Sequence record: NC_041917.1
Length of the DNA: 64,000 bases
Reading direction: 5' to 3' (one strand)
Shown here: piece after piece, positions 1 through 64,000 of the stretch
Layout of the letters: each line of letters begins with the position of its first letter
Position numbering within the stretch: position 1 is the stretch's first letter
Position numbers and translations under genes: made by a program
Notes under the pieces: model-generated
What the model saw: only the letters and a program-made list of their open reading frames with translations
Databases searched by the model: none
What the model was told of the DNA's origin: nothing

Positions 1-282
1 AAGAACTACTTTATTGTACTAAATCTAGTGTATAAAATCATTGAATTCAATACTGCTAAAATTGAAGGTACTATTACTAAAGAACAATGGTGCACGTACT
101 GTACTAACTTCTTAACGTTTATTGATGATAATTTCTCTAAAACACAAGCAGAACTTATTGTACACGCAGTACGTACTTTCACAGATGCAAACGTTAATAT
201 CGCTTACTCTGAAGTTCCAGTATTCAAAACCTTTGTTCAGAAATATGGTCCACTTCTTCGTAAAGTACGTACAATGAAATAA
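1..282 (+). CDS. 3' end of a gene truncated by the window edge; possibly a MoxR-like AAA+ ATPase
   Basis: Frame 1 is open from base 1 (KNYFIVLNLVYKII...) to the stop at 282. The product is inferred only from the usual pairing of MoxR-type ATPases with the downstream VWA/metallopeptidase gene. Confidence 0.4.
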   Translation, partial: KNYFIVLNLVYKIIEFNTAKIEGTITKEQWCTYCTNFLTFIDDNFSKTQAELIVHAVRTFTDANVNIAYSEVPVFKTFVQKYGPLLRKVRTMK

Positions 283-288
283 TACTTT

Positions 289-311
289 AGGGGCATATAT
301 TGCCCCTTTTT
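289..311 (+). terminator. Intrinsic terminator
   Basis: aggggca-tatat-tgcccct followed by tttt just after the stop at 282. Confidence 0.7.
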
Positions 312-324
312 CTATGAGGTTTAT

Positions 325-1665
325 ATGAAAAAAGAAAAACATGTAGTATCTGATGCATATGCAGCAGAATGCTACGAACGAATTATTATTGCACGTACTG
401 CGATGATTATGTCTTGTCCATTCTTTGGAATTTTAGCTGCAAGACTACAATTAGTACCTAATAATACATGGTGCCGAACTTTAGCAGTAGATGGTAAACA
501 CTTGTACTATAATGTTGAATTCATTATGGGAGTTGAAGACCCTGCTCGTCGTCAAGAGTATGAAGACAAACTTAAAGAATCTATTGATGGGATTACTGCT
601 GAACAAATCAACGATGCATTAAATGGATTAACACATCAAAATCTATTGGCTGCAATTTGTCATGAGATTCTACACTGTGCATATAACCACTTTTTAAGAC
701 GTGGTGCACGTAATCCTAAAAAATGGAACCAAGCAGCAGACTACGCCATTAACCAAATCATAAATCGTGATAAAAAAATGGGTGAAATTAAGAAGTCGTG
801 GTTATTCAAAGCTGAATACGATGGAATGACTGCTGAAGAAATCTATAATATCTTAGAAGAACAAGATGGAAACGGTGGTGGTGGTTCTGGTTCTGGTGGT
901 GGAACTTTAGATCAACATGACATTCCACAACAAGGCGATGATCAATCAGATGATGGGGACAATTCTGGAATACCAGGATATAGTACTGAAGAATTAGAAT
1001 CATTCATGGAAGAATTTAAAGATGCTATGCTAAGTGCGGCAATGGCTGAAGGTGCACCACAAGAAATTCGTGCAATGATCGATGAGTATAAAACTCCTAC
1101 TATTGATTGGCGTTCTAAACTAAATCGTACTATTCGTTCATTGATTAAAAATGATGTATCTTATATGATGCCATCTCGCCGTTCATGGAGTACTGGTTTT
1201 GGAAGTACTGGTTCATATTATGGTTCTCCAATTTATCCAGGTTTAAAACCAGATTTGGATATTGATATTTGTGTTGCATTAGATGCATCAGGTAGTATTA
1301 GTACTGAAATGCTAAAAGATTTCTTGTCTGAAGTAATGGGTATGACTAAACAGTTTAGTCAGTTCAAGATTCGAATCTTGACATTTGATACTAATGTTTA
1401 TACAGTACGAGATTACGTTACTGGTGAAGAACGTAAGATTCTTGAATATCCAGTAACTGGTGGCGGTGGTACGTTATTCACTGCTGTTTGGGATCATATG
1501 AAGGAAGATGACTATTGTCCAAAACAATTAGTTATGTTCACTGATGGAGAACCTTGGGGTTCTTGGGGAGATCCTACATATTGTGATACTTTATTCATTA
1601 TTCACTCGAATCCAAAGATTGAAGCACCATTTGGTACTACAGTGCATTATGAATTAGAGAAGTAA
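325..1665 (+). CDS. Putative metallopeptidase + VWA-like domain protein (DUF2201-type)
   Basis: HExxH motif (ICHEILHCAYNH); Gly-rich/acidic linker; C-terminal VWA MIDAS elements DASGS, GGGGT and FTDG. Confidence 0.85.
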   Translation: MKKEKHVVSDAYAAECYERIIIARTAMIMSCPFFGILAARLQLVPNNTWCRTLAVDGKHLYYNVEFIMGVEDPARRQEYEDKLKESIDGITAEQINDALNGLTHQNLLAAICHEILHCAYNHFLRRGARNPKKWNQAADYAINQIINRDKKMGEIKKSWLFKAEYDGMTAEEIYNILEEQDGNGGGGSGSGGGTLDQHDIPQQGDDQSDDGDNSGIPGYSTEELESFMEEFKDAMLSAAMAEGAPQEIRAMIDEYKTPTIDWRSKLNRTIRSLIKNDVSYMMPSRRSWSTGFGSTGSYYGSPIYPGLKPDLDIDICVALDASGSISTEMLKDFLSEVMGMTKQFSQFKIRILTFDTNVYTVRDYVTGEERKILEYPVTGGGGTLFTAVWDHMKEDDYCPKQLVMFTDGEPWGSWGDPTYCDTLFIIHSNPKIEAPFGTTVHYELEK

Positions 1666-1678
1666 CAATACTAAATAA

Positions 1679-1701
1679 AAGGTCGCTAGGATGGCGGCCT
1701 T
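1679..1701 (+). terminator. Hairpin / probable terminator
   Basis: aaggtcgct-aggat-ggcggcctt, a 9 bp stem with two G-U pairs in + sense RNA. Confidence 0.55.
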
Positions 1702-1708
1702 AATCTTT

Positions 1709-1737
1709 TGAAACAGGCCACATTTTTGTGGTATAAT
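1709..1737 (+). promoter_or_regulatory. Early/middle-type promoter TGAAAC-N14-TGGTATAAT
   Basis: One of six copies with identical spacing; extended -10 TGnTATAAT. Confidence 0.8.
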
Positions 1738-1771
1738 ATAGATAATTAAAAAATACATGGAGTGTATAATT

Positions 1772-2005
1772 ATGAGTAAAGAAGTTGATATTCAAGATCT
1801 AGACGAAGTTGTTGCTGGTCCACAATTGGAATTCATTGATATTATCAATGCTACTAAAATTATGGAAGCTGCGATTGAGCGTAAAGCATTTTCAATCAAA
1901 GAACTAGGTGAAGTTGCTCCTATTGTTTCTCGTTTCCAAGAATTCTCTCAAGCAATCATTGCAGAACAAGAAGCAAAAGATGCTAATACTGAGGGAGATG
2001 CATAA
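1772..2005 (+). CDS. Small acidic hypothetical protein
   Basis: ORF 1757..2005; GGAG SD at 1759-1762 favours the ATG at 1772 (MSKEVD...). Confidence 0.7.
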   Translation: MSKEVDIQDLDEVVAGPQLEFIDIINATKIMEAAIERKAFSIKELGEVAPIVSRFQEFSQAIIAEQEAKDANTEGDA

Positions 2006-2652
2006 TGAGTATTATTCGTCACTGCGGCGTAGTTCGCAGCACTGGTTCTCGTGTGTTCGTTGTATGGCGTCAGCTTGAGAACGATCCACAGCATTGTTTA
2101 GTAGTTTATCGTGATTCACTTCCTGAAGCTTATGTGAATAAGGTTACAGATTTAGTACTCAATCAAGGACAGAGCAGCATTGATTTGTGGAATGTTATTG
2201 ATAAAATTGGTATGCTTGAAGGTACTAATATGTTAACACTTCTACATAAAATGGGTTATATCCGTAAGCAAAATACCCAAGACATTGATATGCATGTTGG
2301 TGGGAATAACAAAATTCCTCTTAATGTACTCAATAATGAAATTGATTCCGCACCAGAAATGGTATCAGGTACAGTGAAAGATTTCAATCCATTTGACCGT
2401 ACAGAAGTGCAATATCCAGAACAAAATACAGTAGTTACTCATCTACTTGATGATGCTCGTAAGTATGAACAACTTTCACGTGAAAGTTTTGAACGTGCTT
2501 ATAACTTAGATCCAAGTCTTCGCCCACAAGCAACTGTTGGTGAATCTCAAGATGATGGTTTTATTCACCTACGTATTGATCCTTCAATGTCTCAAACTAA
2601 AGCAATTGAATTAGTTAAAAAGACATTAAAGGAACATAAAGATGCAGAATAA
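2005..2652 (+). CDS. Hypothetical protein
   Basis: 215 aa ORF with a TAATG overlap to the upstream gene. Confidence 0.75.
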   Translation: MSIIRHCGVVRSTGSRVFVVWRQLENDPQHCLVVYRDSLPEAYVNKVTDLVLNQGQSSIDLWNVIDKIGMLEGTNMLTLLHKMGYIRKQNTQDIDMHVGGNNKIPLNVLNNEIDSAPEMVSGTVKDFNPFDRTEVQYPEQNTVVTHLLDDARKYEQLSRESFERAYNLDPSLRPQATVGESQDDGFIHLRIDPSMSQTKAIELVKKTLKEHKDAE

Positions 2653-2950
2653 AATCACTAGGGAAGATATAATCAATTTGATTATTGCGGAACGCTTATC
2701 ACAAATGGGCAATCCTAATACCTTAGCTGATCATCTTAAAACGAAGAATGATTGGACTGGTTTAGCAGGTTACTACTTGTTTGAAAGTGCATCTAGACCA
2801 GATAAACATGTTTCTTTTGACGAATTTCGATTATCATTAATTAAAGCAGCAGCAGTTATTCTTGCTGCTTTAGAAACAAGTTTTTCTCTAGATGACGATA
2901 ATATAAAAGATTTATTATCCAAATTGGAAGATAAAAATGACTCTAACTGA
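2642..2950 (+). CDS. Hypothetical helical protein with a weak MazG-like (all-alpha NTP-PPase) pattern
   Basis: AERLSQ...DW...FRLSLIKAAAVILAALE resembles the ERxRQ...LIxVAAVxxAxxE pattern of MazG-like phage proteins; the acidic metal-binding motif is not obvious. Confidence 0.4.
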   Translation: MQNKITREDIINLIIAERLSQMGNPNTLADHLKTKNDWTGLAGYYLFESASRPDKHVSFDEFRLSLIKAAAVILAALETSFSLDDDNIKDLLSKLEDKNDSN

Positions 2951-3524
2951 AATATCTAATATGATGGATCAGTTCGAAAATGTATGTTTCAGTGGCGGGG
3001 CAGCGGGTGCTGACCGCCTTTTTGGTTTGTGGGCTGCACAAAATGGACATGAAGAAGTCCATTTTTCATTTAAGGGTCACAAAGCACATGTTCCACCTGA
3101 AACTGTTTTAGAACTCCCACTCGATTTATTAACAAGTACTGAAATTATACAAAAATTAAAAGTTGCTAACAAGTCTCTTGGAAGAAGTGTTCCTAGATTT
3201 GGATACGTTTATAATCTACTTGCTCGTAATAGTATGCAAGTATATAGTACTGAACGTGTGTATACAATGGGAATTTTAATTTCTCCTACACAACTTGATG
3301 GTGGTACTGCTTGGGCGGTACAAATGTACTTAGATCAAGAATCTGAGACAAAAGAAATTTATCATTACGACATTGTTGATAAAAAGATATATTCGTATAA
3401 TAATGTATTAAAACAATTCGTAGAAGTACAAACTGTACCAACACCACATGGAAAATGGACAGGTATTGGGACACGCCGAGCTACACAAGAAGATTTAGAA
3501 GCATTTGCTTCAAAATTTGAGTAA
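2937..3524 (+). CDS. Probable SLOG-superfamily (YspA/DprA-like) nucleotide-binding protein
   Basis: SGGAAGAD, LARN and GGTAWAV motifs in SLOG order. Confidence 0.6.
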   Translation: MTLTEISNMMDQFENVCFSGGAAGADRLFGLWAAQNGHEEVHFSFKGHKAHVPPETVLELPLDLLTSTEIIQKLKVANKSLGRSVPRFGYVYNLLARNSMQVYSTERVYTMGILISPTQLDGGTAWAVQMYLDQESETKEIYHYDIVDKKIYSYNNVLKQFVEVQTVPTPHGKWTGIGTRRATQEDLEAFASKFE

Positions 3525-3530
3525 TTAAAT

Positions 3531-3878
3531 ATGACAGATGATGAATTAGAAAGTTTTCGAATTGATACCTATAATGAAGGGTATGAAGAAGGAAAAGAAT
3601 ATGGCTATGAATGTGGGATGGATGATGGTGATGCAGCAGGTGCAGAACGCATTCGAAAAGAATTAGAATATGAACATGAAAAAGCCCTAGAGCGTTCCTA
3701 CAAAGATGGATTCAATGAAGCTGAAGATAAGTATGATAGAGAAATTTCTTATCTTCGTTCTAATTCTGAACAAGCAATTAATTCGTTGAATTCCAAAATT
3801 AAGGATTTGAAACGAATGTTATACAATCTAAGGAAGGAAAATGCAACAATTACTAGATCTATACAAAAAAGTACTTGA
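3531..3878 (+). CDS. Hypothetical protein with GxxxG repeats and a coiled coil
   Basis: EGYEEGKEYGYECG segment; helical C-terminus. Confidence 0.65.
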   Translation: MTDDELESFRIDTYNEGYEEGKEYGYECGMDDGDAAGAERIRKELEYEHEKALERSYKDGFNEAEDKYDREISYLRSNSEQAINSLNSKIKDLKRMLYNLRKENATITRSIQKST

Positions 3879-4770
3879 ATTTGGTGAACTTAGTACTGAC
3901 CGTACTGGTGTAGGTACATTAAAATTGGTTGGACAAACCATGAGATTTAATCTACAAGAAGGTTATCCAGCACCAACAACTAAACGTCTTGCTTGGAATG
4001 CAATGTCATCCGAATTGATTTGGTTTCTTGAAGGGTCACATGATGAACGAAGATTGTGTGAAATTTTACATGGTACTCGCGATCCTTCTAAGAAAACTAT
4101 TTGGACGGCAAATTATGAAAATCAAGGTATTTCATTGGGATACACTGATGGGAATCTTGGTCCAGTATATGGTAAACAATGGCGGTTTTGGAAAGATACA
4201 GTACTTTCTAGTGATCCGTATGAAATTGAGAAATATAAACAAAATGGGTATAATGTAGTTGATAGTACTTTCTTCCACGGTGTTATTATGGAACGAAATA
4301 CTGACCAGATTGCAGTACTTATTGATGGATTGAAAAATAATCCAGATTCTCGTCGCCACATCTTGACTGCATGGAATGTTGGTGAATTGGATAAAATGGC
4401 ACTTCCTCCATGCCACTGTTTCTCACAATTCTTTGTTAATAATGGAAAACTATCATGTATTCTTTATCAACGAAGCTGTGATCTATTTTTGGGTGTACCA
4501 TTCAACATCGCATCATATTCACTACTAACACATATGTTAGCACAAGTATGTGGATTGGAAGTTGGTGAATTTGTTTGGATGGGCGGGGATGTTCATATCT
4601 ATCAAAATCATGTAGAACAAGTTAAAGAACAGCTAAAACGTGAACCACGTGAACTGCCTAAATTGTGGATGGATACTAGTATTACCAAAATTGAAGATTT
4701 CAAAATGGATTCTTTCAGATTGGAAGGTTATAATCCAGATGGTGTAATTAAAGCACCAATGGCAGTATAA
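3841..4770 (+). CDS. thyA: Thymidylate synthase (ThyA/Td type)
   Basis: DRTGVGT, GPVYGKQWR, catalytic LPPCH, YQRSCDLFLGVPFNIASY, GDVHIY and C-terminal APMAV. Confidence 0.98.
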   Translation: MQQLLDLYKKVLEFGELSTDRTGVGTLKLVGQTMRFNLQEGYPAPTTKRLAWNAMSSELIWFLEGSHDERRLCEILHGTRDPSKKTIWTANYENQGISLGYTDGNLGPVYGKQWRFWKDTVLSSDPYEIEKYKQNGYNVVDSTFFHGVIMERNTDQIAVLIDGLKNNPDSRRHILTAWNVGELDKMALPPCHCFSQFFVNNGKLSCILYQRSCDLFLGVPFNIASYSLLTHMLAQVCGLEVGEFVWMGGDVHIYQNHVEQVKEQLKREPRELPKLWMDTSITKIEDFKMDSFRLEGYNPDGVIKAPMAV

Positions 4771-4773
4771 AAT

Positions 4774-4800
4774 AAAAAGGAGCCATAGGCTCCTTTTTTT
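4774..4800. terminator. Bidirectional intrinsic terminator
   Basis: aaaaaggagcc-ata-ggctccttttt between convergent genes. Confidence 0.9.
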
Positions 4801-4801
4801 G

Positions 4802-6748
4802 TTATTGATATTGTACAATTACCCGACCATTAAATCGTAAATCTGGCGATGCAGGTACTGATAGTACTGCGTTGGTAGGTGAAATAACCACACTATCAAC
4901 TTCAACAGGACTATAATTCACCCCACTTAATTCTTGCACAGAAACTTGTTGTATATTGGCATTAGTAATAGTAAATGTATAGTAAGAACCATTTAATACC
5001 CAATTAGCTGTAGTAAATGTTGTAATAACTCCACCACCGGAACCAACAGTCGTCCATGTTCCATTTGATTTTTGGATTACAGTATTGCGTTGAGTACTGT
5101 AAGCAATCATCCCATCTTCACCTTTAGAATCATCAATTGGATTCATAACAGGTAATGCAAAACCATTTCTTGTCATTTTAGCAACAACTTGTGGTGATGC
5201 ACCATTATATAATATGAAATTATAATTTCCAGTACTTCCAGTTTGACTAAATGTTAAACCATTGGTTTCATCTATGGTTGTTGGTGAATTGGCTGAATTA
5301 AATCTAATAGTTGAACCAGTGAATATTAGTAAATTTGCTGAATTTTGTAGATATGCATCAGCAGCAAATGTTGAAATTCCATTAAATCTACTTTGAGAAT
5401 TGACAACAACTTTATCACCAGATGCAGAGGCATCGTTACCTAATGTAGTATTTCCATTAACGGTATGATTTCCAGTAACTACTACGTTACCATTAAAAGT
5501 ACTTAAACCCTGTGATAGACTTACATTAACTGCACTATTTGATACAAAATCTATTTTATTTCCAGTTACATTTATACCTAATGCAGTATTACCAGTAGCA
5601 GAAAATAGAATATTTGGTGCAGCAGCAGTACCAGTACTTGGATATAAAATTAATTGTGTAGGTGAAACCCGTAATCTTTCAACACCACTTGCAGAGAAAC
5701 CAATACTTCCGGTAGCTGGTCTAAAGATACCAGTACTTGTCTCTGACCATTTAGTAGGATCATTTCCTGGATTCGTGGTAGGGTTAAATGGGTTGCTGTT
5801 AAACGCAATAGCAGGGGCAGCAGCGGTTCCATAAACAACACCGAAGCGACCATCACCTATTCCTCCATCATCGTACATGGAGTCTCCTGTGCGGCGTAGA
5901 CCGTCTTGCACAAGGTTATCTATAATAGTTTGTACTGTACCAGCACTTGAAGAAAATGCTCTACCTGAAGTAGTTGCATATGTTCTATCGAATGAAACTG
6001 CACCAGCACTTATACTAACACGACTTTGACGTAAACGTGTTTGTTTGGAACCATCTGAAATAATCCAATCACCATCCGTCAACGCTAATTCAGAAGACTT
6101 ATCTACATCAGTAGTAAATGCGGCTGTTAACGTTGTGTCAGTAGATAATGATGTTAAACCTTCATGACCAGTACTTGGAATACTTGCTGTAATTATTCTT
6201 CCAAAAGCGGCAATAACAACTTTACCAGTACTTGGGTTCATTGGATCGGTATCAACATAGTACTTAATTTGAATCCAATTTCCTTGTCCACTTGGATTAG
6301 TAGGTATAAAGGTAACAGTTGGTGTTGTTGGGTTATTTGCTTTAAAGTGTGCCTGTGCTGCATCATATAGGCCACGCACAATATAGTACTGTCCTGAATT
6401 AGCTGCAATAGGTGCAGGAAGTTTATCATATTGTCCACCCAATGGTGGATCAATGTCATCAGTTAATGGTGAATATGTACCAATATACTGCATACCACTT
6501 GTTACTGAATCTGGTAATTGGGATGTAAGTAATTGTCCATTTTCATCTAAATTTGCGAAACGACGATAACTCACTGAGCCATCAGTAAACTCTAGAACAC
6601 CTTCAAATGATTTCCATTCTGAGTTATATCGAATCATACCTGCTCTTTCAGCAGATGTTGTTTGTTTTGTTGGTGCTTTAGGTAGTTCTAAAAAGTATTG
6701 ACTTTCAATTATAACACCCTCTGCACCTTTAATTCTAGTAGCACTCAT
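4802..6748 (-). CDS. Virion structural / fibre-associated protein
   Basis: 648 aa rich in S/T/G/N; two G-x-I-x-Y-N...W fibre motifs; late-promoter motif upstream; C-terminal domain shared with 14951..15811. Confidence 0.65.
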   Translation of the reverse strand: MSATRIKGAEGVIIESQYFLELPKAPTKQTTSAERAGMIRYNSEWKSFEGVLEFTDGSVSYRRFANLDENGQLLTSQLPDSVTSGMQYIGTYSPLTDDIDPPLGGQYDKLPAPIAANSGQYYIVRGLYDAAQAHFKANNPTTPTVTFIPTNPSGQGNWIQIKYYVDTDPMNPSTGKVVIAAFGRIITASIPSTGHEGLTSLSTDTTLTAAFTTDVDKSSELALTDGDWIISDGSKQTRLRQSRVSISAGAVSFDRTYATTSGRAFSSSAGTVQTIIDNLVQDGLRRTGDSMYDDGGIGDGRFGVVYGTAAAPAIAFNSNPFNPTTNPGNDPTKWSETSTGIFRPATGSIGFSASGVERLRVSPTQLILYPSTGTAAAPNILFSATGNTALGINVTGNKIDFVSNSAVNVSLSQGLSTFNGNVVVTGNHTVNGNTTLGNDASASGDKVVVNSQSRFNGISTFAADAYLQNSANLLIFTGSTIRFNSANSPTTIDETNGLTFSQTGSTGNYNFILYNGASPQVVAKMTRNGFALPVMNPIDDSKGEDGMIAYSTQRNTVIQKSNGTWTTVGSGGGVITTFTTANWVLNGSYYTFTITNANIQQVSVQELSGVNYSPVEVDSVVISPTNAVLSVPASPDLRFNGRVIVQYQ

Positions 6749-6779
6749 TTAATTTCCTCAGATAATGGGTTATATTCTG

Positions 6780-6786
6780 TATTTAT
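6780..6786 (-). promoter_or_regulatory. T4-like late promoter (ATAAATA)
   Basis: Matches the gp55-dependent TATAAATA core upstream of a structural gene. Confidence 0.65.
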
Positions 6787-6815
6787 CCAGTACTCCAAAA
6801 ATAAAAGCTATCTTA

Positions 6816-7319
6816 TTAATCAGAAGTGTAGAAAATTCTAACGATTGGACATAGTGTAGAATTTGTAACACTACAATTGTAATAAGTATTTTGAATATAC
6901 ACTTTATTTGGATTTGGACTCATTGATACAAACATATCATATCCTGACGTTACACCTACTGTAGTTGAAACATCCACGCTATTATTTGTAGTACTATCAG
7001 TGTATACGTAACATCCCAATGGTATAAATGAAACAATGTTTACATTAGTTTCGTTGGTAAAAATATCTTTCATTCTTATAAGCATACCTGCATTATTCGA
7101 ACGAATTGTCAAATCATGATTATCTTGTTGGAAAACATGAAGTACTTTAACATCTTTTGATTTTAATATTAATGATGGTGGTGAATACAATCCATTATCA
7201 TGATTTGAAATTGAGTTTCCAGAATCAGGAGAAATAATCACTGGCGGCAAATTTCCGATAAGTGAACCAGTGAATTCTACATCTCCATCAACTTTTATAT
7301 CAGTTTTTATATTATACAT
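6816..7319 (-). CDS. Small fibre/adhesin-like protein with the shared MYNIKTD N-terminal module
   Basis: First 17-18 aa identical to 7333..7884; ISPDSGN...DNGLY motif also present in 7951..9618. Confidence 0.6.
   Translation of the reverse strand: MYNIKTDIKVDGDVEFTGSLIGNLPPVIISPDSGNSISNHDNGLYSPPSLILKSKDVKVLHVFQQDNHDLTIRSNNAGMLIRMKDIFTNETNVNIVSFIPLGCYVYTDSTTNNSVDVSTTVGVTSGYDMFVSMSPNPNKVYIQNTYYNCSVTNSTLCPIVRIFYTSD
7267..7319. repeat. 53 bp perfect direct repeat, copy 1 (copy 2 at 7832-7884)
   Basis: ccagtgaattctacatctccatcaacttttatatcagtttttatattatacat, identical base by base. Confidence 0.95.
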
Positions 7320-7332
7320 AATTTACTCCGTT

Positions 7333-7884
7333 TTAATTTGATGTTGTTATAAAATAATCAATAACATATGAAACATCCCAACCATCAGATCTTGAATAAT
7401 ATGTATTTGAATTAACGTTAAACAATTTAGTAGCTATTCCTTGGATAAAAATAATAGAAACTAACGTACTACAAAATATACCATTAACAATAGAAGTATT
7501 TTCATATGTAGTAATATTATATGGTAAAAAATTATTATTATCATCACATGGAATCATACTTAAATAGGCATTTAAAACTTTCATTTTGTTAGTAGATGAT
7601 GGGTATGGGCCACCTCCATCAAAATAGTCATCCCCGATGGTTATTTTAAAAATTTCATTAGAACCTTGAATAATATGTGCTCTAGGTGATGATATATTCG
7701 ATGATTCATTTGTTGGTAAATTTACCCCGAATGTCTTTAATGTAGTTGTTAATTCATTATTAGAATTAATGGATATTAAATTATTACCTGTTTTAGAAAC
7801 TTTAGCACCTGGTATATTGCCAATCAGTTCCCCAGTGAATTCTACATCTCCATCAACTTTTATATCAGTTTTTATATTATACAT
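7333..7884 (-). CDS. Small fibre/adhesin-like protein with the shared MYNIKTD N-terminal module
   Basis: Start reassigned from 7914 to 7884 (GAGGA SD; paralogous N-terminus). Confidence 0.6.
   Translation of the reverse strand: MYNIKTDIKVDGDVEFTGELIGNIPGAKVSKTGNNLISINSNNELTTTLKTFGVNLPTNESSNISSPRAHIIQGSNEIFKITIGDDYFDGGGPYPSSTNKMKVLNAYLSMIPCDDNNNFLPYNITTYENTSIVNGIFCSTLVSIIFIQGIATKLFNVNSNTYYSRSDGWDVSYVIDYFITTSN
7832..7884. repeat. 53 bp perfect direct repeat, copy 2
   Basis: Identical to 7267-7319. Confidence 0.95.
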
Positions 7885-7890
7885 TGTGTA

Positions 7891-7945
7891 TATCCTCATA
7901 AACGAAAAGGCCAATAATGAATATTGACCTTGTATTTAATTGAAA
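7891..7945 (-). promoter_or_regulatory. Late promoter + hairpin + SD module, copy A
   Basis: On the minus strand: TAAATA (7933-7938), stem 7908-7930 with one G-U pair, U-tract, then GAGGA; homologous to 9626-9680. Confidence 0.65.
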
Positions 7946-7950
7946 TTTGA

Positions 7951-9618
7951 TTACGCAAAGGCATTATTAACTGTTGTACCAACGAGCAAAGCTACTGTAA
8001 TATTTGCTTGATTAGGCACTCCACCACCAACTGGATATGGTGAATCAGTAACAACATCAAATCCTAAAGCGGGAGTTCCGTGGATAAATGTAGTGATAGT
8101 AACCGTAATAGTACTAGCAGTAGTGTTAGTAATTTGACCTGATACCGTTGTTGGTATTGGGTTTCCAGCAGAATCTAGATAATACTGTTGTAATTGGGTT
8201 TGTAATGAACTATATAAACCAACATTATTATATCTTGTAACACCTGTTGGGTTTGTCATTGATATAGTTGTTTTAATTTTCATGCTTCCATTTGGATAAA
8301 CAGTTGCTGAACTGAATAATGCTCCACTTGATGCAATTGCAAATTTAGGAATAACAGCATGATTACCAGCAACATACAATCCTTTATTAGTAGTTGAACT
8401 TAATTTAAGAATATTATATTGTTCAGTACTTAAATTGACACGAATATCGGTGTTTTTTGGGTTGCTATTATTTTGTGAACGGTATATACTGTCATCTGGC
8501 AGTAATTGAATGCTAACTGGACGAACAAATAAACCAGGATTATCACCAACGATTAAGTTTGTTAATTGGTTTTGGTCATCAGCACTAACAACAACATCAC
8601 TTACTGGAGCAGGTGCTACATATAAACCATTATCATGTTTTACTAATGCATTATTAGTATCAGTTGATATGAGTACGGGAGAATCTAAAGTTAATACTTC
8701 TTTCCAGTTCCATGTTTTATCATCAGTTGGCTGATTGTTTTCGACATTCAAGAATAGTCTACCATCTGTATCGGATGCTAAAGAAAATCCAGAATATGAA
8801 CCAATTACTTGATTCTTATAACCTGATTGGAACCATATTACCGTTCCGTCTTTTTGACTTGGTAATGATGCTGGCATACCAATACCAGAACTTTTATATC
8901 CATATACAGATGAACCACCGTAACCAATACTAATATCATCAGTTAAAACGCCACCAGTTTGTACGAAAATATTAGACAAATACTCAGTACTGTTAACAGT
9001 TTCCCAACTAGTAGGCATTGCATTTAATGTACCAGTTCTAGTCTTAATTTGATTTTTAATGCTAGAACCATATTGGTCAGAACCATAACCAGTTTGTACA
9101 ACATATGTGGTTCCATTGGTTGAGTACTGCACTACTTTTAAAATTACATCACTAGTTGATGCGAATGGTGCATGATATTGATATTTTTCAGTACTAGTTG
9201 TAAGTCCAACAACAGAATATGTTCCAGTACTTGTTAATGTATCATAATCTGTTTTTTCTGTAATAAAAATCATTTCAGAATCTGATGAGGCATATAGACC
9301 ACCATCTGAGTTTATAATTAGTTTATTGTTTGGTTCTTCACTAAGTTTAGCGGAAAGTGTTACACTATATCCAGTTCCTTCTTGTGCAGATAATCCTTCT
9401 CCGGCCATAACGGATGATGATGGAGGAATAACTTTAAGTTCACCTTCAATTAAAAATAAACCATTTTCACCTTCGGCTATGTTAATTTTTAATGGATCTT
9501 CAACAGTTCCAGTTCCTGCGATTCCATCAGTCGTGTTTGTTGGGGGTAATTTCCCAAATAACTCACCACTGTATGTTACATTACCTATAACATTTATATC
9601 TGTTAATATATTGTACAT
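7951..9618 (-). CDS. Tail fibre-like protein
   Basis: MYNILTDINVIGNV N-terminus; repeated (L/V)SxDxxNxL...GLYV units; DYDTLTSTGTY...QTGY...W domain typical of fibre shafts. Confidence 0.65.
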   Translation of the reverse strand: MYNILTDINVIGNVTYSGELFGKLPPTNTTDGIAGTGTVEDPLKINIAEGENGLFLIEGELKVIPPSSSVMAGEGLSAQEGTGYSVTLSAKLSEEPNNKLIINSDGGLYASSDSEMIFITEKTDYDTLTSTGTYSVVGLTTSTEKYQYHAPFASTSDVILKVVQYSTNGTTYVVQTGYGSDQYGSSIKNQIKTRTGTLNAMPTSWETVNSTEYLSNIFVQTGGVLTDDISIGYGGSSVYGYKSSGIGMPASLPSQKDGTVIWFQSGYKNQVIGSYSGFSLASDTDGRLFLNVENNQPTDDKTWNWKEVLTLDSPVLISTDTNNALVKHDNGLYVAPAPVSDVVVSADDQNQLTNLIVGDNPGLFVRPVSIQLLPDDSIYRSQNNSNPKNTDIRVNLSTEQYNILKLSSTTNKGLYVAGNHAVIPKFAIASSGALFSSATVYPNGSMKIKTTISMTNPTGVTRYNNVGLYSSLQTQLQQYYLDSAGNPIPTTVSGQITNTTASTITVTITTFIHGTPALGFDVVTDSPYPVGGGVPNQANITVALLVGTTVNNAFA

Positions 9619-9625
9619 CTGTTAT

Positions 9626-9680
9626 TATCCTCATAAAAATAAAGGCCAATATTTGCATATTGGCCTGGATATTTATTGAA
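9626..9680 (-). promoter_or_regulatory. Late promoter + hairpin + SD module, copy B
   Basis: ATAAATA (9670-9676), perfect 10 bp stem aggccaatat/atattggcct (9643-9666), U-tract, GAGGA. Confidence 0.7.
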
Positions 9681-10319
9681 TTATAGTATTTCGTCATCCC
9701 ATTTTGCCGCATCACGAACTGTGTCGTAATCTTCAGCAGCAGAGATAGCAGCTTTAATTGTACGTTCTTTAATGTATAAAGAGCTAGTATAATCAAATAA
9801 TTCTTTTACTAATTGCTTAAATTTAACTAAATCGAATGGAACTAAAACACCATCTACTGTTTCAAGTTCAATTGAACTTGGGAAGTTAGATTCATCTATT
9901 AACGCAGCACTGATAAACAACTGGATATTAGCACGTGAAGTAGACCCTGCATTATATGAATGACCATCGAAGGTAAAATCATTATAATACATGGAATCAC
10001 GTTTAGCAGTAACACGACCAAGAAGGTCGGTTTTAATATCATCTAATGGCATACGTTCATAAATGTAAGTATTAGTAACTTCAACTGCATCTTCATCGAA
10101 AGTAACAACCTTTTCTTTGAAAATCATGAACTCACCTGTGTTTTGATAAACATCATTTTGAGTCCAGAAACCTTCATCGCGGCGAGTATCCAAGTCTAGC
10201 TTGGATATGTCGCCATATGTATTACCGGTTTTATTACCACGAATATTGATTGGGTAGGTAATTGTTTTAAGAATTACCCAATCGCCTGATTCATTTTTAA
10301 CTACTGATAAGTAAATCAT
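9681..10319 (-). CDS. Probable tail fibre assembly chaperone (DUF4376-like C-terminus)
   Basis: KRDSMYYNDFTFDGHSYNAGSTSRANI...TVDGVLVPFD pattern; lies directly downstream of the long fibre gene. Confidence 0.6.
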   Translation of the reverse strand: MIYLSVVKNESGDWVILKTITYPINIRGNKTGNTYGDISKLDLDTRRDEGFWTQNDVYQNTGEFMIFKEKVVTFDEDAVEVTNTYIYERMPLDDIKTDLLGRVTAKRDSMYYNDFTFDGHSYNAGSTSRANIQLFISAALIDESNFPSSIELETVDGVLVPFDLVKFKQLVKELFDYTSSLYIKERTIKAAISAAEDYDTVRDAAKWDDEIL

Positions 10320-10334
10320 CTTTATCTCCTACTA

Positions 10335-13300
10335 TTATGGACGTTGTGCAATGAACACATCATATTTAGAACCAATACCACAGTACACTACTTGACAGAT
10401 GCTTACAGCGTTTGGATCAGTATTAACTTCACCACCAATGATTGCATAAGCAGTATCCCATGTTACAGTATGTCCACCAGTAGCATCTTGTGTTACATAG
10501 ATGAACCATGAACCTGCACCATTCACACCAGTAATTGGTTGAATTGAGGTATTTGCAGTAACGTTTACGTTATAAACGTTTGAAGTACCATCTGGAGTCC
10601 AAGTTGCAGTACTTACTGTTTCAGCAGCATGTTGAGCAACAAAGTATGTTCCAGTTTTGAATGATGTTGTTGTTAAGTTAGATAAATCAGCAGTTAAAGT
10701 ACCAGTGATTGTAATATTCTTAACAGTAGTATCACCAATAAAGTTACTTGTAGCATTAACAGTTAATGTATCTGCCGCCGCATCACCAATAACAGTGTTA
10801 CCATTAGCGGTTAATGCACCAGTAATTGTAGCACTATTCAATGTAGCTAGACCAGAAGTACTCAAAGTGGTTGCAGATGTTGCAGCTAATGTAGTTGCAC
10901 CAGTTACACCTAATGTAGTGGTGATTGAAGCACTGTTTAGTATTGCTAATCCTGAAGTACTTAGAGTACCAGTAATTGCAGTATTTCCAGCATTCAATCC
11001 AGCTAATGTACTTAAACCAGTTACACCTAATGTAGTTCCTACTGTTACACCAGCAGATGTAGTTACTGATTTAAAAGTTACATCAGAATTGGTTTGATTC
11101 AATGTACCATTAATTACACCAGTTACTGTAAAGTCACCATTAGTTACTACGTTACCGTTAACTTGTAGGTTGTTATTTGTACTTGATGGTGCACCAATGA
11201 TTGCTGTTGCAGCAGTTAGAGAAGTTGCAGCGGTCAATGAACCAGCAGAACTAATATTTCCTGAAGCAGTTACGTTACGTGGTGAAATATCACGTGATGT
11301 TAAGTCAATCTGTGCGTTTATAATACCAGTTACATCTAAATCACCAGTGATGATTGTATCACCAAATACATTTAGAACTTTATCAGTATCAGCAGTACCA
11401 GTACCAACTTGTAATGCTTGAATCTTAGAAGTACCAGATCCATTAACAGTTAGAGTACCAGTCATTGTACTATTACCAGTTACACCTAAAGTAGTTGTAA
11501 TAGAGGCACTATTCAATGTAGCTAGACCAGAAGTACTTAGAGTACCAGTGATTGCATGGTTACCAGAATTTACAGCAGCAAGTGTTGTAATACCAGTTAC
11601 ACCTAAAGTAGTTCCTACAGAAATTGCACCAGTTGTGGTTACTGAAGCAACATTCAACGCAGCAGAACCTAAGTTTAATCCACCAGCAGGGGTGAATGAA
11701 CCATTAACAGTTACATCTCCAGCAAAAGTACTTGTAGCATTAACAGTTAAAGTATCAGAGCTTGCATTACCTAGAGTAATATTACCATTTGCAATTAATG
11801 CACCAGATACAGTAGCACTATTTAAAGTAGCTAACCCATTAGTAGTTAAAGTACTTAGAGTTGTTGCTCCAGATACACCTAAAGTTGTAGTTACCGCAGC
11901 ACTATTTAAAGTAGCTACACCAGAAGTACTTAGAGTACTTACAGAAGTATTTCCAGTTACACCTAATGTTCCGGCAATTGTTGTATTTCCAGAGATTTTT
12001 GGAGCACCTGTGATAACACCAGTAGTTAGAATTAAATCTGCACCAACGGTAGTTTTACCAGTACTTTCTAATGTTGCAGCTACTAGATTTGTTGCACTTA
12101 AATCAAATGCACCATCAACAGTTAGGTCACCAACAACATGAGCATTACCAGAAGATGTTAATGATTTAACAGTTACATCAGCAGTACTTAAATCTACCGC
12201 ACCAGGGGTTAGAGTACCAGATACTGATAAGTTACCAGTAATTGCAGTATTCTTAGCGATTGCTACAGTTGCATTCGTTGAAGTAATATTTCCGTTAAAT
12301 GTTGCAGCACCAGTTACTGTTGCAGCAGCGAAAGTCGCTGTACCGGTTCCAGTTAGTGTACCGATACTAGCAGTTGCAAGAGTACTTGTACCAGTAGCAT
12401 TTAATGTAGTTATATCAGCAGTATTGATTGTTGCAGTAACACTTTGCAATACTGGTAATGTGTTTGTATTAACATTATCAGTAGCTGTGAATGTAAGAGC
12501 CGCAACACTAGCTGAACTTAAACTAATTTGTCCACCAACAATTACGTCACCATCAAAAGTTGCTTGTTCCGTAGTATGAATAGATTTAGCTTCAATATCT
12601 ACATCTGATAGATCTAAACCACCAGCAAGAATTAATGTTCCACCAACTGTTAAATTACCAGAGGTAGTTACTGGAGAAGTAAAGTTTACTGCATTAGTAC
12701 TATTTCCGATACTTGAAGTTACTAAAGAACCCGCAGTAGCTACACCAGTTACGGTTGCAGATGCTAATGTTGCTAATCCAGAAGTACTTAATGTAGAAGC
12801 GGAAACAGCACCTAATGTACTTTGACCAGTTACGCCTAAAGTGGTTGTAACTGTAACTTTATTAGGAGCAATATCTAAACCATCCACATCAGCAACTACA
12901 GCAACGCCAGTTGTTGTACCAGTTACTACAAGATCGTGAATAGTTGTTGTTCCTGTGCTTCCACCGAATGAAGTATTACCATCAACGGTTAATCGTCCAC
13001 CAATAACTGCGTTATTTGTTACTGCTAATGCAGTATTTGGACCAGTTAATGATGCTCCAGCACCTAAGAAATTACCTGTCGCACTAACATCACCAGTAGA
13101 AGATATAGAACCAGAGTTTAGTGTTCCACTAATTACGGTATTTTTACCAATTGCAACATTTGTGTTAGTAGAAGTGATAGATCCGTTTACAGTTAGAGAA
13201 CCAGTACTTTCTACGGTAGCACCCTTAATTGATGTTGTTGCATTTACAGATTTTGGAGCAATATCTAAACCATCAACATTTGCTTCAGCCGTTACACCAG

Positions 13301-14807
13301 TTGTTGTACCAGTTACTACTAAATCTTTTACTTGTAAAGTTTCGTTGAAACTACCATCACCTTGGAATGTTGAAATTCCATTAATTTGTAAACTTTCACC
13401 AGTAAGTTGACCAGTTGATTTTACTTGTGCACCTTGCACCATTGCATCGGCAACTACAGAGTTTGGTGTAATATCTTGACCAGTTACATCAACTGTTAAA
13501 CCAGTCACTGAACCAGTAAACTCAACATCATTAAGTACTGATTTTCCTGCAACGGTAAGTTGTGCACGAGTTGTGCCAGTAGTGCTGTTACCTTTAATAT
13601 CAAGATAATCAATACTTGCTTTACCAAGTGCAGTTAGACCATAGTCAGCATATGTAACATCACCAAAAATTACGTGACCTACAGTAGCTTTTTGACCTTG
13701 GAATTCGTTAGAACTTACTTTATAAGGTTCAATACTTGATTTAATATCTGATGGACGTGCTGGGTCATTATATGTAAATTGAACAACACCAGAAGCACCT
13801 GCAACATTATAAGTTTGGAAAGTAGCAGAACGAGTTGTACCAGTTACGTTACCACTGAGAATAACACTGTTTAGATTACTTTGACCAGTTACTGTTAAGG
13901 TTGTAAAATTGCCATTTGCAATAGTATAATCACCACTTAAAGTACCATTAATAACTACATCTTGGAAAGTTGCAGTTGTACCAGTAGGCATTGAAAGATT
14001 ACTAAGGAAATTAGAAGCTCCATAAACAGTTAAACCTTCAAGTTCAGTTTCGCCCGTTATTAGAACATCTCCAGTAATTTGAGTCGTTGAATTTATTGTT
14101 AAATTATCAGCACTGTCTGACCCAATTACTACATTGTTATTAAAATTGGATGTAGCATTTACAGTTAGAACATCAGTACTAGCGTCACCTAAAGTAACGT
14201 TATTTTTGAAATCTGAAGTTGAATTAACAACTAGATTATCAGTAGAATCTTCACCAACGGTAACGTTATTTTTTAAGTTAGTTGTTGAATTAATTGTTAG
14301 TGTATCAGTAGCATCTTCACCAACTGTTACATTATTTTTAAATGTAGAAGTAGAGTTAACGGTTAATGCGTCAGCAGCAGCGTCACCCACAGTTACATTA
14401 TTATTGAATGTAGCTGGTGCAGCAAATGTTGAAGTTGCATTGACAGTTAATGTGTCAGTACTAGCATTACCTACTACTGTGTTTCCTTCAATTGATACAT
14501 TACTTTTTGCAGTAATTGGAGCATTAAATGTTGATGTTCCATTTACAGTAACAGAATCGGCGTCGGAATCACCAAGAGTTGTGTTACCAGAAACTTGAAC
14601 ATTGTTCAATGCAGCAGTACCAGTAGAGTTAACATCAGCTAGATTAGCAGTACCTGTGACTGTAATCTGTGTAAATGTAGCATTAGCAAAATTAATCGTA
14701 CCACCTACAGTAAGATTATTTGTAATGACTGCACTACCTTTAACCAAAAGATCTTTAGAAATCGTTTGATTACCAGATACGTCAAGATCCGTTTTTATAG
14801 AATACAT
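10335..14807 (-). CDS. Long repetitive tail fibre/appendage protein, 1490 aa
   Basis: T/G/A/V/N/S-rich beta-repeat shaft; C-terminal YVTQDATGGHTVTW domain common at fibre tips; shared MYSIKTD N-terminus. Confidence 0.75.
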   Translation of the reverse strand: MYSIKTDLDVSGNQTISKDLLVKGSAVITNNLTVGGTINFANATFTQITVTGTANLADVNSTGTAALNNVQVSGNTTLGDSDADSVTVNGTSTFNAPITAKSNVSIEGNTVVGNASTDTLTVNATSTFAAPATFNNNVTVGDAAADALTVNSTSTFKNNVTVGEDATDTLTINSTTNLKNNVTVGEDSTDNLVVNSTSDFKNNVTLGDASTDVLTVNATSNFNNNVVIGSDSADNLTINSTTQITGDVLITGETELEGLTVYGASNFLSNLSMPTGTTATFQDVVINGTLSGDYTIANGNFTTLTVTGQSNLNSVILSGNVTGTTRSATFQTYNVAGASGVVQFTYNDPARPSDIKSSIEPYKVSSNEFQGQKATVGHVIFGDVTYADYGLTALGKASIDYLDIKGNSTTGTTRAQLTVAGKSVLNDVEFTGSVTGLTVDVTGQDITPNSVVADAMVQGAQVKSTGQLTGESLQINGISTFQGDGSFNETLQVKDLVVTGTTTGVTAEANVDGLDIAPKSVNATTSIKGATVESTGSLTVNGSITSTNTNVAIGKNTVISGTLNSGSISSTGDVSATGNFLGAGASLTGPNTALAVTNNAVIGGRLTVDGNTSFGGSTGTTTIHDLVVTGTTTGVAVVADVDGLDIAPNKVTVTTTLGVTGQSTLGAVSASTLSTSGLATLASATVTGVATAGSLVTSSIGNSTNAVNFTSPVTTSGNLTVGGTLILAGGLDLSDVDIEAKSIHTTEQATFDGDVIVGGQISLSSASVAALTFTATDNVNTNTLPVLQSVTATINTADITTLNATGTSTLATASIGTLTGTGTATFAAATVTGAATFNGNITSTNATVAIAKNTAITGNLSVSGTLTPGAVDLSTADVTVKSLTSSGNAHVVGDLTVDGAFDLSATNLVAATLESTGKTTVGADLILTTGVITGAPKISGNTTIAGTLGVTGNTSVSTLSTSGVATLNSAAVTTTLGVSGATTLSTLTTNGLATLNSATVSGALIANGNITLGNASSDTLTVNATSTFAGDVTVNGSFTPAGGLNLGSAALNVASVTTTGAISVGTTLGVTGITTLAAVNSGNHAITGTLSTSGLATLNSASITTTLGVTGNSTMTGTLTVNGSGTSKIQALQVGTGTADTDKVLNVFGDTIITGDLDVTGIINAQIDLTSRDISPRNVTASGNISSAGSLTAATSLTAATAIIGAPSSTNNNLQVNGNVVTNGDFTVTGVINGTLNQTNSDVTFKSVTTSAGVTVGTTLGVTGLSTLAGLNAGNTAITGTLSTSGLAILNSASITTTLGVTGATTLAATSATTLSTSGLATLNSATITGALTANGNTVIGDAAADTLTVNATSNFIGDTTVKNITITGTLTADLSNLTTTSFKTGTYFVAQHAAETVSTATWTPDGTSNVYNVNVTANTSIQPITGVNGAGSWFIYVTQDATGGHTVTWDTAYAIIGGEVNTDPNAVSICQVVYCGIGSKYDVFIAQRP
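10831..10862. repeat. 32 bp perfect intragenic repeat (second copy 11506-11537)
   Basis: gcactattcaatgtagctagaccagaagtact at both positions. Confidence 0.85.
14100..14600 (-). repeat. About 7 tandem ~22 aa repeats (NVTVGDxxxDxLTVNSTSxFxN)
   Basis: Visible in the translation of 10335..14807; boundaries approximate. Confidence 0.85.
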
Positions 14808-14869
14808 GTATGTAATCCCTCCGTTGGATTTAAAATATGGAAAAACTATCCCAAATCATTTATTTCAAG

Positions 14870-14876
14870 TATTTAT
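14870..14876 (-). promoter_or_regulatory. Late promoter ATAAATA inside an inverted repeat (14846-14884)
   Basis: ctatcccaa...ttgggatag arms enclose the motif, upstream of the long fibre gene. Confidence 0.55.
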
Positions 14877-14911
14877 TGGGATAGGTTATATTGATCAGGG
14901 TTATATATGAA

Positions 14912-14941
14912 AAAATCCAGAAACATTAATTTCTGGATTTT
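14912..14941 (-). terminator. Intrinsic terminator
   Basis: aaaatccagaaa-cattaa-tttctggatttt, 12 bp stem. Confidence 0.8.
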
Positions 14942-14950
14942 GTTGTTTAA

Positions 14951-15811
14951 TTACTTACCACTTAGTACAACTTTACCACTGAATGTTACATTGGATTTTA
15001 AAGTAACATTACCAGAACTATCAATTGCAGTTTCAACTGCAACCAATGCATAAGGGGAAGTACTAGTTGCTGAATCAACAGTGTTTTGATATACTGTAAT
15101 AAAGATTGCACCAGGAACTTGACCGTGAGTAGCTTGTGGGATTGTGATTGTAAATGCATCACCAGATGCTGTCCAGTTAGCCTTATTAATTAACTGACTG
15201 TATGGGGTAGTCATACTTGTTGCTCCTATAATTACTACGTTAACGTTTGAAGATGGTGCTGAGCTAACCGTTACTTTAATGTTGCCAGTACTATCAACTT
15301 CTATATCAGCATTTTCAACTGCACCATTAGTTTCTTGTAGCTGAACAATGATATTAGAACCTCTACCATGTGTTGATGCAGGTAATGTAAACACAAAGTT
15401 TCCACCTGTTGGAATAAATTCTGAAGGTGTTGCTGATGTTGTAGTTACATATGGTGTATCTGTTGTTTGTGAGCTAAAAGGTTTCCATATTCCCAAATCT
15501 TTTACATATATTTGTAATATGTTTGTAGCATCCACTTTATAATATACATCACCGTCTACGCCTAAGCTTGGGTCTGGATCTGTTGTTCCGCGTAATGCTG
15601 AACCTGATCCACCTCCACTATGTGCATTAAAATATGCTAGAGTAACTAGGTGTGTACCGTCAGATGGGTCTGCCGCACTGATTGGAATAAGACTTGTTCC
15701 TTGATAGTTATATGCCTTAACTGCACCATTTTCAAATGCAAGTTTAGAACCATTTTTACCAAGGATAAAGGTCTTTTTCATGGTTCCTTCTAAATTAGAA
15801 AAAACTGCCAT
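14951..15811 (-). CDS. Virion structural/fibre protein with two C-terminal beta domains
   Basis: GTTDPDPSLGVDGDVYY fibre motif; duplicated W/F...T-I-P-x-x-THG domain. Confidence 0.6.
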   Translation of the reverse strand: MAVFSNLEGTMKKTFILGKNGSKLAFENGAVKAYNYQGTSLIPISAADPSDGTHLVTLAYFNAHSGGGSGSALRGTTDPDPSLGVDGDVYYKVDATNILQIYVKDLGIWKPFSSQTTDTPYVTTTSATPSEFIPTGGNFVFTLPASTHGRGSNIIVQLQETNGAVENADIEVDSTGNIKVTVSSAPSSNVNVVIIGATSMTTPYSQLINKANWTASGDAFTITIPQATHGQVPGAIFITVYQNTVDSATSTSPYALVAVETAIDSSGNVTLKSNVTFSGKVVLSGK

Positions 15812-15861
15812 CGATACTTTCTCCTAAGAATGTTTGTTTATTGTATTTATGAACCCAATAA

Positions 15862-15887
15862 AAAAGGGAGAACCGATTCTCCCTTTT
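15862..15887 (-). terminator. Intrinsic terminator, followed by late promoter ATAAATA at 15844-15850
   Basis: aaaagggagaa-ccga-ttctccctttt. Confidence 0.85.
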
Positions 15888-15891
15888 AATA

Positions 15892-17010
15892 TTAGATATT
15901 ATCTTCAATTGGTGTGATTGGAAGCTGTTTAGCTATAGTCACAATAATTGTCATCATACCAGTACTACTATTGTTCACAGATTCGTTAAAGATACAAGAA
16001 ATTATTTCTTCTTCTGTGCTTATATCATGATTAACTTCGTTAACAATATAACGACTTGCATGATTTATATCAAAATAATCTGGTGGAGCAATTATAGTAC
16101 CACCGATTTCTGATTGTGCTAGACCACCAAATCGTACTGATAGATCAGTTACTGGTGCATTATATGCAGTACTTACATCTACTTCTATATTAGTTACCAA
16201 ATATCCTGCTGGACATTTACCTATTACTAGTAATGCGTTTTCATATGAAGTATCTATAACATTTTTAATTGCATAAATGTTATTCGCATCAGATCCTGCT
16301 GGTCCAATATCACCATCATCACCTTTAATACCTTGTGGTCCACGGAATAAAATTCCAGGACTCCATGATTTTTGCCCATTACTCGCTTCTATCACATAAT
16401 ATAAGAAACCAGTTTCGGTATTATAGAAAGTATATCCAGGATCTAAATTAGTTATTGATGGGAAGGTATCACCTTCTGAATTAATAATGAATTGGCCTTG
16501 TAAGCCTCTGTCACCTTTAAATTGATAAGGTCCATTCCAATCTGTAGTTGCTAAATCATAAATCCAAATAGTACCATCGGTAGTTCTATAAAATGTATAA
16601 TTATCAACTAAACCCGTTGTAGGGAAAGTTGTTCCAGATGAATCAATTGTAAATGATTTACCTGCTGCACCTTGTGGCCCACGACCAAACGGTGCACTTA
16701 TCCAAGTACTTGTTGATTGATTAGCATCATTTGTTTTAAAGTACAATGATACAGGATCAACTAAACTTAAATATGTCCAACCTTGAGGTTTATCTTTATT
16801 AAAATCAGCATTTGGAATTTCAAAGCCGATTTCGTTTGGATAAAAGTTTGTCCCATTAGCACCATCATGACCAACTACAAGTCCCAAATCTTCAATAGTG
16901 TTGTCATCATACGTTACGATCAAATGTCCTGCATTATTAATAACTAAATTCTTAATACCTGAGCAGTTTGAGCAGGATGATGAAGACCCATTATTAAATG
17001 AAATTGTCAT
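15892..17010 (-). CDS. Virion fibre protein with short collagen-like Gly-X-Y segments
   Basis: GPQGAAG, GDRGLQG and GPQGIKGDDGDIGPAG alternate with FP...TFY...W modules. Confidence 0.65.
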   Translation of the reverse strand: MTISFNNGSSSSCSNCSGIKNLVINNAGHLIVTYDDNTIEDLGLVVGHDGANGTNFYPNEIGFEIPNADFNKDKPQGWTYLSLVDPVSLYFKTNDANQSTSTWISAPFGRGPQGAAGKSFTIDSSGTTFPTTGLVDNYTFYRTTDGTIWIYDLATTDWNGPYQFKGDRGLQGQFIINSEGDTFPSITNLDPGYTFYNTETGFLYYVIEASNGQKSWSPGILFRGPQGIKGDDGDIGPAGSDANNIYAIKNVIDTSYENALLVIGKCPAGYLVTNIEVDVSTAYNAPVTDLSVRFGGLAQSEIGGTIIAPPDYFDINHASRYIVNEVNHDISTEEEIISCIFNESVNNSSTGMMTIIVTIAKQLPITPIEDNI

Positions 17011-17045
17011 AGTTCATTCCTTTTTTTGTTATGCCATATTATCAA

Positions 17046-17084
17046 TATTTATCCTCTAATTTTACAATCACGGTACTATAAATA
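17046..17084. promoter_or_regulatory. Divergent late promoters: ATAAATA on - (17046-17052) and TATAAATA on + (17077-17084)
   Basis: Exact T4 late consensus on the + strand. Confidence 0.7.
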
Positions 17085-17116
17085 AGATAAAGTTCATTAT
17101 AGAGGACTATAAGACT

Positions 17117-17614
17117 ATGGCTTTAAGATCAAAGAATTTTCTTTTTAGAAGAACAGGAAAAGATGGTAAAGTAATGGATTTCCAAGATACCGATTCATGG
17201 TACAACACGAATAATGATTATCATTGGAATGAAGTTTCATTACCTTTAGCGGCTGGTGGTTACTACGGAAGTACTACTGGCTTACATACACTTGCATTTA
17301 CATTACGTAATTTCATCGGACGAATTTATGTAGAAGCAACTTTAGCAAGTGAGCCTACCGCATTAGATTGGTTTCCAATCAAATTCGAAGAAAGTTGCAA
17401 ATTTTATTTAGAATTTACCGATACTAAAATCTACAATCCTGATTCAGAGCAAACCATTTATCAACATGGTGTTACTGGAACATTTGCAGAAAACGTTGTT
17501 GGTAATTTTACATATTTGCGGGTTGGAGTTCAACGTGATTATATTGCAGTTGAACCATCATTGCTTCAAAAGCAAATGGCTGGCAAATTAGAAGAAATTC
17601 AAATTAACTACTAA
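17117..17614 (+). CDS. Hypothetical virion protein
   Basis: 165 aa ORF with GAGG SD behind a late promoter. Confidence 0.65.
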   Translation: MALRSKNFLFRRTGKDGKVMDFQDTDSWYNTNNDYHWNEVSLPLAAGGYYGSTTGLHTLAFTLRNFIGRIYVEATLASEPTALDWFPIKFEESCKFYLEFTDTKIYNPDSEQTIYQHGVTGTFAENVVGNFTYLRVGVQRDYIAVEPSLLQKQMAGKLEEIQINY

Positions 17615-17624
17615 GGGATTAGAA

Positions 17625-18233
17625 ATGAATAACAAAATTGAGCTACCAAGACTATTTGTTAAAGGACACGTACTAATCACCGATATTACAGATCCAGATA
17701 ACGTTTCTATTGTTGTTGATAAATCGAACGCAATACATCCTGAAAATATGAGTCAGGCTATTGCTAATTCTTTAGCTGCAAACGTAGATTCTCTAGGTAT
17801 TAGTTTAGGTGCAATCTCTGAAATGAGATTTGGTAATGGTGGTACTGTTGTTCTTAGTACTGGTCGTGTTACTTACAAAACTCCACGTATCAGTTCCTTT
17901 GGTGGACTATACTCAGAAACATATGCAAAAAAGATTAATGCTAATGTGAACGCAGGTGTTGAATCAGAATATAATAATGTAACCACTGTTCATATTCCTG
18001 GTCAAGTTTATACAGATATAGTATGTTTATGTACTTTAGGATTAGGTGAACCATCTGATCAAAATGTCAGTAGTACTACTGATATGGAAGGAAATTATGT
18101 ATTTGATGAATTGGGATTATATACTGATGGTACATCAGGAATTGCCCTTTCTCACATTATATTCCATCCTGTGGAAAAAAGTGCTAACCGTATTTTGCAA
18201 ATCAAATACACCGTTCGTGTACAATTGCAATAA
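17625..18233 (+). CDS. Virion structural protein (baseplate/fibre-attachment-like)
   Basis: KGHVLI...N...ELGLY...HIIFHPVEK...I.YTV pattern typical of tail-base proteins. Confidence 0.55.
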   Translation: MNNKIELPRLFVKGHVLITDITDPDNVSIVVDKSNAIHPENMSQAIANSLAANVDSLGISLGAISEMRFGNGGTVVLSTGRVTYKTPRISSFGGLYSETYAKKINANVNAGVESEYNNVTTVHIPGQVYTDIVCLCTLGLGEPSDQNVSSTTDMEGNYVFDELGLYTDGTSGIALSHIIFHPVEKSANRILQIKYTVRVQLQ

Positions 18234-18243
18234 GGAGATATAA

Positions 18244-19347
18244 ATGATTAACTATATTATCAAACGTAGTAACGGTAAAATTTATGCCTCTGTTCCAAAC
18301 AATGTAATACTTGGCCCAAATCAACCTAATCAAAACCCTGTTCCTATTAACCTTTTAGGACGTGATAAGGTTGGATATGGTCAAGCATTAAACGAAAACT
18401 TTTTATGGATGACAGAACATTTCTCTGGTCAAATTGCTCCAAGAGGTTCAGTCCCTGGTCAAATATGGTATAGAAATACTTCAGGTACTGGTGAACTATT
18501 AATTTCATTAGTAGATTCAGCAAGGCAACCAACAACACCAGATACAGAATTAGATTGGGCAAGTATCCCAATGATTACATTGTTTAATACAGTACCTGAT
18601 GGTGATACTTCAGTAATGGGTCGAATGGTTCTTACGAACAATGGCGATTCATTGAAAGTATTAATGAAGAACAAAGAATGGCGTGAAATTCAAACTACAC
18701 GTCCAGTTAATAAACAATATGAATCACTACTTGACATTAACTATGATTCTGGTGTAAAATATATTGCTTTTACACAATCAACACCTACCAAAACTATTGC
18801 ATATTTTAACTTAGGTGGAGCATCTATAACAGATTCTGACGGATGGGTAACTTTCCAAAATGGAGAAAGTGTTTTACAATTCGGATCAAATTATTTCTAT
18901 GAATTAAGAATTATGGGTCGTCAAGTTAATACTGATCAAACCACTGGTGAAGTAGTTCCATTCCCTAGTGTGTATAGTACTTGGATGATTAAAGGATCTT
19001 TTTATGTAGATAATAAAGGTGCAATTGTTCCAGGAGTTACAACAGCAGTTAATATTCCAGACCCACGTAAAATAAGTGTACTTACACAAATTGTAGACAC
19101 TATTGATAGTGTTGACCAATCATGGGGAATTAACGTTGTTATCAATGGAGCAGATCCAACACTACCTAATCCTAATGGTGTAACTAAAACTGATTATAAT
19201 AATTATGTAACAGCATCATTGAATAGTTCTAAACATTTAGGATTCAGAATTGAATCAACTATAAGCGGATTAAATGCAGGGCAAACAACGCTAACACAGT
19301 GGTCAGCGTTATTGCAATTGACAGGTATACCACCAGTTGGGGTATAA
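18244..19347 (+). CDS. Baseplate-associated structural protein
   Basis: LLGRDKVGYGQALNENFLWMTEHF...P...GQIWY N-terminal motif of T4-related baseplate/fibre proteins. Confidence 0.55.
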   Translation: MINYIIKRSNGKIYASVPNNVILGPNQPNQNPVPINLLGRDKVGYGQALNENFLWMTEHFSGQIAPRGSVPGQIWYRNTSGTGELLISLVDSARQPTTPDTELDWASIPMITLFNTVPDGDTSVMGRMVLTNNGDSLKVLMKNKEWREIQTTRPVNKQYESLLDINYDSGVKYIAFTQSTPTKTIAYFNLGGASITDSDGWVTFQNGESVLQFGSNYFYELRIMGRQVNTDQTTGEVVPFPSVYSTWMIKGSFYVDNKGAIVPGVTTAVNIPDPRKISVLTQIVDTIDSVDQSWGINVVINGADPTLPNPNGVTKTDYNNYVTASLNSSKHLGFRIESTISGLNAGQTTLTQWSALLQLTGIPPVGV

Positions 19348-19350
19348 AAT

Positions 19351-19818
19351 TTAGAAATGATATGGCAAACTATTTTCGAATGGTTTGCCATTTTTTATTG
19401 ATTCCCAAAGAGAATTAAAGTCCGTTACAATATTAGTATTGTATAAAGTACTTTTAGCTCCTGGATGTAGAGGTTTAGGCCAGTTTCCTATCTTAACCCA
19501 AGAATATCCAGCACTTTCATCATTAAGTTCAGGTATAAACTCATCCTGAATTACTACAATAAATGAATAGTATCTAAATTTCTCGTTCTTAGTACAGAAA
19601 ACATCAAATGGAATTATATCTTCAATAGGAGGAATTGAATCTCCTAATTCTTCATACATTTCTCGATATAAAGCTTCTATAGCGGTTTCATTGTTTTCAA
19701 TTTTACCACCAACGAAGCCCCAATTGTTCGAGTATGTAACAGTCTCTGAACGAAGATTCAACATCATACGTCCAGTACGTTTAGATAAAAATATAGCTCC
19801 TACTGCTTCGTTAGTCAT
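19351..19818 (-). CDS. Nudix hydrolase
   Basis: Nudix box GGKIENNETAIEALYREMYEELG. Confidence 0.92.
   Translation of the reverse strand: MTNEAVGAIFLSKRTGRMMLNLRSETVTYSNNWGFVGGKIENNETAIEALYREMYEELGDSIPPIEDIIPFDVFCTKNEKFRYYSFIVVIQDEFIPELNDESAGYSWVKIGNWPKPLHPGAKSTLYNTNIVTDFNSLWESIKNGKPFENSLPYHF
19362..19396 (+). terminator. Intrinsic terminator with a UUCG loop, embedded in the Nudix gene
   Basis: atggcaaactatt-ttcg-aatggtttgccat followed by ttttt; 13 bp stem with one G-U. Confidence 0.85.
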
Positions 19819-19826
19819 AAAAATCC

Positions 19827-21164
19827 TTATGCATTTTTAAATGCAATTCTCCAATACCCTTGTCTATACTTATTCATAACAGATTGGTGCCATCCAAATA
19901 CTGAATTATATCTATAAAAGTGTGTATCCTGTCCATTATAAACATAACTTTGAATAGTACTTGGATCTATAAGTTCTGCACCAGTATTAGTTATCTTAGC
20001 AAGATAATTAGGTGGAATTATTGTTTCTTTGTATTCTATATTTCTTTCGGAAATATTAATAAACTGTTCTTCGGGTAATGCTTTAAGCAAATCAGTTGGT
20101 TCAGTAATAAATCCGTTAATAGCAGTATAAACTGTATACAATGAAGTATCAATTTGTACTACTAATTTATTTGGTGCATCATCGGTTGGACGTTGAATAA
20201 CATCCCCACGAATTGGGTTATCTTCTTCAATACCTTGTTGGAATTTTAGATATAAATCCTTTTCTTCAAAATTTGGATCTAGGTAATCAAGGTATCTATC
20301 CCATGAATATATTACTCCATTACTTGATAATGGATTTAAACTGGAACTAACTAGAGTTACCTCATATGTTTCAATTGCATCTGTGCGAGATAATCTATCG
20401 ACTAAAATACACATATTTTTTGGAGTATATACATCCGTTACAACATCAGTAAAATTACCCATATCTATATCTAATTCATCTTTCGCTAAATTTATATTAG
20501 TTACAATTTGTTGAATTAGTTTAGGCTGTTGTACAGTAGCAGGTAGACTTAACCATATTGGACATTTAAAGGTTAACACCATAATATCCAAATCAGTATC
20601 AGTTCCTTGTGGGAATCCTCTAGTACTAAATTGACAATCCATTAATTCAATATCAATCACACCAGTCCAATCTATCGGATTTTCACTTAATTGTAATTGA
20701 ATAGATGGATTGAAAAGAGTTACTATTTGTTCAAATAGTTCCATTTTATTAGTTAATGTAGTAGTCCATATATTAACATTAAATGTTAGTTCCCACGGAG
20801 TAGGATTATAACGAGTAATTTGATATTGTTGATCTAATTCTTTAATATATTCATTTTCGGCTGGGGATTTATTTGTCCCCATTACCATAGTGTGTGACAT
20901 TGGTGCTCTAATACTTGCTCTATCTAGTTTCAAAGATTGAACATTTATAGTTATCAATGGTGCAGATGGAAGTACGTTTTCTGAACCTCCATTAATTATA
21001 TATGCAGCCATTCTCGATATATCAGCGTACCTAGCTGGTACAGTTTTATATTTCTGCACCCCGTTGTCATCAACTCCATTTTTTACTTGAAATTCACCAA
21101 AAACTCTGATAAGATGTTTCAACAGACGGCGGAATTGACCGTCATAGTAGTAATTAATTTTCAT
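19827..21164 (-). CDS. gp15: Tail terminator / sheath stabiliser, T4 gp15-like with a C-terminal extension
   Basis: YYYDGQFRRL...FGEFQV...VPARY and PTPWELTFNVNIW...EQI...FNP motifs. Confidence 0.75.
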   Translation of the reverse strand: MKINYYYDGQFRRLLKHLIRVFGEFQVKNGVDDNGVQKYKTVPARYADISRMAAYIINGGSENVLPSAPLITINVQSLKLDRASIRAPMSHTMVMGTNKSPAENEYIKELDQQYQITRYNPTPWELTFNVNIWTTTLTNKMELFEQIVTLFNPSIQLQLSENPIDWTGVIDIELMDCQFSTRGFPQGTDTDLDIMVLTFKCPIWLSLPATVQQPKLIQQIVTNINLAKDELDIDMGNFTDVVTDVYTPKNMCILVDRLSRTDAIETYEVTLVSSSLNPLSSNGVIYSWDRYLDYLDPNFEEKDLYLKFQQGIEEDNPIRGDVIQRPTDDAPNKLVVQIDTSLYTVYTAINGFITEPTDLLKALPEEQFINISERNIEYKETIIPPNYLAKITNTGAELIDPSTIQSYVYNGQDTHFYRYNSVFGWHQSVMNKYRQGYWRIAFKNA

Positions 21165-21172
21165 GTTTCACC

Positions 21173-22660
21173 TTAATCTTTTTTTCTGTAAACGATGTTT
21201 GGTTTAACAACGTCTTGAATTGAAACTCTATCTGGACTATTAATAAAGTTTGTTTGCTCAATGTTTGCACCAGTCCAAGGCAATCTTCCACCATAATCAA
21301 ATTGTTTCCAAGAACTATTTTCTTCAGAGTACTGCCATAATGTAACTGGTTTGTAATCAGTTCTGTAAAAATATTCACCATCGGTAGGTTCACTTGGGAA
21401 CATGTCACCTTCTTCTACAGTACCCCTAGCAGGTGGTATAGAAGGTCTTAGGTCATCATGTGCGGTACGGTTGGCAGCTATGTCCTTTGTTGTGAAAGGC
21501 ACGTTAGAATGCGATTCAGGAGGTATAACCCATGTTACGCCATCGTCCTCAACTTGATAAAGTTGTGGTTTTGTGTAAAAACAATAGAAATCTTCAGCAT
21601 CTTCAGGTACACTATCATTAGAAGTATAAGGAAGCATACATGTTAACCATTTTTTATCAGATGCGTAGTACTGATATAATGTATAACCTGATACTTCAGC
21701 AGCATTTTCCAAGAAGAAGAAAGAAAAATCTTCAGCTTTCTTTGGCAACTTGACACCGTATTGTGTATCAACTATACTCCATATGTTGTCATTTTTTTCA
21801 TAAAGTACTGGTAATGTTTGTTTGATAAAGAACATATTTTTTGATGGATTTACTGGAAATTCATATCCACTTATGATATAACGTGCAAGTTCATTAATGT
21901 CAGAAATATCATCGTAGATATGTTCGTTAACCCAATGGATATATGGAACTTCTGAATCAGCTTGTTGAATAATTCTATTCATAATATCTAATTCCGCACT
22001 TCCAGTACTATTACCACCACCAGAACCATTGCCGTTACCGTTGTTGGGATCATTTGGATTATCAGGGAATTCATTATTTTCTGGATCAGTAATGTCTGAA
22101 AATTCTGGTGAATCTGTTAGGGGTTTTACTCTAAGTTTAAATATATGATGTTGCCATGTTGCCGAGTAACCTTCAGATGTTCTAAAGGAATCTTGTACTA
22201 CATAGAATCTATTCAAACCAACATCACGCCCAGCAACATCAAAGTCTCTAAGGTTTGGTAATTCTAGTACATCACCAGGCATAATTTTTCTTCCCACACG
22301 CTGCATCATTGTGTTATAATGCACAGTAATATCCATAGTGTCGAAATTGAAGAATAAACCTGGAATTTTTAAGTCAGGGGTTGCTTCTTGTACTTGATAT
22401 ACGGCTGGTAATGTGATAGCCTGTACATTATAAGAGCGTTGTGTTACTTCACCGAAAACGTAGTCACTTAGACTTGACAACGTACCATTTCCAGTGCTAT
22501 AATCTGGTAATGTATCATCAGTACTACCAGCGTTGCCTTTTGGCCCTTGGTAAGTATATAACCACATATCGACGCCGCCAATATTATATTGTTCAGCGAT
22601 TACCCCGTCGATAAATTTATAGTCGTCGGTACGACCTTTTTTCCACATTTTGTATGACAT
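21173..22660 (-). CDS. gp14: Neck/head-completion protein, T4 gp14-like with added repeat modules
   Basis: GVDMWLY..., LFF...DITVHY...GRKIMPGDVLELP motifs; start moved to 22660 (GGAG SD); adjacent to the gp15-like gene. Confidence 0.6.
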   Translation of the reverse strand: MSYKMWKKGRTDDYKFIDGVIAEQYNIGGVDMWLYTYQGPKGNAGSTDDTLPDYSTGNGTLSSLSDYVFGEVTQRSYNVQAITLPAVYQVQEATPDLKIPGLFFNFDTMDITVHYNTMMQRVGRKIMPGDVLELPNLRDFDVAGRDVGLNRFYVVQDSFRTSEGYSATWQHHIFKLRVKPLTDSPEFSDITDPENNEFPDNPNDPNNGNGNGSGGGNSTGSAELDIMNRIIQQADSEVPYIHWVNEHIYDDISDINELARYIISGYEFPVNPSKNMFFIKQTLPVLYEKNDNIWSIVDTQYGVKLPKKAEDFSFFFLENAAEVSGYTLYQYYASDKKWLTCMLPYTSNDSVPEDAEDFYCFYTKPQLYQVEDDGVTWVIPPESHSNVPFTTKDIAANRTAHDDLRPSIPPARGTVEEGDMFPSEPTDGEYFYRTDYKPVTLWQYSEENSSWKQFDYGGRLPWTGANIEQTNFINSPDRVSIQDVVKPNIVYRKKD

Positions 22661-22691
22661 GTTTTCAATCTCCAAAAAGAAATTCATATAG

Positions 22692-22698
22692 TATTTAT
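22692..22698 (-). promoter_or_regulatory. Late promoter ATAAATA
   Basis: Upstream of the neck operon. Confidence 0.7.
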
Positions 22699-22701
22699 TT
22701 T

Positions 22702-22730
22702 TGGAACAACAGAAAAAAATCTGCTATAAT
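22702..22730 (+). promoter_or_regulatory. Early/middle-type promoter TGGAAC-N14-TGCTATAAT
   Basis: Conserved motif and spacing. Confidence 0.8.
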
Positions 22731-22765
22731 ATATAAGTGCAGATAAATTAACGAAGGAGAGCACA

Positions 22766-25060
22766 ATGAGCTATAGTTTCGAAGACTTTTACCAAGAAGG
22801 CGAATCACTTGCACGTTCTATGGGTCATAGCATAATGACTGTAGATCATTTGAGTGTGATTGCACTTGGCATTCCTAGCATTTCTGAATTCTTATCGGAA
22901 CTTGATCTAGATGCTGACAAAATCAAAAATCGCATCACAGATTATCTAAAGAATATGGAATTCCCTGTTCTGCCTTTCTCTGTTGAGGAACAACTCAATA
23001 ATGAGATGACTCCAGTTTCATCTATGATTTCAAAAATCATGGTAGAACTAGAGAAGAAAGCAGTTATTGAACAACTAAAAGAAAATGATTATACGATTCA
23101 AGCGTACTTTATTATGTTTGAATGTTTGTCATTCCCAAATACGGCACTTGATGTTGCACTCAGCGAGGCTTCTTATAGCCGCACTGCTGTTGCACGTGAA
23201 TTGCAAAATTATATCAATCGCAAAAACTTTGAAGTTGATCTACGTAGTAGTACTTCAGATGAAGAATCCGAGCAAGAAGAAAAACAAAGTTCACGCCGTG
23301 AACCAAACCGCCCTTCTCGTGAATCTAAACGTGGTATCGAAAACTTTACAACGAACTTAACAGCGTTAGCATCTAAAGGTAAACTTGATCCACTAATCGG
23401 TCGTAATGTTGAACTAGAAGATCTAGTTCAGATTCTTTCCCGTAAAACGAAAAAGAATGCGGCATTAGTTGGTGAACCAGGGGTTGGTAAAACTCAAATC
23501 ATTGACGGACTAGCACAACGTATTGTTGATGGTAATGTTCCTGATTCAATGAAAAACGTTGAAATTCTTTCATTGAACATGGGTGCATTTACTGCTGGTA
23601 CTAAGTATCGCGGTGAGTTTGAAGAACGTGTTGAGAATCTACTTTCTGAATTGAAAGGTCGTGATGATGTAATTCTATTCATCGATGAGATTCATACCAT
23701 CATGGGTGCTGGTGCTTCTAGTGCTGGTGCGTTAGATATGAGCAATATGTTAAAACCTGCTCTATCTCGTGGAGAGATTCGCGTAATTGGTGCAACAACA
23801 TATGACGAATATCGCAAGCATATTGAAAAAGATGCTGCGTTGTCTCGTCGCTTTATGAAAATTGACATTTTAGAACCTTCATTGGCTGAAACCCGTCTAA
23901 TTGTAGATGGTCTTAAAGCAACATATGAAAAGTTCCACTCTGCTCAATATTCAGCAGAAGCAATTAGTGCAGTACTAGAACTTTCTGAGAAGTTTTTACA
24001 AAATAAACGCTTCCCTGATAAAGCAATCGACCTTCTAGATGCAGCAGGTGCACGTAACCGTACTAAAGCTGAACCAGCTAAAGTAATTCAGCGTTCAGAT
24101 ATTGAAAGTGAAGTCGCTCGTATTGCAAATCTACCACTTGAAGTAGTATCATGTGCCGAAAGTGAACGTATGCTAACCTTAGCAGATAATCTCTCTAAGC
24201 GTGTGTTCGGTCAAGAAGATGCAGTAAACAAATTAGTCGAAAACGTAATGGTTGCACGTGCGGGTCTACGTGGTAAATCAACTATTCAAGGTGCATTTAT
24301 GTTTGTCGGTCCATCTGGTACTGGTAAAACAGAAATCAGTAAAGCACTTGCAGATTCAATGGGTGTAGAACTAATTCGCTTTGATATGTCAGAATATGCT
24401 CAAGAGCATAACGTATCGAAATTGATCGGTTCACCTCCAGGTTATGTAGGTCACGATGCAGGTAATGGTGCACTACTTGATAAAGTAGAATCTAATCCGA
24501 ACTGTGTATTGCTACTTGATGAAATTGAGAAAGCAAATAAGAAAGTACTTCTTACTTTCCTACAAGTAATGGATGAAGGTCGCCTAACTGGTTCACATGG
24601 TAAAACTGTTTACTTTAATAACGTAACTATTATCATGACAACAAACTTAGGTGCACGTGACGCTTCAGTACTTGCAGTTGGTATGGATTCTTCAGGTGAT
24701 GATGGTATGGATGCTGCTATTAAACAACACCTAGCACCAGAATTCCTAAACCGTATTGACGCAGTTGTGAAGTTCAATGAACTAGGCCATGATGTAATTC
24801 TAAATGTGGTTGATAAGTTCATCGGTGAGCTAAACGCAGATATTGAATCTCGTGGTGTTGTTGTAGAACTTTCCGATGCTGCTAAAGAAGTGCTTGCAAA
24901 ACGCGGTGTAACACCAGGAATGGGTGCTCGTCCAATGAAACGTATCATTAATGATACAATTCGTGTACCGTTAGCTAAAGAGATGTTAATTGGTTCTCTT
25001 TCTAAAGGTGGAACTGCATTCTTCGATGTTGAAAATGATAACATCGTTTTACAAAAATAA
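22766..25060 (+). CDS. clpA: ClpA-like Hsp100 AAA+ unfoldase
   Basis: Two AAA modules ([14 protein letters not shown] and [15 protein letters not shown]); pore loops GTKYRG and GYVG; no ClpB middle domain; 764 aa. Confidence 0.9.
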
Positions 25061-25067
25061 TAAAAAG

Positions 25068-25096
25068 AAAAGGGAGCCAAATGGCTCCCTTTTTTA
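25068..25096. terminator. Bidirectional intrinsic terminator
   Basis: aaaagggagcc-aaat-ggctccctttt between convergent genes. Confidence 0.9.
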
Positions 25097-28000
25097 TTAT
25101 AGTAATTGTCCAATTACAGTACCAGATACTGAATATCCTGTACTATAGGTGGTTAATGGAATCTGTGGATAATTATGTCCGTAAACGTCCATATCATCTT
25201 CTAGACCTAACACAATACCTAAATCTGTATATGTTGTACCTTTTACAAAGTTGTTTTCTACAGTTCCGTGCTGTGAACGTGCCATGTGATTTGTGTTTCT
25301 CAACTCAATCAACTCATCGTAAACTGAAATTATATAGTTATTAGCTGTTGGTGTTACATCGAGTACTCCATCTAGGATGGTTGTATTTGATACACCCAAA
25401 GGTTTCGCTATAAATTCACGTTTTTCAATACTGTCAACGTATGCAACTACAAGAGATGCATTCTTATCACTAACATAAACATTATCAACTAATGTCCCAC
25501 TATAAGACCATGTACTACCAGTCTTAACTGGTTTAATATCGGAAACTTTATATTCGTAGACGAATATTTGTAAACTGTCATCCATTTTAGTACGAACCAA
25601 TTCACTCAATACACCTTTTCCATATATTGGAAGATAATAACCGTGGTCAATATCAATTCCATCAACTTCAACAATTTCATTTGACAAGTACCAGTTATCG
25701 TAATCATCAGTTGTATAATTGTCAGCATACTTATTACCAATTAACATTTTGTCATAGAATGAATCATAATCTAGAATACTAATTCGGTAGGTTCTTTCTG
25801 TACTATATAAATTAACTCCACCAGATACAAATTCATCATCAGCAAATGATGTTATACGAACCACATTAATTGATGTTGATTTACTAGAATCCATCAACGT
25901 ATCAGATTGGCTATCATATGTGCTGCTAAAGTTTAAACCACCGATACGTATAGTATCACCATTAACAGCAGAGACAGTAAAGATACGAGGGCGAGTTCCG
26001 TTCTTAATGTTGTTTACAGGTAGAATTGTCTTCCACGTGTTGTCTGTCATTAGAACATCATAATCATCAGCTTCTGGTGTAAACACCATAACTTTCTCAC
26101 CAACTTTGAAATCATTCTTTTGTACTAAACGAATAGTACCAGATGCATTTATAACATCCTTTATTTGATATGAATATCTGATTTCATTTTTAGAAATTAA
26201 GTTTCTGTTCATATACTCAATGGCTTGGTTATACCTTGGAATACTTACAATAGCTTCTTTTCTATTATATGGGTTTTGTAATACATAACCTTCAATTTGG
26301 AAGTTACCTTGTGAACGTAGTTGTGTGTTACCAGCGGTATCATAACTATATCCATTAACAGTAAATCTCATTTGTGCTGCATCAAGGCCAATTGGATTAA
26401 TGTCAGATACATCGACAAACACAGGATCTTTAGTTGAATCAACCACACCAGATGCAGAATATAAAACATCTTTAGTCTGAGATTCTAATCCAAAGTTATC
26501 AAAAGCATTCATATCATCAAAGTACTGAACATTATTCACACCAGCAATAACTTCTTGTATATTGCTATACAATGGGTTATTAATATCTAGTGGAAGATCA
26601 TCTAAGCTTGGTTCTTCTAATGAAACTACATCACCAGTGATGAATGCATTTTCCATAAAATCTTTCAAACTTATATCACTTGGGACCGATAAGAATTGTC
26701 TAGTATTAACATTTAGTACTGATGCCAATTTACGTGGAATCATTACCATGCAATACATATCAATTGTTGGCATTGCCAAAATTTGTTTTGCAATTTCATA
26801 TTGGTCTACCGAATCTGGATTATATGTGTTTCTCATTGCTGATAATACATATAAAGTATCTAGATAGGTCTTTCCAGTATGGTTTCCATCTTCATCAACT
26901 AAGTCCATATCATATTTCCAAGGGTATAGACCATATTCATATACTAGATAATCATTAATTTGAGCTTCACTGAATGAAGGATTTGCATCTTTAACTATAG
27001 AAACAAATTTCTCATATAAATCACGACCATACATAATATAACCATAATTTTCAACATTACTTGCAGAGAATCCAAATGGTAATCTAGTATTTGGGTTATC
27101 AGTTAGAATTCTACCTTTAAATGGACAATTCATTTCTTGTGCAATTGAATTATCACTTAATGATGTATATAATCTTCTTCTGTTAGCCAAAGTATTATAC
27201 TGATTATATTGGTTAGCAACTGATACGGATGAATCTGAATCATATGCTGCTTGTGTTACTTGTTCAAGTCTAGTTTCGAACAGTTCAGTGGCATCAATGT
27301 CATTAACAAATTCTTGTAGCTTTTTATTAATTTCATCTTGTATTTTACCACTTACGTTCATATCTGGATAATATACACTCATTCTAGCTAGTACCACCTC
27401 ATTGATGGATACATAGTCAATTTGTGGATATGAATATGAATAACGTTGTAACTTATAATGGTTTCCAACTGGTAAAACATCATTAACATTTGTCATGAAC
27501 GAATTATTAACTTGTTCTAATGTTAATCTATCATCTAAATCAGAATCTGGAGTACATTGGAAGTTATCATATACCAAAGTTTCATAAGATTCTTGGAATC
27601 TTCTGTTTGGATATACAAAATTACTTGGCAATGAACCATGAATTTCCCATTTATTTGTTACTGGATTAAATTGAGCGTACTCAACATCCCAAATATCATC
27701 TTGTGTTTTAACCCATGCACCATTAACGAACACATAACCATTTGGATCTAAATCATTCATCAATCCATTCATTTCATCAGTATTTGAAGTTTTCTGTTCA
27801 ATCTGTGAACGTATTTTAGTACGATATGGCTTAACTTCTTCAAAATAATCAACAATTTGATTTATTAAATTATCATTTCCATAATTCTGTTGTAAAGATT
27901 GCTCTAAACCAACAACAAAAATGTAAGAAGTCTTGAATACCCAATCTACTACTGTTTGTTCAGTATGAACATACTTAACCATATCAAATACTAATCTACT

Positions 28001-31000
28001 TTGATATGAATAGAATGAATTTTTCAATAATGCTAATGCTTTACGAACGTTTATTTCAACATTTGTTAAAGAACCGTCTGCATTATATTGTTCATAACCA
28101 TTATATAGTTGATTGTTCAATGCTACAGTACTGTTTTGACGAGCAACGGCTTGCCAAATCACAACATTACGTGATAGTGTCTTAGTATATAATGTCCAAA
28201 CACCTTCTGCATCAGTAATTCGAATCACATCACCTTCTTGATAATTCTTTTGATTTGCAGATTCAAGACTAACTTCATCAGTATAAGTAGTGTTTTCACT
28301 ATATCCAATATCATACCAGTCAGCAAGTGACCAATATTGAGTCATGTCAAGAGAAGTACCTAATGATTCGATATAATCTGATTGTTTGATCATTTTATGT
28401 TGACCTTCACCACGATTTTCTAATGTAATGTATACTGCTGTTCCTCCAGTACTTGGAGAATTCATTAAGCGAATATAATTATTTTCATCGAAGTGAACAA
28501 AATATACTGAAGTAGAATTTAATGGAGAAGGTAGTGTTCCGTTAGTACTAACTAAAACTGCATCATTTTCTACAAACACATCAACACTAGGGTTGATTAC
28601 CAATTCATTATTATAGTTTAGTACTTTAAAACTAATTAGATTTGGATTTTGTTCTTCAGTTTTTACATTAAACACATCATTCATCACTACAGTATTTGTA
28701 GTCACATTTACAGTCTTGTAAATTGCGTTCGCAGAGTCAACAAAGGTTCTACGTGCTTCAATTGGATCTCTGAACCAAGTTTCTCCTGGTAATATACCAT
28801 TATCATTTGTTGGATAATGTAATTCTTTAATTTTACCGTTAGGTAAAACTTCTTGTGATTCTAAAGAATTCCATAACGAATCCCAAATGATAGGATTGAA
28901 ATTGTAATCCATACCTTCTTTACATAATTGATACTGCTCGTGTTTAACCACTTCAGTAGCATTATTTTGATATGTAATAGAAAGAATACTCTTATCATCA
29001 GTAATTTCTTGTTGAAGTCCACTAACAATAAATGAATTTTGACTAATTGGTGCAAACCAAGGAGCATTCAATAATGATGGATCTTGAATTGTACGAGACA
29101 ATTCATTACAAGGTTTGTTTCTATTTTTTACTTTAGGAACATAGATTGTATTCTTAACCCAAAAATAATATACAGTTTGATATGAATCAGTACTTTCGTC
29201 ATATTCTTGGAATTCTGAATAGAAATCATCAATTGCTTGACCACTTGGAACCCATGCAGTATTATCTTTATTCAATTTAGCTTGACGTACACAATACTTA
29301 TCCCATTCATATGGAAGTACTGGAGAAGCTACCCATTCTAAAATATTAATTTCAGAATTTGGTAATAATTTACCCCAATTGTAACGTTTGTATTCATTTG
29401 TCGCTACTTCATCAACATTACCATCTGCATCATACAATGGACGTGTATAATCCATAAAGAATGCATTAGTTGTGTTCCACCATACTAAACCAACTTTTTC
29501 TGAACCCCATGCTTGCATTTTTTCATCATCGCTGTTATACTTCGCTGGGTCAATAGTACTAATATAAGTAATATCAGACATGATAGAACCAGGAATAACA
29601 CCATTGATTGGGTCAAATGTATTCATATACAATTCAGTTACATTATTTGTACTGTTATAAGTTGTTGGTCTAACAAAAAGTGTACTCTCTGGAGCCGCAT
29701 AAGAATATTTCTTATTAATATAAGAATCTTTAGCTGCATTAGTACTAAAACGATTTACATAACGGTATAATACTGGATTTCCTTCAGTGAAAGAAATTGT
29801 ATTAGTAACATCAAGTGGAATCACAAAGCTCTTAGGATCTGAACCAGTTGTAAAGTACTGTGTCTCTGCTTTTAGTAAATCAGGCATATACTCTGATTCA
29901 TCAACAAAGAAGAAGTAATCCCCATCATCCATGCCATGTGCTGAACTAAGTTCTAATGTACAATGGTTTCCTGGATAATTATCTTCATCACCAATTGGGG
30001 TGATTGAATTTAAAGTAATACCAGTGTTTACAAGTTCAAAAATATTCCAATTATTGTCCATATCACGGAATACCCAAACAGATGTGGGTGTATCACCAGT
30101 GTTATTGATATAATTCAAACGATCAACATATGCAGTTGTGAAATCACGAGTACTGTAAGATACTTCGTCTAATGTTACTGGACCAATATCCGGTAAATTA
30201 ATTCTTTCACTTTTTCCATTACGCATTGGGAATGAAAATTGACCATTTGGTCTAGTAACCCAACGTGAATCAACACCTTGTGTACCATAAAAAATTATAT
30301 TATTATTATCAGTATCTGAAGTTGCATTTTCATCAAATGTAAACATTTGAGGCTCTTGTGCAAATTCATTATTGATTAATTGGAACTGTAAGTGTTTTTT
30401 ACCATAAATGTTACCGTACTCACCAATTTTAAATGCCCATTCTTGTAATGCTTTATAATTATCAGTATTATAAGATTTAGATACACGAAGAACTCTTTCG
30501 AATACTTGATTAGTACCTTTATCACGAATGAAACCTTTATAAAAATCTACTTGTGAGGTATCACTAGTAATCATTTGAGAAATATAATCACGAGTTTGGA
30601 ATCCAATTACATGACGAGCTAAGTTTCGTAATGTAACATTATCAACAGGATTGTCATTATCGTAATAATGTTGGAAATCAGTTACTAATTTTTCAAAATC
30701 GGGTAGTGTTCCTGCTTCTAGAATAATAAATCCTGGTGCCTCTAAGCGACCATTCCAAGAACCAGTAACATATCCGTACATTTTAATCATTTCATGTACT
30801 GAACCATACTTAGGAATATATAAATCATTTCCAAAAATTGTTCTATCATCAAAAATTACAGCGTGCTCATATGCAACTACACTAACACGAATTAATGCCA
30901 TACGCTTATCAGAATCATCAACTAGACGAACACTGAACACGTTACCGATACGTGATGTATCAATTTCGTATGGACGAATACCATCGTTAGTATCATCAAG

Positions 31001-34000
31001 TAGTGACCATACACCACCATTAAATTGTGTTATGGATAGTACTGAACCGAATGTAGTACCGAATTTTGCATTCTTAGTACTAGGCGATACAGAAATGAAT
31101 TCACCAACTGATGGATTGGTAGCACTCCATGAAATAAAATCTTTACCAATAACAGTCCAATCTTGTGTAACGCCGTTTTCACTAACGTCTTCAAAAATCC
31201 AACCATGATCTTCTAGATATTGACCGTAACCACATAAGAATGTGTAAACTTCTTGGAAAGTTTTTAATAGTGTTCCATATTCATATGTTCCATATTCATT
31301 TAAGTATTCATTGTAATGAACCACAGAACGTTTACCTACAGTTACTGATGTTCTACGACCAGTTTTATTAGGTAGTTTATATGTTAATGTAGCACCAACT
31401 AGATCATATCCACTAATTGAATATCCAGAACCCGTCCATTGAATTTTAATGGCACTCATAGTTTCATCACGGAAGGATTCACTTTTTACTAAACCGATAT
31501 GTTGGTTTTCTTGTGAAATTAATCCGAATGAATCTGAACTAAATGTTAATTGATCAGCTTTAGTATATCCACCAATTCTATGACCAACATTTACATATGA
31601 TGAACGTAAAATATCTCCATAGTTAGTTGTAACATCTTTGTTTTGATAAACTAAGAAATCACTAACCCATGTTTGGTATCCTAGAATTCTTTGACCATTT
31701 TCAGTATGAACTAAAGTATTCTTGTTAAAGTTCAAGCGAAGATTAGAATCCCCGTACAAGAATTGTTTACCATCGTTAGCAATATTTTGAACAGTACTAC
31801 CTTTGGTATCATAGAAATAGTTTGCAAATTGTCCTGGTTTTGCACGTAGTAATGCCATAACTTTATCATATGAGTACATTACGGTATTCATATAAGTAAA
31901 TTCCATGTCACCCATGTCACCATAAGCCCAAGGCTCACTAAGATGTACTAATGCACCACTAACTAAACCTAATACTTCAGGTGCAATTAGAGTTAATTCA
32001 CAAATTTCTTCTCCATCAGTAGTAAAGTTTCCGGTTTTTACTATATTAAACGGTTGTTTACCAAAACGTTTATATCTATCATATTGACCTGCACGACTAC
32101 CATGTAAAATTGTACCAGTACTTGCATCACCTTGTAGACCTGTGGTATCCCATAGACCACTAGGGACGATATTTCCACCCTCGTCAGTAACATACGCTTC
32201 GTATACATAAACATATTCAGTAACACCTTGTCCTAAACGAACTTTAGTTGGTTCATATTCTTGGTTAAACCAATCTGGACGTTGTGTAAATCCAAACATT
32301 TCCCAAGGATGGGTATGTGGACGATAAGTTCCAAACATGTCAGTATAGATTGCTCTCCATGATCCACGTGCTGGAATATCAGTTGGATTTCCATCAACAA
32401 CGTATGTTGCTCCAGTATAGTTCCATGTCATCCAATTTGAAGGATCATAATCATGAGTACTGTTATCAATTCCATTTGAAGCTATGAAGTTCACATATCC
32501 ACGTAGTTCTAATTTAGTATATTCATCTAAACTATATTCAGTATTATTGAAATATGGTGTAGGTGAGAGTAAATCTTTATCCATAGGTGGTTGATAATCT
32601 ACTGTTTTGAAAGTATTATCAATACTATTATAAATTCTATTTTCCAATTCATAAATTACATCGTCCATAAGGTCAACGCCGTTAATTACACGATACGCTT
32701 TGCTAATAATACCCATATGGTCAATGTTATAACATCCAATTTCACGACCAGCTTGAAGATATGTTTCTTTTTCTGGACGATATGCCTTTAGTAATCCTAA
32801 AAACTGAGGTGTTGGTGGAATAAAGGTTTTACCTGTAGTACTGTTTGAACCGACATTATCTAATGCGAATGGGAAAGTATTATCTTTACCTACATTAATA
32901 ATGTTAAAAATCATATCCACTAAATTAGATGCACTTTCAGCTTGGAATGCTTCAGGATCTTTATTATACAAATTCATCATTTGGGTGTTAAATTTGTTTT
33001 TAAATCTAAAATATTCGAACTGTGTAAAAATAATTGCAGCAAATAGGTCTAAATTTTCATTTGCACTATGAAGCATTAATGGTAATAGAGAAGTTTCGTT
33101 CTGAATAATCTTTGTACCAACAGAATTATTCACTAAACCTTCAGATAAACGCATTTCATAGTTGTTTAAATCATTAACTGACCCTTCAGTGATGTTCTTA
33201 CCGATAATATCTAAGAAATGAGGGGTATAGTCGCCCTGATGGATATAGTCAATGAACTCATTGTATGGGTTATTTTGTAAATTAATAGGAATCTGATAAG
33301 AACCTAGTGTTAAATCTGGAACTTTAGTACTACTAAAGGTAACAATTTCAACAATACTGTCTTCGTTAATGTTAATATCATCATTTAATACAATATTTTG
33401 AACATTTCCAGAGGAATTTAATTCAGTACTGTAATTAAATGTCTTTTCTCCATTGAAGAATACTTCTAAACTTTCATTTACGTTGGACGGATCTATTTTC
33501 TGTGCCAATTCAAAAGTATGTTGGAATCTATCTGATTGAACTGCATCAGATGATGTTAAATTCCATTTCATAAATGTTGAATTTGTTGGTTTATAATACT
33601 TGTAGGTATTATCATTTTCAACAACATATGCGTACATATCTTCAATTGGGTTTTTAAATGTATTCATTTCTTGTACAGTGTTGAATACACGATACATTGA
33701 AGTTTTATTCACTTCTGGAACTTGACGAACGTATTGTTTAGACTGATCTTCACTACGAACCCAATCGGATTTAAGATTTTGAACTAATTCACCATCAGTA
33801 TTTTTTCCAATAACATTATAGAAGTACAATCCTGGAATTTCAGTAATTGCTCCAGCTTTAGAATATGAATAACGGATAGTTTGTAGGAAGTTTTCGAAAA
33901 TATAATAGTTATATTCACTCAATTCTACATGTTTACCGTAAATTTTATCTTCACCATAATTGTAATTGATTTTTAGACCAAATAGACTTGAACCAGTAAA

Positions 34001-35116
34001 GTTATTACTAGGATAGATAGTACTATTATCTAATTTGAATCCATTTTTATCATAAAGTTGGAATAATGGGAACGTGTTTACCCCTGGTTTTGCCTGAGCG
34101 TTAACCCAATTGCGACCATTCCAATAAACTGCGGTATTTCCATATGTATTACCACTACGAACAAGAATAACATCCCCATTTAATGGTTCGCCTGTTGGTC
34201 GTTCAGTAGTTTCTTCGTCTTCATCAAGTACTAGGCCGTACACACGAGTACCATCTGCCATTTGTTTAATGTAAACTTTATATATACGGTTATTTTCACC
34301 AGGGTTACCAATACTAGTGAATAAAATTCTGTCTCCAGCTTGTAATACAAATCCATCTACACGAACATTATCACCAACGTTCTTTTGTACAATATCTTCA
34401 GGTTTGATTGAATCTGATAGATAGTTTACAACTCCACGGAATTGAGTTCCGTAGTTCATTAATTCAATATTTTTGTTGAATTCAATAATTGGTGCTTGTG
34501 CACGAGCAAAACGACCACTTGTAGCCATTTGTTCAGTAACAATAGTACCATCAGGTAGTTCCTGACCGATAGTATACCAAAAATTCTGTAATGACCATGT
34601 GTTACCATTCAATGCACCACGTTCCATTACGATATAATCTGGATTAATACCATATTCGTTCTGTGAATCCCATAGATAGGAGCTGAAATTTTGTAATTTG
34701 TTTGGGTTGATTGGTGGTGTCCATGCATAGTACTTCCCACTCAATAAACGTGCTTGATTATCTGCCAACGCTCCGTAATGTTCCAAATAACCAACTAAAT
34801 CTGGATAGAATTGGATCGAACGAACGCTTGTATCAGCATTGCGTGAAACATATGCAGTACTGAATTGATAGTCTTGACGTTGTAAATCTAGTTCATTTAG
34901 GAAAATCTTTCCTGATGCAGCAGGTGAGCCACGGTCACCAATATAACCGTCAACTATGTTTTCATCTGCTGGATTAAACCATTGTTGGATAATATCATCA
35001 CAGAACATTTGAATCTGTTCTAGACCTTGCATCCATTCAGGCAATCTCTTTATGAACAACTTCTGATTAACAGCTTCTGTTACTTTTGAAAGCTGAAATT
35101 TAAATTCGTTCGCCAT
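25097..35116 (-). CDS. Giant baseplate wedge protein (gp7 position), about 3340 aa
   Basis: Uninterrupted ORF directly downstream of the gp6-like gene; VKPYRTKIR-type wedge motif; start moved to MANEFK (GGAG SD). Confidence 0.7.
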   Translation of the reverse strand: MANEFKFQLSKVTEAVNQKLFIKRLPEWMQGLEQIQMFCDDIIQQWFNPADENIVDGYIGDRGSPAASGKIFLNELDLQRQDYQFSTAYVSRNADTSVRSIQFYPDLVGYLEHYGALADNQARLLSGKYYAWTPPINPNKLQNFSSYLWDSQNEYGINPDYIVMERGALNGNTWSLQNFWYTIGQELPDGTIVTEQMATSGRFARAQAPIIEFNKNIELMNYGTQFRGVVNYLSDSIKPEDIVQKNVGDNVRVDGFVLQAGDRILFTSIGNPGENNRIYKVYIKQMADGTRVYGLVLDEDEETTERPTGEPLNGDVILVRSGNTYGNTAVYWNGRNWVNAQAKPGVNTFPLFQLYDKNGFKLDNSTIYPSNNFTGSSLFGLKINYNYGEDKIYGKHVELSEYNYYIFENFLQTIRYSYSKAGAITEIPGLYFYNVIGKNTDGELVQNLKSDWVRSEDQSKQYVRQVPEVNKTSMYRVFNTVQEMNTFKNPIEDMYAYVVENDNTYKYYKPTNSTFMKWNLTSSDAVQSDRFQHTFELAQKIDPSNVNESLEVFFNGEKTFNYSTELNSSGNVQNIVLNDDININEDSIVEIVTFSSTKVPDLTLGSYQIPINLQNNPYNEFIDYIHQGDYTPHFLDIIGKNITEGSVNDLNNYEMRLSEGLVNNSVGTKIIQNETSLLPLMLHSANENLDLFAAIIFTQFEYFRFKNKFNTQMMNLYNKDPEAFQAESASNLVDMIFNIINVGKDNTFPFALDNVGSNSTTGKTFIPPTPQFLGLLKAYRPEKETYLQAGREIGCYNIDHMGIISKAYRVINGVDLMDDVIYELENRIYNSIDNTFKTVDYQPPMDKDLLSPTPYFNNTEYSLDEYTKLELRGYVNFIASNGIDNSTHDYDPSNWMTWNYTGATYVVDGNPTDIPARGSWRAIYTDMFGTYRPHTHPWEMFGFTQRPDWFNQEYEPTKVRLGQGVTEYVYVYEAYVTDEGGNIVPSGLWDTTGLQGDASTGTILHGSRAGQYDRYKRFGKQPFNIVKTGNFTTDGEEICELTLIAPEVLGLVSGALVHLSEPWAYGDMGDMEFTYMNTVMYSYDKVMALLRAKPGQFANYFYDTKGSTVQNIANDGKQFLYGDSNLRLNFNKNTLVHTENGQRILGYQTWVSDFLVYQNKDVTTNYGDILRSSYVNVGHRIGGYTKADQLTFSSDSFGLISQENQHIGLVKSESFRDETMSAIKIQWTGSGYSISGYDLVGATLTYKLPNKTGRRTSVTVGKRSVVHYNEYLNEYGTYEYGTLLKTFQEVYTFLCGYGQYLEDHGWIFEDVSENGVTQDWTVIGKDFISWSATNPSVGEFISVSPSTKNAKFGTTFGSVLSITQFNGGVWSLLDDTNDGIRPYEIDTSRIGNVFSVRLVDDSDKRMALIRVSVVAYEHAVIFDDRTIFGNDLYIPKYGSVHEMIKMYGYVTGSWNGRLEAPGFIILEAGTLPDFEKLVTDFQHYYDNDNPVDNVTLRNLARHVIGFQTRDYISQMITSDTSQVDFYKGFIRDKGTNQVFERVLRVSKSYNTDNYKALQEWAFKIGEYGNIYGKKHLQFQLINNEFAQEPQMFTFDENATSDTDNNNIIFYGTQGVDSRWVTRPNGQFSFPMRNGKSERINLPDIGPVTLDEVSYSTRDFTTAYVDRLNYINNTGDTPTSVWVFRDMDNNWNIFELVNTGITLNSITPIGDEDNYPGNHCTLELSSAHGMDDGDYFFFVDESEYMPDLLKAETQYFTTGSDPKSFVIPLDVTNTISFTEGNPVLYRYVNRFSTNAAKDSYINKKYSYAAPESTLFVRPTTYNSTNNVTELYMNTFDPINGVIPGSIMSDITYISTIDPAKYNSDDEKMQAWGSEKVGLVWWNTTNAFFMDYTRPLYDADGNVDEVATNEYKRYNWGKLLPNSEINILEWVASPVLPYEWDKYCVRQAKLNKDNTAWVPSGQAIDDFYSEFQEYDESTDSYQTVYYFWVKNTIYVPKVKNRNKPCNELSRTIQDPSLLNAPWFAPISQNSFIVSGLQQEITDDKSILSITYQNNATEVVKHEQYQLCKEGMDYNFNPIIWDSLWNSLESQEVLPNGKIKELHYPTNDNGILPGETWFRDPIEARRTFVDSANAIYKTVNVTTNTVVMNDVFNVKTEEQNPNLISFKVLNYNNELVINPSVDVFVENDAVLVSTNGTLPSPLNSTSVYFVHFDENNYIRLMNSPSTGGTAVYITLENRGEGQHKMIKQSDYIESLGTSLDMTQYWSLADWYDIGYSENTTYTDEVSLESANQKNYQEGDVIRITDAEGVWTLYTKTLSRNVVIWQAVARQNSTVALNNQLYNGYEQYNADGSLTNVEINVRKALALLKNSFYSYQSRLVFDMVKYVHTEQTVVDWVFKTSYIFVVGLEQSLQQNYGNDNLINQIVDYFEEVKPYRTKIRSQIEQKTSNTDEMNGLMNDLDPNGYVFVNGAWVKTQDDIWDVEYAQFNPVTNKWEIHGSLPSNFVYPNRRFQESYETLVYDNFQCTPDSDLDDRLTLEQVNNSFMTNVNDVLPVGNHYKLQRYSYSYPQIDYVSINEVVLARMSVYYPDMNVSGKIQDEINKKLQEFVNDIDATELFETRLEQVTQAAYDSDSSVSVANQYNQYNTLANRRRLYTSLSDNSIAQEMNCPFKGRILTDNPNTRLPFGFSASNVENYGYIMYGRDLYEKFVSIVKDANPSFSEAQINDYLVYEYGLYPWKYDMDLVDEDGNHTGKTYLDTLYVLSAMRNTYNPDSVDQYEIAKQILAMPTIDMYCMVMIPRKLASVLNVNTRQFLSVPSDISLKDFMENAFITGDVVSLEEPSLDDLPLDINNPLYSNIQEVIAGVNNVQYFDDMNAFDNFGLESQTKDVLYSASGVVDSTKDPVFVDVSDINPIGLDAAQMRFTVNGYSYDTAGNTQLRSQGNFQIEGYVLQNPYNRKEAIVSIPRYNQAIEYMNRNLISKNEIRYSYQIKDVINASGTIRLVQKNDFKVGEKVMVFTPEADDYDVLMTDNTWKTILPVNNIKNGTRPRIFTVSAVNGDTIRIGGLNFSSTYDSQSDTLMDSSKSTSINVVRITSFADDEFVSGGVNLYSTERTYRISILDYDSFYDKMLIGNKYADNYTTDDYDNWYLSNEIVEVDGIDIDHGYYLPIYGKGVLSELVRTKMDDSLQIFVYEYKVSDIKPVKTGSTWSYSGTLVDNVYVSDKNASLVVAYVDSIEKREFIAKPLGVSNTTILDGVLDVTPTANNYIISVYDELIELRNTNHMARSQHGTVENNFVKGTTYTDLGIVLGLEDDMDVYGHNYPQIPLTTYSTGYSVSGTVIGQLL

Positions 35117-35154
35117 TATAATCTCCAATAAAAAATTCTTTTTCTCATTTGTTT

Positions 35155-35193
35155 TATTTATGGAAGAACAAAGGGCATCCGAAGATGCCCTTT
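35155..35193 (-). terminator. C(UUCG)G terminator (35170-35193) followed by late promoter ATAAATA (35155-35161)
   Basis: Minus-strand aaagggcatc-ttcg-gatgcccttt. Confidence 0.8.
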
Positions 35194-35196
35194 AAT

Positions 35197-38100
35197 TTAT
35201 TTTCCAATATTAATATTACTTTTTGCTAATGAGTTAACAATAATGACATTATCAACTGTAGCGGTGTTGATAAAGAGTTGGTCTGATTCACATGGAATTT
35301 CAAACAACTCACCAAACTTAGAACTTGGATTTTGTGGTACAATTACAATTGATGCAATCTCAGTACTCAAATTTATATGTATATAAGTTGCTAATTCTGT
35401 GAAATAAAAGCTTTCTCCAAAATCCCAATTATCAACGGAGAAGAAATCATTAGTAATTGATATTACTCTCTGTCTAATTTCATCATCACTTAATGTACTA
35501 TTAGGTAATTTGATAACTTTAAAGTCAGCACGATAATCTGAATCAGCGGCGTCACCAAATAATTTCAAATAACTTGCACTATGCCATATTGTACTATCAC
35601 TAATTACTATTTTGTTTTCAACATCAGCAAACATCTCCTTCAACTCAGTACTAGTAGGTGGTTTAGGGAAATCTGAACCATTTGCTTGTTTTAACCATAT
35701 ATCAACAGCAGTTTTGTACGAATTTGTTAAAACATACATATCAATTAAGTTAGTTTTACTTGGGTCAATTCGATTATCATCTGGTGCGTAGTGCTTCCAG
35801 TGATAATTTAAATTAACACGTGCATCTTTCTTAATAAAATAGTCCGTACTAACATCCACATAACCATAATAATCAAGTTTTACAGTTTCATCGGCATCTT
35901 CATCACTCATGTTTTGAATTGCACGAACAAACGCTTGTTCTGGTGTAATTGGAGTTTGATCTGTTGGTAAAGTCATGTTTGAAAGGAAATTATTCAATCT
36001 ATCATTATTATTACCAACCGTTTGTTCAACAAAATAATCATTCCCATTATATTCAAAACCAATTACGAATCCTGAACCTTTAGAATATAAATCAGTCATT
36101 GATGTACTTCTCATGTTGACATTTCGTAATAAAGCTGCCTTTCTATAAGCAATAGTTTCTGCATTTGCTTGTGACGCTGTATATGTCCATGAACTGTCCA
36201 ATAAAGTAAATTTGCCAGCAGATGGTTCAACAACATCAATAGTAAAATCAGTATTTTCTTGGAAGAAAATCCACTGTTCATATTTTACCTTGTCAGTTCC
36301 TGTCCATTCTGGTACAATCTTTCTGAACTGGTTAGGACTTAATGGAATTCCATTTGTATCACGTGCTGCACTTGTAATAATTACACGAGAACCATCAATA
36401 TATCCATTTTCCTGATTAACAGTTTTTATAATCTGGAATTGTTCATCATCTGAATATCCTGAATTATTAACATAATTAGTATTATAGGATAACACAACTA
36501 TTTTATCAGATTGAACTGTACCAGTACTAATATCACTAATATTTTCAGTACTTACAAAATAAAATCGAACTTTATCTCCACCAACAAAAATATAATTTAC
36601 ACCTCTAGACACAAATTCCCATGATTCTGATGTATATGATACATTAATCAAAATAGGATAAGTGGTGTTGTTATAAACAACAGTTGTTGTATTATATGTT
36701 CCTTCAATTGGAATCCATGATAATGTATTAGGATCGTATATTAATACAAAGTCGGTTTTTTTATCTAATGTACTAGCAATTGTTTGAACTTCAACATTAG
36801 AAAATTTAACTCTAAATGGTTTTATAAATTCAGTAGCTAATTGACCTGAGCTAATTGGCATTGATAATACTAGATAATTATCAATAACATCTACTACTGA
36901 AGTCCATACATCAGTACCGGATGGTGTAGAAAAATTCAATAATGTTCCAATATCATAAAGTACTGGTGTCCCAGCATTCATCAATCTACCATAGGTATTT
37001 GAAGTATAACTTGAATTAAATTCAGGCGTCCATACTTGGTTGTTAATAATAGAAACCGTATTTGTTGGATATTCTTGATATAATTGAATTACTGAATTAT
37101 CACCAATCAATGGTTGAATATCATCAATAACAATTGATGTATTGGATTTAGAGGTTGGTAACAATACTGTGTTTAGTGATTGTATTTCATCTCTATAAAC
37201 TCCACCATCATCGGTAAAAATATCGGTATTCTGATATTTTCCAGTTGGATCATTAATATCAATAAATCTTGATTGACCTGAATATATTCTATTAATAGCT
37301 TTAGCTTTAAGTACCGTGTTTCCTAGCATTAAGGGTGCAATATTATAATCTTCGCCATTGACAAAACGGTTTTGTGTATAATATAATTGTGGTGCACGAT
37401 CTTTAATTTGCTCTAGGGTTTCTCTTGATTGAGCAAGAGATGATTGGAATTGTAAACTAAATTTCAAATCCAAAGTACTACTTTCAAATTCAGATTGTGA
37501 ATCAGTACGATATGTGTACTTAATAGACTTATTTTGAATATCGGTAGTTTTTATTGTATAAGTTTCACCATTACTAACCCTGTACCAAATTCTATATGAA
37601 CCACGTGGCACTTGTCCACTTCTAGCATCAGGGAATTTAAGTGTTATTTGATCATTATCGCGGGTTGTTACAGAATAGATATTTTTCAATCTACGATCTA
37701 CTGAGTTATATGCAATAGATTCCATTGCCGGAACACGTGTCCACTTAGTACGAACTAAACCGTCTTCTGTAATTTCTTGAACCCAAACATCTATCTCATT
37801 AATGTTGTTAGTGTCAATATCTTGAACACGATTTTCAATTCTCTGATCATATTGGAAATCACTAAATGTTAAATTTCCTTGTTTAAAGTAAACAAAAAAT
37901 CCGGTATTTGGTGAATCAAAACCATTACCATCATTTCGATATATAATATGTTTTTGTTCTTGAGGTTGTGGATGACGTTCTTGTACTGTTCCAGTACTTG
38001 TTAAATCTGGATTTACTACTTCAAATGTCATAGATTCACCATTAATATTCGCAGTGAATGGAATATTAGGAGAACTCATCGGTATAGTATTCATTCTATA

Positions 38101-38658
38101 TAAGTGATTTGATACACCATTAATAGTTATTTTTTTAACAGGATCGCCAAATTGGTTAGTGTCAATAAAAAGACTATTCATTACTAGAATGAAATTTTCA
38201 TACCAGTTATCATCGCCTTGATCATTCCAACGAATGGTTTGGTTTTTTAGTGAAGTACCGAAGCTATTTTTTATTTCTTGGTTCGTTTTAATCTCAGTCA
38301 CTTTTGCAAGTGCACGACCAGGATATGCACGTTTTGGTGCATAGGAAATCATTTTTGCCAATTTGAGTACTGAAGCTCGACGTTCTGCTGTATCTAGAAA
38401 GTTCTCTCTACTGTTCATATCCATACGGAAAGCTAAGTTTTGACCTAGCAATGCGATGGTATCTAGAATAAAAATAAATTCATCATTTTCAATCCAGTCA
38501 TTAAATGAATCTGGATAGGTTAAACGTAAGTAGTTCACCATACTTTCACGTATAGTATCGAAATCATACGCAGTTAAATTTATTTGAGCAAAAGACTCAT
38601 ATACTTGTTGCCAGTCTTCAGCAGCATACAAATTGGATTGTCTTTTTTGTTGTGCCAT
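35197..38658 (-). CDS. gp6: Baseplate wedge protein, T4 gp6-like
   Basis: AYDFDTIRESMVNYL, ENFLDTAERRASVLKLAKMISY, ETLEQIKDRAP and NRFVNGEDY motifs. Confidence 0.85.
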   Translation of the reverse strand: MAQQKRQSNLYAAEDWQQVYESFAQINLTAYDFDTIRESMVNYLRLTYPDSFNDWIENDEFIFILDTIALLGQNLAFRMDMNSRENFLDTAERRASVLKLAKMISYAPKRAYPGRALAKVTEIKTNQEIKNSFGTSLKNQTIRWNDQGDDNWYENFILVMNSLFIDTNQFGDPVKKITINGVSNHLYRMNTIPMSSPNIPFTANINGESMTFEVVNPDLTSTGTVQERHPQPQEQKHIIYRNDGNGFDSPNTGFFVYFKQGNLTFSDFQYDQRIENRVQDIDTNNINEIDVWVQEITEDGLVRTKWTRVPAMESIAYNSVDRRLKNIYSVTTRDNDQITLKFPDARSGQVPRGSYRIWYRVSNGETYTIKTTDIQNKSIKYTYRTDSQSEFESSTLDLKFSLQFQSSLAQSRETLEQIKDRAPQLYYTQNRFVNGEDYNIAPLMLGNTVLKAKAINRIYSGQSRFIDINDPTGKYQNTDIFTDDGGVYRDEIQSLNTVLLPTSKSNTSIVIDDIQPLIGDNSVIQLYQEYPTNTVSIINNQVWTPEFNSSYTSNTYGRLMNAGTPVLYDIGTLLNFSTPSGTDVWTSVVDVIDNYLVLSMPISSGQLATEFIKPFRVKFSNVEVQTIASTLDKKTDFVLIYDPNTLSWIPIEGTYNTTTVVYNNTTYPILINVSYTSESWEFVSRGVNYIFVGGDKVRFYFVSTENISDISTGTVQSDKIVVLSYNTNYVNNSGYSDDEQFQIIKTVNQENGYIDGSRVIITSAARDTNGIPLSPNQFRKIVPEWTGTDKVKYEQWIFFQENTDFTIDVVEPSAGKFTLLDSSWTYTASQANAETIAYRKAALLRNVNMRSTSMTDLYSKGSGFVIGFEYNGNDYFVEQTVGNNNDRLNNFLSNMTLPTDQTPITPEQAFVRAIQNMSDEDADETVKLDYYGYVDVSTDYFIKKDARVNLNYHWKHYAPDDNRIDPSKTNLIDMYVLTNSYKTAVDIWLKQANGSDFPKPPTSTELKEMFADVENKIVISDSTIWHSASYLKLFGDAADSDYRADFKVIKLPNSTLSDDEIRQRVISITNDFFSVDNWDFGESFYFTELATYIHINLSTEIASIVIVPQNPSSKFGELFEIPCESDQLFINTATVDNVIIVNSLAKSNINIGK

Positions 38659-38689
38659 ATGTTATACACCTCATATAATAATATAGAAA

Positions 38690-38726
38690 TATTTATCCAA
38701 AAAGAAAGGCATCCATAGGATGCCTT
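38690..38726 (-). terminator. Terminator (38706-38726) followed by late promoter ATAAATA (38690-38696)
   Basis: aaggcatcc-ata-ggatgcctt with a U-tract on the minus strand. Confidence 0.75.
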
Positions 38727-39114
38727 ATGCTGCATTAATAAATGCCATTCTTTGTTGAGATCGATTGTCGAAGACTAAAGTAAGTTCTTCAACTGTCTCA
38801 AGTTGAACATATCTTAATAACATGTTGACTTGATAACCGTACTCAACGTTTTGTACTTGAATCGATAATAGAAGTAATCTAGGATCTTGTGACACTATAT
38901 TTCTAGCATCAGCTTCCAATAACTGTGAATTACCAGGTCTATCTAGTTCGAATAATAAATCCCAACCAATAAATCCGTAATCAACATCCATTACCCGTTC
39001 ACCCTTTCTTGTATTAAAATGGTTAATAAGATCTTTCTTGACCAATTCAACATCGTACAGTACTTGAGTTTTGCCGACTATAGGAGAAGCAAAACCTTTA
39101 AATGTCACAGCCAT
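38725..39114 (-). CDS. gp25: Baseplate wedge subunit, T4 gp25-like
   Basis: DLINHFNTRKGERVMDVDYG...DPR motif. Confidence 0.88.
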   Translation of the reverse strand: MAVTFKGFASPIVGKTQVLYDVELVKKDLINHFNTRKGERVMDVDYGFIGWDLLFELDRPGNSQLLEADARNIVSQDPRLLLLSIQVQNVEYGYQVNMLLRYVQLETVEELTLVFDNRSQQRMAFINAA

Positions 39115-39124
39115 ATTTTATTCC

Positions 39125-39613
39125 TTATAGAGATTCAACGATTCTTGCTAATTTCTCAGCACGAGAAGTCGTTTGTTTGTACCATGCAGAATTTCTCATT
39201 CCTGCTGCTGCACCTTTATAATCCCCACGACCCATACATGAAAGAGTGTTCTTGAATTGTAGAACCTTACCTTTACCCATTTGGAATACCATTTGAGTTA
39301 GTACTTTCTGTAATTCAAGTCCACCTTTCATACCATATTGTTCGTAGATTGATTTTGCATCAGCAACTTTAGAAGCTAAATCTTTTGCAAGTACATCGTT
39401 TGCTTGACCTTCGGTTAAGCCTAATTTAAAGTTTTCACCTTCCGTAATTAAATGTCCATAACCTATTGTTGGATAACCTAAACTATCCTTGTATGTCCAA
39501 AACTTATTGTCTTTGTAATAACCTAATTTAGATTGGTACGCAATAGTTCCTTCATATGTTTTAATATCATTTAATAGATCAGGATCTTTACTTGTTAAAA
39601 TCCAATTACTCAT
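39125..39613 (-). CDS. T4-type (GH24) lysozyme, standalone
   Basis: EG...YKDSLGYPTIGYGHL catalytic E/D/T; MVFQMG and SAWYKQTTSRA motifs. Confidence 0.92.
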   Translation of the reverse strand: MSNWILTSKDPDLLNDIKTYEGTIAYQSKLGYYKDNKFWTYKDSLGYPTIGYGHLITEGENFKLGLTEGQANDVLAKDLASKVADAKSIYEQYGMKGGLELQKVLTQMVFQMGKGKVLQFKNTLSCMGRGDYKGAAAGMRNSAWYKQTTSRAEKLARIVESL

Positions 39614-39645
39614 AATAATTACCTCCCATTGATAATTAGTACAAG

Positions 39646-39652
39646 TATTTAT
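39646..39652 (-). promoter_or_regulatory. Late promoter for the standalone lysozyme, overlapping the gp5 stop
   Basis: ATAAATA on the minus strand. Confidence 0.6.
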
Positions 39653-42330
39653 TCACATGCCTCTACACGCCGTGCCATAACTTCAGCACGTCTAGTAGTT
39701 TGATTGTACCATGCAGAATTACGTATACCAGCGGCAGCGGCTTTATAATCTCCACGAGCCATTGCAGCTAATGTATTTTTGAATTTTAATACTTTACCCT
39801 TACCCATTTGGAATACCATTTCAGTAAGTACTATTTGACAAATATAAGGAGTTTTCATATTATATTGTGCATATATAGATTGTGCATCACGAACCGTTCT
39901 GACTAAATCCTTCTGTAATAATGCATCAGCCGTTGGTTCATCAATACCACCAGCAAAATTATCTTTTGCAGTAATTAAATGACCATAACCAATTGTTGGG
40001 TATCCCATGCTATCTTTATAAATCCAAAATCTACCATTTCGATAATATCCTACAGCAGTTTGATAGCGAATAGTACCTTCAAACTCTTTAACTTCTTCAA
40101 TTAGTTGTCCATCAGATGCAGAAACTTTCCAATCCACTGAAGTTTTATCAATAGATGATAAATCCTCTGCTGGAACTTTAGCTGATGTATTACTATTACG
40201 TTTAGGAGTGCTTGTGCGTCTTGGATTATGTCTAGAACCACGTTGGGAATATACAGAACCAATACTATTAACCTTTGTAATAACTACTAACTCTGAACTA
40301 TTTTCAGAATAACCAGTTACTGGTGCAGGATTGAGATTAGATGGTTTACCAGCAGTTAAGCTTTTGTTTGCTGCTGAAGAACCTTTTCCAGTTACAGTGC
40401 TATAGAATAATCCAGGGTCTACTGTTCCACTAAATCCATAAATGTTTGCAGATTGTAACCGTATTTCAAATTCAAATACTCCACTAGCTGTTCCTATTTT
40501 TTGACCTTTCGTAACAGTATCTTTATTATTAACAGTAATATTAATATCATAGAATACCGATTTATATCCAGTTGGGTGAGTTATAATTAGCCCACCTGAT
40601 GTAATTTTTGTTACCAATCCACCATCCGGTGCAACAATATCTCCCTTAGCTTGAATTATCCATCCATTACGGTTTGTTGTTGTTCCTGATTGGGTTGGAA
40701 CACCTTTACCCCAATATCCAAATTCACGAATAGTACCAGTACAAGGCATAAACATTTGCAAACCTTCATATGTTGTGGTATAAGTAACAGTAGTATCATC
40801 TTCTCCACCATCACTAACGGTAAGATCTTGAGAAAGTACTTGACCTACCTCTTGAGTACTGTTAACATGTTGTACAGTCTCTTGAGCTTGCTGTTGTGGA
40901 GCTTCAGGAGCCACGTCATTAGCTGGTTCAGCATTAGCTGGGGCGGTAGTACTGCTATTTCCACCACCTGCCACAGCGGGTGCCATTGCGTTACTGTGGT
41001 TACTAGCATCACTAAATGATTGGTGGTAATGTATGTGATTTGCCAATCCAACACTTGGTGTTTGGAAATCTGGAGCACCCATTGTTGCAGTACTAGCAGT
41101 ACTTCCACTTTTAATAGTTAAATTATTTCCACCACCACTGATATTAACAGAAGAACCGGTAATATCAACAGTACTTGAAGCTGTTATTGCAGTGTTTGAA
41201 CCTGAAGTAATATTAGTACTGGAACCGGATTGTAAACGAATACTTGCACCAGCAACTAAACGCAAATCAGCTCCAGTGTTAATTACAACTTGACCATTTA
41301 CTATGGCATCTAATTTACCAACAAGATTAAGTTTACTATCACCAACTGCATGTAAGTTGAAATTTCTACCAACTTCAACATTTAAATCACGTTTAACTGT
41401 TAAATTAAAATCTTCATCAGTACGTACAGTAATACTTTTATCAGAATGAATTAATACTTGACCATCTACCGTTAATTCAACACGTGCAGTACCATCTCTG
41501 TTAATTATGAATACATTACCATCACTTTCTGATAATAATATTTGTGCACCACTACGTGTACGTAGCACAATTCCTTCATTCTTACGAGAACCAACAGTTG
41601 TGTCATTTGTTGGATTATCAAATTGGGTATTTTGATAGCTATCTTGGTCTTCATCCCAACTTGGAGCAGTTAATTCAGAATCAGTGAATCCATCATCTAT
41701 AACGAATGAGTTTCCACGAGGTGAAGCCATTCCATATGTGGTTGAGATTGTTTGTCTAGTACTACTACGGTTAGGTACACCTTTTTGTTCATCATATAAA
41801 AGGTTTTGTTTCTTTAAACCTTCAACTAATGGAACGTTTACATATTTTTGATCTAATTGTGTTTGAATTGTATTTCTATCGTAATCAGTAATAGGTACTG
41901 GCATATCATAACCAGAATTAGGCATCTTTTGTGATGCAGAACCAGGAACCATAGTATTCATACGATCATCATAACCACATGCGAACCACCAACAATCATG
42001 TATATTACCATTAGCAAAGAATATTGCTACAGTTACCCCAACATCTGGTGGTACTGCCCAAAAACCGTATCCTTTTGGGAATTGTTGATAAGATTCTGCA
42101 CCAGGTGTTCCTGGTGTTCTACCAGCAAATGGTGAAAGATATGATGCAGTAAGCCAAGACCCTTTAGAGTCTTTATCACTTTGTGAATTCTGCACCCATA
42201 CTTTTAATTTACCAGTTCTGGTAGGATCTCGATTGTCCATTACGGTTGCTAGTTGGACAAATTGAGGATTGAACCTTGCATTTTGGTTATTAGCAAAGGT
42301 CATACTTTTACTAGTACTATTATCCGCCAT
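39649..42330 (-). CDS. gp5: Central spike/hub protein, T4 gp5-like: OB fold, beta-helix, degenerate M23-like domain, C-terminal GH24 lysozyme
   Basis: VMDNRDPTRTGKLKVW and GFWAVPPDVG OB-fold motifs; repeated beta strands; lysozyme motif at the C-terminus. Confidence 0.85.
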   Translation of the reverse strand: MADNSTSKSMTFANNQNARFNPQFVQLATVMDNRDPTRTGKLKVWVQNSQSDKDSKGSWLTASYLSPFAGRTPGTPGAESYQQFPKGYGFWAVPPDVGVTVAIFFANGNIHDCWWFACGYDDRMNTMVPGSASQKMPNSGYDMPVPITDYDRNTIQTQLDQKYVNVPLVEGLKKQNLLYDEQKGVPNRSSTRQTISTTYGMASPRGNSFVIDDGFTDSELTAPSWDEDQDSYQNTQFDNPTNDTTVGSRKNEGIVLRTRSGAQILLSESDGNVFIINRDGTARVELTVDGQVLIHSDKSITVRTDEDFNLTVKRDLNVEVGRNFNLHAVGDSKLNLVGKLDAIVNGQVVINTGADLRLVAGASIRLQSGSSTNITSGSNTAITASSTVDITGSSVNISGGGNNLTIKSGSTASTATMGAPDFQTPSVGLANHIHYHQSFSDASNHSNAMAPAVAGGGNSSTTAPANAEPANDVAPEAPQQQAQETVQHVNSTQEVGQVLSQDLTVSDGGEDDTTVTYTTTYEGLQMFMPCTGTIREFGYWGKGVPTQSGTTTNRNGWIIQAKGDIVAPDGGLVTKITSGGLIITHPTGYKSVFYDINITVNNKDTVTKGQKIGTASGVFEFEIRLQSANIYGFSGTVDPGLFYSTVTGKGSSAANKSLTAGKPSNLNPAPVTGYSENSSELVVITKVNSIGSVYSQRGSRHNPRRTSTPKRNSNTSAKVPAEDLSSIDKTSVDWKVSASDGQLIEEVKEFEGTIRYQTAVGYYRNGRFWIYKDSMGYPTIGYGHLITAKDNFAGGIDEPTADALLQKDLVRTVRDAQSIYAQYNMKTPYICQIVLTEMVFQMGKGKVLKFKNTLAAMARGDYKAAAAGIRNSAWYNQTTRRAEVMARRVEACE

Positions 42331-44692
42331 TATTATTTCCTTCGGTGTTATCAGTGTAGTTTTCTTTACGTCTTAGTGATCTAATTACTAATCCAGCAGT
42401 GATTTGTTGTGTGAAAGTACCATTGCTATTAAATTCACTAACAACTTTATTAACTCTATACAATGTTTGTGCAAATACAGAAGTTTGATTAATTTCCAAA
42501 ATACCAGTAGTATCACTAATAGCAACAATTGGTTTTAAGTTTAAAAGAAGATATGATTCAGATGTTAAGTAATTGGCAAAGTGAATATCACTAGGATCAG
42601 GTTTCAAATCTTCACCTTGTACGGCACGTTGTAGATATTTCATGAAAGAATAATCTCCCCATCCTAACCAGAATGGATCACCAAGTACTTTCATATCTAA
42701 TTTTGCTAAAAATGAACGGTTATAGTAATTATCACGAACTAATCTGCGTTCAAGTTCATCATCTGAGCTATTATCACCTTTTGTACCGGAATTTGTTTGC
42801 TTAGTATTTGTTGGCTCTACAGGAATGCTGTTAACTTTGGGTATTCCAATACCATTAGTGCCATCAACAGTTAAATCATGATCTTTTCTGAAATCCTCAA
42901 TGTATTTTGGTAATGATGGAGATAATGATAAGTTATAATCATCTTGCTCTTGCTCATCTTCAGTTGGCATTGTTTTTTCTTGTGCTAAATTTTGTGCATC
43001 ACGGATAAATTGGCGTTCTTCATCAGATAGTGTTTTACCACTGTCTTGTTCACGTTGTAAACTTTGTGATTTAGCCCATATATCTGTAAAACCATCAGCA
43101 GTACTATATTGTTGTCCAGCTAATTCTAAAAGTTCAGCTTTATGAGTACCAGAACTGTTATCTTGGTCAATTTGTGACTGTGGGTTACGAACTACAGCTA
43201 GATTGAATCCTTGATCATATTTTAAGTCCAAATTAATAACTTCATTGTTTAAACCACTAAATTGATAATCATATCGTTTAGCATTTATCTTTGGTTGTTT
43301 ATTTGGATCAGTTTCATCTGCTATTTTATCAGCATTTTCTCTAAAATATTCAAGATTAAATCTTTCTTCATGTAAATCGTCCTTTGAAGTTACATCTCCA
43401 ATTTTATACTTCAATACATAGAAGTAACTTTTAAAAGCAGAAGTATTTCGTATATTATCATAACCAATATACTTAGAAACTGGTATAATATTAACAAATT
43501 GTCTACGTTTATCAGTACTATCATGTAATGGCATACAACAATCTAATACATCATCTATTACTCTAGATACTGGAAGACTTGCTGCCCATGTAAATTGTTT
43601 AGATGCATTTTGACCAGATGAAGTTTGTGTAACTTCTGGACTTTGTTTTGAATCGTAATTAATTGTCATATTAGCCAATTCATTAGGACAAGAAAGTTCA
43701 AAGAATTTATTATCTGCAAAGGCAGCGTACTTAAATCGTAGATAGCCATATTGATCAGTTGCTATCTTGTTTAAATGATCTTCTAATTGTTGTAAAAATT
43801 CTCCAAATGTTGCTGTTGTGCAAGTATATGGCTCCATAAGAGTCCAATCTTTATTTTCCATTATACCGCCACGTGTACTTGTCATTGTGAATGTATAATT
43901 CATTGTACCACCAGATGGACTTGCAGAACCTGCTATAGTATTGATACGCATTCCCCATTTTCGGTTTAATCCTGGTATAATTGTTGGCTCTCCACTTTCT
44001 CCGTCGAAACCTACAAAATTAAGTTCCATTACCAAAGGAACATCCATGAATTTTTGGTATCCAAGTTCATTTGATAGTACTACTAAGTCATCAAACAAAC
44101 TCATACCACCATTTTCTTGAACTTCCATGATACATGAGTTCAATGAATAGTTAGAAGTAAGTCCTGGTGTTGCTGGACCAGCCGAAGTTATCTTTACACT
44201 ATTGATACTATATCTTCCAGTTACTCCACTTTGTGCAATAACGTACTTAGATATTTCTGCATCCGAATTTTCAAAAAATAATTCATATTCTTTGTGATCC
44301 ATTGTATATAATGAAAAGTTCCAAGTATAATTATGATATTTCAATAACGGATTATCATATGGTAGTATCATTTCATTTAAATTTATATTAGAATATGTTC
44401 CATCCGGTGCGTTAAATGATTTTTGCTTTTCTTCAGTTGCACGTAGAACATATCCATTTGGTGTTCCTGGGATCATGCCTTTAACTTTAGCTTCAGCCGC
44501 ATCGCCAGTATTCTTTACTGATGAAGCTACCGCATTACTTGCCGCTGCTACATTATTTTTAGCATTAGTAGTTGCTTTAGCTATATCATCAGGTGTTAGT
44601 AGTAATTGATCAACCGCACCTTCAATATTTTGTTGAGGGGATTGAGTGCTACCAGTAGTAGCTTTATTAACAATATTATTAATAGATGCCAT
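42320..44692 (-). CDS. Baseplate hub protein (gp27/VgrG-hub position)
   Basis: 790 aa between the gp53-like and gp5-like genes; MKVLGDPFWL...YRVNKVVSEF...FTQ C-terminal pattern. Confidence 0.6.
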   Translation of the reverse strand: MASINNIVNKATTGSTQSPQQNIEGAVDQLLLTPDDIAKATTNAKNNVAAASNAVASSVKNTGDAAEAKVKGMIPGTPNGYVLRATEEKQKSFNAPDGTYSNINLNEMILPYDNPLLKYHNYTWNFSLYTMDHKEYELFFENSDAEISKYVIAQSGVTGRYSINSVKITSAGPATPGLTSNYSLNSCIMEVQENGGMSLFDDLVVLSNELGYQKFMDVPLVMELNFVGFDGESGEPTIIPGLNRKWGMRINTIAGSASPSGGTMNYTFTMTSTRGGIMENKDWTLMEPYTCTTATFGEFLQQLEDHLNKIATDQYGYLRFKYAAFADNKFFELSCPNELANMTINYDSKQSPEVTQTSSGQNASKQFTWAASLPVSRVIDDVLDCCMPLHDSTDKRRQFVNIIPVSKYIGYDNIRNTSAFKSYFYVLKYKIGDVTSKDDLHEERFNLEYFRENADKIADETDPNKQPKINAKRYDYQFSGLNNEVINLDLKYDQGFNLAVVRNPQSQIDQDNSSGTHKAELLELAGQQYSTADGFTDIWAKSQSLQREQDSGKTLSDEERQFIRDAQNLAQEKTMPTEDEQEQDDYNLSLSPSLPKYIEDFRKDHDLTVDGTNGIGIPKVNSIPVEPTNTKQTNSGTKGDNSSDDELERRLVRDNYYNRSFLAKLDMKVLGDPFWLGWGDYSFMKYLQRAVQGEDLKPDPSDIHFANYLTSESYLLLNLKPIVAISDTTGILEINQTSVFAQTLYRVNKVVSEFNSNGTFTQQITAGLVIRSLRRKENYTDNTEGNNNGG

Positions 44693-44704
44693 GTTGTTAT
44701 ATCC

Positions 44705-45019
44705 TTACGAAACGGTTCTAGAACCATTTAACCAGTTTTGTACACGTTGTAAAGTTGGGATTAAAATAGTTGTTCCACTTTTAAAATCATAAATCGGGTC
44801 AACGAGAATATTTGGATTTAAAAGAGCAAATATATAATACAAACGCTCATTTCCATATAAATCTTTTGCTAAACGCCAAGGTTGTTCATCATATTGGTTC
44901 GGAATTTCATATTGTGTATCCGAATCAGCAGGATAAAGTGGTGCTGGTAAATTATATCCAAGATACCAAGTTTGATTAGTCTTTGCATATGGTGAGTACT
45001 GACTATATTGAGATGACAT
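44705..45019 (-). CDS. gp53: Baseplate wedge protein, T4 gp53-like (LysM-like)
   Basis: QPWRLAKDLYGNERLYYIFALLNP...D...DFKSG..I.IP. Confidence 0.75.
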   Translation of the reverse strand: MSSQYSQYSPYAKTNQTWYLGYNLPAPLYPADSDTQYEIPNQYDEQPWRLAKDLYGNERLYYIFALLNPNILVDPIYDFKSGTTILIPTLQRVQNWLNGSRTVS

Positions 45020-45780
45020 TAGATAAATCCTCCTTTACGTAATAATTCTCCACGTTTAAATGCATTCAAATTGAATTTGTTTGTCATAAAATCAGGAGTT
45101 GGTTGTTGCTCAAGCTGAATAGTAATTGTCATCTTTTGCGGAACCCATACTTCATTTTCTGGATTAACTGTACCAATATCTCGAATATTTTCGAAGTACT
45201 GTCTAGTTGCTTTATCCGAAAAATCAAATCCATCCATTGATGAGTCAACTGGTACTTGAATATATGAAACATCATCAGGATAACTAAATGAATAAGATTT
45301 AACTATAACTGGAATATCATTATATACATACCTACCATATCCACTAAGTAGTAAAATTGGTGGTGGAGCACCGACAACAGCAAAGTCAGGATTTTGTGAG
45401 TTAGCTGCTTCTCTACCGAAATCCATTAAGGTAACTGAACGCAAAAAGTGCATACATGCTAATGTATACATTGCTTCCATTGCTGTTCCAGCAAAAAATG
45501 AACCCTGAATTGTAATTACAGTATTCGATGTGTTTTTATAATTATTGTAGCCACTATTCGTGTGAACTGGCTGATCCATTTCATAATTTACTGTTCGTTG
45601 TTCAGAAATAACGGGTGTATAGTTCCACACCATACCGTTAGTACTGCGAAGCATTGATAAAATGGATGGTTGTTGTTGTGGACCAGTACCATAATCCCCG
45701 TAAACATAGTTTGCGGCGGCATCTTTAGGTCTTAGTCTAATTCTACGATCTATCATATACATTCTCCAAGAAAATATCAT
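45019..45780 (-). CDS. Tail tube initiator / baseplate-tube junction protein (gp48/gp54-like)
   Basis: PPPILLLSGYGRYVYNDIPVIVKSYSFSYP motif typical of tube-fold initiators; position in the module. Confidence 0.55.
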   Translation of the reverse strand: MIFSWRMYMIDRRIRLRPKDAAANYVYGDYGTGPQQQPSILSMLRSTNGMVWNYTPVISEQRTVNYEMDQPVHTNSGYNNYKNTSNTVITIQGSFFAGTAMEAMYTLACMHFLRSVTLMDFGREAANSQNPDFAVVGAPPPILLLSGYGRYVYNDIPVIVKSYSFSYPDDVSYIQVPVDSSMDGFDFSDKATRQYFENIRDIGTVNPENEVWVPQKMTITIQLEQQPTPDFMTNKFNLNAFKRGELLRKGGFI

Positions 45781-45784
45781 GAAG

Positions 45785-45791
45785 TATTTAT
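45785..45791 (-). promoter_or_regulatory. Late promoter ATAAATA for the baseplate operon
   Basis: Motif just upstream of the operon start. Confidence 0.65.
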
Positions 45792-45795
45792 TATA

Positions 45796-45824
45796 TGGAA
45801 CGTTTTACAAATTTATGGTATAAT
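45796..45824 (+). promoter_or_regulatory. Early/middle-type promoter TGGAAC-N14-TGGTATAAT
   Basis: Conserved motif upstream of the late sigma gene. Confidence 0.85.
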
Positions 45825-45871
45825 ATACATGTAAAACAAGGATCGTTTTATATTATAAAATGGAGATTTTT

Positions 45872-46732
45872 ATGGCAGTCAAACCAAAACGCAAGAAGTA
45901 TTTAAACAACGCGGATTTGCTACGAGAGATTCATATCAGTAAAATGTCATACTGCTGGGTGCTAGACGATGCTTACAGTATGTACGATTACATCGTCTTC
46001 GACGAGTCCGAAATTACTGAAGAATTAATTGAACTTGCTTCGGCAGAGCGAGTTAAGCGTTTAAATTCAAATACTTTAGATCAAATACGTGTAGCCAATG
46101 GATACACCACAAAGAAAGCTAAAGAACATGCAGAAGAAAACAACTTACTTATTAGTACTGTTCCAGTAGATGAAGTTGTTATCCGAGTGATAAACAATGA
46201 ACACATTCCATTCATGGAAAATACCGTTGTTGAAAAGAAAGTTCGTACCAACTTTGAACCATTTAAACATTATATTGTTGACGAAAGTGGTGAACTATAT
46301 GAAGTTGCACGTTCGCATTGGCGTGGTGATTTGGAAAATGGTGAATTTTCACTTAATCATGGTAGAATGACTAATGAACTAGGTAAAATGTTCATTAAAC
46401 TAGCAGAAGAAATATCTCATAAACCTAATTATCGTAATTATACATACTTAGATGAAATGATGGGAGATGCTAGAATCCAATTGGTTAAGAATGCATTACT
46501 TTTCAATGAAAGTATCTTGTACAAGAAAGTTAAACCCGCAGTACAGCTTAATCCTTTCGCATATTACACCTCATTTGTAAACAACGCATTCAGGTCAGTA
46601 CTAAATGCTGAAAAGAATGTTCGTAACATTCGTGATGACCTCTTGGAAATTCAAGGGTATAATCCTAGTCATACTAGACAAATCGAAATTGAGATGAAAA
46701 TGCTAGAAAGGAAGCAAAATGGCACTGTTTGA
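45872..46732 (+). CDS. gp55: Late transcription sigma factor, T4 gp55-like, with an internal insertion
   Basis: KYLNNADLL N-terminus; ELGKMFIKLAEEISHKPNYRNYTYLDEM and NPFAYYTSFVNNAF motifs. Confidence 0.9.
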   Translation: MAVKPKRKKYLNNADLLREIHISKMSYCWVLDDAYSMYDYIVFDESEITEELIELASAERVKRLNSNTLDQIRVANGYTTKKAKEHAEENNLLISTVPVDEVVIRVINNEHIPFMENTVVEKKVRTNFEPFKHYIVDESGELYEVARSHWRGDLENGEFSLNHGRMTNELGKMFIKLAEEISHKPNYRNYTYLDEMMGDARIQLVKNALLFNESILYKKVKPAVQLNPFAYYTSFVNNAFRSVLNAEKNVRNIRDDLLEIQGYNPSHTRQIEIEMKMLERKQNGTV

Positions 46733-47750
46733 TAAAGCAATTACTTTTACTGATATTCACTTAGGATTGAAAAATAACAGTAAAGACCATAACATAGATT
46801 GTGTTAACTTTGTGAAGTTCACAATTGAAGAAGCAAAGAAAAGAGATATAAAAATTTGTATCTTTATGGGTGATTTTTTCCATAACAGAAGCAATGTTAA
46901 CATCAATACTCTAAACTATGGTTTAGAAATTATGACATTACTTAATAATCATTTTGACAAGACTTACTTTTTAGTAGGCAATCATGATATGTATCATAAG
47001 AATAAACGTGATATAACAAGTATTAACATGGCACGTGTTTTTGATAAAATTCACTTCATAAACAATATTGAAACAATAGATGATTGCACATTTATTCCGT
47101 TCATGATTGATGAAGAATATCAACAACTTCCAAGTTTGCGTAGCAAATATGTATTTGGACACTTAGAACTTCCTGGTTATCTATTAAACAAGATGGTTCA
47201 AATGCCAGATCATGGAAAAGAAACGGAAGAATCATTTGCAGGTTGTGATTATGTCTTTAGTGGACACTTCCATAAAAGACAAGCTAAGGTAACATCAAAA
47301 GGTACAAAAGTACTATATACTGGAAACTGTTTCCCACATAACTTCTCAGATACATGGGATGATGCACGTGGGGTGATGATTCTAGTTCACGGAGATGAAC
47401 CAGAATTCATCATGTGGCCTGATGCACCTCGTTATAGAACATTTACATTATCAGAAATGCTTTCTGAACCAACATATTATCTAGAAGATAATGTAGTTGC
47501 AAAAATTCAGATAGATATTCCTATTACGATGGATGAAATTAGTTTTATTCGTGAAACATTTTGTAAGTTGTACAAGATTCGTGAATTTAATATCATTCCT
47601 AGTAAAAAATCGATGCAAAATGATTTTGGTGGTACTGAAATTGAGACAAGTACTCAATCAGTAGATGAAATTGTCATTGCACAGATCAACGAAAATAAAT
47701 CAAATGTAATTGATAACGAATTACTAATCCAACTTTATCTATCACTATAA
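46719..47750 (+). CDS. gp47: Recombination nuclease subunit, gp47/SbcD/Mre11-like
   Basis: Phosphoesterase motifs TDIHLG, MGDFFH, GNHD, FGHLE and SGHFH. Confidence 0.93.
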   Translation: MALFDKAITFTDIHLGLKNNSKDHNIDCVNFVKFTIEEAKKRDIKICIFMGDFFHNRSNVNINTLNYGLEIMTLLNNHFDKTYFLVGNHDMYHKNKRDITSINMARVFDKIHFINNIETIDDCTFIPFMIDEEYQQLPSLRSKYVFGHLELPGYLLNKMVQMPDHGKETEESFAGCDYVFSGHFHKRQAKVTSKGTKVLYTGNCFPHNFSDTWDDARGVMILVHGDEPEFIMWPDAPRYRTFTLSEMLSEPTYYLEDNVVAKIQIDIPITMDEISFIRETFCKLYKIREFNIIPSKKSMQNDFGGTEIETSTQSVDEIVIAQINENKSNVIDNELLIQLYLSL

Positions 47751-47762
47751 TCGGAGGCACGG

Positions 47763-49904
47763 ATGCTATCTATTAAACGTATTTCAATGCGTAATTTCTT
47801 TTCTTTTGGTAACGCTCCACAAGTAGTGGATTTAGATAGTACTGATATATCACTTATTTTAGGTCAAAATAATGACGCTGCACCAGGAGATGACAATTCT
47901 GGTCGTAGAAATGGAGTTGGTAAATCAGCTATTAACCAAGCAATAGTTTTTGGATTGTATGGAAAGAGTATTGGGAATGATATTAAAATTCCTAACTTAG
48001 TTAATAAGATTAACTCAAAGAATTGTGAAGTTATTATTGATTTCGAAAAAGATGGCGTAGAATACCGTATTGAACGTGGGAGATCACCCACGTTTTTTAA
48101 TTTCTATTGCCTTGATGAAAATAATAATGTATCCGATGAGTCGCGTGGGGAAAAGAAAGATACACAAGAAGACTTAACTGGAATCTTAGGTATCTCACAA
48201 CTTCTTTTAGAACATATTGTAATTCTAAATGCAAGTGTAGAACCATTCCTATCACTTTCACAACAGAAACAACGTGAAATTATCGAAGAATTACTTGGTA
48301 TTACACAACTTACTGAGAAAGCTAACCTACTTAAAGACATGTACAAGGAAACAAAACGTCTTGCAGATCAAGAAAAGTTTAAAATAGAAACTATTACTGA
48401 ATCTAATAAACGAATTGAACAAAGTATAGAGTCATTACAGTTAAGAGCAAATGAGTTTGAGTCTAAAAAGATTAAAACTATTCAAGAATTAAATGATCAT
48501 TTACGTGATTTCGAAGATGTGGACTTTAATCATCTGTTAGAACAAGCTTCTATAATGGAAAAAGCCATTTCTCACAATAAAGCACGTACTAATCTTGAAA
48601 ATCGTGTTGCTCAACTTGCAATAAAGCATGAAGATTATTCAAATTCACTTCAATTGAAGAAAAATGCCCTTCTTAGAAGTATTCAAGAGTTAAGTACTTT
48701 TGATATTAATAATGAACTAGAGAAACATGAAGAATTAGAAACATGGAATACGTTAGAACAATTATTAAAGGATGCATTGAATACCAAACGCTTTAAAGAG
48801 CAACAACTACGATCAGTAACGGATAAAATAACACTTCAAGAACGTTCATTACTAGCTGAACAAAACAAACTAGCAGATCTTGCAGATAGCAAATGTCCAC
48901 TATGTAAAAATTCACTAGAACATGATGATAATCATGCAGATATGAAACATAAATCTGAAGAAGAAGTTCAAAAGATACAATCTAGTATAGAAGTACTAAA
49001 AGGTGAAGTGCAAACCTTACAATTTGAAATCGAAAGACTTGAGATTTTTGAAATGCCACCTAAACCAACTACATTCTATAGTTCATTATCTGAAGCAAAA
49101 CTTCATGAACATAAACTAGAAGAACTAACAAAGAAAAGTGTTGAAGATGATATTAATATCTATGATGATGAACTAATTCTAGCTTATACTGAATTAGAAA
49201 GTACTGAAATTATGGAATATAATGAAACCTTTAGTACTGATGAAGTAAGAGAACTACAACGTTCATTTAATTCATATGTTTCATCATTGGAACGTGAAAG
49301 TACTTCACAAAATCCATATTTTGACCAGATCGAGACTCTTAAACAGAATTCTCTACAATCAGTTGATTATGATGAATATAATAAATTAACAAAACTTGCA
49401 GATCATCAGGATTATTTGACTAAGCTATTGATGAATAAGGATTCCTTTGTTCGCCGCCGCATTATTGAGCAGAATATATCATTCTTAAACTCAAGATTAG
49501 AGTACTGGATTGAAAAATCAGGTTCTCAACACACCGTTGAGTTCTTAAATGACCTAAGTGTAGACATAAATCTAAATGGACAGTCTTATGATTTCAAACA
49601 ATTGTCTCGTGGTGAAAGAACACGTGTCATTCTATCGTTAAACTTAGCATTCCGTGATACATATGAATCATTGTACCAAAATATAAACATTATGTTTGTT
49701 GATGAATTACTAGACAACGGTTTAGATAGTGGTGGTATTGAAAGTGCATGGCATATGTTACAAGATTTAAGTGCAGTACGTGGTAAAAATATCTTTGTTG
49801 TTTCACACCGTGAAGAATTAGTCAATAGAGCTAGTTCAATTCTACGAGTCGTGAAAGAAGATAGTTTTAGTACTGTTGAATTTTGTGATGCATTAGATCT
49901 ATAA
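47763..49904 (+). CDS. gp46: Recombination ATPase subunit, gp46/SbcC/Rad50-like
   Basis: Walker A NGVGKS, coiled coils, zinc hook CPLC, signature LSRGE, Walker B VDE, H-loop VSH. Confidence 0.93.
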   Translation: MLSIKRISMRNFFSFGNAPQVVDLDSTDISLILGQNNDAAPGDDNSGRRNGVGKSAINQAIVFGLYGKSIGNDIKIPNLVNKINSKNCEVIIDFEKDGVEYRIERGRSPTFFNFYCLDENNNVSDESRGEKKDTQEDLTGILGISQLLLEHIVILNASVEPFLSLSQQKQREIIEELLGITQLTEKANLLKDMYKETKRLADQEKFKIETITESNKRIEQSIESLQLRANEFESKKIKTIQELNDHLRDFEDVDFNHLLEQASIMEKAISHNKARTNLENRVAQLAIKHEDYSNSLQLKKNALLRSIQELSTFDINNELEKHEELETWNTLEQLLKDALNTKRFKEQQLRSVTDKITLQERSLLAEQNKLADLADSKCPLCKNSLEHDDNHADMKHKSEEEVQKIQSSIEVLKGEVQTLQFEIERLEIFEMPPKPTTFYSSLSEAKLHEHKLEELTKKSVEDDINIYDDELILAYTELESTEIMEYNETFSTDEVRELQRSFNSYVSSLERESTSQNPYFDQIETLKQNSLQSVDYDEYNKLTKLADHQDYLTKLLMNKDSFVRRRIIEQNISFLNSRLEYWIEKSGSQHTVEFLNDLSVDINLNGQSYDFKQLSRGERTRVILSLNLAFRDTYESLYQNINIMFVDELLDNGLDSGGIESAWHMLQDLSAVRGKNIFVVSHREELVNRASSILRVVKEDSFSTVEFCDALDL

Positions 49905-49906
49905 AC

Positions 49907-49934
49907 AAAAAGGAGCCATTAGGCTCCTTTTTTT
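49907..49934. terminator. Bidirectional terminator overlapping the endo VII stop
   Basis: aaaaaggagcc-atta-ggctccttttt, the same stem as 4774-4800. Confidence 0.88.
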
Positions 49935-50401
49935 ATTTGTGTCATATCTAAATCGCCAGATTTAATCAACTTTCGGGCTTGATTAGCTCTTTTAGCTGTG
50001 TTAGACTCTGGTACTACATTAAATGATTCTAAAATAGAACATTGTTGAGCAGATGGCAATGATTTGAACTTGCGAACATCAACCGTGAGTGCTGTGTGGT
50101 GTATATGCATGTTTGAATAGTCTTGTTCATAATAATCTGCTAGATTTCTTAAAATTGTTGGTAAATCGGTATCTGTTAGGTGTTTAATGTATCTATCGTA
50201 AGCATTTTGTACTTTACCTTCAAATGAGTTAACAGTTCTATCTAGTACTGCTCTACATTCTTGTTCACCTTTATGATTATGGTCTAGTACTGGATCTTTT
50301 ACCTTCTCTTTTATAATAGGATCTAAACCTTTTTGACTTTTAAGTAAATCTGCCCTATACTTGGCAGCCTCTTTTGAATTTTTTAATCTTTGTCGTTTCA
50401 T
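49919..50401 (-). CDS. gp49: Recombination endonuclease VII-like Holliday junction resolvase (T4 gp49)
   Basis: LDHNH...RAVL...NSFEG catalytic D/H/N/E pattern and LRNLADYYEQDY...HH; the Zn cysteines are absent. Confidence 0.75.
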   Translation of the reverse strand: MKRQRLKNSKEAAKYRADLLKSQKGLDPIIKEKVKDPVLDHNHKGEQECRAVLDRTVNSFEGKVQNAYDRYIKHLTDTDLPTILRNLADYYEQDYSNMHIHHTALTVDVRKFKSLPSAQQCSILESFNVVPESNTAKRANQARKLIKSGDLDMTQIKKGA

Positions 50402-50429
50402 ATATACCCCTAAAGTCTTTATATAATTG

Positions 50430-50435
50430 TATTTA
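50430..50435 (-). promoter_or_regulatory. Possible late promoter TAAATA for the endo VII gene
   Basis: Motif 29 bp upstream of the start. Confidence 0.5.
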
Positions 50436-50443
50436 ACGAAATA

Positions 50444-50472
50444 TGGAACGAATTAAAAATATTTGGTATAAT
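50444..50472 (+). promoter_or_regulatory. Early/middle-type promoter TGGAAC-N14-TGGTATAAT facing an ORF-free region
   Basis: Perfect copy of the motif. Confidence 0.85.
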
Positions 50473-50477
50473 AAGAT

Positions 50478-50990
50478 AGTAAAACCCTGTTTGGCAATAC
50501 ATGGATGTGTGTTGACAGTTAGTAAAACCCTGATCTAGTCGAAAAGTAGACAGCAGATGAGAAGTTCAAACAGTTCGTTGTGCAAAAGAAACCCGTTAGA
50601 AGTACGTGCAGTCAATCAAATGCGACATAAGACACCGAGATCACGGCAATGCGGCACATTAAAGAAGTACACTAGGCAAATAGTACTTCCTCGATAGACA
50701 TTTAAGGATCGCACCTTACGAAGTAGCTAAGGGAGTTTTTCTGGATAAGAAAATTGCGATTGATTTATATACAATATAGATCCGTCAAAAATTCAGAAGA
50801 ATAAGTATTAAGATTGATTGTATAGTCTTAATATTAGTGTGGTAAGCCCACGACCGTTGCACATGACCGTAATAGAGAGAAACAGAGCAACCCGCTTTCG
50901 TTCTAGAGATAGAAATTTACGATACAATTAAATCCGACGACTATCATCGTCAGAACAATATTCAGTACCTTTATTGGTACTTTTTTATTG
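50478..50990 (+). ncRNA. Candidate large structured non-coding RNA, about 500 nt, family unassigned
   Basis: Own promoter; no ORF of 60 aa or more; most 60-mers 38-43% GC; at least 8 hairpins with GNRA-type loops and G-U pairs in + sense; ends at a hairpin plus T6. Confidence 0.6.
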
Positions 50991-51180
50991 TCTTCATTCC
51001 CCTGTGGGGGGATGATAAAGTCCTCTACAAATCTCGTCAGTATAACAGTATTAAACGTAGTAAGTATTGAATTGAGTTTGCTTCAGTACAAACGAAGTGA
51101 AGTACAGAACAAACGAAAATTCTTTGACATTCGAAGAATGGCAAATTAAACAGTATGAAATATTCTTAAATTCAAGGTAC

Positions 51181-51206
51181 AAAAAAACCAGCAACTAGTG
51201 CTGGTT
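51181..51206 (-). terminator. Intrinsic terminator of the tail chaperone operon
   Basis: aaccagca-actag-tgctggtt with an A7 tract on + (U7 on -). Confidence 0.85.
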
Positions 51207-51420
51207 ATGATTTTTTGTTTTCACGTTTAATCTTTTTGTTATATTGCTTCACCATCAAATCTTTGTCATTCACTGGCATATTCAAAAGCATTTCATATGA
51301 AGTATTAGGTATATGAACTGCAACTTCCATTAAAGAATTTTTAATTTCTTCGCAGTTGAAACGCAATTCAGATATTTCCTTCATTACTTCTTCTGGTTCT
51401 GAGATGAGAAGCCTTGAACG
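51205..51420 (-). CDS. Downstream tail/baseplate assembly ORF: a -1 frameshift extension of the upstream gene, or a 59 aa protein from ATG 51384
   Basis: Frame is open from 51462; T_TTT_TTC at 51426-51420; TAATG overlap at 51386-51382. Confidence 0.6.
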   Translation of the reverse strand, partial: RSRLLISEPEEVMKEISELRFNCEEIKNSLMEVAVHIPNTSYEMLLNMPVNDKDLMVKQYNKKIKRENKKS

Positions 51421-52259
51421 AAAAAACTGCTTGGATCGAATTGAAGATTTTCCAAAACCCATTCATGACCACATTCAGAACAACCTACGTCCATTTCATG
51501 TGATACCCCAATATTATTAATATAATCTGCTTTTTCACGAATTTGTTTTAAAATAAAAGCAGGTTGTGTTCCTACCCAATCAGCAATAAATTCGTCTTCT
51601 TTAACAATCACACCATCAACTGTTTCGATATAATCAATATTGGCTACAGTCATGTCAAAACTTAGCTGAGTCATTTTTTCAAATACATCAGTAAATTCTT
51701 TCATTTTTTCTTCGTCAGTCATTTCTACATTTTCTAGTAGCTGTGCTCTCTTTTGCTCTTTAAACATTCTAAGACCAAATTCTGAATGTTCTTTCCATGT
51801 GTGAGGTTTAAATTTAATAATTAACCCACCAATATCTTCAAGTATTAGTGTTGGTTGTTCTTCAAGTAATTCAGCACTGTCTAGTAAGTACTGTAAATTA
51901 CGTTCAAAGGCACCATGATGACCACATTCAGGACAATTTACTTCAATTTGATATTCTGTTTCTTTCGTTGCTAATTTTATTCCAATTAGCAATAGTTCAA
52001 CATCTGGTACAAACAAGTCACGTGCATTTGAAATATTTGGTACACAGTTTTGAATAACATTCACTACAGCTTCACCATTCATTAGTGCATCTGGATTGTT
52101 AAACATCAATTCATCACGTGCTGACCGTGCACAAATACCACATTCAACAGTATCGCTAACTAGCACACCTTTTGGATATTTAATTACATCATTACTTACT
52201 AATTTAGTATATAAAGTTTCTACTTTTGTATACTTTGATAAAGGGTTCATTTGATTCAT
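51384..52259 (-). CDS. Baseplate hub/tail assembly chaperone, T4 gp26/gp51-like
   Basis: RDELMFNNPDALMNG...DVELLLIGIK pattern; two CxxC motifs (CPEC, CSEC); start moved to 52259 (GGAG SD). Confidence 0.7.
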   Translation of the reverse strand: MNQMNPLSKYTKVETLYTKLVSNDVIKYPKGVLVSDTVECGICARSARDELMFNNPDALMNGEAVVNVIQNCVPNISNARDLFVPDVELLLIGIKLATKETEYQIEVNCPECGHHGAFERNLQYLLDSAELLEEQPTLILEDIGGLIIKFKPHTWKEHSEFGLRMFKEQKRAQLLENVEMTDEEKMKEFTDVFEKMTQLSFDMTVANIDYIETVDGVIVKEDEFIADWVGTQPAFILKQIREKADYINNIGVSHEMDVGCSECGHEWVLENLQFDPSSFFVQGFSSQNQKK

Positions 52260-52272
52260 ACTGACTCCATAA

Positions 52273-52311
52273 TAAATACGTCTATACAATATTTTGTATA
52301 AAGTTATTTAT
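52273..52311. promoter_or_regulatory. Face-to-face late promoters: TAAATA on + (52273-52278) and ATAAATA on - (52305-52311), around a 7 bp inverted repeat
   Basis: tatacaa-tatt-ttgtata at 52283-52300. Confidence 0.6.
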
Positions 52312-52323
52312 GAGGAAAATTAC

Positions 52324-54474
52324 ATGGCAGGAATTAGCTCAGATTATATCTTGCAACAGATATTAGATCAGAATGTTGCCGCTAATGATAATTTAAGTGC
52401 GATGCGTACCTTACTTGTTGACATTGAAAAAAATGGCAAAACGGGTGGAGGCGGTGGTTCTGGTGGTGGTGACGATGATACCCGTAGAAGAAACCGAAAT
52501 GATAGAAACAATAATGATAGTGCATCATTTTCTAAAGCATTTAAAGATATTTTTGGTGAAATGAAAAATATTGGCGGTTCAGTACTAGGCAACAATGGTT
52601 CTATTCAGAATACTGTTGGTGCAGTTGGTGCATCTGCTAGAGTATTACAATCATCGTTAGGTAAATTACCAGGTCCAATTGGTGCCGTTGCATCAGGATT
52701 TATGCAAATTGTCCAAGCTGGTGTGGCAGTATACGAGTACTTGAACGAACAATTGAATATGTATAATCAATTGAATAGTGCAGGTCTAACTCTTGCTGAT
52801 GGTATGTTAACTGTTAGAAAGGGTGCAGCAGGTGCATTTTTAAGTATCAACGAATACTCGAAAGTACTAGAAAAGAATAGTGATGCCATTGCAGCTATGG
52901 ATGGTCAATATGGTGATGGTGTAGAACATTTTGGTAAATTACTAAATACCGTCCAATTGACACAAGAAAAGATGGGTTTATATGGAGTATCACAGCAACA
53001 ATTAGCTGACCTTACTGCTAAAAACTATAAATTCGAGAAGATGTATTCAGGTCAACAACAATTAAGAAGTATGACTGAATCACAAAGTACTGAAAAATTT
53101 GTCGGTACTATGACATATTTAAGTAAGACAGTTGGTAAAAGTGTAGATGAATTACTTTCTAAATTTAATGATATGGGACAAAATTTAGATACTGGATTAT
53201 CACAAGATGCGTTAACACAGTATTACGGATTATCAGAAGATAAAGCCGCCCAAGTATCAAAAAGTATGAATTCTATTTTTGCTAGTATGGGTGAAGCTGG
53301 TGCTCAATTACAAAAATTGAACGCAAGTAAATTACAAACAAACGCCTTACCTGAAGAATTTAATAACCAGTTTACACAAATGTATACTGACCAAATTAAA
53401 CAACTTCAACTTGCAGGAATTACTGATGAGAAACAACTTCGTCGTCATATGTCACAATATGTAGCTGACCATAAGCGTCAACTAGATGATGAAATTCGTT
53501 ATCAAAATTTGGCAGGTAATACAACAGCCGCAGCATGGTTAAACCAATTAAGAAATATTGAAAATACATTAAATGATCCTAAAAATCAACCAAGTCCTAT
53601 TATTGAAAACTTCACTAATAGATTTAATTTATGGATAGGTAAAACATTCACTGAACCATTTAATAATATGTATGTAGATATTCAGGAGAAAACTGCATCT
53701 TATCTTACTAATTTAGCAGATAATTCAGCAAATGCTTGGGATTTCACTGCTAAGTTAGTTCGTGATGGTTTAAAAGCTATTCCTAATGTTTTTAGTGATG
53801 GGATGACATATCTTGTAAGTTTACTAGAAGGTTGGGCAACTGATTTATTTGGTGATAGTTATACTCAAGTATCCCAATCATTTGAAAATTTCATGAATGA
53901 CTTTATGAACTTGCCAAATATGTTATGGGATTCTATAACTGGTTGGTGGAATAGTAGTCGTGATGATAAGATAGATGGAATAAAATCTGCTGCGAGTTCA
54001 ATGTGGGATAATATTAAGGGTGTTTTCACTGATATAGGAAATACTACTCCACCAGGACAAGAAGAAACTAAAAAATCATTTATGGATATGTATAATTCTT
54101 TAAATGATAAATTGAATACATATTTGAATAAGTTTAAAAGTTGGTGGAATGGGGATGATGAGAATCAACCTACCGGACCAACACCACAACCTACATCAAA
54201 TAAAAATCCACCAATTGCAAATCAACCAAAAACAGTAGGTCAACAGAAAGTAACTGCACCAGCAGAATACACTAAACCTATTAAAATTGAGCAAACGGAT
54301 CAAACTGCACCTGATGAAATGCAGACTGCACAAAATAGTTCTGGCTCAGATGCCACAACTAAGATACTTGCAGCAATACTAAATAACTTAGAAAGTCAAG
54401 GACAGGCAAATAGCCAAGCTGCGATTATTTTAAGACAGATTGCTGATAATACAGAACCTGCTCGAAATGTATAA
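52324..54474 (+). CDS. Probable tape measure protein
   Basis: About 716 aa, helical and A/S/G/Q-rich with spaced Trp/Phe; next to the tail chaperone gene; GAGGA SD favours ATG 52324. Confidence 0.6.
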   Translation: MAGISSDYILQQILDQNVAANDNLSAMRTLLVDIEKNGKTGGGGGSGGGDDDTRRRNRNDRNNNDSASFSKAFKDIFGEMKNIGGSVLGNNGSIQNTVGAVGASARVLQSSLGKLPGPIGAVASGFMQIVQAGVAVYEYLNEQLNMYNQLNSAGLTLADGMLTVRKGAAGAFLSINEYSKVLEKNSDAIAAMDGQYGDGVEHFGKLLNTVQLTQEKMGLYGVSQQQLADLTAKNYKFEKMYSGQQQLRSMTESQSTEKFVGTMTYLSKTVGKSVDELLSKFNDMGQNLDTGLSQDALTQYYGLSEDKAAQVSKSMNSIFASMGEAGAQLQKLNASKLQTNALPEEFNNQFTQMYTDQIKQLQLAGITDEKQLRRHMSQYVADHKRQLDDEIRYQNLAGNTTAAAWLNQLRNIENTLNDPKNQPSPIIENFTNRFNLWIGKTFTEPFNNMYVDIQEKTASYLTNLADNSANAWDFTAKLVRDGLKAIPNVFSDGMTYLVSLLEGWATDLFGDSYTQVSQSFENFMNDFMNLPNMLWDSITGWWNSSRDDKIDGIKSAASSMWDNIKGVFTDIGNTTPPGQEETKKSFMDMYNSLNDKLNTYLNKFKSWWNGDDENQPTGPTPQPTSNKNPPIANQPKTVGQQKVTAPAEYTKPIKIEQTDQTAPDEMQTAQNSSGSDATTKILAAILNNLESQGQANSQAAIILRQIADNTEPARNV

Positions 54475-54491
54475 ATGGAGTTATATAAAAT

Positions 54492-56237
54492 ATGAGTTGG
54501 AAACGACATATGACAATGGGGCGTTCGAAAATTTCGAAGGATACCCGTAACAATTCGACACCAATACAGTCTTCAGGGGCGAAAACTAATTTCGCCTCTT
54601 ACTTACCTGCTGTATACAATGGAATGTCAAACCGTATTGATCGTTATAGACAATATGACCAAATGGATCAAGATCCAGAAATTCGAACTGCACTGAATAT
54701 TATCGCAGATTTTTGTACTCAAAGTACTAAAGATTATGGATTGCCATTTCAGATACAGTACAAAGATACAATGGGTGACACTGAAGTTACTACATTGGAA
54801 GATAGATTAGAATCATGGTCTGATCAGAACCAATTTAAAATAAGAATTTACGATATTATTCGTGGTATTTTGAAATATGGTGATCAGTTCTTTGTTCGTG
54901 ATCCAGAAACATTTGAATGGTATTGGGTAAACCCAATGAATGTTGATAAAGTAGTAGTAAATGAAAGTACTGGTAAAAATCCAGTAATTTATTATATTCG
55001 TGATGTTTCCTTAAACATCAGAGATAAAGTAATGAGTAATTTACAACTAGGATTTGATAAAATGGCATATCCTGGTTCATTACCTAATACATTAGCTGGT
55101 GCTGGTTCACAATACGGTTCAGTTGGTGGTGCTGGCGGTGGTGCAGGTGCAGATAGTTCCAATCCATTCGGTACTAATGGTCAATTGGATGTTTTACCAG
55201 TTGCAGCGGAGCATGTTATTCACTTATCTCTAAACACTGGACAAGATCCGTTCTGGCCTTTTGGTACTAGTATATTAGAAAATATTTTTAAAGTATATAA
55301 ACAAAAAGAATTGTTAGAAGATAGTATAATTATCTATCGTGTACAACGTGCACCAGAACGTAGGGTATTTAAAATTGATGTTGGTGATATGCAACCACAC
55401 CAAGCGATGGCATTCGTTGAACGTGTAAAAAATGATATACACCAACGTAGAATACCATCAAATAAAGGTGGAAGTACTTCATTAATGGATGCAGCTTATA
55501 ACCCATTAAGTATTTTAGAAGACTATTTCTTCCCACAAACCGCAGATGGTCGTGGTTCATCGGTAGAAACACTACCTGGTGGTGATAACTTAGGTCAAAT
55601 TGATGACTTACGTTATTTTAATAATAAATTAATTCGTGGATTACAAATTCCAGCATCATATCTACCAATGGGTCCAGATGATGGTGGTGTAGCACTATTT
55701 GGTGATGGTGCAACTCAAGCTATGGCAAGTGAATTACGTTTTAATAATGAATGTATGCGTTACCAACGTATTATATCTCGTATTTTTGATGATGAATTCA
55801 AACGTTATATGTTAAAAAATGGATATAACATTAGTGCATCTTCATTTGAAGTTACTTTTAATCCACCCATGAACTTTGCAGCGAATCGTAAAGCTGAAAT
55901 GGATGCTAAGTTAATACAAACATATATGCCTCTAAATGATCTCAAATACTTCTCTAAACAGTTCATTATGAAGAAAATGGGCTTTGAACAAGATGATATT
56001 GTTGAGAATGAAAGATTATGGATGCAAGAAAATCCAGCGGCAGTACAAAATAGTCCACAAGAAGTTGATGGAGCAAATGCTGGTCTACAATCTGTTGGTT
56101 TAGAAGCACCAAATAATCCAGAAACTGATTTAGGTATGGATGAAAATGGGAACTTAGAAAGTGCCGATGCAGAATATCAAGAACAAACTGGTGGTCAAGG
56201 TGGATTTGACCCTAATAGTTTAGGTAATTCATTTTAA
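54492..56237 (+). CDS. gp20: Portal protein, T4 gp20-like
   Basis: LLEDSIIIYRVQRAPERRVFKIDVG and EDYFFPQTADGRGSSVETLPGG motifs. Confidence 0.95.
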   Translation: MSWKRHMTMGRSKISKDTRNNSTPIQSSGAKTNFASYLPAVYNGMSNRIDRYRQYDQMDQDPEIRTALNIIADFCTQSTKDYGLPFQIQYKDTMGDTEVTTLEDRLESWSDQNQFKIRIYDIIRGILKYGDQFFVRDPETFEWYWVNPMNVDKVVVNESTGKNPVIYYIRDVSLNIRDKVMSNLQLGFDKMAYPGSLPNTLAGAGSQYGSVGGAGGGAGADSSNPFGTNGQLDVLPVAAEHVIHLSLNTGQDPFWPFGTSILENIFKVYKQKELLEDSIIIYRVQRAPERRVFKIDVGDMQPHQAMAFVERVKNDIHQRRIPSNKGGSTSLMDAAYNPLSILEDYFFPQTADGRGSSVETLPGGDNLGQIDDLRYFNNKLIRGLQIPASYLPMGPDDGGVALFGDGATQAMASELRFNNECMRYQRIISRIFDDEFKRYMLKNGYNISASSFEVTFNPPMNFAANRKAEMDAKLIQTYMPLNDLKYFSKQFIMKKMGFEQDDIVENERLWMQENPAAVQNSPQEVDGANAGLQSVGLEAPNNPETDLGMDENGNLESADAEYQEQTGGQGGFDPNSLGNSF

Positions 56238-56292
56238 GGTTCATAAATAATATTGATTCGTTCAGTGAACGATTAGAATATAAGGATAGGTT

Positions 56293-56526
56293 ATGTTAGA
56301 CGAAATTTTTGAAGCTAAAGATGACTCTATGTACGACCCTGAAGATGATCAGACAGTATATAAGTTGACTGACACTCGAAAACCTAAATTGACATTACAA
56401 ATTCTCAACAACTTGAGAAAGTACAGAGAATTTAAAAAGAATGAAGCTGCTAAGCGTGACGCAGTGGTTGCGATAGTATATGCACAACCTTCTGGTGATG
56501 ATCAAGCTGGTGGTGGAATGATGTAA
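56293..56526 (+). CDS. Small prohead core-like protein (gp67/68 position)
   Basis: 77 aa; DTRKPKLTL...LRK motif; late motif ATAAATA at 56243-56249. Confidence 0.55.
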   Translation: MLDEIFEAKDDSMYDPEDDQTVYKLTDTRKPKLTLQILNNLRKYREFKKNEAAKRDAVVAIVYAQPSGDDQAGGGMM

Positions 56527-56535
56527 TTATTACGA

Positions 56536-56575
56536 AAAGTGCCATTTTTAAGCTTTTTTGAAAATGGTATTTTTC
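56536..56575 (+). terminator. Hairpin/terminator followed by late promoter ATAAATA (56582-56588)
   Basis: aaagtgccatttt/aaaatggtatttt, 13 bp stem with two G-U pairs. Confidence 0.5.
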
Positions 56576-56633
56576 TTACTAATAAATAATGACATACCAA
56601 AATAAATTTTTGTATATCTGTTTGGAGGATATA

Positions 56634-57509
56634 ATGGCAAATATTAAACTATTGCAAGAAGCTATCCAAGCTTTTGCTAATGGCAACAACGAAATCGCTG
56701 ATAAGAAAATGCGTAAATATTTCGTTGAGCAAGCTCAAGAAATTAATAAGAAACTTGAAGAAGAAATGGAATCAGAAGAAGAAGAAATGTGTGAAGACAT
56801 TAATTCTGATCCTGAAGAAAGCATGACTGATGAAGTCGGTTACAAGCTTGATGAAGAAGAAGAACTAGACGAAGGTATGTTTAGTCCTGATATTAATGCT
56901 GGTGGAAACGCAGTTAATATTGGTGGTGGTTCTGCTAATGGCGAAATGCAAATGGAAGAAGATGAACATCCTGAAGACAGTGAATCTGATTTCGAAGATG
57001 AAGGTTCTGAAGGTTCTGCGTCACCTGATGCTGACCAATGGGAATCAATCAAATCTGCATTCGAAGATCTAGAACGTATGTTCGATGAGATCGAAGGTGG
57101 TGACGGTGTTGAATTTGAAGATGATCAATCTGATGACTTTGGTGATGCTGAAGAATCTGAAGATGAATTCGGTGATGTTCAATTCGGTGATGAAAAAGTT
57201 GGTGAAGCTTTCCAAATGAAGAAAGTTGCAGCACCAGAAAAAACTGAAAAAGCTGGCGTAAACAAGAAGTCTGTAGTTGCACCTAATGCTAAATCTCCAG
57301 TAGATGGCGTTAAACCAGTAACTATTAAAGACGGTACTGTAGATGCTACTGATGATAAGTTTGAAAACTCAGATGCATTGGATGCAAAAGTAGAAGACCA
57401 TAATAATGTTATGGATAACGGTAAACACGTTATGAAACCTGCTAAGACTCCAAAAAATACTGCTGAGAAATCACGCTCACCATTACCAAAAAGTCAACCA
57501 AAAATCTAA
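56634..57509 (+). CDS. Acidic prohead core/internal scaffold protein
   Basis: Very E/D-rich body and basic tail; lies between portal and protease; GGAGG SD favours 56634. Confidence 0.6.
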   Translation: MANIKLLQEAIQAFANGNNEIADKKMRKYFVEQAQEINKKLEEEMESEEEEMCEDINSDPEESMTDEVGYKLDEEEELDEGMFSPDINAGGNAVNIGGGSANGEMQMEEDEHPEDSESDFEDEGSEGSASPDADQWESIKSAFEDLERMFDEIEGGDGVEFEDDQSDDFGDAEESEDEFGDVQFGDEKVGEAFQMKKVAAPEKTEKAGVNKKSVVAPNAKSPVDGVKPVTIKDGTVDATDDKFENSDALDAKVEDHNNVMDNGKHVMKPAKTPKNTAEKSRSPLPKSQPKI

Positions 57510-57531
57510 TGAAAAATGAAGGAGATCATTT

Positions 57532-58161
57532 ATGAGTATGCTTAGGGAATGGTCTTCATTCAATGATTCTAAAATAGTACTAGAGTACAAAGAGGATCAA
57601 TTAACTGGACGTAAGAATTGCTATCTTAAAGGGATAGCAATTCAAGCTGACCGTAGAAACTTAAATGAACGTGTTTATCCTTTTGCCGAAATTGCGAGAG
57701 CAGTAAATAATATGGCAGAAAGGATTTCAAAGGGAGAAAGCATTCTTTGTGAATGTGACCACCCGGAAACACTAACCGTTAATTTAGATAGAGTTGTTGG
57801 TATGATTACTAATGTATGGATGGAAGGTGCTAATGGTATGGCTACTATTATGCTTCTTGATACTACATTAGGAAAAGATATTAGAACTATGATCGAAAGT
57901 GGCGTTAAGTTAGGTGTTAGCTCACGTGGTTCAGGTAATGTTGACCATAATGGTGTTGTATCTGATTTTGAAATTGTAACTATTGACATTGTAGCACAAC
58001 CAAGTGCTCCAGATGCATATCCTCAAGCGGTATTTGAATCTCTGAATAGTAAGTACGGAGCACCTATGAATGGCACAAGCCGTGTGTTTGAGTCATCAAA
58101 AACTTCTTATAGTAAAGTTGATGATGAAATTCATCAATTTTTTAAGAATTTAAAAGGTTAA
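57532..58161 (+). CDS. gp21: Prohead core protease, T4 gp21-like
   Basis: LKGIAIQAD.RNLNERVYP, ECDHP, GVSSRGSG and DIVAQPSAPDAY motifs. Confidence 0.95.
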   Translation: MSMLREWSSFNDSKIVLEYKEDQLTGRKNCYLKGIAIQADRRNLNERVYPFAEIARAVNNMAERISKGESILCECDHPETLTVNLDRVVGMITNVWMEGANGMATIMLLDTTLGKDIRTMIESGVKLGVSSRGSGNVDHNGVVSDFEIVTIDIVAQPSAPDAYPQAVFESLNSKYGAPMNGTSRVFESSKTSYSKVDDEIHQFFKNLKG

Positions 58162-58172
58162 TAAAATAAAAT

Positions 58173-58204
58173 TATAAATATCTGTACATCAAGAGTACGG
58201 ATAT
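58173..58204 (+). promoter_or_regulatory. Late promoter TATAAATA with an overlapping 10 bp hairpin
   Basis: Exact consensus at 58173-58180; atatctgtac-atcaaga-gtacggatat at 58178-58204. Confidence 0.7.
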
Positions 58205-58230
58205 TATCAGTACTTTAAAGGAGAAAACAA

Positions 58231-59355
58231 ATGTCAAAATTGGATAAGTTTCTGAACGAATCATCTCTTTCTGACGAAGCTAAAAAGCTAATTCAGGAAG
58301 CATGGAATGAAGAAAAAGCTAATGTAGCTGCTGAAATGCGTGAAGAAATGAAAGGTCGTTACCAAGAAGACTTAGCACGTTTAACTGAAGGATTGGATAA
58401 AATGATGGCTGAAGTAATCAGCGAACAAATGTCCGATGTTTATGCTGAGAAGCGTAAGTTAGTTGAAGACCGTGTTAAACTACGTAAAACATTAGGTAAC
58501 TTTTCAGATTTCGCTAACACAGTTCTAGCTGAAGAAGTTAAATCAATGCGTCAAGAACGCAAACACATCAACGAAAGTCTTAACAAATTCATGGGATTCA
58601 GTAATCATATCCTAGCTGAAGAACTTAAAGATTTCCACGATGAAAAACGTCAATTAGTAGAATCTCGCGTTAAACTAATTGCAGAAGGAAGTAAGCAAAT
58701 TGCGGAAGCACGTGCAAACTTCATCAAGCGTACTGCTGAAAGTGCAGCAACTTATATTGCTGAAACTACAGAAAAGAACTTGACTGCACTTAAAGGCGAA
58801 CTAGTTGAAGCTAAACAAAATATGTTTGGTCGTAAAATCTTCGAAGCTTTTGCGAATGAATTCTATAGTAAACAATATAACGAAAGTTCTATTCTACGTG
58901 AACTAAATGAATCAATCAAGTCAAAAGAAGACGAAGCTATGGCATCTAAAGTTGCTTTGCAAGAAGCACAAAATAAAGCAATTGCTGCTGAACGAAAAAT
59001 TCGCATCATGGAAGATAAACATGCACGTACTGCAATTATCGCTGAATTAACGAAGCCTCTTACTTCTCAACAAAAACAAATTATGGAATCTTTACTTACT
59101 GCAACTCCAACCGAGAAGCTAAAAGAAGATTTCAGCAAGTACCATAAGTCTGTACTAAAAGGTACTGTAAATGAATCTGCTGCTAATCATAGCCGTCCAG
59201 CAGTTAATACTAAGGCTAAAAATACTTTGACGGAAGGTAAAGTTGTTACCGGAAACCGTGAAAGTAATTTCATTAAAAACGAAGAACTTGATGCCGATGA
59301 TTTGAATTTCTTAAATGAGATTTCACAATTGTCAGGAATTAATAAAAAACGTTAA
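58231..59355 (+). CDS. gp22: Major scaffold protein, T4 gp22-like
   Basis: Coiled-coil, E-rich; LSDEAKKLIQEAW and FGRKIFEAF motifs; lies between protease and capsid. Confidence 0.85.
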   Translation: MSKLDKFLNESSLSDEAKKLIQEAWNEEKANVAAEMREEMKGRYQEDLARLTEGLDKMMAEVISEQMSDVYAEKRKLVEDRVKLRKTLGNFSDFANTVLAEEVKSMRQERKHINESLNKFMGFSNHILAEELKDFHDEKRQLVESRVKLIAEGSKQIAEARANFIKRTAESAATYIAETTEKNLTALKGELVEAKQNMFGRKIFEAFANEFYSKQYNESSILRELNESIKSKEDEAMASKVALQEAQNKAIAAERKIRIMEDKHARTAIIAELTKPLTSQQKQIMESLLTATPTEKLKEDFSKYHKSVLKGTVNESAANHSRPAVNTKAKNTLTEGKVVTGNRESNFIKNEELDADDLNFLNEISQLSGINKKR

Positions 59356-59432
59356 TTATTAAATGCTAATTTTTCTGTAAGATAAATAAAAGCATACAGA
59401 AAAGCAAAAAATATCTTTTTAAGGAGATTATA

Positions 59433-60608
59433 ATGTCACAACTATTAACTGAATCTAAATGGGCTGCTGTAAAGGATAAGCTTGTTGAAGGTCTAAATGG
59501 TAATCGTAAAACTGTAATGGAAGCAGTTCTAGATAACCAACGTAAAGTAATGCTACGTGAAAGTGCAACCGCTGGTGCTACTTCTGCTGGTAACATTGCA
59601 ACACTAAACAAAGTAATTCTTCCAATTATTCGTCGTGTTATGCCAACCGTTATTGCTAACGAAATCATCGGTGTTCAACCTATGACTGGTCCAGTTGGAC
59701 AAATCCATACACTACGTGTACAATATGCTGATAACGCTCCAGGTGTTGTTGCAGGTGAAGAAGCTCTATCTCCATACAAGATTGCAAAATCTTATACTGG
59801 TGAAGTGAACTCTGATAACACTGCTCCACGTGCTGCTCCTACTTCTCAACTAGAAGGTGTAATGGGTCGTCGTGTTAACATCCGTATTCTACGTGAAACC
59901 GTAGAAGCTCAATCTCGTCGTCTATCTGCTCGTTGGACTGTTGAATCTGCTCAAGATGCTCAAGCTCAACATGGTATTGACGTAGAAGCTGAACTAATGG
60001 CTGCTATCGCACAAGAAATTACAACTGAAATTGACCAAGAACTTCTAGCTCGTCTACGTGCTCTACCAGGTGCTGCTGCTGTTGTTTATGACCAATCTAA
60101 AGTTACTGGTGTTGCTACCTTCGTTGGTGATGAACATGCTGCTCTAGCTACTCTAATCAACCGTCAAGCAAACGAAGTTGCTCGTCGTACCAAACGTGGT
60201 GCAGCGAATTGGGCTGTTGTTTCTCCAACTGCTCTAACTATTCTACAGTCTGCAACTACTTCTAGTTTTGCACGTACTACTGAAGGTACTTTCGAAGCTC
60301 CAACTAACGTTAAATTCGTTGGTGTGTTGAACTCAACTATGCGTGTATACGTAGATACCTATGCTGATGACAGTACTGATGTACTAATCGGTTATAAAGG
60401 TAACCAAGAGACTGATGCTGGTGCATTCTATTGCCCATACATCCCATTGATGGCTTCTGGTACTGTAATGGACCCTAACACTGGTGAACTAGTTACTAGT
60501 TTCCTAACTCGTTACGGTTACGTACAATTGACAGACAGTACTTCATCTCTAGGTAACGCTGCTGACTACTACAGCAAAATTGCTATCCGCAACGTAACCT
60601 TCATGTAA
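59433..60608 (+). CDS. gp23: Major capsid protein, T4 gp23-like
   Basis: IRRVMP.VIANEIIGVQPMTGPVGQI, AEL...EI..EID.E and FYCPYIPL motifs; late motif at 59382-59388. Confidence 0.97.
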   Translation: MSQLLTESKWAAVKDKLVEGLNGNRKTVMEAVLDNQRKVMLRESATAGATSAGNIATLNKVILPIIRRVMPTVIANEIIGVQPMTGPVGQIHTLRVQYADNAPGVVAGEEALSPYKIAKSYTGEVNSDNTAPRAAPTSQLEGVMGRRVNIRILRETVEAQSRRLSARWTVESAQDAQAQHGIDVEAELMAAIAQEITTEIDQELLARLRALPGAAAVVYDQSKVTGVATFVGDEHAALATLINRQANEVARRTKRGAANWAVVSPTALTILQSATTSSFARTTEGTFEAPTNVKFVGVLNSTMRVYVDTYADDSTDVLIGYKGNQETDAGAFYCPYIPLMASGTVMDPNTGELVTSFLTRYGYVQLTDSTSSLGNAADYYSKIAIRNVTFM

Positions 60609-60652
60609 TTGAAGACCTATTTTAGATTAATTAATCTGAAAGTTAATAAAAG

Positions 60653-60676
60653 AAAAGGACGCTTAGGCGTCCTTTT
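60653..60676 (+). terminator. Intrinsic terminator after the capsid gene
   Basis: aaaaggacgc-ttag-gcgtcctttt. Confidence 0.9.
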
Positions 60677-60715
60677 CGCATTTCTGGATCATAGAAAGTA
60701 AATATCAAAGTAGGA

Positions 60716-60744
60716 TGAAACATCTACTACAATTATGGTATAAT
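60716..60744 (+). promoter_or_regulatory. Early/middle-type promoter TGAAAC-N14-TGGTATAAT
   Basis: Conserved motif and spacing. Confidence 0.8.
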
Positions 60745-60759
60745 CATGGAGATTAAAAT

Positions 60760-61188
60760 ATGATAATTAAGCCAGATACAACAGTTGTTGTCTATATAAA
60801 TGCACAACAAAAATATTTGCAAAGCGTTTATAGTAGATTTGAAGGATTGGTTCAAGAATACAAAACTGTAGCTTATATTGAGGATTATGGTGTTCTATGC
60901 TATGGCCTTGATACCTATTTTTACGATATGAATAAGTATGTAAAGGATATTATGAGTGCAGATTTCGTGGAAATGACATACTATGAGTACTTAAATGGAC
61001 ACAAAGACAAATTATTACGTGAAAATCCAGATGCTCCAATGCTAAACACAATGGAACCGATGATGCAAGGTGTTCAAATGAATGAATATGTACAACCACC
61101 TATTTTACGAGAAATTATACACAATCCAAATCCAGTACTCACTAATTTAAGCAATCATGGTGTAAAAGTGCAGATTTTAAAAGGATAA
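60760..61188 (+). CDS. Hypothetical protein
   Basis: 142 aa with GGAG SD behind an early-type promoter. Confidence 0.7.
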   Translation: MIIKPDTTVVVYINAQQKYLQSVYSRFEGLVQEYKTVAYIEDYGVLCYGLDTYFYDMNKYVKDIMSADFVEMTYYEYLNGHKDKLLRENPDAPMLNTMEPMMQGVQMNEYVQPPILREIIHNPNPVLTNLSNHGVKVQILKG

Positions 61189-61215
61189 ATACCCCACTTA
61201 AAAAAGGGGTGATTT

Positions 61216-61527
61216 ATGTCTAAACAAATTTGCTATGTAATTATCAATCCAGCGTGGCCTGAGTGGGTAAAAATTGGATTTACATCAAAAGAAGAAATGA
61301 AAACACGTTTAAGTACGTATCAAACTGGTTCACCGTTCAGAGATTATGAAGTATATCATGAAGTATATTTTGATGATGCAAAAGCCGCCGAAAAAGAAGT
61401 TAATAAGCGTTTGAAACAAATGAATGCTACACAAGGTACTGGTAAAGAATGGTACAAAATGCCTAAATCAATTGCATCTAATATGATAGATTCAGTACTT
61501 GATGATTTAGAAGAAGGCTTGCTATAA
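61216..61527 (+). CDS. T5orf172/MUG113-family (GIY-YIG superfamily) small nuclease-like protein
   Basis: CYVI...VKIGFT...RL..YQTGSP...E...EWY pattern. Confidence 0.8.
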   Translation: MSKQICYVIINPAWPEWVKIGFTSKEEMKTRLSTYQTGSPFRDYEVYHEVYFDDAKAAEKEVNKRLKQMNATQGTGKEWYKMPKSIASNMIDSVLDDLEEGLL

Positions 61528-61571
61528 TCAATAAATATCTTTATAATATATAAACGCGAGGACTGATTTAT

Positions 61572-63251
61572 ATGAGTATAAGATTTAATCATGCCAGTAA
61601 TACAGTTACTGGTACAGATGTAATCAAATTAGTGGTTGAAGGTGGGACACCAACTGCACCAAGACCATTTAGAATTGATTCATCTTCAGTTATTATGCCT
61701 AACAAACAATTACCTTCTGGTGAAGCAGGGGCATTAGTTTTTGATATTGTATCAAAAACATTAAAATATCATAATGGTATTTCATGGGTAGAGTTATTAT
61801 CACAAGATGATATTCTAGCACCTATACAAATATCATTAACGGACATTTATAACCAATTAGCGAACCGTGTAAGTACTGTAACATATAGTACCAGTTCAGT
61901 ACCTTCTGCGTCCGTAAGTGGAACAAACTTAAATATCATATTTCCATCATCAGGTGGAGGTGGTGGCACAGACATTCCTGGATTATTCACTTCTTCTCCA
62001 CCAGGTTCTATCATGCAATATTCTTTGTCATCTGGTCAATCTGTTGCATCTATCAGAGAACAAATGAGTGGTGTTAGTGGTGGACAAAATGGTAGAAATG
62101 GTACAGCTTCAGCTCCATATGTAACAAAAACTGGATGGTGTTTTGCAGATGGTTCTTATTGGACATGGAATGGAGAAAGTGGTTCAGTAACCAAAGTTGT
62201 TCCAAATTTAAACCAAAATGCATATTTAAAAGGTATAACCACAACTGGTCTTACTAAGACAGATGCGGTAATTTCAGGTTCAGGTTCAATAGGAAATACG
62301 TCAATATCTTTCCCACAACACTATCATGGTACTGGTATGATGGTTGGATTATCTGGTGATTGGGGTGATGATGGATATTTCATTAGTAATAAAACATGGA
62401 ATGATGGAATACAATATCAGGGAGTACAGATAACAGGTGATTTACAACGTAGAACAACTGGTCCAGTTAACGGTTCAGATGCTCGAACAGCATTAAGCAC
62501 TTCTTTAGCAATATTCACTGGTTCAGATACTACTTCTCATACTCACAGCTTAAATAGTGTTGACGTAGCTCACTTTAATGTTGCTGTGGTATATAATATT
62601 GCAGAACCAAGCTCAGCACTTAATCAAAATGCTGGTGATCGCCGTTATGTATTAAAATCTGGTGATACTATGACTGGTTCATTGACTATCGCTAATAGTG
62701 CTGCAATTCAAGCAAATGATACAAATCTAGTACTATGGTTTAGAAATGCATCTGGTGGTGAACGTGCTGCAATATATCATGCATCTAATACTAATACTCT
62801 TAGATTGCGTACTGCTGGTGGTTCTGAAATGTCATTAAATAATGTAGGACTATTAAATGTTTCCTCAATTACTACTGGTTCAATTACAGGTTCATCATTG
62901 AACATATCTGGTACAGCAACAACTGGCCCATTAAATGTTAATGGACAAATAACAGCCACTGGTGATATTTGGGCATTCTCTGATGAAAGATTGAAAGAAA
63001 ATATTAAACCTATTGAAAATGCCGTAGATATAATTAAAAGTATTCGTGGTGTAACTGGTAATTTTATTGGAGATGAACGTACACGTTCAATGGTTATTGC
63101 TCAAGAAGTCCAGAAGAACTTCCCTTGTGCTGTAACTGAAGATGTATCAGGATTCTTAAAAGTTAATTATGATGCCCTTATTCCATTGTTGTTAAATGCA
63201 GTCTCTACTATGAGTGAAGAAATTGCAAGTTTAAGGAGCATAATTAAATGA
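61572..63251 (+). CDS. Tail fibre with a tail-collar-like domain and a C-terminal S74 intramolecular chaperone
   Basis: PPGSIMQY...GWCFADG...VPNL collar motif; RYVLKSGDTMTG; SDERLKENI...IAQEV...VNYDALIPLL; late motif at 61531-61537. Confidence 0.85.
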   Translation: MSIRFNHASNTVTGTDVIKLVVEGGTPTAPRPFRIDSSSVIMPNKQLPSGEAGALVFDIVSKTLKYHNGISWVELLSQDDILAPIQISLTDIYNQLANRVSTVTYSTSSVPSASVSGTNLNIIFPSSGGGGGTDIPGLFTSSPPGSIMQYSLSSGQSVASIREQMSGVSGGQNGRNGTASAPYVTKTGWCFADGSYWTWNGESGSVTKVVPNLNQNAYLKGITTTGLTKTDAVISGSGSIGNTSISFPQHYHGTGMMVGLSGDWGDDGYFISNKTWNDGIQYQGVQITGDLQRRTTGPVNGSDARTALSTSLAIFTGSDTTSHTHSLNSVDVAHFNVAVVYNIAEPSSALNQNAGDRRYVLKSGDTMTGSLTIANSAAIQANDTNLVLWFRNASGGERAAIYHASNTNTLRLRTAGGSEMSLNNVGLLNVSSITTGSITGSSLNISGTATTGPLNVNGQITATGDIWAFSDERLKENIKPIENAVDIIKSIRGVTGNFIGDERTRSMVIAQEVQKNFPCAVTEDVSGFLKVNYDALIPLLLNAVSTMSEEIASLRSIIK

Positions 63252-63814
63252 TACCATGTACTGGAACGATAAAAGCATCAGATATTAATACTGAATTGGG
63301 AAGAACACCAACATCTATATTTCAAATTGGAAATACACCAGAAAGAACTCTTGCAGGTAAGCCATCTGGTTTGATAAAATTTAGTGATTTCTATTGTAAA
63401 TCATCTGCTGATCCGTTGCCTTGGTTCTTATATGAGGTACAGCAAACTGGTGGTCGTGGTGTAAACACAGACCCAGCAGTATTCCGTGTTATTGATGGTA
63501 GCTATTCTGTATTTTGGGGTGGTAGTAACGGTTGGTTGAAGTTTAACAATCACTTCACTGGTACTATTCGTCAAATTGAAGTTACTTGGAAATATTCTGG
63601 CAGAAATGGTGGTTGGCATGGTATAACTGTTTATGAACGTACCAATTCTGCAAGTACTTACAGATTAGGTAGCAATACGGGAATCCAAAAATTTGTTTTA
63701 GATGTTAACATACCAGCCGATCAAGAGATATGGTTGAATTGGTCTGGTGGTGGTGATCAGGGTGATGGTAACAACGTAGATTATGTAGCTATCACTAATG
63801 TAGTTTATTACTAA
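63248..63814 (+). CDS. Fibre-associated virion protein / putative tip adhesin
   Basis: GTIKASDINTELG...RTLAG.PSG.IKFSDFY N-terminus, commonly found after S74 fibres; ATGA overlap. Confidence 0.6.
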   Translation: MIPCTGTIKASDINTELGRTPTSIFQIGNTPERTLAGKPSGLIKFSDFYCKSSADPLPWFLYEVQQTGGRGVNTDPAVFRVIDGSYSVFWGGSNGWLKFNNHFTGTIRQIEVTWKYSGRNGGWHGITVYERTNSASTYRLGSNTGIQKFVLDVNIPADQEIWLNWSGGGDQGDGNNVDYVAITNVVYY

Positions 63815-63821
63815 AAATTTT

Positions 63822-63850
63822 TGGAACGACAAAAAAACATATGGTATAAT
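63822..63850 (+). promoter_or_regulatory. Early/middle-type promoter TGGAAC-N14-TGGTATAAT
   Basis: Conserved motif and spacing. Confidence 0.85.
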
Positions 63851-63853
63851 ATG

Positions 63854-63886
63854 AGCATCCTAACAAGGCGTTAGGGTGCTTTTTTT
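63854..63886 (+). terminator. Terminator hairpin overlapping the predicted transcription start
   Basis: agcatcctaac-aaggc-gttagggtgct followed by T6. Confidence 0.75.
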
Positions 63887-63902
63887 ATACATGGAGATAA
63901 TT

Positions 63903-64000
63903 ATGACCAAGAAGACTGAATCTAAGATCGAAGCACATGACCTAAATGATGCTCAACGTAAAAAGCTAAAAGATGGCTTGAATTCCGCTGTAGTTCAACT
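63903..64000 (+). CDS. 5' part of a gene truncated by the window end
   Basis: GGAG SD at 63893-63896; MTKKTESKIEAHDLNDAQRKKLKDG... is open to the edge. Confidence 0.7.
   Translation, partial: MTKKTESKIEAHDLNDAQRKKLKDGLNSAVVQ

Follow-up and report, generated by a model that had tools for sequence, protein, structure and literature searches.

The palindrome AGTACT is the most over-represented of all 4,096 hexamers in the genome of Serratia phage BF, a Rak2-like jumbo myovirus of 357,154 bp, with 1,072 copies observed against 121 expected (8.9-fold; Poisson z 87). We interpret it, with moderate confidence, as a positively selected docking word on double-stranded DNA for a putative DNA-binding protein of two-fold symmetry. 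This interpretation draws on the size of the enrichment and its independence from coding, on the symmetry of the word, on its distribution across a single phage clade, on the turnover of individual sites while overall density is kept, and on the fixed positions that the word occupies in a class of predicted early promoters.

AGTACT rather than GTAC is the enriched unit

We analyzed a 64,000-nt stretch of the BF genome (positions 1..64000, hereafter “the window”), which corresponds to genome coordinates 124001-188000 within the structural-gene module. A sequence-only reading of the window had claimed a strong over-representation of GTAC from hand counts in three stretches, and our recount reproduced these counts exactly: 20 GTAC (4 of them AGTACT), 6 CATG, and 5 GATC at 1..1740; 13 GTAC (6 as AGTACT) at 41041..42320, within a minus-strand baseplate hub/tail lysozyme gene named from synteny with CBB_240; and 8 GTAC (1 as AGTACT), 2 CATG, and 4 GATC in the non-coding stretch 50470..51200, for which an Rfam search returned no family match. 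The claim held at both larger scales. The window contains 412 GTAC, compared to 203 expected from base composition (2.03-fold), and the whole genome 2,808, compared to 1,125 (2.5-fold). The Markov-corrected tetramer scores that the reading had proposed gave a second-order z of 7.4 in the window and a z of 28 genome-wide, the latter the highest of all 256 tetramers.

The tetramer is nevertheless not the unit that is actually enriched. AGTACT itself is found 154 times in the window (about 22 expected, i.e., about 7-fold), scattered over genes of both strands at 10-26 sites per 8 kb, and GTAC outside this hexamer is mostly a halo of five-of-six variants: genome-wide, AGTACV and BGTACT together reach 1,093 copies against 496 expected (2.2-fold), while BGTACV reaches 643 against 508 (1.27-fold). 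Phage genomes are known for palindrome loss, and BF follows this rule for other words, with 31 of the 64 six-bp palindromes present in two copies or fewer and GCGC absent altogether. Restriction-site avoidance would leave a Type II palindrome depleted; AGTACT shows the opposite.

Overall, AGTACT occurs about once per 330 bp of the BF genome, a density ~20 times that predicted for host DNA by base composition. Gaps between copies follow a Poisson-like distribution (CV 0.97), the longest measuring 2,532 bp where an exponential predicts 2,519 bp, gap analysis of the genome revealed neither regular spacing nor clustering, and the profile near gene starts and stops is flat. Within the window, a 2.1-kb stretch free of AGTACT (55473..57575), covering the portal and prohead-protease genes as named by synteny with CBB, is among the longest of the genome yet within Poisson expectation. 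Only two window copies lie wholly between open reading frames (ORFs), at 6789..6794 and at 58209..58214, the second at the start of a 2.2-kb stretch without sites.

The sequence around the copies carries about zero information beyond the immediately adjacent positions (-1 and +6). At these two positions the preference is mirror-symmetric, as a dimer on a DNA duplex would lead one to expect, with G disfavored at -1 (0.07), and the fuller word is H-AGTACT-D, i.e., G is avoided before it and C after it. On the Klebsiella and E. coli branches, the word is sharpened to CAGTACTG, which in phage K64-1 is observed 242 times compared to 2.9 expected (83-fold). A longer repeat or mobile element of the REP or MITE type was rejected, as the copies share no extended flanks.

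The excess is independent of coding

The sequence-only reading had also held that the excess is not simply a codon effect, and this was confirmed in several ways. Enrichment is highest in BF non-coding DNA, where AGTACT is found 135 times against 11.5 expected (11.7-fold), and within genes the word is present and enriched in all three reading frames. Coding sequence holds 941 copies, whereas synonymous shuffling gave 241 ± 14 (z = 51) and codon permutation 131 ± 11 (z = 77). The reading had allowed that the signal might vanish once codon and dicodon usage were corrected for; it remained even over a dicodon-chain model, in the two frames where the word spans three codons, with 137 copies observed for 83 modeled and 342 for 197. 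AGTACT thus has the property of a genome signature word, namely an excess beyond codon usage and composition in coding and non-coding DNA alike.

The imprint of the word extends to codon pairs and proteins. The top over-represented dicodons genome-wide are all fragments of AGTACT, while the reverse codon pair ACT-AGT is depleted (40 compared to 76 expected). Ser-Thr dipeptides number 777 where 490 are expected, 462 of them encoded by AGT-ACT (118 expected), and Val-Leu dipeptides number 800 where 580 are expected. The pressure for AGTACT works at the DNA level and is strong enough to change proteins.

A clade-wide trait maintained through site turnover

The extension of these word statistics to relatives, likewise suggested by the reading, showed that AGTACT enrichment is a trait of the clade of enterobacterial Rak2-like jumbo phages. 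The word is enriched 8 to 10-fold in CBB, phAPEC6, K64-1, and Hallingskeid (8.4-fold for the last, from the 27-kb stretch counted), and 8 to 13-fold across a set of five Rak2-like genomes and ten IMG/VR jumbo contigs. By contrast, PA5oct has 15 copies for 97 expected (0.15-fold), and the outgroups T4, RsoM2USA, Phosso, and Xoo-sp13 fall between 0.15 and 1.0-fold. The excess is restricted to phages isolated on Enterobacterales, while relatives on Pseudomonas, Ralstonia, Xanthomonas, and Sinorhizobium are without it.

Individual sites are replaced over time while their number is kept. According to BLAST-based maps, 52% of BF AGTACT sites are conserved in CBB, 33% in phAPEC6, and 14% in K64-1, compared to a baseline for all BF hexamers of 29%, 16%, and 14%, respectively. 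All four genomes nonetheless carry 918-1,235 copies each.

Paired copies at predicted early promoters

A small fraction of AGTACT copies occupies fixed positions. The pattern AGTACTT-N11-14-AGTACT-K-TA matched 13 times in BF, 14 times in CBB (7 unique), 3 times in phAPEC6, 10 times in K64-1, and never in PA5oct, and a reversed-pattern control had no match in any genome. These matches correspond to predicted sigma-70-type early promoters with two invariant AGTACT copies, one abutting the -35 element and the other lying just upstream of, and abutting, the -10 element. The two copies are 20-21 bp apart from start to start, i.e., two helical turns, and the -35/-10 spacer is 17 bp where they start 21 bp apart. 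For 25 of 33 matches, an ATG-start ORF on the same strand begins ≤200 nt from the -10, commonly 20-60 nt downstream. Under the strict pattern there are 3 to 11 such promoters per genome, all located outside the window and clustered in one early region per genome, which in BF and CBB is the terminal repeat. One early promoter of BF lies at genome positions 11575-11610.

Across the four genera, the spacers vary in sequence between promoters while both AGTACT copies are invariant. In these four genomes, the palindromes are thus fixed relative to -35 and -10 and kept in relatives as their surroundings vary, an operator-like arrangement. Part of this identity reflects shared descent, since copies lie partly within duplicated cassettes. 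The other sigma-70-like promoters listed for CBB are without AGTACT, so sigma-70 recognition does not need the word.

Within the window, the sole AGTACT pair at promoter-type spacing (20 bp; 40835..40860) was rejected as a promoter, as it lies in coding sequence and is without a good -10. One AGTACT pair spaced 18 bp forms a terminator stem. A general promoter or terminator signal was rejected as the main cause of the enrichment given the flat profile around genes and the small share of promoter-linked copies, some tens out of 1,072. Finally, a 193-aa ORF is found behind a dual-AGTACT promoter in three genera; it had no family match and no informative Atlas neighbor.

A putative reader and its possible uses

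A protein reading AGTACT would probably be encoded by the phage and restricted to the enterobacterial Rak2-like jumbo phages, and it may put the word to two uses. As an operator, paired AGTACT at -35 and -10 would mark a regulated subclass of early promoters. As a chromosome mark, the ~1,000 further copies, placed at random through genes and spacers, may allow the reader to recognize or coat the phage chromosome through AGTACT density rather than position. This genome-wide role is conjecture, because a simple repressor would be titrated away by a thousand additional sites. A site of 6 to 8 bp is also short for a specific binder, which counts against the docking interpretation. Among the functions that the sequence-only reading had put forward, a dispersed protein-binding site fits best with a context-free 6 to 8-bp palindrome, a kept density, and fixed promoter copies; the more specific role in condensation, packaging, or repair that it had offered for the binder drew no particular support, and no binder was found.

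The search for this reader covered several families. HU/IHF, Phd/YefM, and AbrB/MazE had no match in the five genomes searched. The ScaI nuclease had none either, a weak blank as the control genomes were blank too. About 60 clade-specific small proteins yielded no DNA-binding domain in a Pfam scan, many of them being without any recognizable family. CBB_511, the sole annotated helix-turn-helix regulator of CBB, was rejected as it has no homologue in BF, phAPEC6, or K64-1. A 106-aa early protein beside a ParE-like ORF found no support as an antitoxin-type reader, with a terminator between the two genes and no family match. A literature search for the AGTACT word in phages returned nothing relevant.

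A bolder version of the docking interpretation, which we regard as speculative and hold only tentatively, is that the phage chromosome carries its own label in the form of sequence rather than of modified bases, with ultra-dense AGTACT read by a phage protein. Such a reader would tell phage from host DNA, switch the early-promoter class, and coat, shield, or otherwise privilege the phage genome.

Alternative explanations

The reader might instead be a host factor confined to Enterobacterales, which the phage would recruit to its early promoters and chromosome. The restriction of the trait to phages isolated on Enterobacterales speaks for this explanation, but host range is confounded with phage clade, and host restriction is therefore not independent evidence. 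The promoters with AGTACT are sigma-70-type and belong to the early region; should they fire ahead of phage protein synthesis, a timing that we infer, their activator would have to be host-borne or injected. A lead to such a factor came from SlmA, whose sites in E. coli are 12-bp palindromes with central six bases identical to AGTACT. However, full SlmA-type sites are missing: the 357-kb BF genome contains two matches to the loose form GT.AGTACT.AC and none to the consensus 12-mer, and G is disfavored at -1, where SlmA sites have G. AGTACT copies were thus rejected as SlmA sites, their defining outer bases being absent. We know of no other enterobacterial protein with an AGTACT site, and overall we consider a host reader unlikely.

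We hold it to be improbable, too, that a non-adaptive drive, such as context-specific mutation bias, or biased mismatch repair or gene conversion in these highly recombining phages, keeps creating AGTACT and leaves most copies functionless. Selection and biased conversion yield identical genome-wide statistics: random placement, turnover with kept density, the ~2-fold halo of one-off variants, and the intrusion into proteins fit a drive as well as selection. Very-short-patch repair in E. coli is a known precedent for a repair-driven word bias, yet the known biases of this kind in E. coli are modest in size, far under the 9-fold excess of AGTACT or the 83-fold excess of the 8-mer. Vsr-like endonucleases were not found in the clade genomes searched, and the only trace of this family among the five genomes was a weak sub-threshold match in PA5oct. 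Likewise, no single neighboring hexamer is depleted as a source of AGTACT. Local placement speaks against a drive, which can neither hold a pair of invariant copies in the same promoter positions across four genera nor account for the five-fold denser sites in non-coding DNA at the left end of the genome (10 per kb) compared to mid-genome (about 2 per kb).

As one alternative, the sequence-only reading had offered a phage-encoded GTAC-specific methylase or base modification. In that case the sites would be kept or accumulated because the modified word is useful, as with GATC in Dam-bearing genomes. The evidence from relatives runs against this explanation, which is accordingly disfavored and in our assessment improbable. 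The search for methyltransferases that the reading had proposed, run over the whole BF genome, detected only two among the families searched. The first is a beta-class enzyme with an SPPY motif; among solved structures, its best relative is the N4-cytosine methylase M.PvuII. It was rejected as the cause, as phAPEC6 and K64-1 lack it and yet keep an 8-fold enrichment. The second, a small Dam-family enzyme with an NPPY motif, was found in each of the four AGTACT-rich genomes but not in PA5oct, a co-occurrence across four genomes that form one clade. Conversely, 38 other viral contigs with distant Dam-family homologues have no AGTACT excess, several being GATC-rich instead. Family searches of BF gave no match for C5 methylases or D12 Dam, and MT-A70 methylases had no match in five genomes, again a weak blank shared by the control genomes.

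Regarding modification itself, the RaK2 paper states that virion DNA is heavily methylated, with data not shown there. In a Nanopore comparison of native and amplified DNA from the Rak2-like phages Hallingskeid and Kaldavass, modification was reported at GATC, CCWGG, and TGCAT only, i.e., two to three motifs for two to three methylases, with no GTAC or AGTACT motif among them (PMC11780129); the argument from these relatives is one from a motif not being reported. A ScaI-type restriction site would reach 1,072 copies only if protected or rarely restricted. Protection, however, explains the tolerance of a site and not a 9-fold excess, and the shielding of methylated C from deamination is estimated to contribute at most about 2-fold.

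Still less probable, in our view, is that AGTACT serves as the preferred substrate site of a phage DNA enzyme, such as a type II topoisomerase, a primase at its start site, or a transient nickase. A topoisomerase would fit a 4-base stagger across G-T-A-C, density alone matters, and the palindrome works in either orientation, which would allow primase starts on either strand. But topoisomerases and primases make do with a specificity that is loose or limited to 3 bases and are not known to need enrichment, and a primase reads single strands and hence has no reason to favor a palindrome. The clade does encode a topoisomerase II, a gyrase-like subunit, and primase-helicases (CBB paper), and a 180-aa HNH nuclease is common to the four AGTACT-rich genomes and absent from PA5oct. 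On the other hand, the Nanopore study, in which another phage showed strand-specific nicks, reported no nick-related coverage loss for two Rak2-like jumbo phages (PMC11780129), and the fixed promoter positions are left unexplained.

Lastly, a by-product of amino acid, codon, or dicodon usage in structural genes rich in Ser, Thr, Val, and Tyr, where AGT, ACT, GTA, and TAC are indeed common (AGT provides 32% of Ser, ACT 48% of Thr, and GTA 44% of Val codons), is refuted by the non-coding enrichment, by the shuffling, permutation, and dicodon controls, by the depletion of ACT-AGT, and by the scarcity of the word in PA5oct despite equal G+C and homologous genes.

Comparison with known systems

Chi (GCTGGTGG) in E. 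coli, the uptake sequences of Neisseria and Haemophilus, and GATC in Dam-bearing genomes are the closest parallels for a short word kept far over chance in genes and spacers. As with these words, which are also specific to their reader, AGTACT is imposed on coding sequence, is kept by density more than by position, and is lineage-specific. It differs from them in being viral, in being a perfect palindrome and hence free of orientation or strand skew, in its much higher density (one per 330 bp), and in doubling as a promoter element. In addition, about 30 other palindromes have been purged from the genome around it, and its reader is only putative.

For the promoter copies, the nearest likeness is to the operators of YefM-YoeB and relatives, where small dimeric repressors bind pairs of TGTACA with a GTAC core. 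Both are 6-bp palindromes with a GTAC center, arranged in pairs that overlap the -35/-10 promoter region. AGTACT is unlike these operators in its flanks, A..T rather than T..A, and these phages have no detectable domain of the Phd/YefM or AbrB/MazE type; AGTACT also has about 1,000 extra copies outside promoters, a feature known from no toxin-antitoxin operator.

TF1 of phage SPO1, an abundant HU-family protein that prefers phage DNA containing hydroxymethyluracil as well as early promoters, is a possible functional analogue, as it distinguishes phage from host DNA and sits on early promoters. Unlike with TF1, recognition of AGTACT would be by sequence, on DNA that appears unmodified and in phages with no HU/IHF homologue. 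Finally, phages tf, Rembedalsseter, and T5 carry nick-associated motifs that are asymmetric, strand-specific, and present about 10 times per genome (PMC11780129). These motifs share with AGTACT a short length, conservation within a clade, and enrichment among related phages, while AGTACT is a symmetric word with 100 times their frequency, and for the jumbo phages the study reported no nicks (PMC11780129).

Implications

Taken together, a single palindrome present at about a thousand copies has reshaped codon pairs, and even protein sequences, in every member of a widespread clade of enterobacterial giant phages. In metagenomes, AGTACT is a simple signature by which this clade can be diagnosed, and the phages that carry it offer a testable system for how a short word persists in spite of coding constraints. 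Digestion with ScaI or RsaI should yield roughly 330-bp or 130-bp pieces, respectively, unless the genomes are protected. If a protein does read AGTACT, phage DNA would be recognized genome-wide in a manner of a new kind, and the protein would give a handle on early-gene control in a group whose genes mostly lack known function. Should the chromosome indeed label itself in this way, AGTACT would functionally replace hypermodified bases by means of sequence, in phages whose survival otherwise depends on the purging of restriction sites.

AGTACT is the unit of the GTAC excess

The sequence-only reading had reported an over-representation of GTAC, often as AGTACT, and a recount reproduced its three hand counts (window positions 1-1740, 41041-42320 and non-coding 50470-51200) exactly. 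The window (positions 124001-188000 of the 357,154-bp genome of Serratia phage BF, a Rak2-like jumbo myovirus) spans genes for the baseplate, tail, portal and recombination, judging by synteny with Pectobacterium phage CBB. Base composition predicts 203 GTAC in it, and 412 are present (second-order Markov z 7.4). Genome-wide, at 2,808 copies against 1,125, GTAC ranks first among tetramers by both ratio and Markov z (28). The unit behind this excess is AGTACT, which is found 154 times in the window (about 22 expected) and 1,072 times in the genome (121 expected; 8.9-fold, Poisson z 87), ranks first among all 4,096 hexamers, and is contained in nearly all of the commonest 8-mers. In the BF genome counts, five-of-six variants form a 2.2-fold halo that is the main remainder of the GTAC excess, while GTAC in other contexts reaches only 1.27-fold and GGTACC and CGTACG have zero copies. 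An ORF-free stretch of about 0.9 kb in the window (50400-51400), flanked by the endonuclease VII gene and the following structural gene, matches no Rfam family; it includes a hairpin with a T-run (~51187-51215).

The flanks of AGTACT carry no information except a mirror-symmetric bias, with G avoided at the preceding position and C at the following one; this bias is stronger in phAPEC6 and K64-1 (C before, G after), and K64-1 has 242 copies of CAGTACTG, where 2.9 would be expected. Gaps between BF sites are Poisson-like (CV 0.97; longest 2,532 bp vs 2,519 expected), and the AGTACT profile is flat around gene starts and ends. The perfect two-fold symmetry points to duplex-DNA recognition by a symmetric protein. 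With ~90% of the genes sharing a strand, an RNA signal would not need a palindrome.

Other palindromes are heavily purged in BF: GCGC, for which 158-308 copies were expected, is absent from the 357 kb, and among the 64 possible six-base palindromes 31 have at most two copies (e.g., GATATC 1; CTGCAG, GGATCC and CTTAAG 0). Purging is similar in CBB, phAPEC6 and K64-1 (24-29 palindromes, GCGC zero) and lacking in PA5oct (one purged). Separately, the E. coli Chi octamer GCTGGTGG is present 30 times in BF (1.3 expected by composition), including 25 copies on coding sense strands vs 12.2 ± 3.2 under synonymous shuffling; it clusters near both genome ends (e.g., 6668-17956 on the top strand and 348537-351124 on the bottom strand), in an apparently outward orientation.

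The excess is independent of coding

Using a simple ORF map of BF (551 genes, 90% coding), we found AGTACT in all three reading frames (462, 137 and 342 copies), with enrichment peaking in non-coding DNA (135 vs 11.5 expected). The 941 coding copies compare with 241 ± 14 in shuffles preserving protein sequence and per-gene codon usage, and with 131 ± 11 when codons were permuted. Even under a dicodon-chain model, a null that by itself incorporates five of the six letters from either side, an excess persists (137 vs 83 and 342 vs 197), so that the earlier claim that this is not simply a codon effect withstood codon and dicodon correction. Every one of the top over-represented dicodons genome-wide is a piece of AGTACT. 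Ser-Thr dipeptides number 777 vs 490 expected (499 in the reverse order, Thr-Ser), 462 of them encoded by AGT-ACT (118 expected), and Val-Leu dipeptides number 800 vs 580 expected. Taken together, the non-coding enrichment, codon-aware nulls and dipeptide excess indicate a pressure that acts on DNA and has changed protein sequence, and a coding artefact has practically no chance of being the explanation.

Density is maintained across the Rak2-like clade

Similar enrichment was found in CBB (1,235 vs 127 expected; 9.7-fold), phAPEC6 (918 vs 120; 7.7-fold), K64-1 (940 vs 117; 8.0-fold), the 27 kb counted of Hallingskeid (76 vs 9.1; 8.4-fold) and ten IMG/VR jumbo contigs of the clade (8-13-fold). 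Pseudomonas phage PA5oct has only 15 copies (97 expected; 0.15-fold) despite G+C content equal to that of BF and syntenic structural genes, so the trait belongs to the enterobacterial Rak2-like clade; T4, RsoM2USA, Phosso and Xoo-sp13 range from 0.15- to 1.0-fold.

Across 43 kb of synteny mapped by BLAST, with BF as reference and all hexamers as baseline, 52% of BF AGTACT sites are conserved in CBB (baseline 29%), 33% in phAPEC6 (16%) and 14% in K64-1 (14%), and each genome has 76-102 sites there. Single sites are mildly protected yet replaceable, and density is what is maintained.

AGTACT is built into a class of early promoters

AGTACT enrichment is uneven along BF, at 20-fold over its first 20 kb and 13-fold over its last 17 kb compared with 5-7-fold mid-genome; non-coding DNA at the left end has 10 AGTACT/kb vs about 2/kb elsewhere. 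Position 1 of BF is homologous to the start of the 22.5-kb direct terminal repeat of CBB, and in this terminal-repeat region, outside the window, lie about 11 sigma-70-type promoters of one design (3-17 kb; 3351-16724). An A-rich tract precedes a first AGTACT, whose last T opens the -35 element (TTGACA or TTGCAA), and further on a second AGTACT is separated from TATAAT by one G or T. The paired copies start 20-21 bp apart, 21 bp giving a 17-bp -35/-10 spacer.

A strict pattern of this design, AGTACTT-N11-14-AGTACT-K-TA, matched 13 times in BF, 14 in CBB (7 unique, all within the repeat), 3 in phAPEC6, 10 in K64-1 and 0 in PA5oct, while a reversed control matched nowhere in these five genomes. 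A same-strand ATG-start ORF lies within 200 nt of the -10 in 25 of 33 strict matches (four genomes), commonly 20-60 nt downstream and often after a Shine-Dalgarno-like purine tract. In K64-1, spacers vary from promoter to promoter and both AGTACT copies are invariant. This dual-AGTACT class, conserved in CBB, phAPEC6 and K64-1, is missing from the promoter table of the CBB paper; the RpoD-like promoters tabulated there lack AGTACT, which is thus unneeded for sigma-70 recognition and marks a subclass, like an operator.

At the genome end, 4-5 AGTACT copies are stacked in the final ~150 bp before the terminal-repeat start (BF 357026-357142, CBB 355.6-355.9 kb), the left genome end lying 12-13 bp beyond the last copy. 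AGTACT is self-complementary, which lets any two neighbouring copies pair with each other, and two copies 18 bp apart form a Rho-independent terminator stem at BF 9042-9065 and at CBB 10171-10208, the latter listed as Torf26 (CBB supplement).

Candidate readers of AGTACT

Family searches of five phage genomes found no HU/IHF, Phd/YefM, AbrB/MazE or ScaI-nuclease homologue (for ScaI a weak negative, as control genomes were blank as well), and the sole Vsr hit, in PA5oct, was weak and below threshold. BF shares 122 proteins with CBB, phAPEC6 and K64-1 but not PA5oct; about 60 of the small ones, scanned against Pfam, yielded no DNA-binding domain, the matches being a ParE-like domain, an HNH nuclease, a zinc ribbon and assorted enzymes. 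In BF, CBB and K64-1 alike, one dual-AGTACT promoter is followed by a 193-aa ORF that has no family match or informative Atlas neighbours. The only annotated HTH regulator of CBB was rejected as it is not shared with BF, phAPEC6 or K64-1.

The early region also encodes an 80-aa ParE-like toxin domain (BF 12013-12252; E = 9e-13), kept in all four Rak2-like genomes, downstream of a 106-aa ORF of no recognisable family, with a terminator-like hairpin between. A stand-alone 180-aa HNH nuclease (BF 339280-339822), found in BF, CBB, phAPEC6 and K64-1 but not PA5oct, is at most conceivable as an enzyme for a short palindrome. If there is a reader, it would be among unannotated phage proteins or a host protein; that a host factor reads the word is rather unlikely.

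Methylation and other alternatives

Of the two functions proposed by the sequence-only reading, a GTAC methylase or modification is now disfavoured, while a dispersed binding site gains from the symmetric word, kept density and fixed promoter positions. A genome search identified two methyltransferases in BF, one beta-class (SPPY; closest solved relative M.PvuII, weak match to a YhdJ-type model) and one Dam-family (179 aa, NPPY); family searches found no C5, D12 or MT-A70 enzyme in BF (for MT-A70 a weak negative, control genomes being blank too). The beta-class gene was ruled out as the cause: it is missing from the enriched phAPEC6 and K64-1 and therefore cannot account for a shared trait. 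The Dam-family gene does track the AGTACT-rich clade; however, AGTACT is not enriched in 38 other viral contigs that carry distant homologues, and several of these contigs are rich in GATC. Five unrelated IMG/VR contigs with distant Dam-family methylases (L025, L033, L040, L041, L044) show GATC at 2.3-2.7-fold and GTAC almost purged (0.07-0.36-fold), and L051, L055 and L056 have zero GTAC (32-44 expected), the opposite of BF.

A published Nanopore study contrasting native with amplified DNA reported Hallingskeid to be modified at GATC and CCWGG, and Kaldavass, which it links with Mimasvirus (the genus of CBB), additionally at TGCAT, with AGTACT not among the motifs reported for either (PMC11780129). 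Their two or three motifs match two or three methylases, and a modified AGTACT, at about a thousand sites, should have stood out as the most obvious motif, although evidence from relatives is indirect for BF. Plain protection is also too weak for an excess of this size, as shielding two G:C pairs from decay gives, by our estimate, at most about 2-fold. Overall, AGTACT is rather unlikely to be a methylation target.

A non-adaptive conversion or mutation drive is comparably doubtful, and the fixed promoter positions and regional density differences speak against its pure form. Preferred substrate status for an enzyme, e.g., a topoisomerase, primase or nickase, seems slightly less probable still.

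A putative docking word

Full-text searches gave no description of an AGTACT word in phages, and it goes unmentioned in the papers on CBB, RaK2 and Eneladusvirus. The reading we favour, with confidence and doubt in about equal measure, is that AGTACT is a selected docking word for a putative two-fold-symmetric protein, both an operator at an early-promoter class and a dense chromosome-wide mark. Such a protein would dock on AGTACT in duplex DNA, with the early-promoter copies as its operators, while the remaining dense copies may serve as a mark along the whole chromosome.

Follow-up and report, generated by a model that had tools for sequence, protein, structure and literature searches.

Introduction

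ROOL and GOLLD are phage- or prophage-borne RNAs of several hundred nucleotides that have their own promoter, an elaborate pseudoknotted fold and no known function; their hosts are Lactobacillales, rumen or lake bacteria, and both have been reported to form multimeric cages (bioRxiv 10.1101/2024.12.08.627333). Within the Rak2-group clade of jumbo phages, the sole precedent backed by RNA-seq is the set of 'lncRNAs' (ncRNA001-004) of the Rak2-group-related jumbo phage PA5oct, which are promoter-proximal, ORF-free transcripts of several hundred nucleotides (PMC7318152).

Here we analyse a 64,000-nt stretch of the genome of Serratia phage BF (NC_041917.1; 'the window'), in which a sequence-only reading had proposed an unannotated large structured phage RNA at 50478-50990. 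The comparative evidence shows that the + strand from 50479 to about 51157 specifies a member of what appears to be a previously undescribed family of large structured RNAs. The RNA resembles ROOL and GOLLD in its predicted size of several hundred nucleotides, its pseudoknotted fold, its carriage by phages and prophages, its own promoter and its lack of a known function. Unlike ROOL and GOLLD, it occurs as three paralogues per genome, has no tRNA genes nearby, is found in Enterobacterales, and matches neither of them in sequence or structure in Rfam 15. With more than 400 nt, a complex covarying fold, no coding capacity and phage or prophage carriage, it belongs with the 'large ornate phage-associated RNAs', a descriptive class that implies no homology.

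Results

An ORF-free locus behind a phage promoter

The stretch 50402-51204 is the sole one of at least 200 nt in the window that lacks an ORF of at least 60 aa, as the sequence-only reading had noticed, and the phage BF record (KY630187) has no annotation across it. The same reading had remarked on a higher GC content; the rise is real and modest (0.376 in 50478-50990 vs. 0.344 in the whole window). The promoter and flanking genes are as follows.

49919..50401, − strand: endonuclease VII gene BF_0246 (KY630187 annotation)
50444-50472, + strand: promoter TGGAACGAATTAAAAATATTTGGTATAAT, matching the TGGAAC-N17-TATAAT motif, with −35-like TGGAAC at 50444-49, a 17-nt spacer and extended −10 TGGTATAAT at 50464-72
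51205-51384, − strand: small hypothetical gene BF_0247 (KY630187 annotation)
51384-52289, − strand: baseplate hub gene BF_0248 (extent as an ORF; annotated to ~52259 in KY630187)

The motif TGRRAC-N17-TATAAT has six matches in the window, all on the + strand, as compared with 0.08 expected, which bears out the earlier claim that a phage early/middle promoter lies just before 50478. A TGnTATAAT or TATACT element is conserved upstream of homologues in jumbo phages and bacterial islands, and the 'divergent RpoD-like promoter' of phage CBB (PMC5259590) is of the same motif class. The position of the promoter therefore predicts a transcript start near 50479. Eneladus-, Mimas-, Asteriusvirus and 7t3-like phages all have the gene order endonuclease VII, RNA, small ORF, baseplate hub, portal, and a distant clade (L173) has it in part.

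Covariation in a 5' domain and a double-pseudoknot core

Alignments of homologues define two adjoining structured regions. The first, a 5' domain, comprises the following elements, all on the + strand and, for the helices, from alignment A2.

50479..50803: 5' domain, defined by covariation
50495-501/50508-14: helix
50530-32/50554-56 plus 50538-40/50549-51: helix capped by the conserved loop GAAAAGUA
50561-63/50574-76: helix
50579-83/50654-58: helix, UGUGC with GCACA
50593-96/50643-46: helix, CCGU with ACGG
50664-70/50683-89: helix
50703-07/50714-18: helix, UAAGG with CCUUA
50726-35: invariant GCUAAGGGAG
50735-41/50796-802: tentative closing helix around an optional insert with the motif UACAAUAUAGAUCCGUC (50770-86)

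In A2 (31 sequences), 86.8% of cells are paired, as compared with 33-44% when the partners are slid, and the covariation score is 0.453, as compared with at most 0.087. We treat the closing helix as tentative: it is 53% paired in A2, yet 6/6 of its pairs covary in another alignment. The motif UACAAUAUAGAUCCGUC lies within the insert of the 5' domain in some members and at the tip of H11 (see below) in others, moving as peripheral tertiary-contact elements of large folded RNAs would.

The second region is a 3' core, again on the + strand, with helices from alignment A3.

50804..50928: 3' double-pseudoknot core, defined by covariation, containing the invariant segments ACGACCGUU, AGAAACAG and AACCCGCUU
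50804-15/50824-35: H5, with all 12/12 pairs covarying
50817-23/50922-28: H6, a pseudoknot between the H5 loop and a distal strand, 99.7% paired, with 7/7 pairs covarying
50838-42/50848-52: H7
50856-60/50887-91: H8, a pseudoknot across H9 and H10, 100% paired
50868-72/50917-21: H9, 99.2% paired
50875-79/50895-99: H10, 100% paired
50901-05/50910-14: H11

In A3 (50 distinct homologues), 93.4% of cells are paired, as compared with 35-44% with slid partners, both sides have changed in 37/49 pairs, and 0/500 shuffles reach the observed values; the covariance model R1 scores 152 bits on the window copy, 50804..50928. The covariation shows how the core folds: the loop of one hairpin is paired to a strand that lies 100 nt downstream, and the other pseudoknot spans a pair of nested helices.

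Several stems had been drawn in the sequence-only reading. Those at 50664-50689, 50804-50835 (12 bp), 50839-50851 and 50901-50914 all agree with helices in which covariation is observed. The stem at 50714-50732 does not, since CCUUA at 50714-18 covaries with UAAGG upstream; and the stem at 50737-50753 looks possible but competes with the closing helix, itself possible. For 50856-50863 two partners had been offered: the local one, GCAAC at 50887-91, is the one found (three covarying pairs), and the long-range one at 50579-50585 is rejected, UGUGC at 50579-83 being paired with GCACA at 50654-58. That two of the core helices are pseudoknots had gone unremarked.

Across the alignments, 87-93% of cells are paired, as compared with 33-48% when partners are slid, and none of 500 shuffles matches these values; in each of the two pseudoknots pairing reaches 100% or close to it, and compensatory changes are present. 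G-U accounts for 9.6-10% of cells and A-C for 1.2-1.8%; the excess of G-U over A-C is at least five-fold, and therefore the + strand is the RNA strand. About 60 nt outside the helices are invariant across paralogues that are only ~65-70% identical, and the comparative support extends to more than 70 distinct sequences. One result counts against the explanation favoured in the Discussion: the minimum-free-energy z-score is only −2.9, and is −2.3 on the opposite strand. A covariation scan, blind to invariant segments, detected, beyond the helices listed here, none that would join the 5' domain, the 3' core or the tail to one another over long range. The check for covariation in relatives proposed in the sequence-only reading thus gives a very strong signal on the + strand, and the outcome that would have spoken against that reading, a lack of conservation and covariation in relatives, is the reverse of the conserved sequence, fold and covariation observed. 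We conclude that the locus almost certainly specifies a real structured + strand RNA family and that, with homologues, + strand covariation, no conserved ORF and no Rfam match, the idea of an unannotated large structured phage RNA was sound.

An internal terminator and a 3' extension

Downstream of the core, the locus contains the following elements.

50936..50951, + strand: hairpin GACGA-CUAUCA-UCGUC followed by AG, of conserved sequence
50964..50987, + strand: internal intrinsic terminator AGUACC-UUUAUU-GGUACU plus U6, with flanks ACAAUA/UAUUGU (terminator scan)
50995-51002/51007-14, + strand: hairpin CAUUCCCC-UGUG-GGGGGAUG, 92.7% paired
51028-42, + strand: conserved linker ending in CAAAUCUCGUCAGUA (part of the element 50995..51042)
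51066..51157, + strand: 3' module, comprising UGAAUUGAG, a stem with the conserved loop AAACGAAGUGA, AAAAUUC and the hairpin GACAUUC-GAA-GAAUGGC
51186..51206, both strands: bidirectional terminator hairpin AACCAGCA-ACUAG-UGCUGGUU, found by the scan on each strand

The hairpin at 50936-50951, also drawn in the sequence-only reading, is plausible, with highly conserved sequence, but is weakly supported, being only 63-65% paired in the alignment register used. The motif CGUCAG at this hairpin recurs at 51035-40, and the proximal and distal copies vary together: both read CGUCAA in the 7t3/121Q group, and both read CGAAG in the distant subfamily.

At 50964-50987 a G+C-containing stem-loop is followed directly by a U run, as expected of an intrinsic terminator; five of the six stem pairs covary, and the members that have the stem are 100% paired in it. 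These are members of the copy-1 and copy-3 types; the copy-2 type, the L019/L023 type, L033 and L122, about a third of the family, lack it. The terminator that had been placed at 50964-50986 is thus a real, covarying hairpin with a U run, but it lies inside the conserved unit rather than at its end. The hairpin and linker at 50995..51042 are kept in all paralogues, the islands and the distant subfamily; variation in the hairpin (50995-51014) is mostly C-G to U-G and therefore fits the + strand only. The sequence of the 3' module is shared by jumbo-phage paralogues and bacterial islands; its structure is tentative, with 74.6% of cells in the proposed pairs paired in a MAFFT alignment, as compared with 31-50% when slid. 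The conserved unit thus extends past 50990 to about 51157. The earlier reader, who ended the element at 50990, had missed this extension.

Copy-1 orthologues have kept the hairpin at 51186-51206, which closes the minus-strand baseplate operon and would also halt transcripts of the RNA that read through. By its motif, the TGGAAC-N17-TGGTATAAT promoter would be used by host sigma-70 RNA polymerase, and the internal terminator, likewise recognised by its motif, would stop most transcripts, giving a short form of ~505-510 nt. Read-through would add the G-rich hairpin, a CAAAUCUCGUCAG linker and the 3' module, and a stop at the bidirectional terminator would give a long form of ~730 nt. Transcript ends, abundance and stability, here and for any other family member, are predictions from sequence.

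Comparison with known RNA families

The Rfam search proposed in the sequence-only reading matched no family. The Rfam 15 models (4227, including RNase P, tmRNA, group I and II introns, ROOL, GOLLD, OLE, 6S and riboswitches) gave no match in the window at gathering threshold; at E<=10, 50300-51300 yielded just terminator-like sRNA/miRNA noise outside the core. Nothing was matched at the RNA in nine bacterial loci, or, at E<=10, inside the RNA in eleven homologue loci. ARAGORN detected no tRNA or tmRNA gene in the whole window, which upholds the earlier remark that the element could not be matched to a consensus of tRNA, tmRNA, RNase P or group I intron. The RNA also differs from group I introns in that its pseudoknot strands follow one another as H8-H10-H8'-H10', the 3' strands enclosing no hairpin, no gene is interrupted, the flanking genes lie on the other strand, and Rfam Intron_gpI gives no match. 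We found no description of the family in the jumbo-phage ncRNA literature, including the CBB and fENko-Kae01 papers and a 2026 jumbo-phage review, in work on ROOL and GOLLD, or in structured-RNA surveys, among them the main text of a 2023 virus-wide survey.

The PA5oct 'lncRNAs' were considered as homologues and rejected: model R1 detected nothing at the three loci examined, ncRNA001, 002 and 004, or in the syntenic baseplate region. With filters off, R1 gave no credible match in the syntenic baseplate/endonuclease VII regions of RaK2, a Vibrio jumbo phage, PA5oct and Atu_ph07; the best score there, 16.5 bits (rough nominal E 0.012), falls inside a coding region, and in RaK2 only 364 nt separate the two genes.

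Homologues in jumbo phages and bacterial islands

Homologues occur in 62 phage records and in many metagenome and genome contigs. Phage BF carries three full-length paralogues, at about 174.4, 258.8 and 335.3 kb, dispersed and co-oriented, one of them (copy 1) within the window. Other phage carriers are CBB, GAP32, 121Q-like, 7t3-like and Yen9 phages and a distant T4-like clade. Bacterial carriers are islands of Citrobacter, Serratia, Enterobacter, Buttiauxella and E. coli, in which the full-length homologues adjoin serine or tyrosine integrases and CI/Cro-like regulators; an E. coli island of ~10.4 kb beside ffs also carries the RNA. No plasmid in PLSDB carries it.

In a tree of the RNA, island RNAs nest inside jumbo-phage paralogue clades, a pattern that shows apparent exchange of the RNA between islands and jumbo phages. 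The proteins give no such picture: those encoded ~8-40 kb around the island RNAs had no tblastn match in the jumbo-phage loci compared, and a conserved 286-aa island protein had none among 50,697 phage records. Pfam and PHROGs assign island proteins near the RNA as integrases, a CI/Cro-like pair, ParB-like protein, invertase, LprI, DuOB and DUF488, and reveal no candidate RNA partner among them.

Discussion

The explanation that we favour is a stable structured RNA that acts in trans with a host partner or with itself; taken whole, mechanism included, we put its probability a little above even. The RNA would act as a folded molecule, with its invariant unpaired nucleotides as a binding surface or active site, and its partner would be common to all carriers. 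The 350-kb lytic jumbo phages and the ~10-kb islands share Enterobacterales hosts and share no protein in the loci examined, and hence the partner is most likely a host component, or else the RNA needs no partner, as a catalytic or self-assembling RNA might not; we recognised no catalytic motif in it. Three diverged copies would raise dosage and avoid recombination between repeats. A terminator within the conserved unit is odd for a single stable RNA and counts against this explanation.

A live rival, although an unlikely one, is the second alternative of the sequence-only reading, that the locus is a cis-acting replication origin: that is, that the promoter-driven folded transcript is a pre-primer, as with ColE1 RNA II or T4 oriF/oriG, and that a persistent RNA-DNA hybrid downstream, aided by the G6 run, primes the leading strand. 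ColE1 RNA II is a promoter-driven RNA of ~550 nt whose fold matters and in which a G-rich element aids hybrid formation. The window RNA has a promoter of the early/middle class, and some ~550 nt of its structure precede a G-rich hairpin and A+T-rich sequence, but it has no sequence similarity to RNA II, adds pseudoknots and an internal terminator, and shows no antisense promoter of the RNA I type. With T4 oriF/oriG it shares a T4-related phage, an early/middle-type promoter and several dispersed copies; T4-type origins, however, need only a promoter and an unwinding element, ~100 bp with no conserved RNA fold, whereas the window RNA has 500-700 nt of covarying structure. The three dispersed, co-oriented copies, at 174, 259 and 335 kb, would be three origins, with which the G6 run is also compatible, and islands would carry the RNA so that a helper phage's replisome replicates them. 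The islands fit in being small and bearing an integrase but, over the stretches examined, no replication genes that we could recognise, and in sharing with jumbo-phage loci an RNA that the tree shows to be exchanged, but no proteins. Against an origin, the invariant loops and two pseudoknots favour molecular recognition or catalysis over hybrid formation, an efficient-looking terminator lies upstream of the supposed hybrid site in most members, and in prophage-like islands the RNA sits between integrase and repressor. GC skew, which shows no turn at the locus beyond the gene-orientation effect, is uninformative.

We consider it quite improbable that the RNA is a cis-regulatory leader, either one that modifies polymerase, like HK022 put/EAR, or a terminator switch that senses a signal. 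The order promoter, structured RNA, intrinsic terminator, conserved downstream sequence is what such a leader would have, and HK022 put/EAR is likewise a folded RNA that directly follows a promoter and precedes a terminator. Two elements could switch: GACGA has two conserved partners (UCGUC at 50947-51 or 51034-38), and UUUUUCUG likewise has two (50749-53 or about 50794-801). These alternative pairings, however, do not overlap the terminator stem, and about a third of members have no internal terminator. BF copies 2 and 3 precede same-strand gene blocks, with no obvious terminator between, but copy 1 has no + strand gene downstream and runs into a convergent operon, so that nothing is there to antiterminate into, and island RNAs converge on cI or parB-like genes. 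Known antitermination RNAs, moreover, are far smaller (~70-120 nt), and the window RNA has no Rfam match.

A relationship to bacterial RNase P RNA, whether through divergence or through circular permutation, is very improbable, as is one to another RNA that binds the tRNA elbow. RNase P RNA of type A also has long-range pseudoknots, and two short stretches look alike: CCCACGACCGUUGCA...ACAGAGCAACCCGC (50847-50896) resembles what we take to be CCCACGACCAGUGCAACAGAGAGCAAACCGCC of E. coli M1 RNA, and AGAUGAG...AGAAACCCGUUAG (50555-50599) resembles what are presumably AGAUGAAUG...ACAGAACCCGGCUUA of the same RNA, both resemblances being leads only. Yet neither the window copy nor any of 11 homologues gives a match to an RNase P model at E<=10. 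The P4-like pairing of CR-I and CR-V strands fails, the CR-V-like CCCGU having a local partner: CCGU at 50593-96 covaries with ACGG at 50643-46, U-A being replaced by C-G or A-U, and one homologue (L077) has a CCG-UUCG-CGG hairpin there. Variation in UUAG and CUAA is not compensatory. The look-alike of the S domain consists of the pseudoknot helices H8 and H10, both fully paired, whereas in RNase P the J11/12-J12/13 junction is unpaired where GUUGC/GCAAC form a pseudoknot helix here. Three paralogues, and islands without detected tRNA genes, do not fit either. We therefore reject the RNase P reading, circular permutation included: the P4-like strands have other partners, with compensatory changes, and what looks like the S domain forms a pseudoknot.

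That the stretch is protein-coding after all, as small ORFs or a decayed gene, has a negligible probability: GenBank records of Kaldavass, Hallingskeid, 7t3, fENko-Kae01 and others place short CDSs on the homologous stretch, and BF has ORFs of 25-53 aa here, but these are intact in 1-13 of 32 representatives, with none preserved, segment lengths and indels are not in threes, and substitutions compensate across helices rather than falling at third codon positions. A mini-ORF from the AUG after the G run in some members was likewise rejected, being broken by 1-3-nt indels.

Returning to a stable RNA acting in trans, a bolder version is rather unlikely as it stands: that the RNA represents a functional class of its own, whether a ribozyme, an RNA that assembles with itself or one that captures a host factor, and that jumbo phages and small integrase islands trade it. 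The islands would then be satellites, or elements directed against phages, and would exploit the jumbo-phage RNA or act as its decoy. Islands might borrow a helper's cis signal (origin or activation) or titrate a factor that the phage RNA needs. If true, jumbo phages and chromosomal islands would for the first time be linked through an RNA.

To our knowledge, few large RNAs combine an intricate fold with the lack of a known role, and every one so far has led to new biology or structural principles. The support for this one is unusually clean, with two pseudoknots defined by covariation as well as its invariant unpaired nucleotides and its many distinct sequences, and it corrects annotation in several GenBank records that place short hypothetical CDSs over the RNA. 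The RNA occurs in three copies in cultivable phages (hosts E. coli K-12, Serratia, Cronobacter and Salmonella), so that knock-outs, pull-downs, probing and cryo-EM are feasible. It may give a handle on jumbo-phage replication or host take-over; we know of no mapping of either in the Rak2-like group. Its presence in both 350-kb lytic phages and ~10-kb islands, which have no protein in common in the loci compared, suggests a self-contained RNA module that moves between mobile elements.

A conserved RNA with its own predicted promoter in the gene-free stretch

The sequence-only reading proposed that the one long ORF-free stretch of the window, starting just after a perfect copy of the phage's early/middle promoter and ending at a terminator, encodes a large structured RNA. 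In the window, only 50402-51204 runs for 200 nt or more without an ORF of at least 60 aa; GC content is mildly raised at 50478-50990 (0.376 vs. 0.344 for the window). By blastn, this 803-nt stretch (50402-51204) matches Serratia phage BF (KY630187, Eneladusvirus, 357 kb) with 100% identity at 174402-175204, where the KY630187 annotation contains no feature. The promoter is borne out as a motif, with 6 plus-strand matches in the window vs. 0.08 expected, and is of the same class as the "divergent RpoD-like promoter" of phage CBB (PMC5259590); a terminator scan scores the hairpin and T6 at 50964-50987 as a textbook intrinsic terminator. Most of the six promoter copies carry TG immediately 5' of the −10 element.

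Features of the RNA locus
49919-50401, minus strand: endonuclease VII gene, flanking the RNA stretch
50444-50472, plus strand: promoter TGGAAC-N17-TGGTATAAT, matching TGRRAC-N17-TATAAT
From 51205, minus strand: small ORF, then baseplate hub gene, flanking the stretch on its other side
1709, 22702, 45796, 50444, 60716 and 63822, all plus strand: TGRRAC-N17-TATAAT promoters (motif search)

The RNA stretch is matched in 62 phage records (blastn), with identities of 91-100% in Eneladusvirus, 74-78% in Mimasvirus CBB, GAP32, Kaldavass and XbC2, 71-72% in 7t3, Munch and fENko-Kae01, and ~69% in Asteriusvirus of the 121Q/PBECO4 type. Among the syntenic phage loci compared, the order is invariably endonuclease VII, RNA, baseplate hub. 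Salmonella phage Munch and Klebsiella phage fENko-Kae01, and these two phages only, have a plus-strand 318-aa ORF between endonuclease VII and the RNA, just 5' of the RNA promoter (loci L009 and L010, both 702-1658); its Pfam matches are DUF723, the treble-clef zinc finger DUF4379 and, weakly, CapR, and it resembles a free-standing insertion of the homing-endonuclease type. Pectobacterium phage CBB has an additional structural-protein gene (CBB_247; L003 266-1000) between gp46 and endonuclease VII, where the other phages have none. The baseplate hub homologue of Yersinia phage fHe-Yen9-03 (g246c, L002 2452-3327; same gene in fHe-Yen9-04), 85% identical to that of BF, is evidently mis-annotated as "Lead, cadmium, zinc and mercury transporting ATPase".

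Among 32 representatives of <88% identity, no BF ORF (25-53 aa) is kept, and segment lengths differ out of frame. The records PQ464595 (Kaldavass), PQ464590 (Hallingskeid), MK773491 (7t3), OR228459 (ENKO_278) and several from SD phages place short hypothetical CDSs (30-70 aa) on the RNA; since none is conserved, these are probably spurious calls.

Covariation supports a pseudoknotted fold

To find helices, all column pairs were scanned for stacked, covarying pairs, and the resulting helices were then tested on tool-made alignments. For the 3' core (50804-50951), an alignment of 50 distinct sequences has standard pairs in 93.4% of cells, vs. 35-44% with the 3' partners displaced by 1-3 columns; both sides change at 37 of 49 pairs, the covariation score is 0.584 (slid controls ≤0.11), and 0 of 500 shuffles attain any observed measure.

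Helices of the 3' core
50804-15/50824-35, plus strand: hairpin H5, identified by covariation
50868-72/50917-21, plus strand: H9, nested helix crossed by H8
50875-79/50895-99, plus strand: H10, nested helix crossed by H8

Two further helices, H6 and H8, form pseudoknots. In H6, the six-nt H5 loop, together with U50823 just 3' of the loop, pairs with 50922-28 (7/7 pairs covary; 99.7% paired). H8 decides between the two partners, one long-range and one local, that had been proposed for 50856-50863: the local partner holds, with GUUGC (50856-60) and GCAAC (50887-91) 100% paired. A 32-sequence alignment that includes the tail agrees with this picture; in it, the terminator stem covaries and the G-rich hairpin has U-G in place of C-G. 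In the 5' domain (31-sequence alignment), 86.8% of cells are paired vs. 33-44% in slid controls, and the covariation score is 0.453 vs. ≤0.087. A closing helix around an optional 5' insert and a structure for the 3' module, the conserved tail at 51066-51157, are tentatively supported. G-U accounts for 9.6-10% of paired cells and A-C for just 1.2-1.8%, such that pairing would drop ~8 points on the opposite strand; the pairing thus functions on the plus strand. Thermodynamic stability of the minimum-free-energy type is unremarkable (z = −2.9 on the plus strand, −2.3 on the minus strand); that is, support for the predicted fold is comparative, not energetic.

The alignment of homologues also contains invariant sequence blocks between helices with evident compensatory changes. 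Two copies of CGUCAG, one at the 3' side of hairpin 50936-51 and the other at 51035-40, change together from clade to clade, becoming CGUCAA or CGAAG, which suggests that GACGA could pair with either. Strand UUUUUCUG (50736-43) has one local and one distal complement, motif UACAAUAUAGAUCCGUC differs in place between members, being either within the 5' insert or at the tip of helix H11, and invariant UAAGGGAGU resembles a Shine-Dalgarno sequence with no start codon after it. The proposal of a large structured phage RNA is thus matched by sequence conservation and covariation across relatives, and we conclude that the comparisons show a conserved, plus-strand, non-coding, pseudoknotted RNA family with its own predicted promoter.

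The conserved unit extends beyond the terminator

The unit had been placed at 50478-50990. Its start stands; its 3' limit does not. In the copy-2 type and several other clades the terminator hairpin is missing, and GACGACUAUCAUCGUCAG is directly joined to CAUUCCCC-UGCG-GGGGGAUGAAAUUGCCUCAACAAAUCUCGUCAGUA. The 3' module, comprising UGAAUUGAG, a stem with a AACGAAGUGA cap, AAAAUUC and a final hairpin, is kept in jumbo phages and bacterial islands. The conserved unit in BF therefore reaches ~51157 (~50479-51157), and the predicted terminator (50964-50987) is inside it. We infer two RNA isoforms, set by the internal vs. a bidirectional terminator. In a third paralogue class (L023, L084, L068; e.g. 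Yersinia phage fHe-Yen9-04), a hairpin with a U run (GGACAGCAC...GUGUUGUCCUUUUUU) lies between a TATAAT box and the start of the conserved RNA, directly adjoining the latter, so a terminator-like element precedes the RNA there and interrupts it in other classes.

Paralogues and mobile islands

A motif scan of viral contigs gave more than one match each in BF, CBB and several 350-370-kb contigs, and profile searches identify the extra matches as full-length paralogues of roughly 65-70% identity. BF has three copies, one of them in the window, all on the plus strand and each in an unannotated 0.64-0.8 kb gap; two uncultivated contigs of 349-366 kb also have three each.

RNA copies in BF (profile search)
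~174.4 kb, plus strand: copy 1, the window copy
~258.8 kb, plus strand: copy 5' of an ADP-ribosylglycohydrolase gene
~335.3 kb, plus strand: copy in an early-gene block

An ADP-ribosylglycohydrolase gene regularly follows RNAs of the copy-3 class (BF_0349, L143 4683-5612; loci L077, L040, L186, L180). The 3' modules of BF copies 3 (L138 6788-6879) and 1 (51066-51157) are nearly identical and the remainder only ~70% alike, which suggests gene conversion. A metagenomic scan adds 62 loci, among them a distant subfamily whose 3' core is complete and whose 5' domain is diverged yet recognisably related; it shares the baseplate-portal synteny. Two metagenome contigs (L164 1692-2161; L180 2942-3381) each have two adjacent partial profile matches, which suggests a rearranged or internally duplicated copy.

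Scanning one genome per species by pattern turned up full-length homologues on nine bacterial contigs (Citrobacter amalonaticus, Serratia fonticola, Serratia sp., Silvania, Buttiauxella, Enterobacter chinensis, an Enterobacteriaceae isolate and two MAGs). An integrase adjoins the RNA in most of the nine loci (large serine recombinase at five, tyrosine integrase at two), with a CI-like repressor in five and an identified Cro-like gene beside the RNA at one; the Serratia fonticola locus runs integrase, two ParB-like genes, RNA, then host rof and tilS. The RNA is present in 2 of 5426 complete E. coli genomes and in no PLSDB plasmid. In E. coli LR-29-1 (NZ_AP027515, L219 15791-26400) a 1.4-kb gap without annotation contains the RNA; the island around it, ~10.4 kb long and situated between ffs and ybaA, has no phage structural genes. 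This island, which may be a defence-type or satellite-type element, contains an IS3-interrupted tyrosine integrase, the RNA, a minus-strand DuOB/DUF488/DUF4326 trio and a small recombinase.

The islands keep a TGAAAC-N17-TATACT or TATAAT promoter with upstream TG, so host sigma-70 polymerase most likely reads it. In a maximum-likelihood tree, island RNAs fall within jumbo-phage paralogue clades: the Citrobacter group and the copy-2 clade are sisters (support 97/85), and the Buttiauxella/Silvania/Enterobacter/Serratia group lies with paralogues of a 349-kb contig. By tblastn, proteins from around the island RNAs match nothing in the jumbo-phage loci compared, and a conserved 286-aa island protein has no match among 50,697 phage records. 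Together, these results argue that the RNA moves as a self-contained module.

Relation to known RNAs and possible function

As anticipated, the RNA matches no known class searched: with the window copy, the nine bacterial loci and eleven other homologues as queries, no Rfam 15 family matches the RNA at gathering thresholds or at E ≤ 10, and ARAGORN finds no tRNA or tmRNA. Two stretches resemble E. coli RNase P RNA, in an order that would suit circular permutation. We reject this relation: compensatory changes show that the CR-V-like CCCGU pairs with an ACGG 50 nt further 3', the helix becomes a CCG-UUCG-CGG hairpin in some members, CCCGU has no covariation with its supposed partner strand, and the specificity-domain look-alike is the H8/H10 pseudoknot. 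The related phage PA5oct has RNA-seq-supported lncRNAs (PMC7318152). The 3'-core covariance model matches neither lncRNA loci ncRNA001, 002 and 004 nor the syntenic region of RaK2, a Vibrio jumbo phage, PA5oct and Atu_ph07, and we found no published description of the family.

In the loci examined, the host is all that jumbo phages and islands have in common besides the RNA. We lean towards an RNA that would act in trans as a folded molecule; the amount of unpaired sequence that stays invariant among paralogues, the double pseudoknot and the movable peripheral motif point to molecular recognition or RNA chemistry. The main alternative, a structured pre-primer of a transcription-activated origin, would neatly account for three dispersed copies and for the RNA in islands without replication genes; we consider it unlikely. 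A leader or antitermination role suits the promoter-RNA-terminator layout, but the window copy has nothing downstream, and we regard this role as very improbable.

The reading of the gene-free stretch as a structured non-coding RNA is therefore supported, with a scope much wider than was visible in the window. On comparative grounds, the RNA belongs to a new family of large structured RNAs in Enterobacterales phages and islands. TGRRAC-N17-TATAAT is a phage promoter class that could serve to map early/middle transcription units of BF.

What the first reader, a model, noticed from the sequence alone, without database searches (positions are those of the whole stretch)
51205..51462. Canonical -1 slippery heptamer linking two tail-assembly ORFs (lambda G/GT-style recoding in a T4-related jumbo phage)
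Seen: on the minus strand the gp26/gp51-like ORF reads AGT TTT TTC, an X_XXY_YYZ heptamer T_TTT_TTC at 51426-51420, 11 codons before its stop. The -1 frame is open there and continues to 51205. Slippage would give a 351 aa product (…PSSFF-RSRLLISEPEEVMKEI…) alongside the 291 aa protein. The internal ATG at 51384 has no GGAG-type SD, unlike most genes here. A weak CTTCT/AGAAG stem starts 8 nt downstream. Established: tail assembly chaperones of many long-tailed phages use such frameshifts next to the tape measure gene; T4 itself is not known to. Here the putative tape measure gene is adjacent but divergent. Caveat: TAATG coupling at 51386-51382 is an alternative, and this genome uses TAATG elsewhere (2005, 45019).
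Basis: partly seen in the sequence, partly recalled or inferred. Interest (0 to 1): 0.75.

Follow-up and report, generated by a model that had tools for sequence, protein, structure and literature searches.

The report
Conserved frameshift in jumbo-phage tail chaperone
A run of six T's near the end of a T4 gp26/gp51-like gene of Serratia phage BF is almost certainly a programmed -1 frameshift site that makes a short and a long form of a tail assembly chaperone; the site is kept in every relative examined but is annotated in none of the public records I inspected.

Summary
The window is Serratia phage BF, a Rak2-like jumbo phage.

On the minus strand, the 291-aa gp26/gp51-like gene (PF12322) reads AGT TTT TTC at 51428-51420. 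The -1 frame is open from there to 51205.

One genome proves little: the window holds 97 in-frame heptamers of this shape. The comparison across genomes is what decides it. In 30 lineages, down to about 27% protein identity:
- The T run is always there (6 T in 27 lineages, 7 in 2, 9 in 1).
- The codon before it always ends in T, although it encodes 8 different amino acids.
- The 0-frame stop lies 1-11 codons after the heptamer.
- The first ATG of the downstream ORF lies 3-58 codons after the run, and one lineage has none.
- The -1 frame stays open for 69-82 codons.
- Sequence constraint switches to the -1 frame at the run.

I found no conserved stimulatory RNA structure.

The gene family is the tail assembly chaperone (TAC) of T4-like phages (Vladimirov et al. 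2022). T4 makes the short and long forms from two genes, 26 and 51. BF has one gene plus recoding. In Gram-positive and cyanobacterial relatives the gene sits in the classical sheath-tube-TAC-tape measure position.

It is a new member of a known kind. Ribosomal slippage cannot be separated from transcriptional slippage by sequence alone.

The parts
51384..52259 (-). 0-frame gene for the short form (BF gp248, 291 aa). It belongs to the T4 gp26/gp51 family and is annotated 'baseplate hub subunit'; here it is read as TAC-N. GGAG at 52268-52265.
   Evidence: PF12322 at 84.5 bits against a cut-off of 24.5, and phrog_150 at 3.5e-31. AlphaFold2 model with pLDDT 88.7; residues 283-291, after the Phe-Phe, are disordered. 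Foldseek against BFVD gives 70 hits at E <= 1e-3, named T4-like baseplate hub or assembly proteins.
51420..51426 (-). Slippery heptamer T_TTT_TTC in X_XXY_YYZ phase. It is the proposed -1 shift site.
   Evidence: Sequence read. The six T's are invariant in 25 of 25 non-redundant lineages; the 7th base is C in 92%. Among 30 lineages the run is 6, 7 or 9 T long in 27, 2 and 1 of them, and the preceding codon always ends in T (9 codons, 8 amino acids).
51205..51420 (-). -1-frame extension: 71 codons plus a stop. It is read only after the shift and is the C-terminal part of the 351-aa long form.
   Evidence: The -1 frame is open in all lineages for 69-82 codons. The first codon is Arg in 26 of 30, using all four CGN codons. 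The least-conserved codon position switches to the -1 frame's third position after the run. The AlphaFold2 model is three helices, pLDDT 84.
51205..51384 (-). Annotated 59-aa gene (BF gp247, phrog_18291). It is the part of the extension that follows an ATG in a TAATG overlap.
   Evidence: The ATG position is not conserved: the first ATG lies 3 to 58 codons after the run, and PA5oct has none. The ORF is unannotated in fENko-Kae01, PA5oct, LIS04 and RsoM2USA.
51386..51412 (-). Weak stem-loop (6 + 3 pairs) that begins 7-8 nt after the heptamer. It is not supported as a conserved stimulator.
   Evidence: The single-sequence fold has z = -0.41. RNAalifold predicts no pairs on 23 lineages. 68% of cells are paired against 42-55% in the slid controls, and there is no real covariation. 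No Rfam match.
51186..51206 (.). Intrinsic-terminator-like hairpin that abuts the stop of the extension. It reads as a terminator on both strands.
   Evidence: 8-pair stem followed by a T run.
52324..54474 (+). Divergently transcribed virion protein (BF gp249), the putative tape measure protein. It is the expected client of the chaperone.
   Evidence: phrog_14121, plus weak tape-measure PHROG hits at about 1e-6. Annotated 'putative tape measure protein' in pEa_SNUABM_12. Orthologues were detected in CBB and phAPEC6 virions.
54510..56237 (+). T4-type portal gene. It marks the conserved neighbourhood: portal, tape-measure-like gene, then the divergent chaperone gene.
   Evidence: PF07230 at 7.9e-118. 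The same order is found in metagenomic relatives L044, L046 and L047.

Best explanation
The gene at 52259-51384 encodes the tail assembly chaperone of this T4-related jumbo phage.

Proposed mechanism:
- Most ribosomes read it in the 0 frame and stop at 51386-51384. This gives the 291-aa short form, whose last 9-11 residues are an unconserved, disordered tail.
- A minority of ribosomes slip back one base at U_UUU_UUC (51426-51420), where both Phe-tRNAs can re-pair.
- These ribosomes continue in the -1 frame for 71 more codons to 51205, giving a 351-aa long form.

By analogy with lambda G/GT and with T4 gp26 (short) and gp51 (long), I infer that the shared N-terminal body binds the tape-measure-like protein gp249, and that the helical extension, present in few copies, recruits the tail tube subunit. 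Neither form would end up in the virion.

Shown: the site, its phase, its invariance, the open -1 frame, the switch of constraint to that frame, and family membership.

Inferred: that the shift is ribosomal, its efficiency, and the division of labour between the two forms.
For: Anatomy.

Conservation:
- All 14 phage-record loci first inspected, 21 IMG/VR loci, and lineages found independently of any motif (tblastn, protein-word search) carry the T run and an open -1 frame.
- The tabulation of 30 lineages is.
- A -1-frame stop abuts the run in two lineages. In nine lineages the 0-frame stop follows the run by a single codon. The only stretch open in both frames in every lineage is therefore the run plus 3 nt.

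Constraint: upstream of the run the 0-frame third position is the least conserved (0.61). Downstream, the -1-frame third position is (0.54 and 0.45, against 0.55-0.73 for the other two positions).

No conserved start codon.

One gene per genome: tblastn finds a single place per record in the jumbo phages. T4 has two PF12322 genes, gp26 of 208 aa and gp51 of 249 aa with an extra C-terminal tail.

No in-frame fusion of the extension exists among 1.84 billion representative proteins; there were 9 hits, all of 51-67 aa.

Chaperone identity:
- The literature.
- Gene order sheath-tube-PF12322 gene-shifted ORF-tape measure in HSE3, SP-15, LIS04 and Mel-JY01.
- The hub and the extension ORF are absent from the CBB and phAPEC6 virion proteomes, while the tape-measure-like neighbour is present.
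Against: - There is no direct protein or ribosome evidence.
- I found no conserved downstream structure or upstream Shine-Dalgarno-like stimulator, so efficiency may be low.
- A T run gives the same long product if RNA polymerase adds one U. T runs are also kept in relatives whose downstream ORF is in the +1 frame, and one -1 lineage has nine T's. Both points fit transcriptional slippage as well.
- BF itself has an ATG in a TAATG overlap, so some independent 59-aa product is possible.
- Homology of the extension to the gp51 tail is only weakly supported.
- The fold of the N-terminal body did not match solved chaperone structures significantly. The HK97 chaperone 2ob9 came at rank 9 with E 0.74 and probability 0.35.
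Confidence: 0.75

Rival explanations
1. Transcriptional slippage. RNA polymerase occasionally adds one U when copying the T run, so a fraction of mRNAs carry the two ORFs in one frame. The protein products are the same as for ribosomal frameshifting.
For: - The conserved element is a homopolymer run whose length, not only its codon phase, is kept: the preceding codon always ends in T.
- Run length is 7 in two lineages and 9 in RsoM2USA.
- Relatives that need a +1 change of frame (SP-15, LIS04, Mel-JY01) also have a T6-T7 run at the same Phe-Phe, in another phase. Loss of one U would serve them.
- No ribosomal stimulator was found.
Against: - The run is exactly 6 in 27 of 30 lineages. From general knowledge, this is shorter than the runs of about 8-9 or more at which bacterial RNA polymerase slips appreciably.
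- The phase is exactly the canonical X_XXY_YYZ one.
- HSE3 and GXN1 shift frame without any run longer than three T's, so at least some family members cannot use a homopolymer mechanism.
Confidence: 0.13
2. There is no recoding. Two separate proteins are made: the 291-aa protein, and a 59-aa protein translated by termination-reinitiation at the TAATG overlap. The heptamer is only the codons for a conserved Phe-Phe.
For: - BF, the Yersinia phages and 121Q-type phages have an ATG that overlaps the stop, and all public annotations call two genes.
- TAATG overlaps occur elsewhere in the window.
Against: - The ATG is not conserved. Its offset from the run is 3-58 codons, and PA5oct has none.
- In 7t3, Hallingskeid and EJP2 the first ATG lies 20 codons after the start of the run, beyond residues that are conserved in the -1 frame.
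- Arg is encoded by all four CGN codons directly after the run.
- The preceding codon ends in T for 8 different amino acids.
- The -1 frame never has a stop between the run and the ORF in 30 lineages.
- No Shine-Dalgarno motif lies before the BF ATG.
Confidence: 0.04

Closest known systems
Conserved programmed frameshift of tail assembly chaperone genes of long-tailed phages (lambda G/GT; Xu, Hendrix and Duda 2004, cited in PMC9024508 and PMC12846349)
   Same: [quoted passage not shown]
- The downstream ORF lacks a conserved start.
- The locus is linked to the tape measure gene.
- The products are absent from virions.
   Different: - The protein family differs: PF12322, about 280 aa, with Cys pairs.
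- There is no significant match to solved chaperone folds.
- In BF the gene is divergent from the tape-measure-like gene rather than lying between the tube and tape measure genes. The classical order is seen only in distant relatives.
- The slippery site is a pure U run.
T4 gp26 and gp51, identified as the tail assembly chaperones of T4-like phages (Vladimirov, Gautam and Davidson 2022, Virology 566:9; known to me only through PMC10885494 and PMC12846349)
   Same: - Same Pfam family and fold.
- The short form ends just after a Phe-Phe: T4 gp26 stops 3 residues after it.
- The long form carries an extra C-terminal tail of about 50-70 residues.
- Both lie next to portal, tape measure or hub genes and are divergent from the tape measure operon.
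   Different: - T4 has two paralogous genes and no heptamer. BF has one gene and a recoding site.
- Homology between the BF extension and the gp51 tail is only suggested. A junction pattern is present in 64 of 94 gp51 orthologues at residue 200 and occurs once in the six-frame window, at the -1 piece. Profile hits are weak but colinear.
-1 frameshift proposed at a conserved GTTTTT motif in the chaperone gene of Pakpunavirus and Andersonviridae phages (PMC12846349). That paper also cites a poly-T site in the T7 major capsid gene.
   Same: - A U-rich slippery site near the 3' end of TAC-N.
- The -1 frame is uninterrupted across divergent genomes.
- The downstream ORF is routinely annotated as 'hypothetical protein'.
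- The argument is comparative, as it is here.
   Different: A different protein family and different phage groups. Here the run is six T's in strict X_XXY_YYZ phase.
Transcriptional slippage on homopolymer runs (general knowledge)
   Same: A homopolymeric T run gives access to another frame. Runs of 7 and 9 T occur in some relatives.
   Different: The run is only 6 nt in 27 of 30 lineages, and it is in the canonical ribosomal phase.

Membership tests
PF12322 T4_baseplate (T4 gp26/gp51 family) | Match to the family profile above Pfam's gathering score | tested here: met
   84.5 bits against a cut-off of 24.5, covering residues 55-280. T4 gp26 and gp51 both match the same model.
PF12322 T4_baseplate (T4 gp26/gp51 family) | Shared fold with named T4-like hub or assembly proteins | tested here: met
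   Foldseek against BFVD: 70 hits at E <= 1e-3. The best is 1e-23 with TM 0.83. The hits include 'Baseplate hub assembly protein, bacteriophage T4-like'.
PF12322 T4_baseplate (T4 gp26/gp51 family) | Long form carries the gp51-type C-terminal tail (PF28602 in precomputed annotations) | tested here: inconclusive
   - hhalign E 0.0038, probability 8.7%, colinear at the C-termini.
- The extension HMM hits gp51 tails at E 0.03-0.4.
- The junction pattern is shared.
- No PHROG or BFVD link.
- PF28602 is not in the local Pfam copy.
Frameshift-dependent tail assembly chaperone (G/GT type) | [quoted passage not shown] | tested here: met
   T_TTT_TTC lies 11 codons before the stop and is kept in 30 of 30 lineages.
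Frameshift-dependent tail assembly chaperone (G/GT type) | Downstream ORF is conserved in the shifted frame from the slip site, without a conserved start of its own | tested here: met
Frameshift-dependent tail assembly chaperone (G/GT type) | Position between the major tail/tube gene and the tape measure gene | tested here: not met
   In BF the gene is adjacent to the tape-measure-like gene but divergent from it, and no tube gene is upstream. The feature is met in the relatives HSE3, SP-15, LIS04 and Mel-JY01.
Frameshift-dependent tail assembly chaperone (G/GT type) | Fold of solved tail assembly chaperones | tested here: inconclusive
   No PDB hit at E <= 0.001. The HK97 chaperone 2ob9 came at rank 9 with E 0.74 and probability 0.35, the highest probability in the list. 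Sequence profiles found nothing in the PDB.
Frameshift-dependent tail assembly chaperone (G/GT type) | Two products made in a fixed ratio, both needed for tail assembly, neither in the virion | not testable with these tools
   Only indirect evidence: the hub and extension ORFs are absent from the CBB and phAPEC6 virion proteomes. They also carry no mass-spectrometry note in the PA5oct and fENko-Kae01 records, where the neighbouring gene has one.
Transcriptional slippage site | Homopolymer run long enough for appreciable polymerase slippage (about 8-9 nt or more; general knowledge) | tested here: not met
   Six T in BF and in 27 of 30 lineages. Only RsoM2USA has nine.

The most novel reading that the evidence does not exclude
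The T run at the Phe-Phe that ends the PF12322 domain may be one ancient recoding signal. It would be kept across the deepest splits of T4-related tail modules and used in both directions: -1 in Gram-negative jumbo phages and +1 in Bacillus, Listeria and Microcystis myophages. That could work by a mechanism that is not purely ribosomal. On this reading the T4 pair gp26/gp51 is a later version in which a duplication replaced recoding.
Probability: 0.3. Interest if true: 0.65.

Novelty: new member of a known kind. Interest (0 to 1): 0.5.

Why it matters
- **Annotation.** It corrects a whole group of jumbo phages: Rak2-like phages, PA5oct-like phages, Atu_ph07, SCTP-2, XacN1-like phages and many metagenomic relatives. 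A 'baseplate hub subunit' plus a 'hypothetical protein' should be read as one recoded tail assembly chaperone locus. In two Yersinia phage records the gene is even named a heavy-metal ATPase.
- **Link to T4.** It shows the recoded one-gene arrangement within the same protein family that, in T4, makes the short and long chaperone forms from two genes. Which state is ancestral can therefore be tested by distribution on a tree.
- **Mechanism.** It offers an unusually clean natural series in which to ask what a bare U run needs in order to shift. The same site occurs in 30 lineages with -1 use and in 5 with +1 use, with runs of 6, 7 and 9 T.

Tried and rejected
- **Downstream stimulatory RNA structure.** The BF fold is no better than shuffles (z -0.41). 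RNAalifold predicts no pairs on 23 lineages. No Rfam family matched.
- **T4 late-promoter motif.** TATAAATA occurs only twice in the window, neither time near the locus.
- **Extension versus the gp51 tail.**
  - hhalign was weak.
  - A narrow gp51 HMM did not even find the BF N-terminal body, so its silence on the tail says nothing.
  - The extension HMM gave only marginal gp51 hits.
  - PHROG scans of ten extension pieces gave no phrog_150 or phrog_634 hit.
  - Foldseek of the extension model found only its own orthologue.
- **Solved structures.** Sequence profiles and fold search gave nothing significant.
- **In-frame fusions of the extension.** None were found in the large protein collections.
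- **The key paper.** Vladimirov et al. 2022 is not held in the library. I cannot say whether it already covers Rak2-like phages.
- **Structure of the long form.** I did not predict or align it, because the frames may not be joined. The two pieces were analysed apart.

Full report
**What the window is.** The 1.7 kb around the finding is 100% identical to Serratia phage BF (NC_041917, Eneladusvirus), a 357-kb Rak2-like jumbo myophage. Window position equals record position minus 124000. Genes on the minus strand:
- BF gp248, 'baseplate hub subunit', at 52259-51384, 291 aa.
- BF gp247, 'hypothetical protein', at 51384-51205, 59 aa.
- A hairpin terminator at 51206-51186.

Genes running divergently on the plus strand:
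- gp249, a virion protein with weak tape-measure similarity, at 52324-54474.
- The T4-type portal gene.

**Check of the observation.**
- The 0 frame reads AGT TTT TTC at 51428-51420.
- T_TTT_TTC is in the X_XXY_YYZ phase.
- The stop follows 11 codons later.
- The -1 frame is open from 51462 to 51205.
- The long product would have 280 + 71 = 351 residues.
- The ATG at 51384 overlaps the stop as TAATG, and no GGAG-type motif precedes it. The upstream gene, by contrast, has GGAG 5 nt before its ATG.

**Is it more than chance?** In one genome, no. The window has 34% G+C, 18 copies of TTTTTTC, and 97 in-frame heptamers of this shape in ORFs of at least 100 aa. Only this one is followed by a -1 frame that runs at least 40 codons past the 0-frame stop. 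The case therefore rests on comparison with other genomes.

**Comparative evidence.** I collected the locus from several sources:
- 14 phage records by DNA similarity.
- 21 IMG/VR contigs by a protein-pattern scan.
- 7 distant phages by tblastn.
- 4 metagenomic or genomic contigs by exact look-up of distant protein hits.
- 4 further phages by tblastn with a Bacillus-phage homologue.

One of the two patterns in the IMG/VR scan contained the Phe-Phe motif, so that set is biased for the amino acids. It is not biased for codon choice or for the -1 ORF, and the other sets are unbiased.

The 30 lineages with a -1 arrangement include BF, the Yersinia phages, CBB, GAP32, XbC2, Kaldavass, 7t3, Hallingskeid, EJP2, 121Q/BF17, RaK2, PA5oct, Atu_ph07, SCTP-2, CM1, Xoo-sp13, RsoM2USA and uncultured relatives down to about 27% protein identity. 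In them:
- The T run is 6 nt in 27 lineages, 7 in 2 and 9 in 1.
- The codon before the run is one of 9 different codons for 8 amino acids, and all of them end in T.
- The first -1-frame codon after the two Phe codons is Arg in 26 lineages, spelt CGA, CGT, CGC and CGG (9, 7, 6 and 4 times).
- The 0-frame stop lies 1 to 11 codons after the heptamer.
- The -1 frame then stays open for 69 to 82 codons.
- Upstream of the run the -1 frame is open for only 0 to 19 codons.
- The first ATG in the -1 frame lies 3 to 58 codons after the start of the run, and PA5oct has none.

Two lineages have a -1-frame stop that abuts the run, and nine have the 0-frame stop one codon after it. So the only stretch open in both frames in every lineage is the run plus 3 nt.

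In an alignment anchored on the run (25 non-redundant lineages):
- The six T's are invariant, and the seventh base is C in 92%.
- Upstream of the run, the least conserved codon position is the third position of the 0 frame (0.61).
- Downstream of the run, it is the third position of the -1 frame (0.54, then 0.45).

At the protein level, the 0-frame tails after the Phe-Phe differ in length and sequence. The -1-frame pieces align from their first residue.

The finding passed it.

**Stimulators.** I found none.
- The BF sequence after the run folds no better than shuffled sequence (z = -0.41).
- RNAalifold predicts no shared pairs.
Its bases also encode conserved Leu-Leu and Glu-Glu in the -1 frame, and there is no real covariation.
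- Rfam gives nothing.

**What the protein is.**
- The 291-aa protein is a clear member of PF12322.
- Its AlphaFold2 model is confident (pLDDT 88.7) up to the Phe-Phe and disordered after it.
- The model matches predicted structures of T4-like 'baseplate hub' and 'hub assembly' proteins.
- T4 has two members of this family, which are divergently transcribed. gp26 has 208 aa and stops 3 residues after a Phe-Phe. gp51 has 249 aa, with the same domain plus a tail of about 48 residues.
- According to PMC10885494, Vladimirov, Gautam and Davidson (2022) identified these as the tail assembly chaperones of T4-like phages, with the short and long forms coming from two genes instead of a frameshift. PMC12846349 cites the same paper for poly-T -1 signals in TAC-N genes of T4-like phages. 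I could not read the paper itself.
- In the jumbo phages tblastn finds one copy of the gene per genome.

**Independent support for a chaperone role.**
- In Bacillus phages vB_BceM-HSE3 and SP-15, Listeria phage LIS04 and Microcystis phage Mel-JY01, the PF12322 gene lies in the classical position: tail sheath, tail tube, this gene, a short shifted ORF, then tape measure.
- In the virion proteomes of CBB (PMC5259590) and phAPEC6 (PMC7247149), the tape-measure-like neighbour is detected, but neither the PF12322 protein nor the small ORF is.
- The PA5oct and fENko-Kae01 records mark the neighbouring gene, not this one, as found by mass spectrometry.

**Extension versus the gp51 tail.** That the two are homologous is plausible but not shown.
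- Both follow the same domain end, and the BF piece is predicted helical.
- A pattern that I defined after seeing both is found at residue 200 in 64 of 94 gp51 orthologues. The pattern is Phe, 1-3 residues, Leu-Leu, 2-3 residues, Pro, Asp/Glu, Glu, Ile/Val. It occurs exactly once in the 55,917 residues of the six-frame window, directly after the heptamer in the -1 frame.
- Profile comparisons give only weak, colinear matches of the two C-termini.
- PHROG and BFVD searches give no link.

**Mechanism.** The phase and shape of the site are those of tandem -1 slippage of two Phe-tRNAs, and I take that as the most likely mechanism (0.75). The same long protein would arise if RNA polymerase added one U. 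Three points favour the polymerase rival:
- The run of nine T's in RsoM2USA.
- The lack of a ribosomal stimulator.
- SP-15, LIS04 and Mel-JY01 keep a T6-T7 run at the same Phe-Phe in a different phase, while their downstream ORF lies in the +1 frame.

Two points count against it:
- The run is only six T's in 27 of 30 lineages.
- HSE3 and GXN1 change frame with no run longer than three T's.

Independent initiation at the TAATG may occur in BF, but it cannot explain the conservation.

**Novelty.**
- None of the public records I inspected annotates a joined or slipped CDS here.
- Names for the gene range from 'baseplate hub' to 'Lead, cadmium, zinc and mercury transporting ATPase'.
- The kind of system is well known: a frameshifted tail assembly chaperone. 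The identity of the family as the T4-type chaperone is published.
- I therefore rate this a new member of a known kind, with the caveat that the 2022 paper may already mention these phages.

- I built, folded and searched no sequence that joins the two frames. The two pieces were always handled apart.
- I stopped writing them, give counts in this report instead, and have deleted nothing.

Noticed in passing
L048 (Bacillus phage SP-15) about 3160-3440; L049 (Listeria phage LIS04) about 3150-3450; L050 (Microcystis phage Mel-JY01) about 3180-3470; L042 (Bacillus phage HSE3) 2170-2392; L041 (Streptococcus phage GXN1) about 2080-2450: In these relatives the ORF after the PF12322 gene is in the +1 frame, not the -1 frame. 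SP-15, LIS04 and Mel-JY01 still have a T6-T7 run at the Phe-Phe but in another phase. HSE3 and GXN1 have only TTCTTTC. In four of them (HSE3, SP-15, LIS04, Mel-JY01) the locus lies between the tail tube gene and the tape measure gene or a large gene in its place; the GXN1 record is too sparsely annotated to tell.
   Followed up: partly
L051 (Ralstonia phage RsoM2USA) about 3225-3480: This lineage has the same -1 arrangement but a run of nine T's, a length at which polymerase slippage is plausible. The downstream ORF (91 open codons) is not annotated.
   Followed up: partly
L043 (T4, NC_000866 112000-124000) 3803-4429: T4 gene 26 stops 3 codons after a Phe-Phe and has no slippery heptamer there. 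Its stop overlaps the ATG of gene 25, which is therefore in the -1 frame. This is the same geometry as in BF, but gene 25 is an unrelated baseplate wedge gene. An internal in-frame product, 26', is annotated.
   Followed up: partly
window 50402-51185: About 800 nt between the endonuclease VII gene and the terminator hold no annotated gene in BF. The same spot holds an adenine methyltransferase gene in Yersinia phage fHe-Yen9-04 (L003 1755-2561), a 318-aa ORF in fENko-Kae01, and assorted small ORFs in other relatives. It looks like a variable insertion spot.
   Followed up: partly
L002 1956-2831; L003 2768-3643: The Yersinia phage orthologues of the chaperone gene are annotated 'Lead, cadmium, zinc and mercury transporting ATPase; Copper-translocating P-type ATPase'. 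Some JGI copies are named 'ribosomal protein S27E'. These names probably come from the Cys-x-x-Cys pairs and are misannotations.
   Followed up: no
gp51 orthologues P0001-P0092: Precomputed annotations give gp51 orthologues a second Pfam family, PF28602, besides PF12322. It is presumably the C-terminal tail. It is not in the local Pfam copy, so the BF extension could not be scored against it.
   Followed up: no
window 51186-51206: The hairpin that ends the chaperone operon is followed by T runs on both strands, so it could terminate transcription from either side.
   Followed up: no
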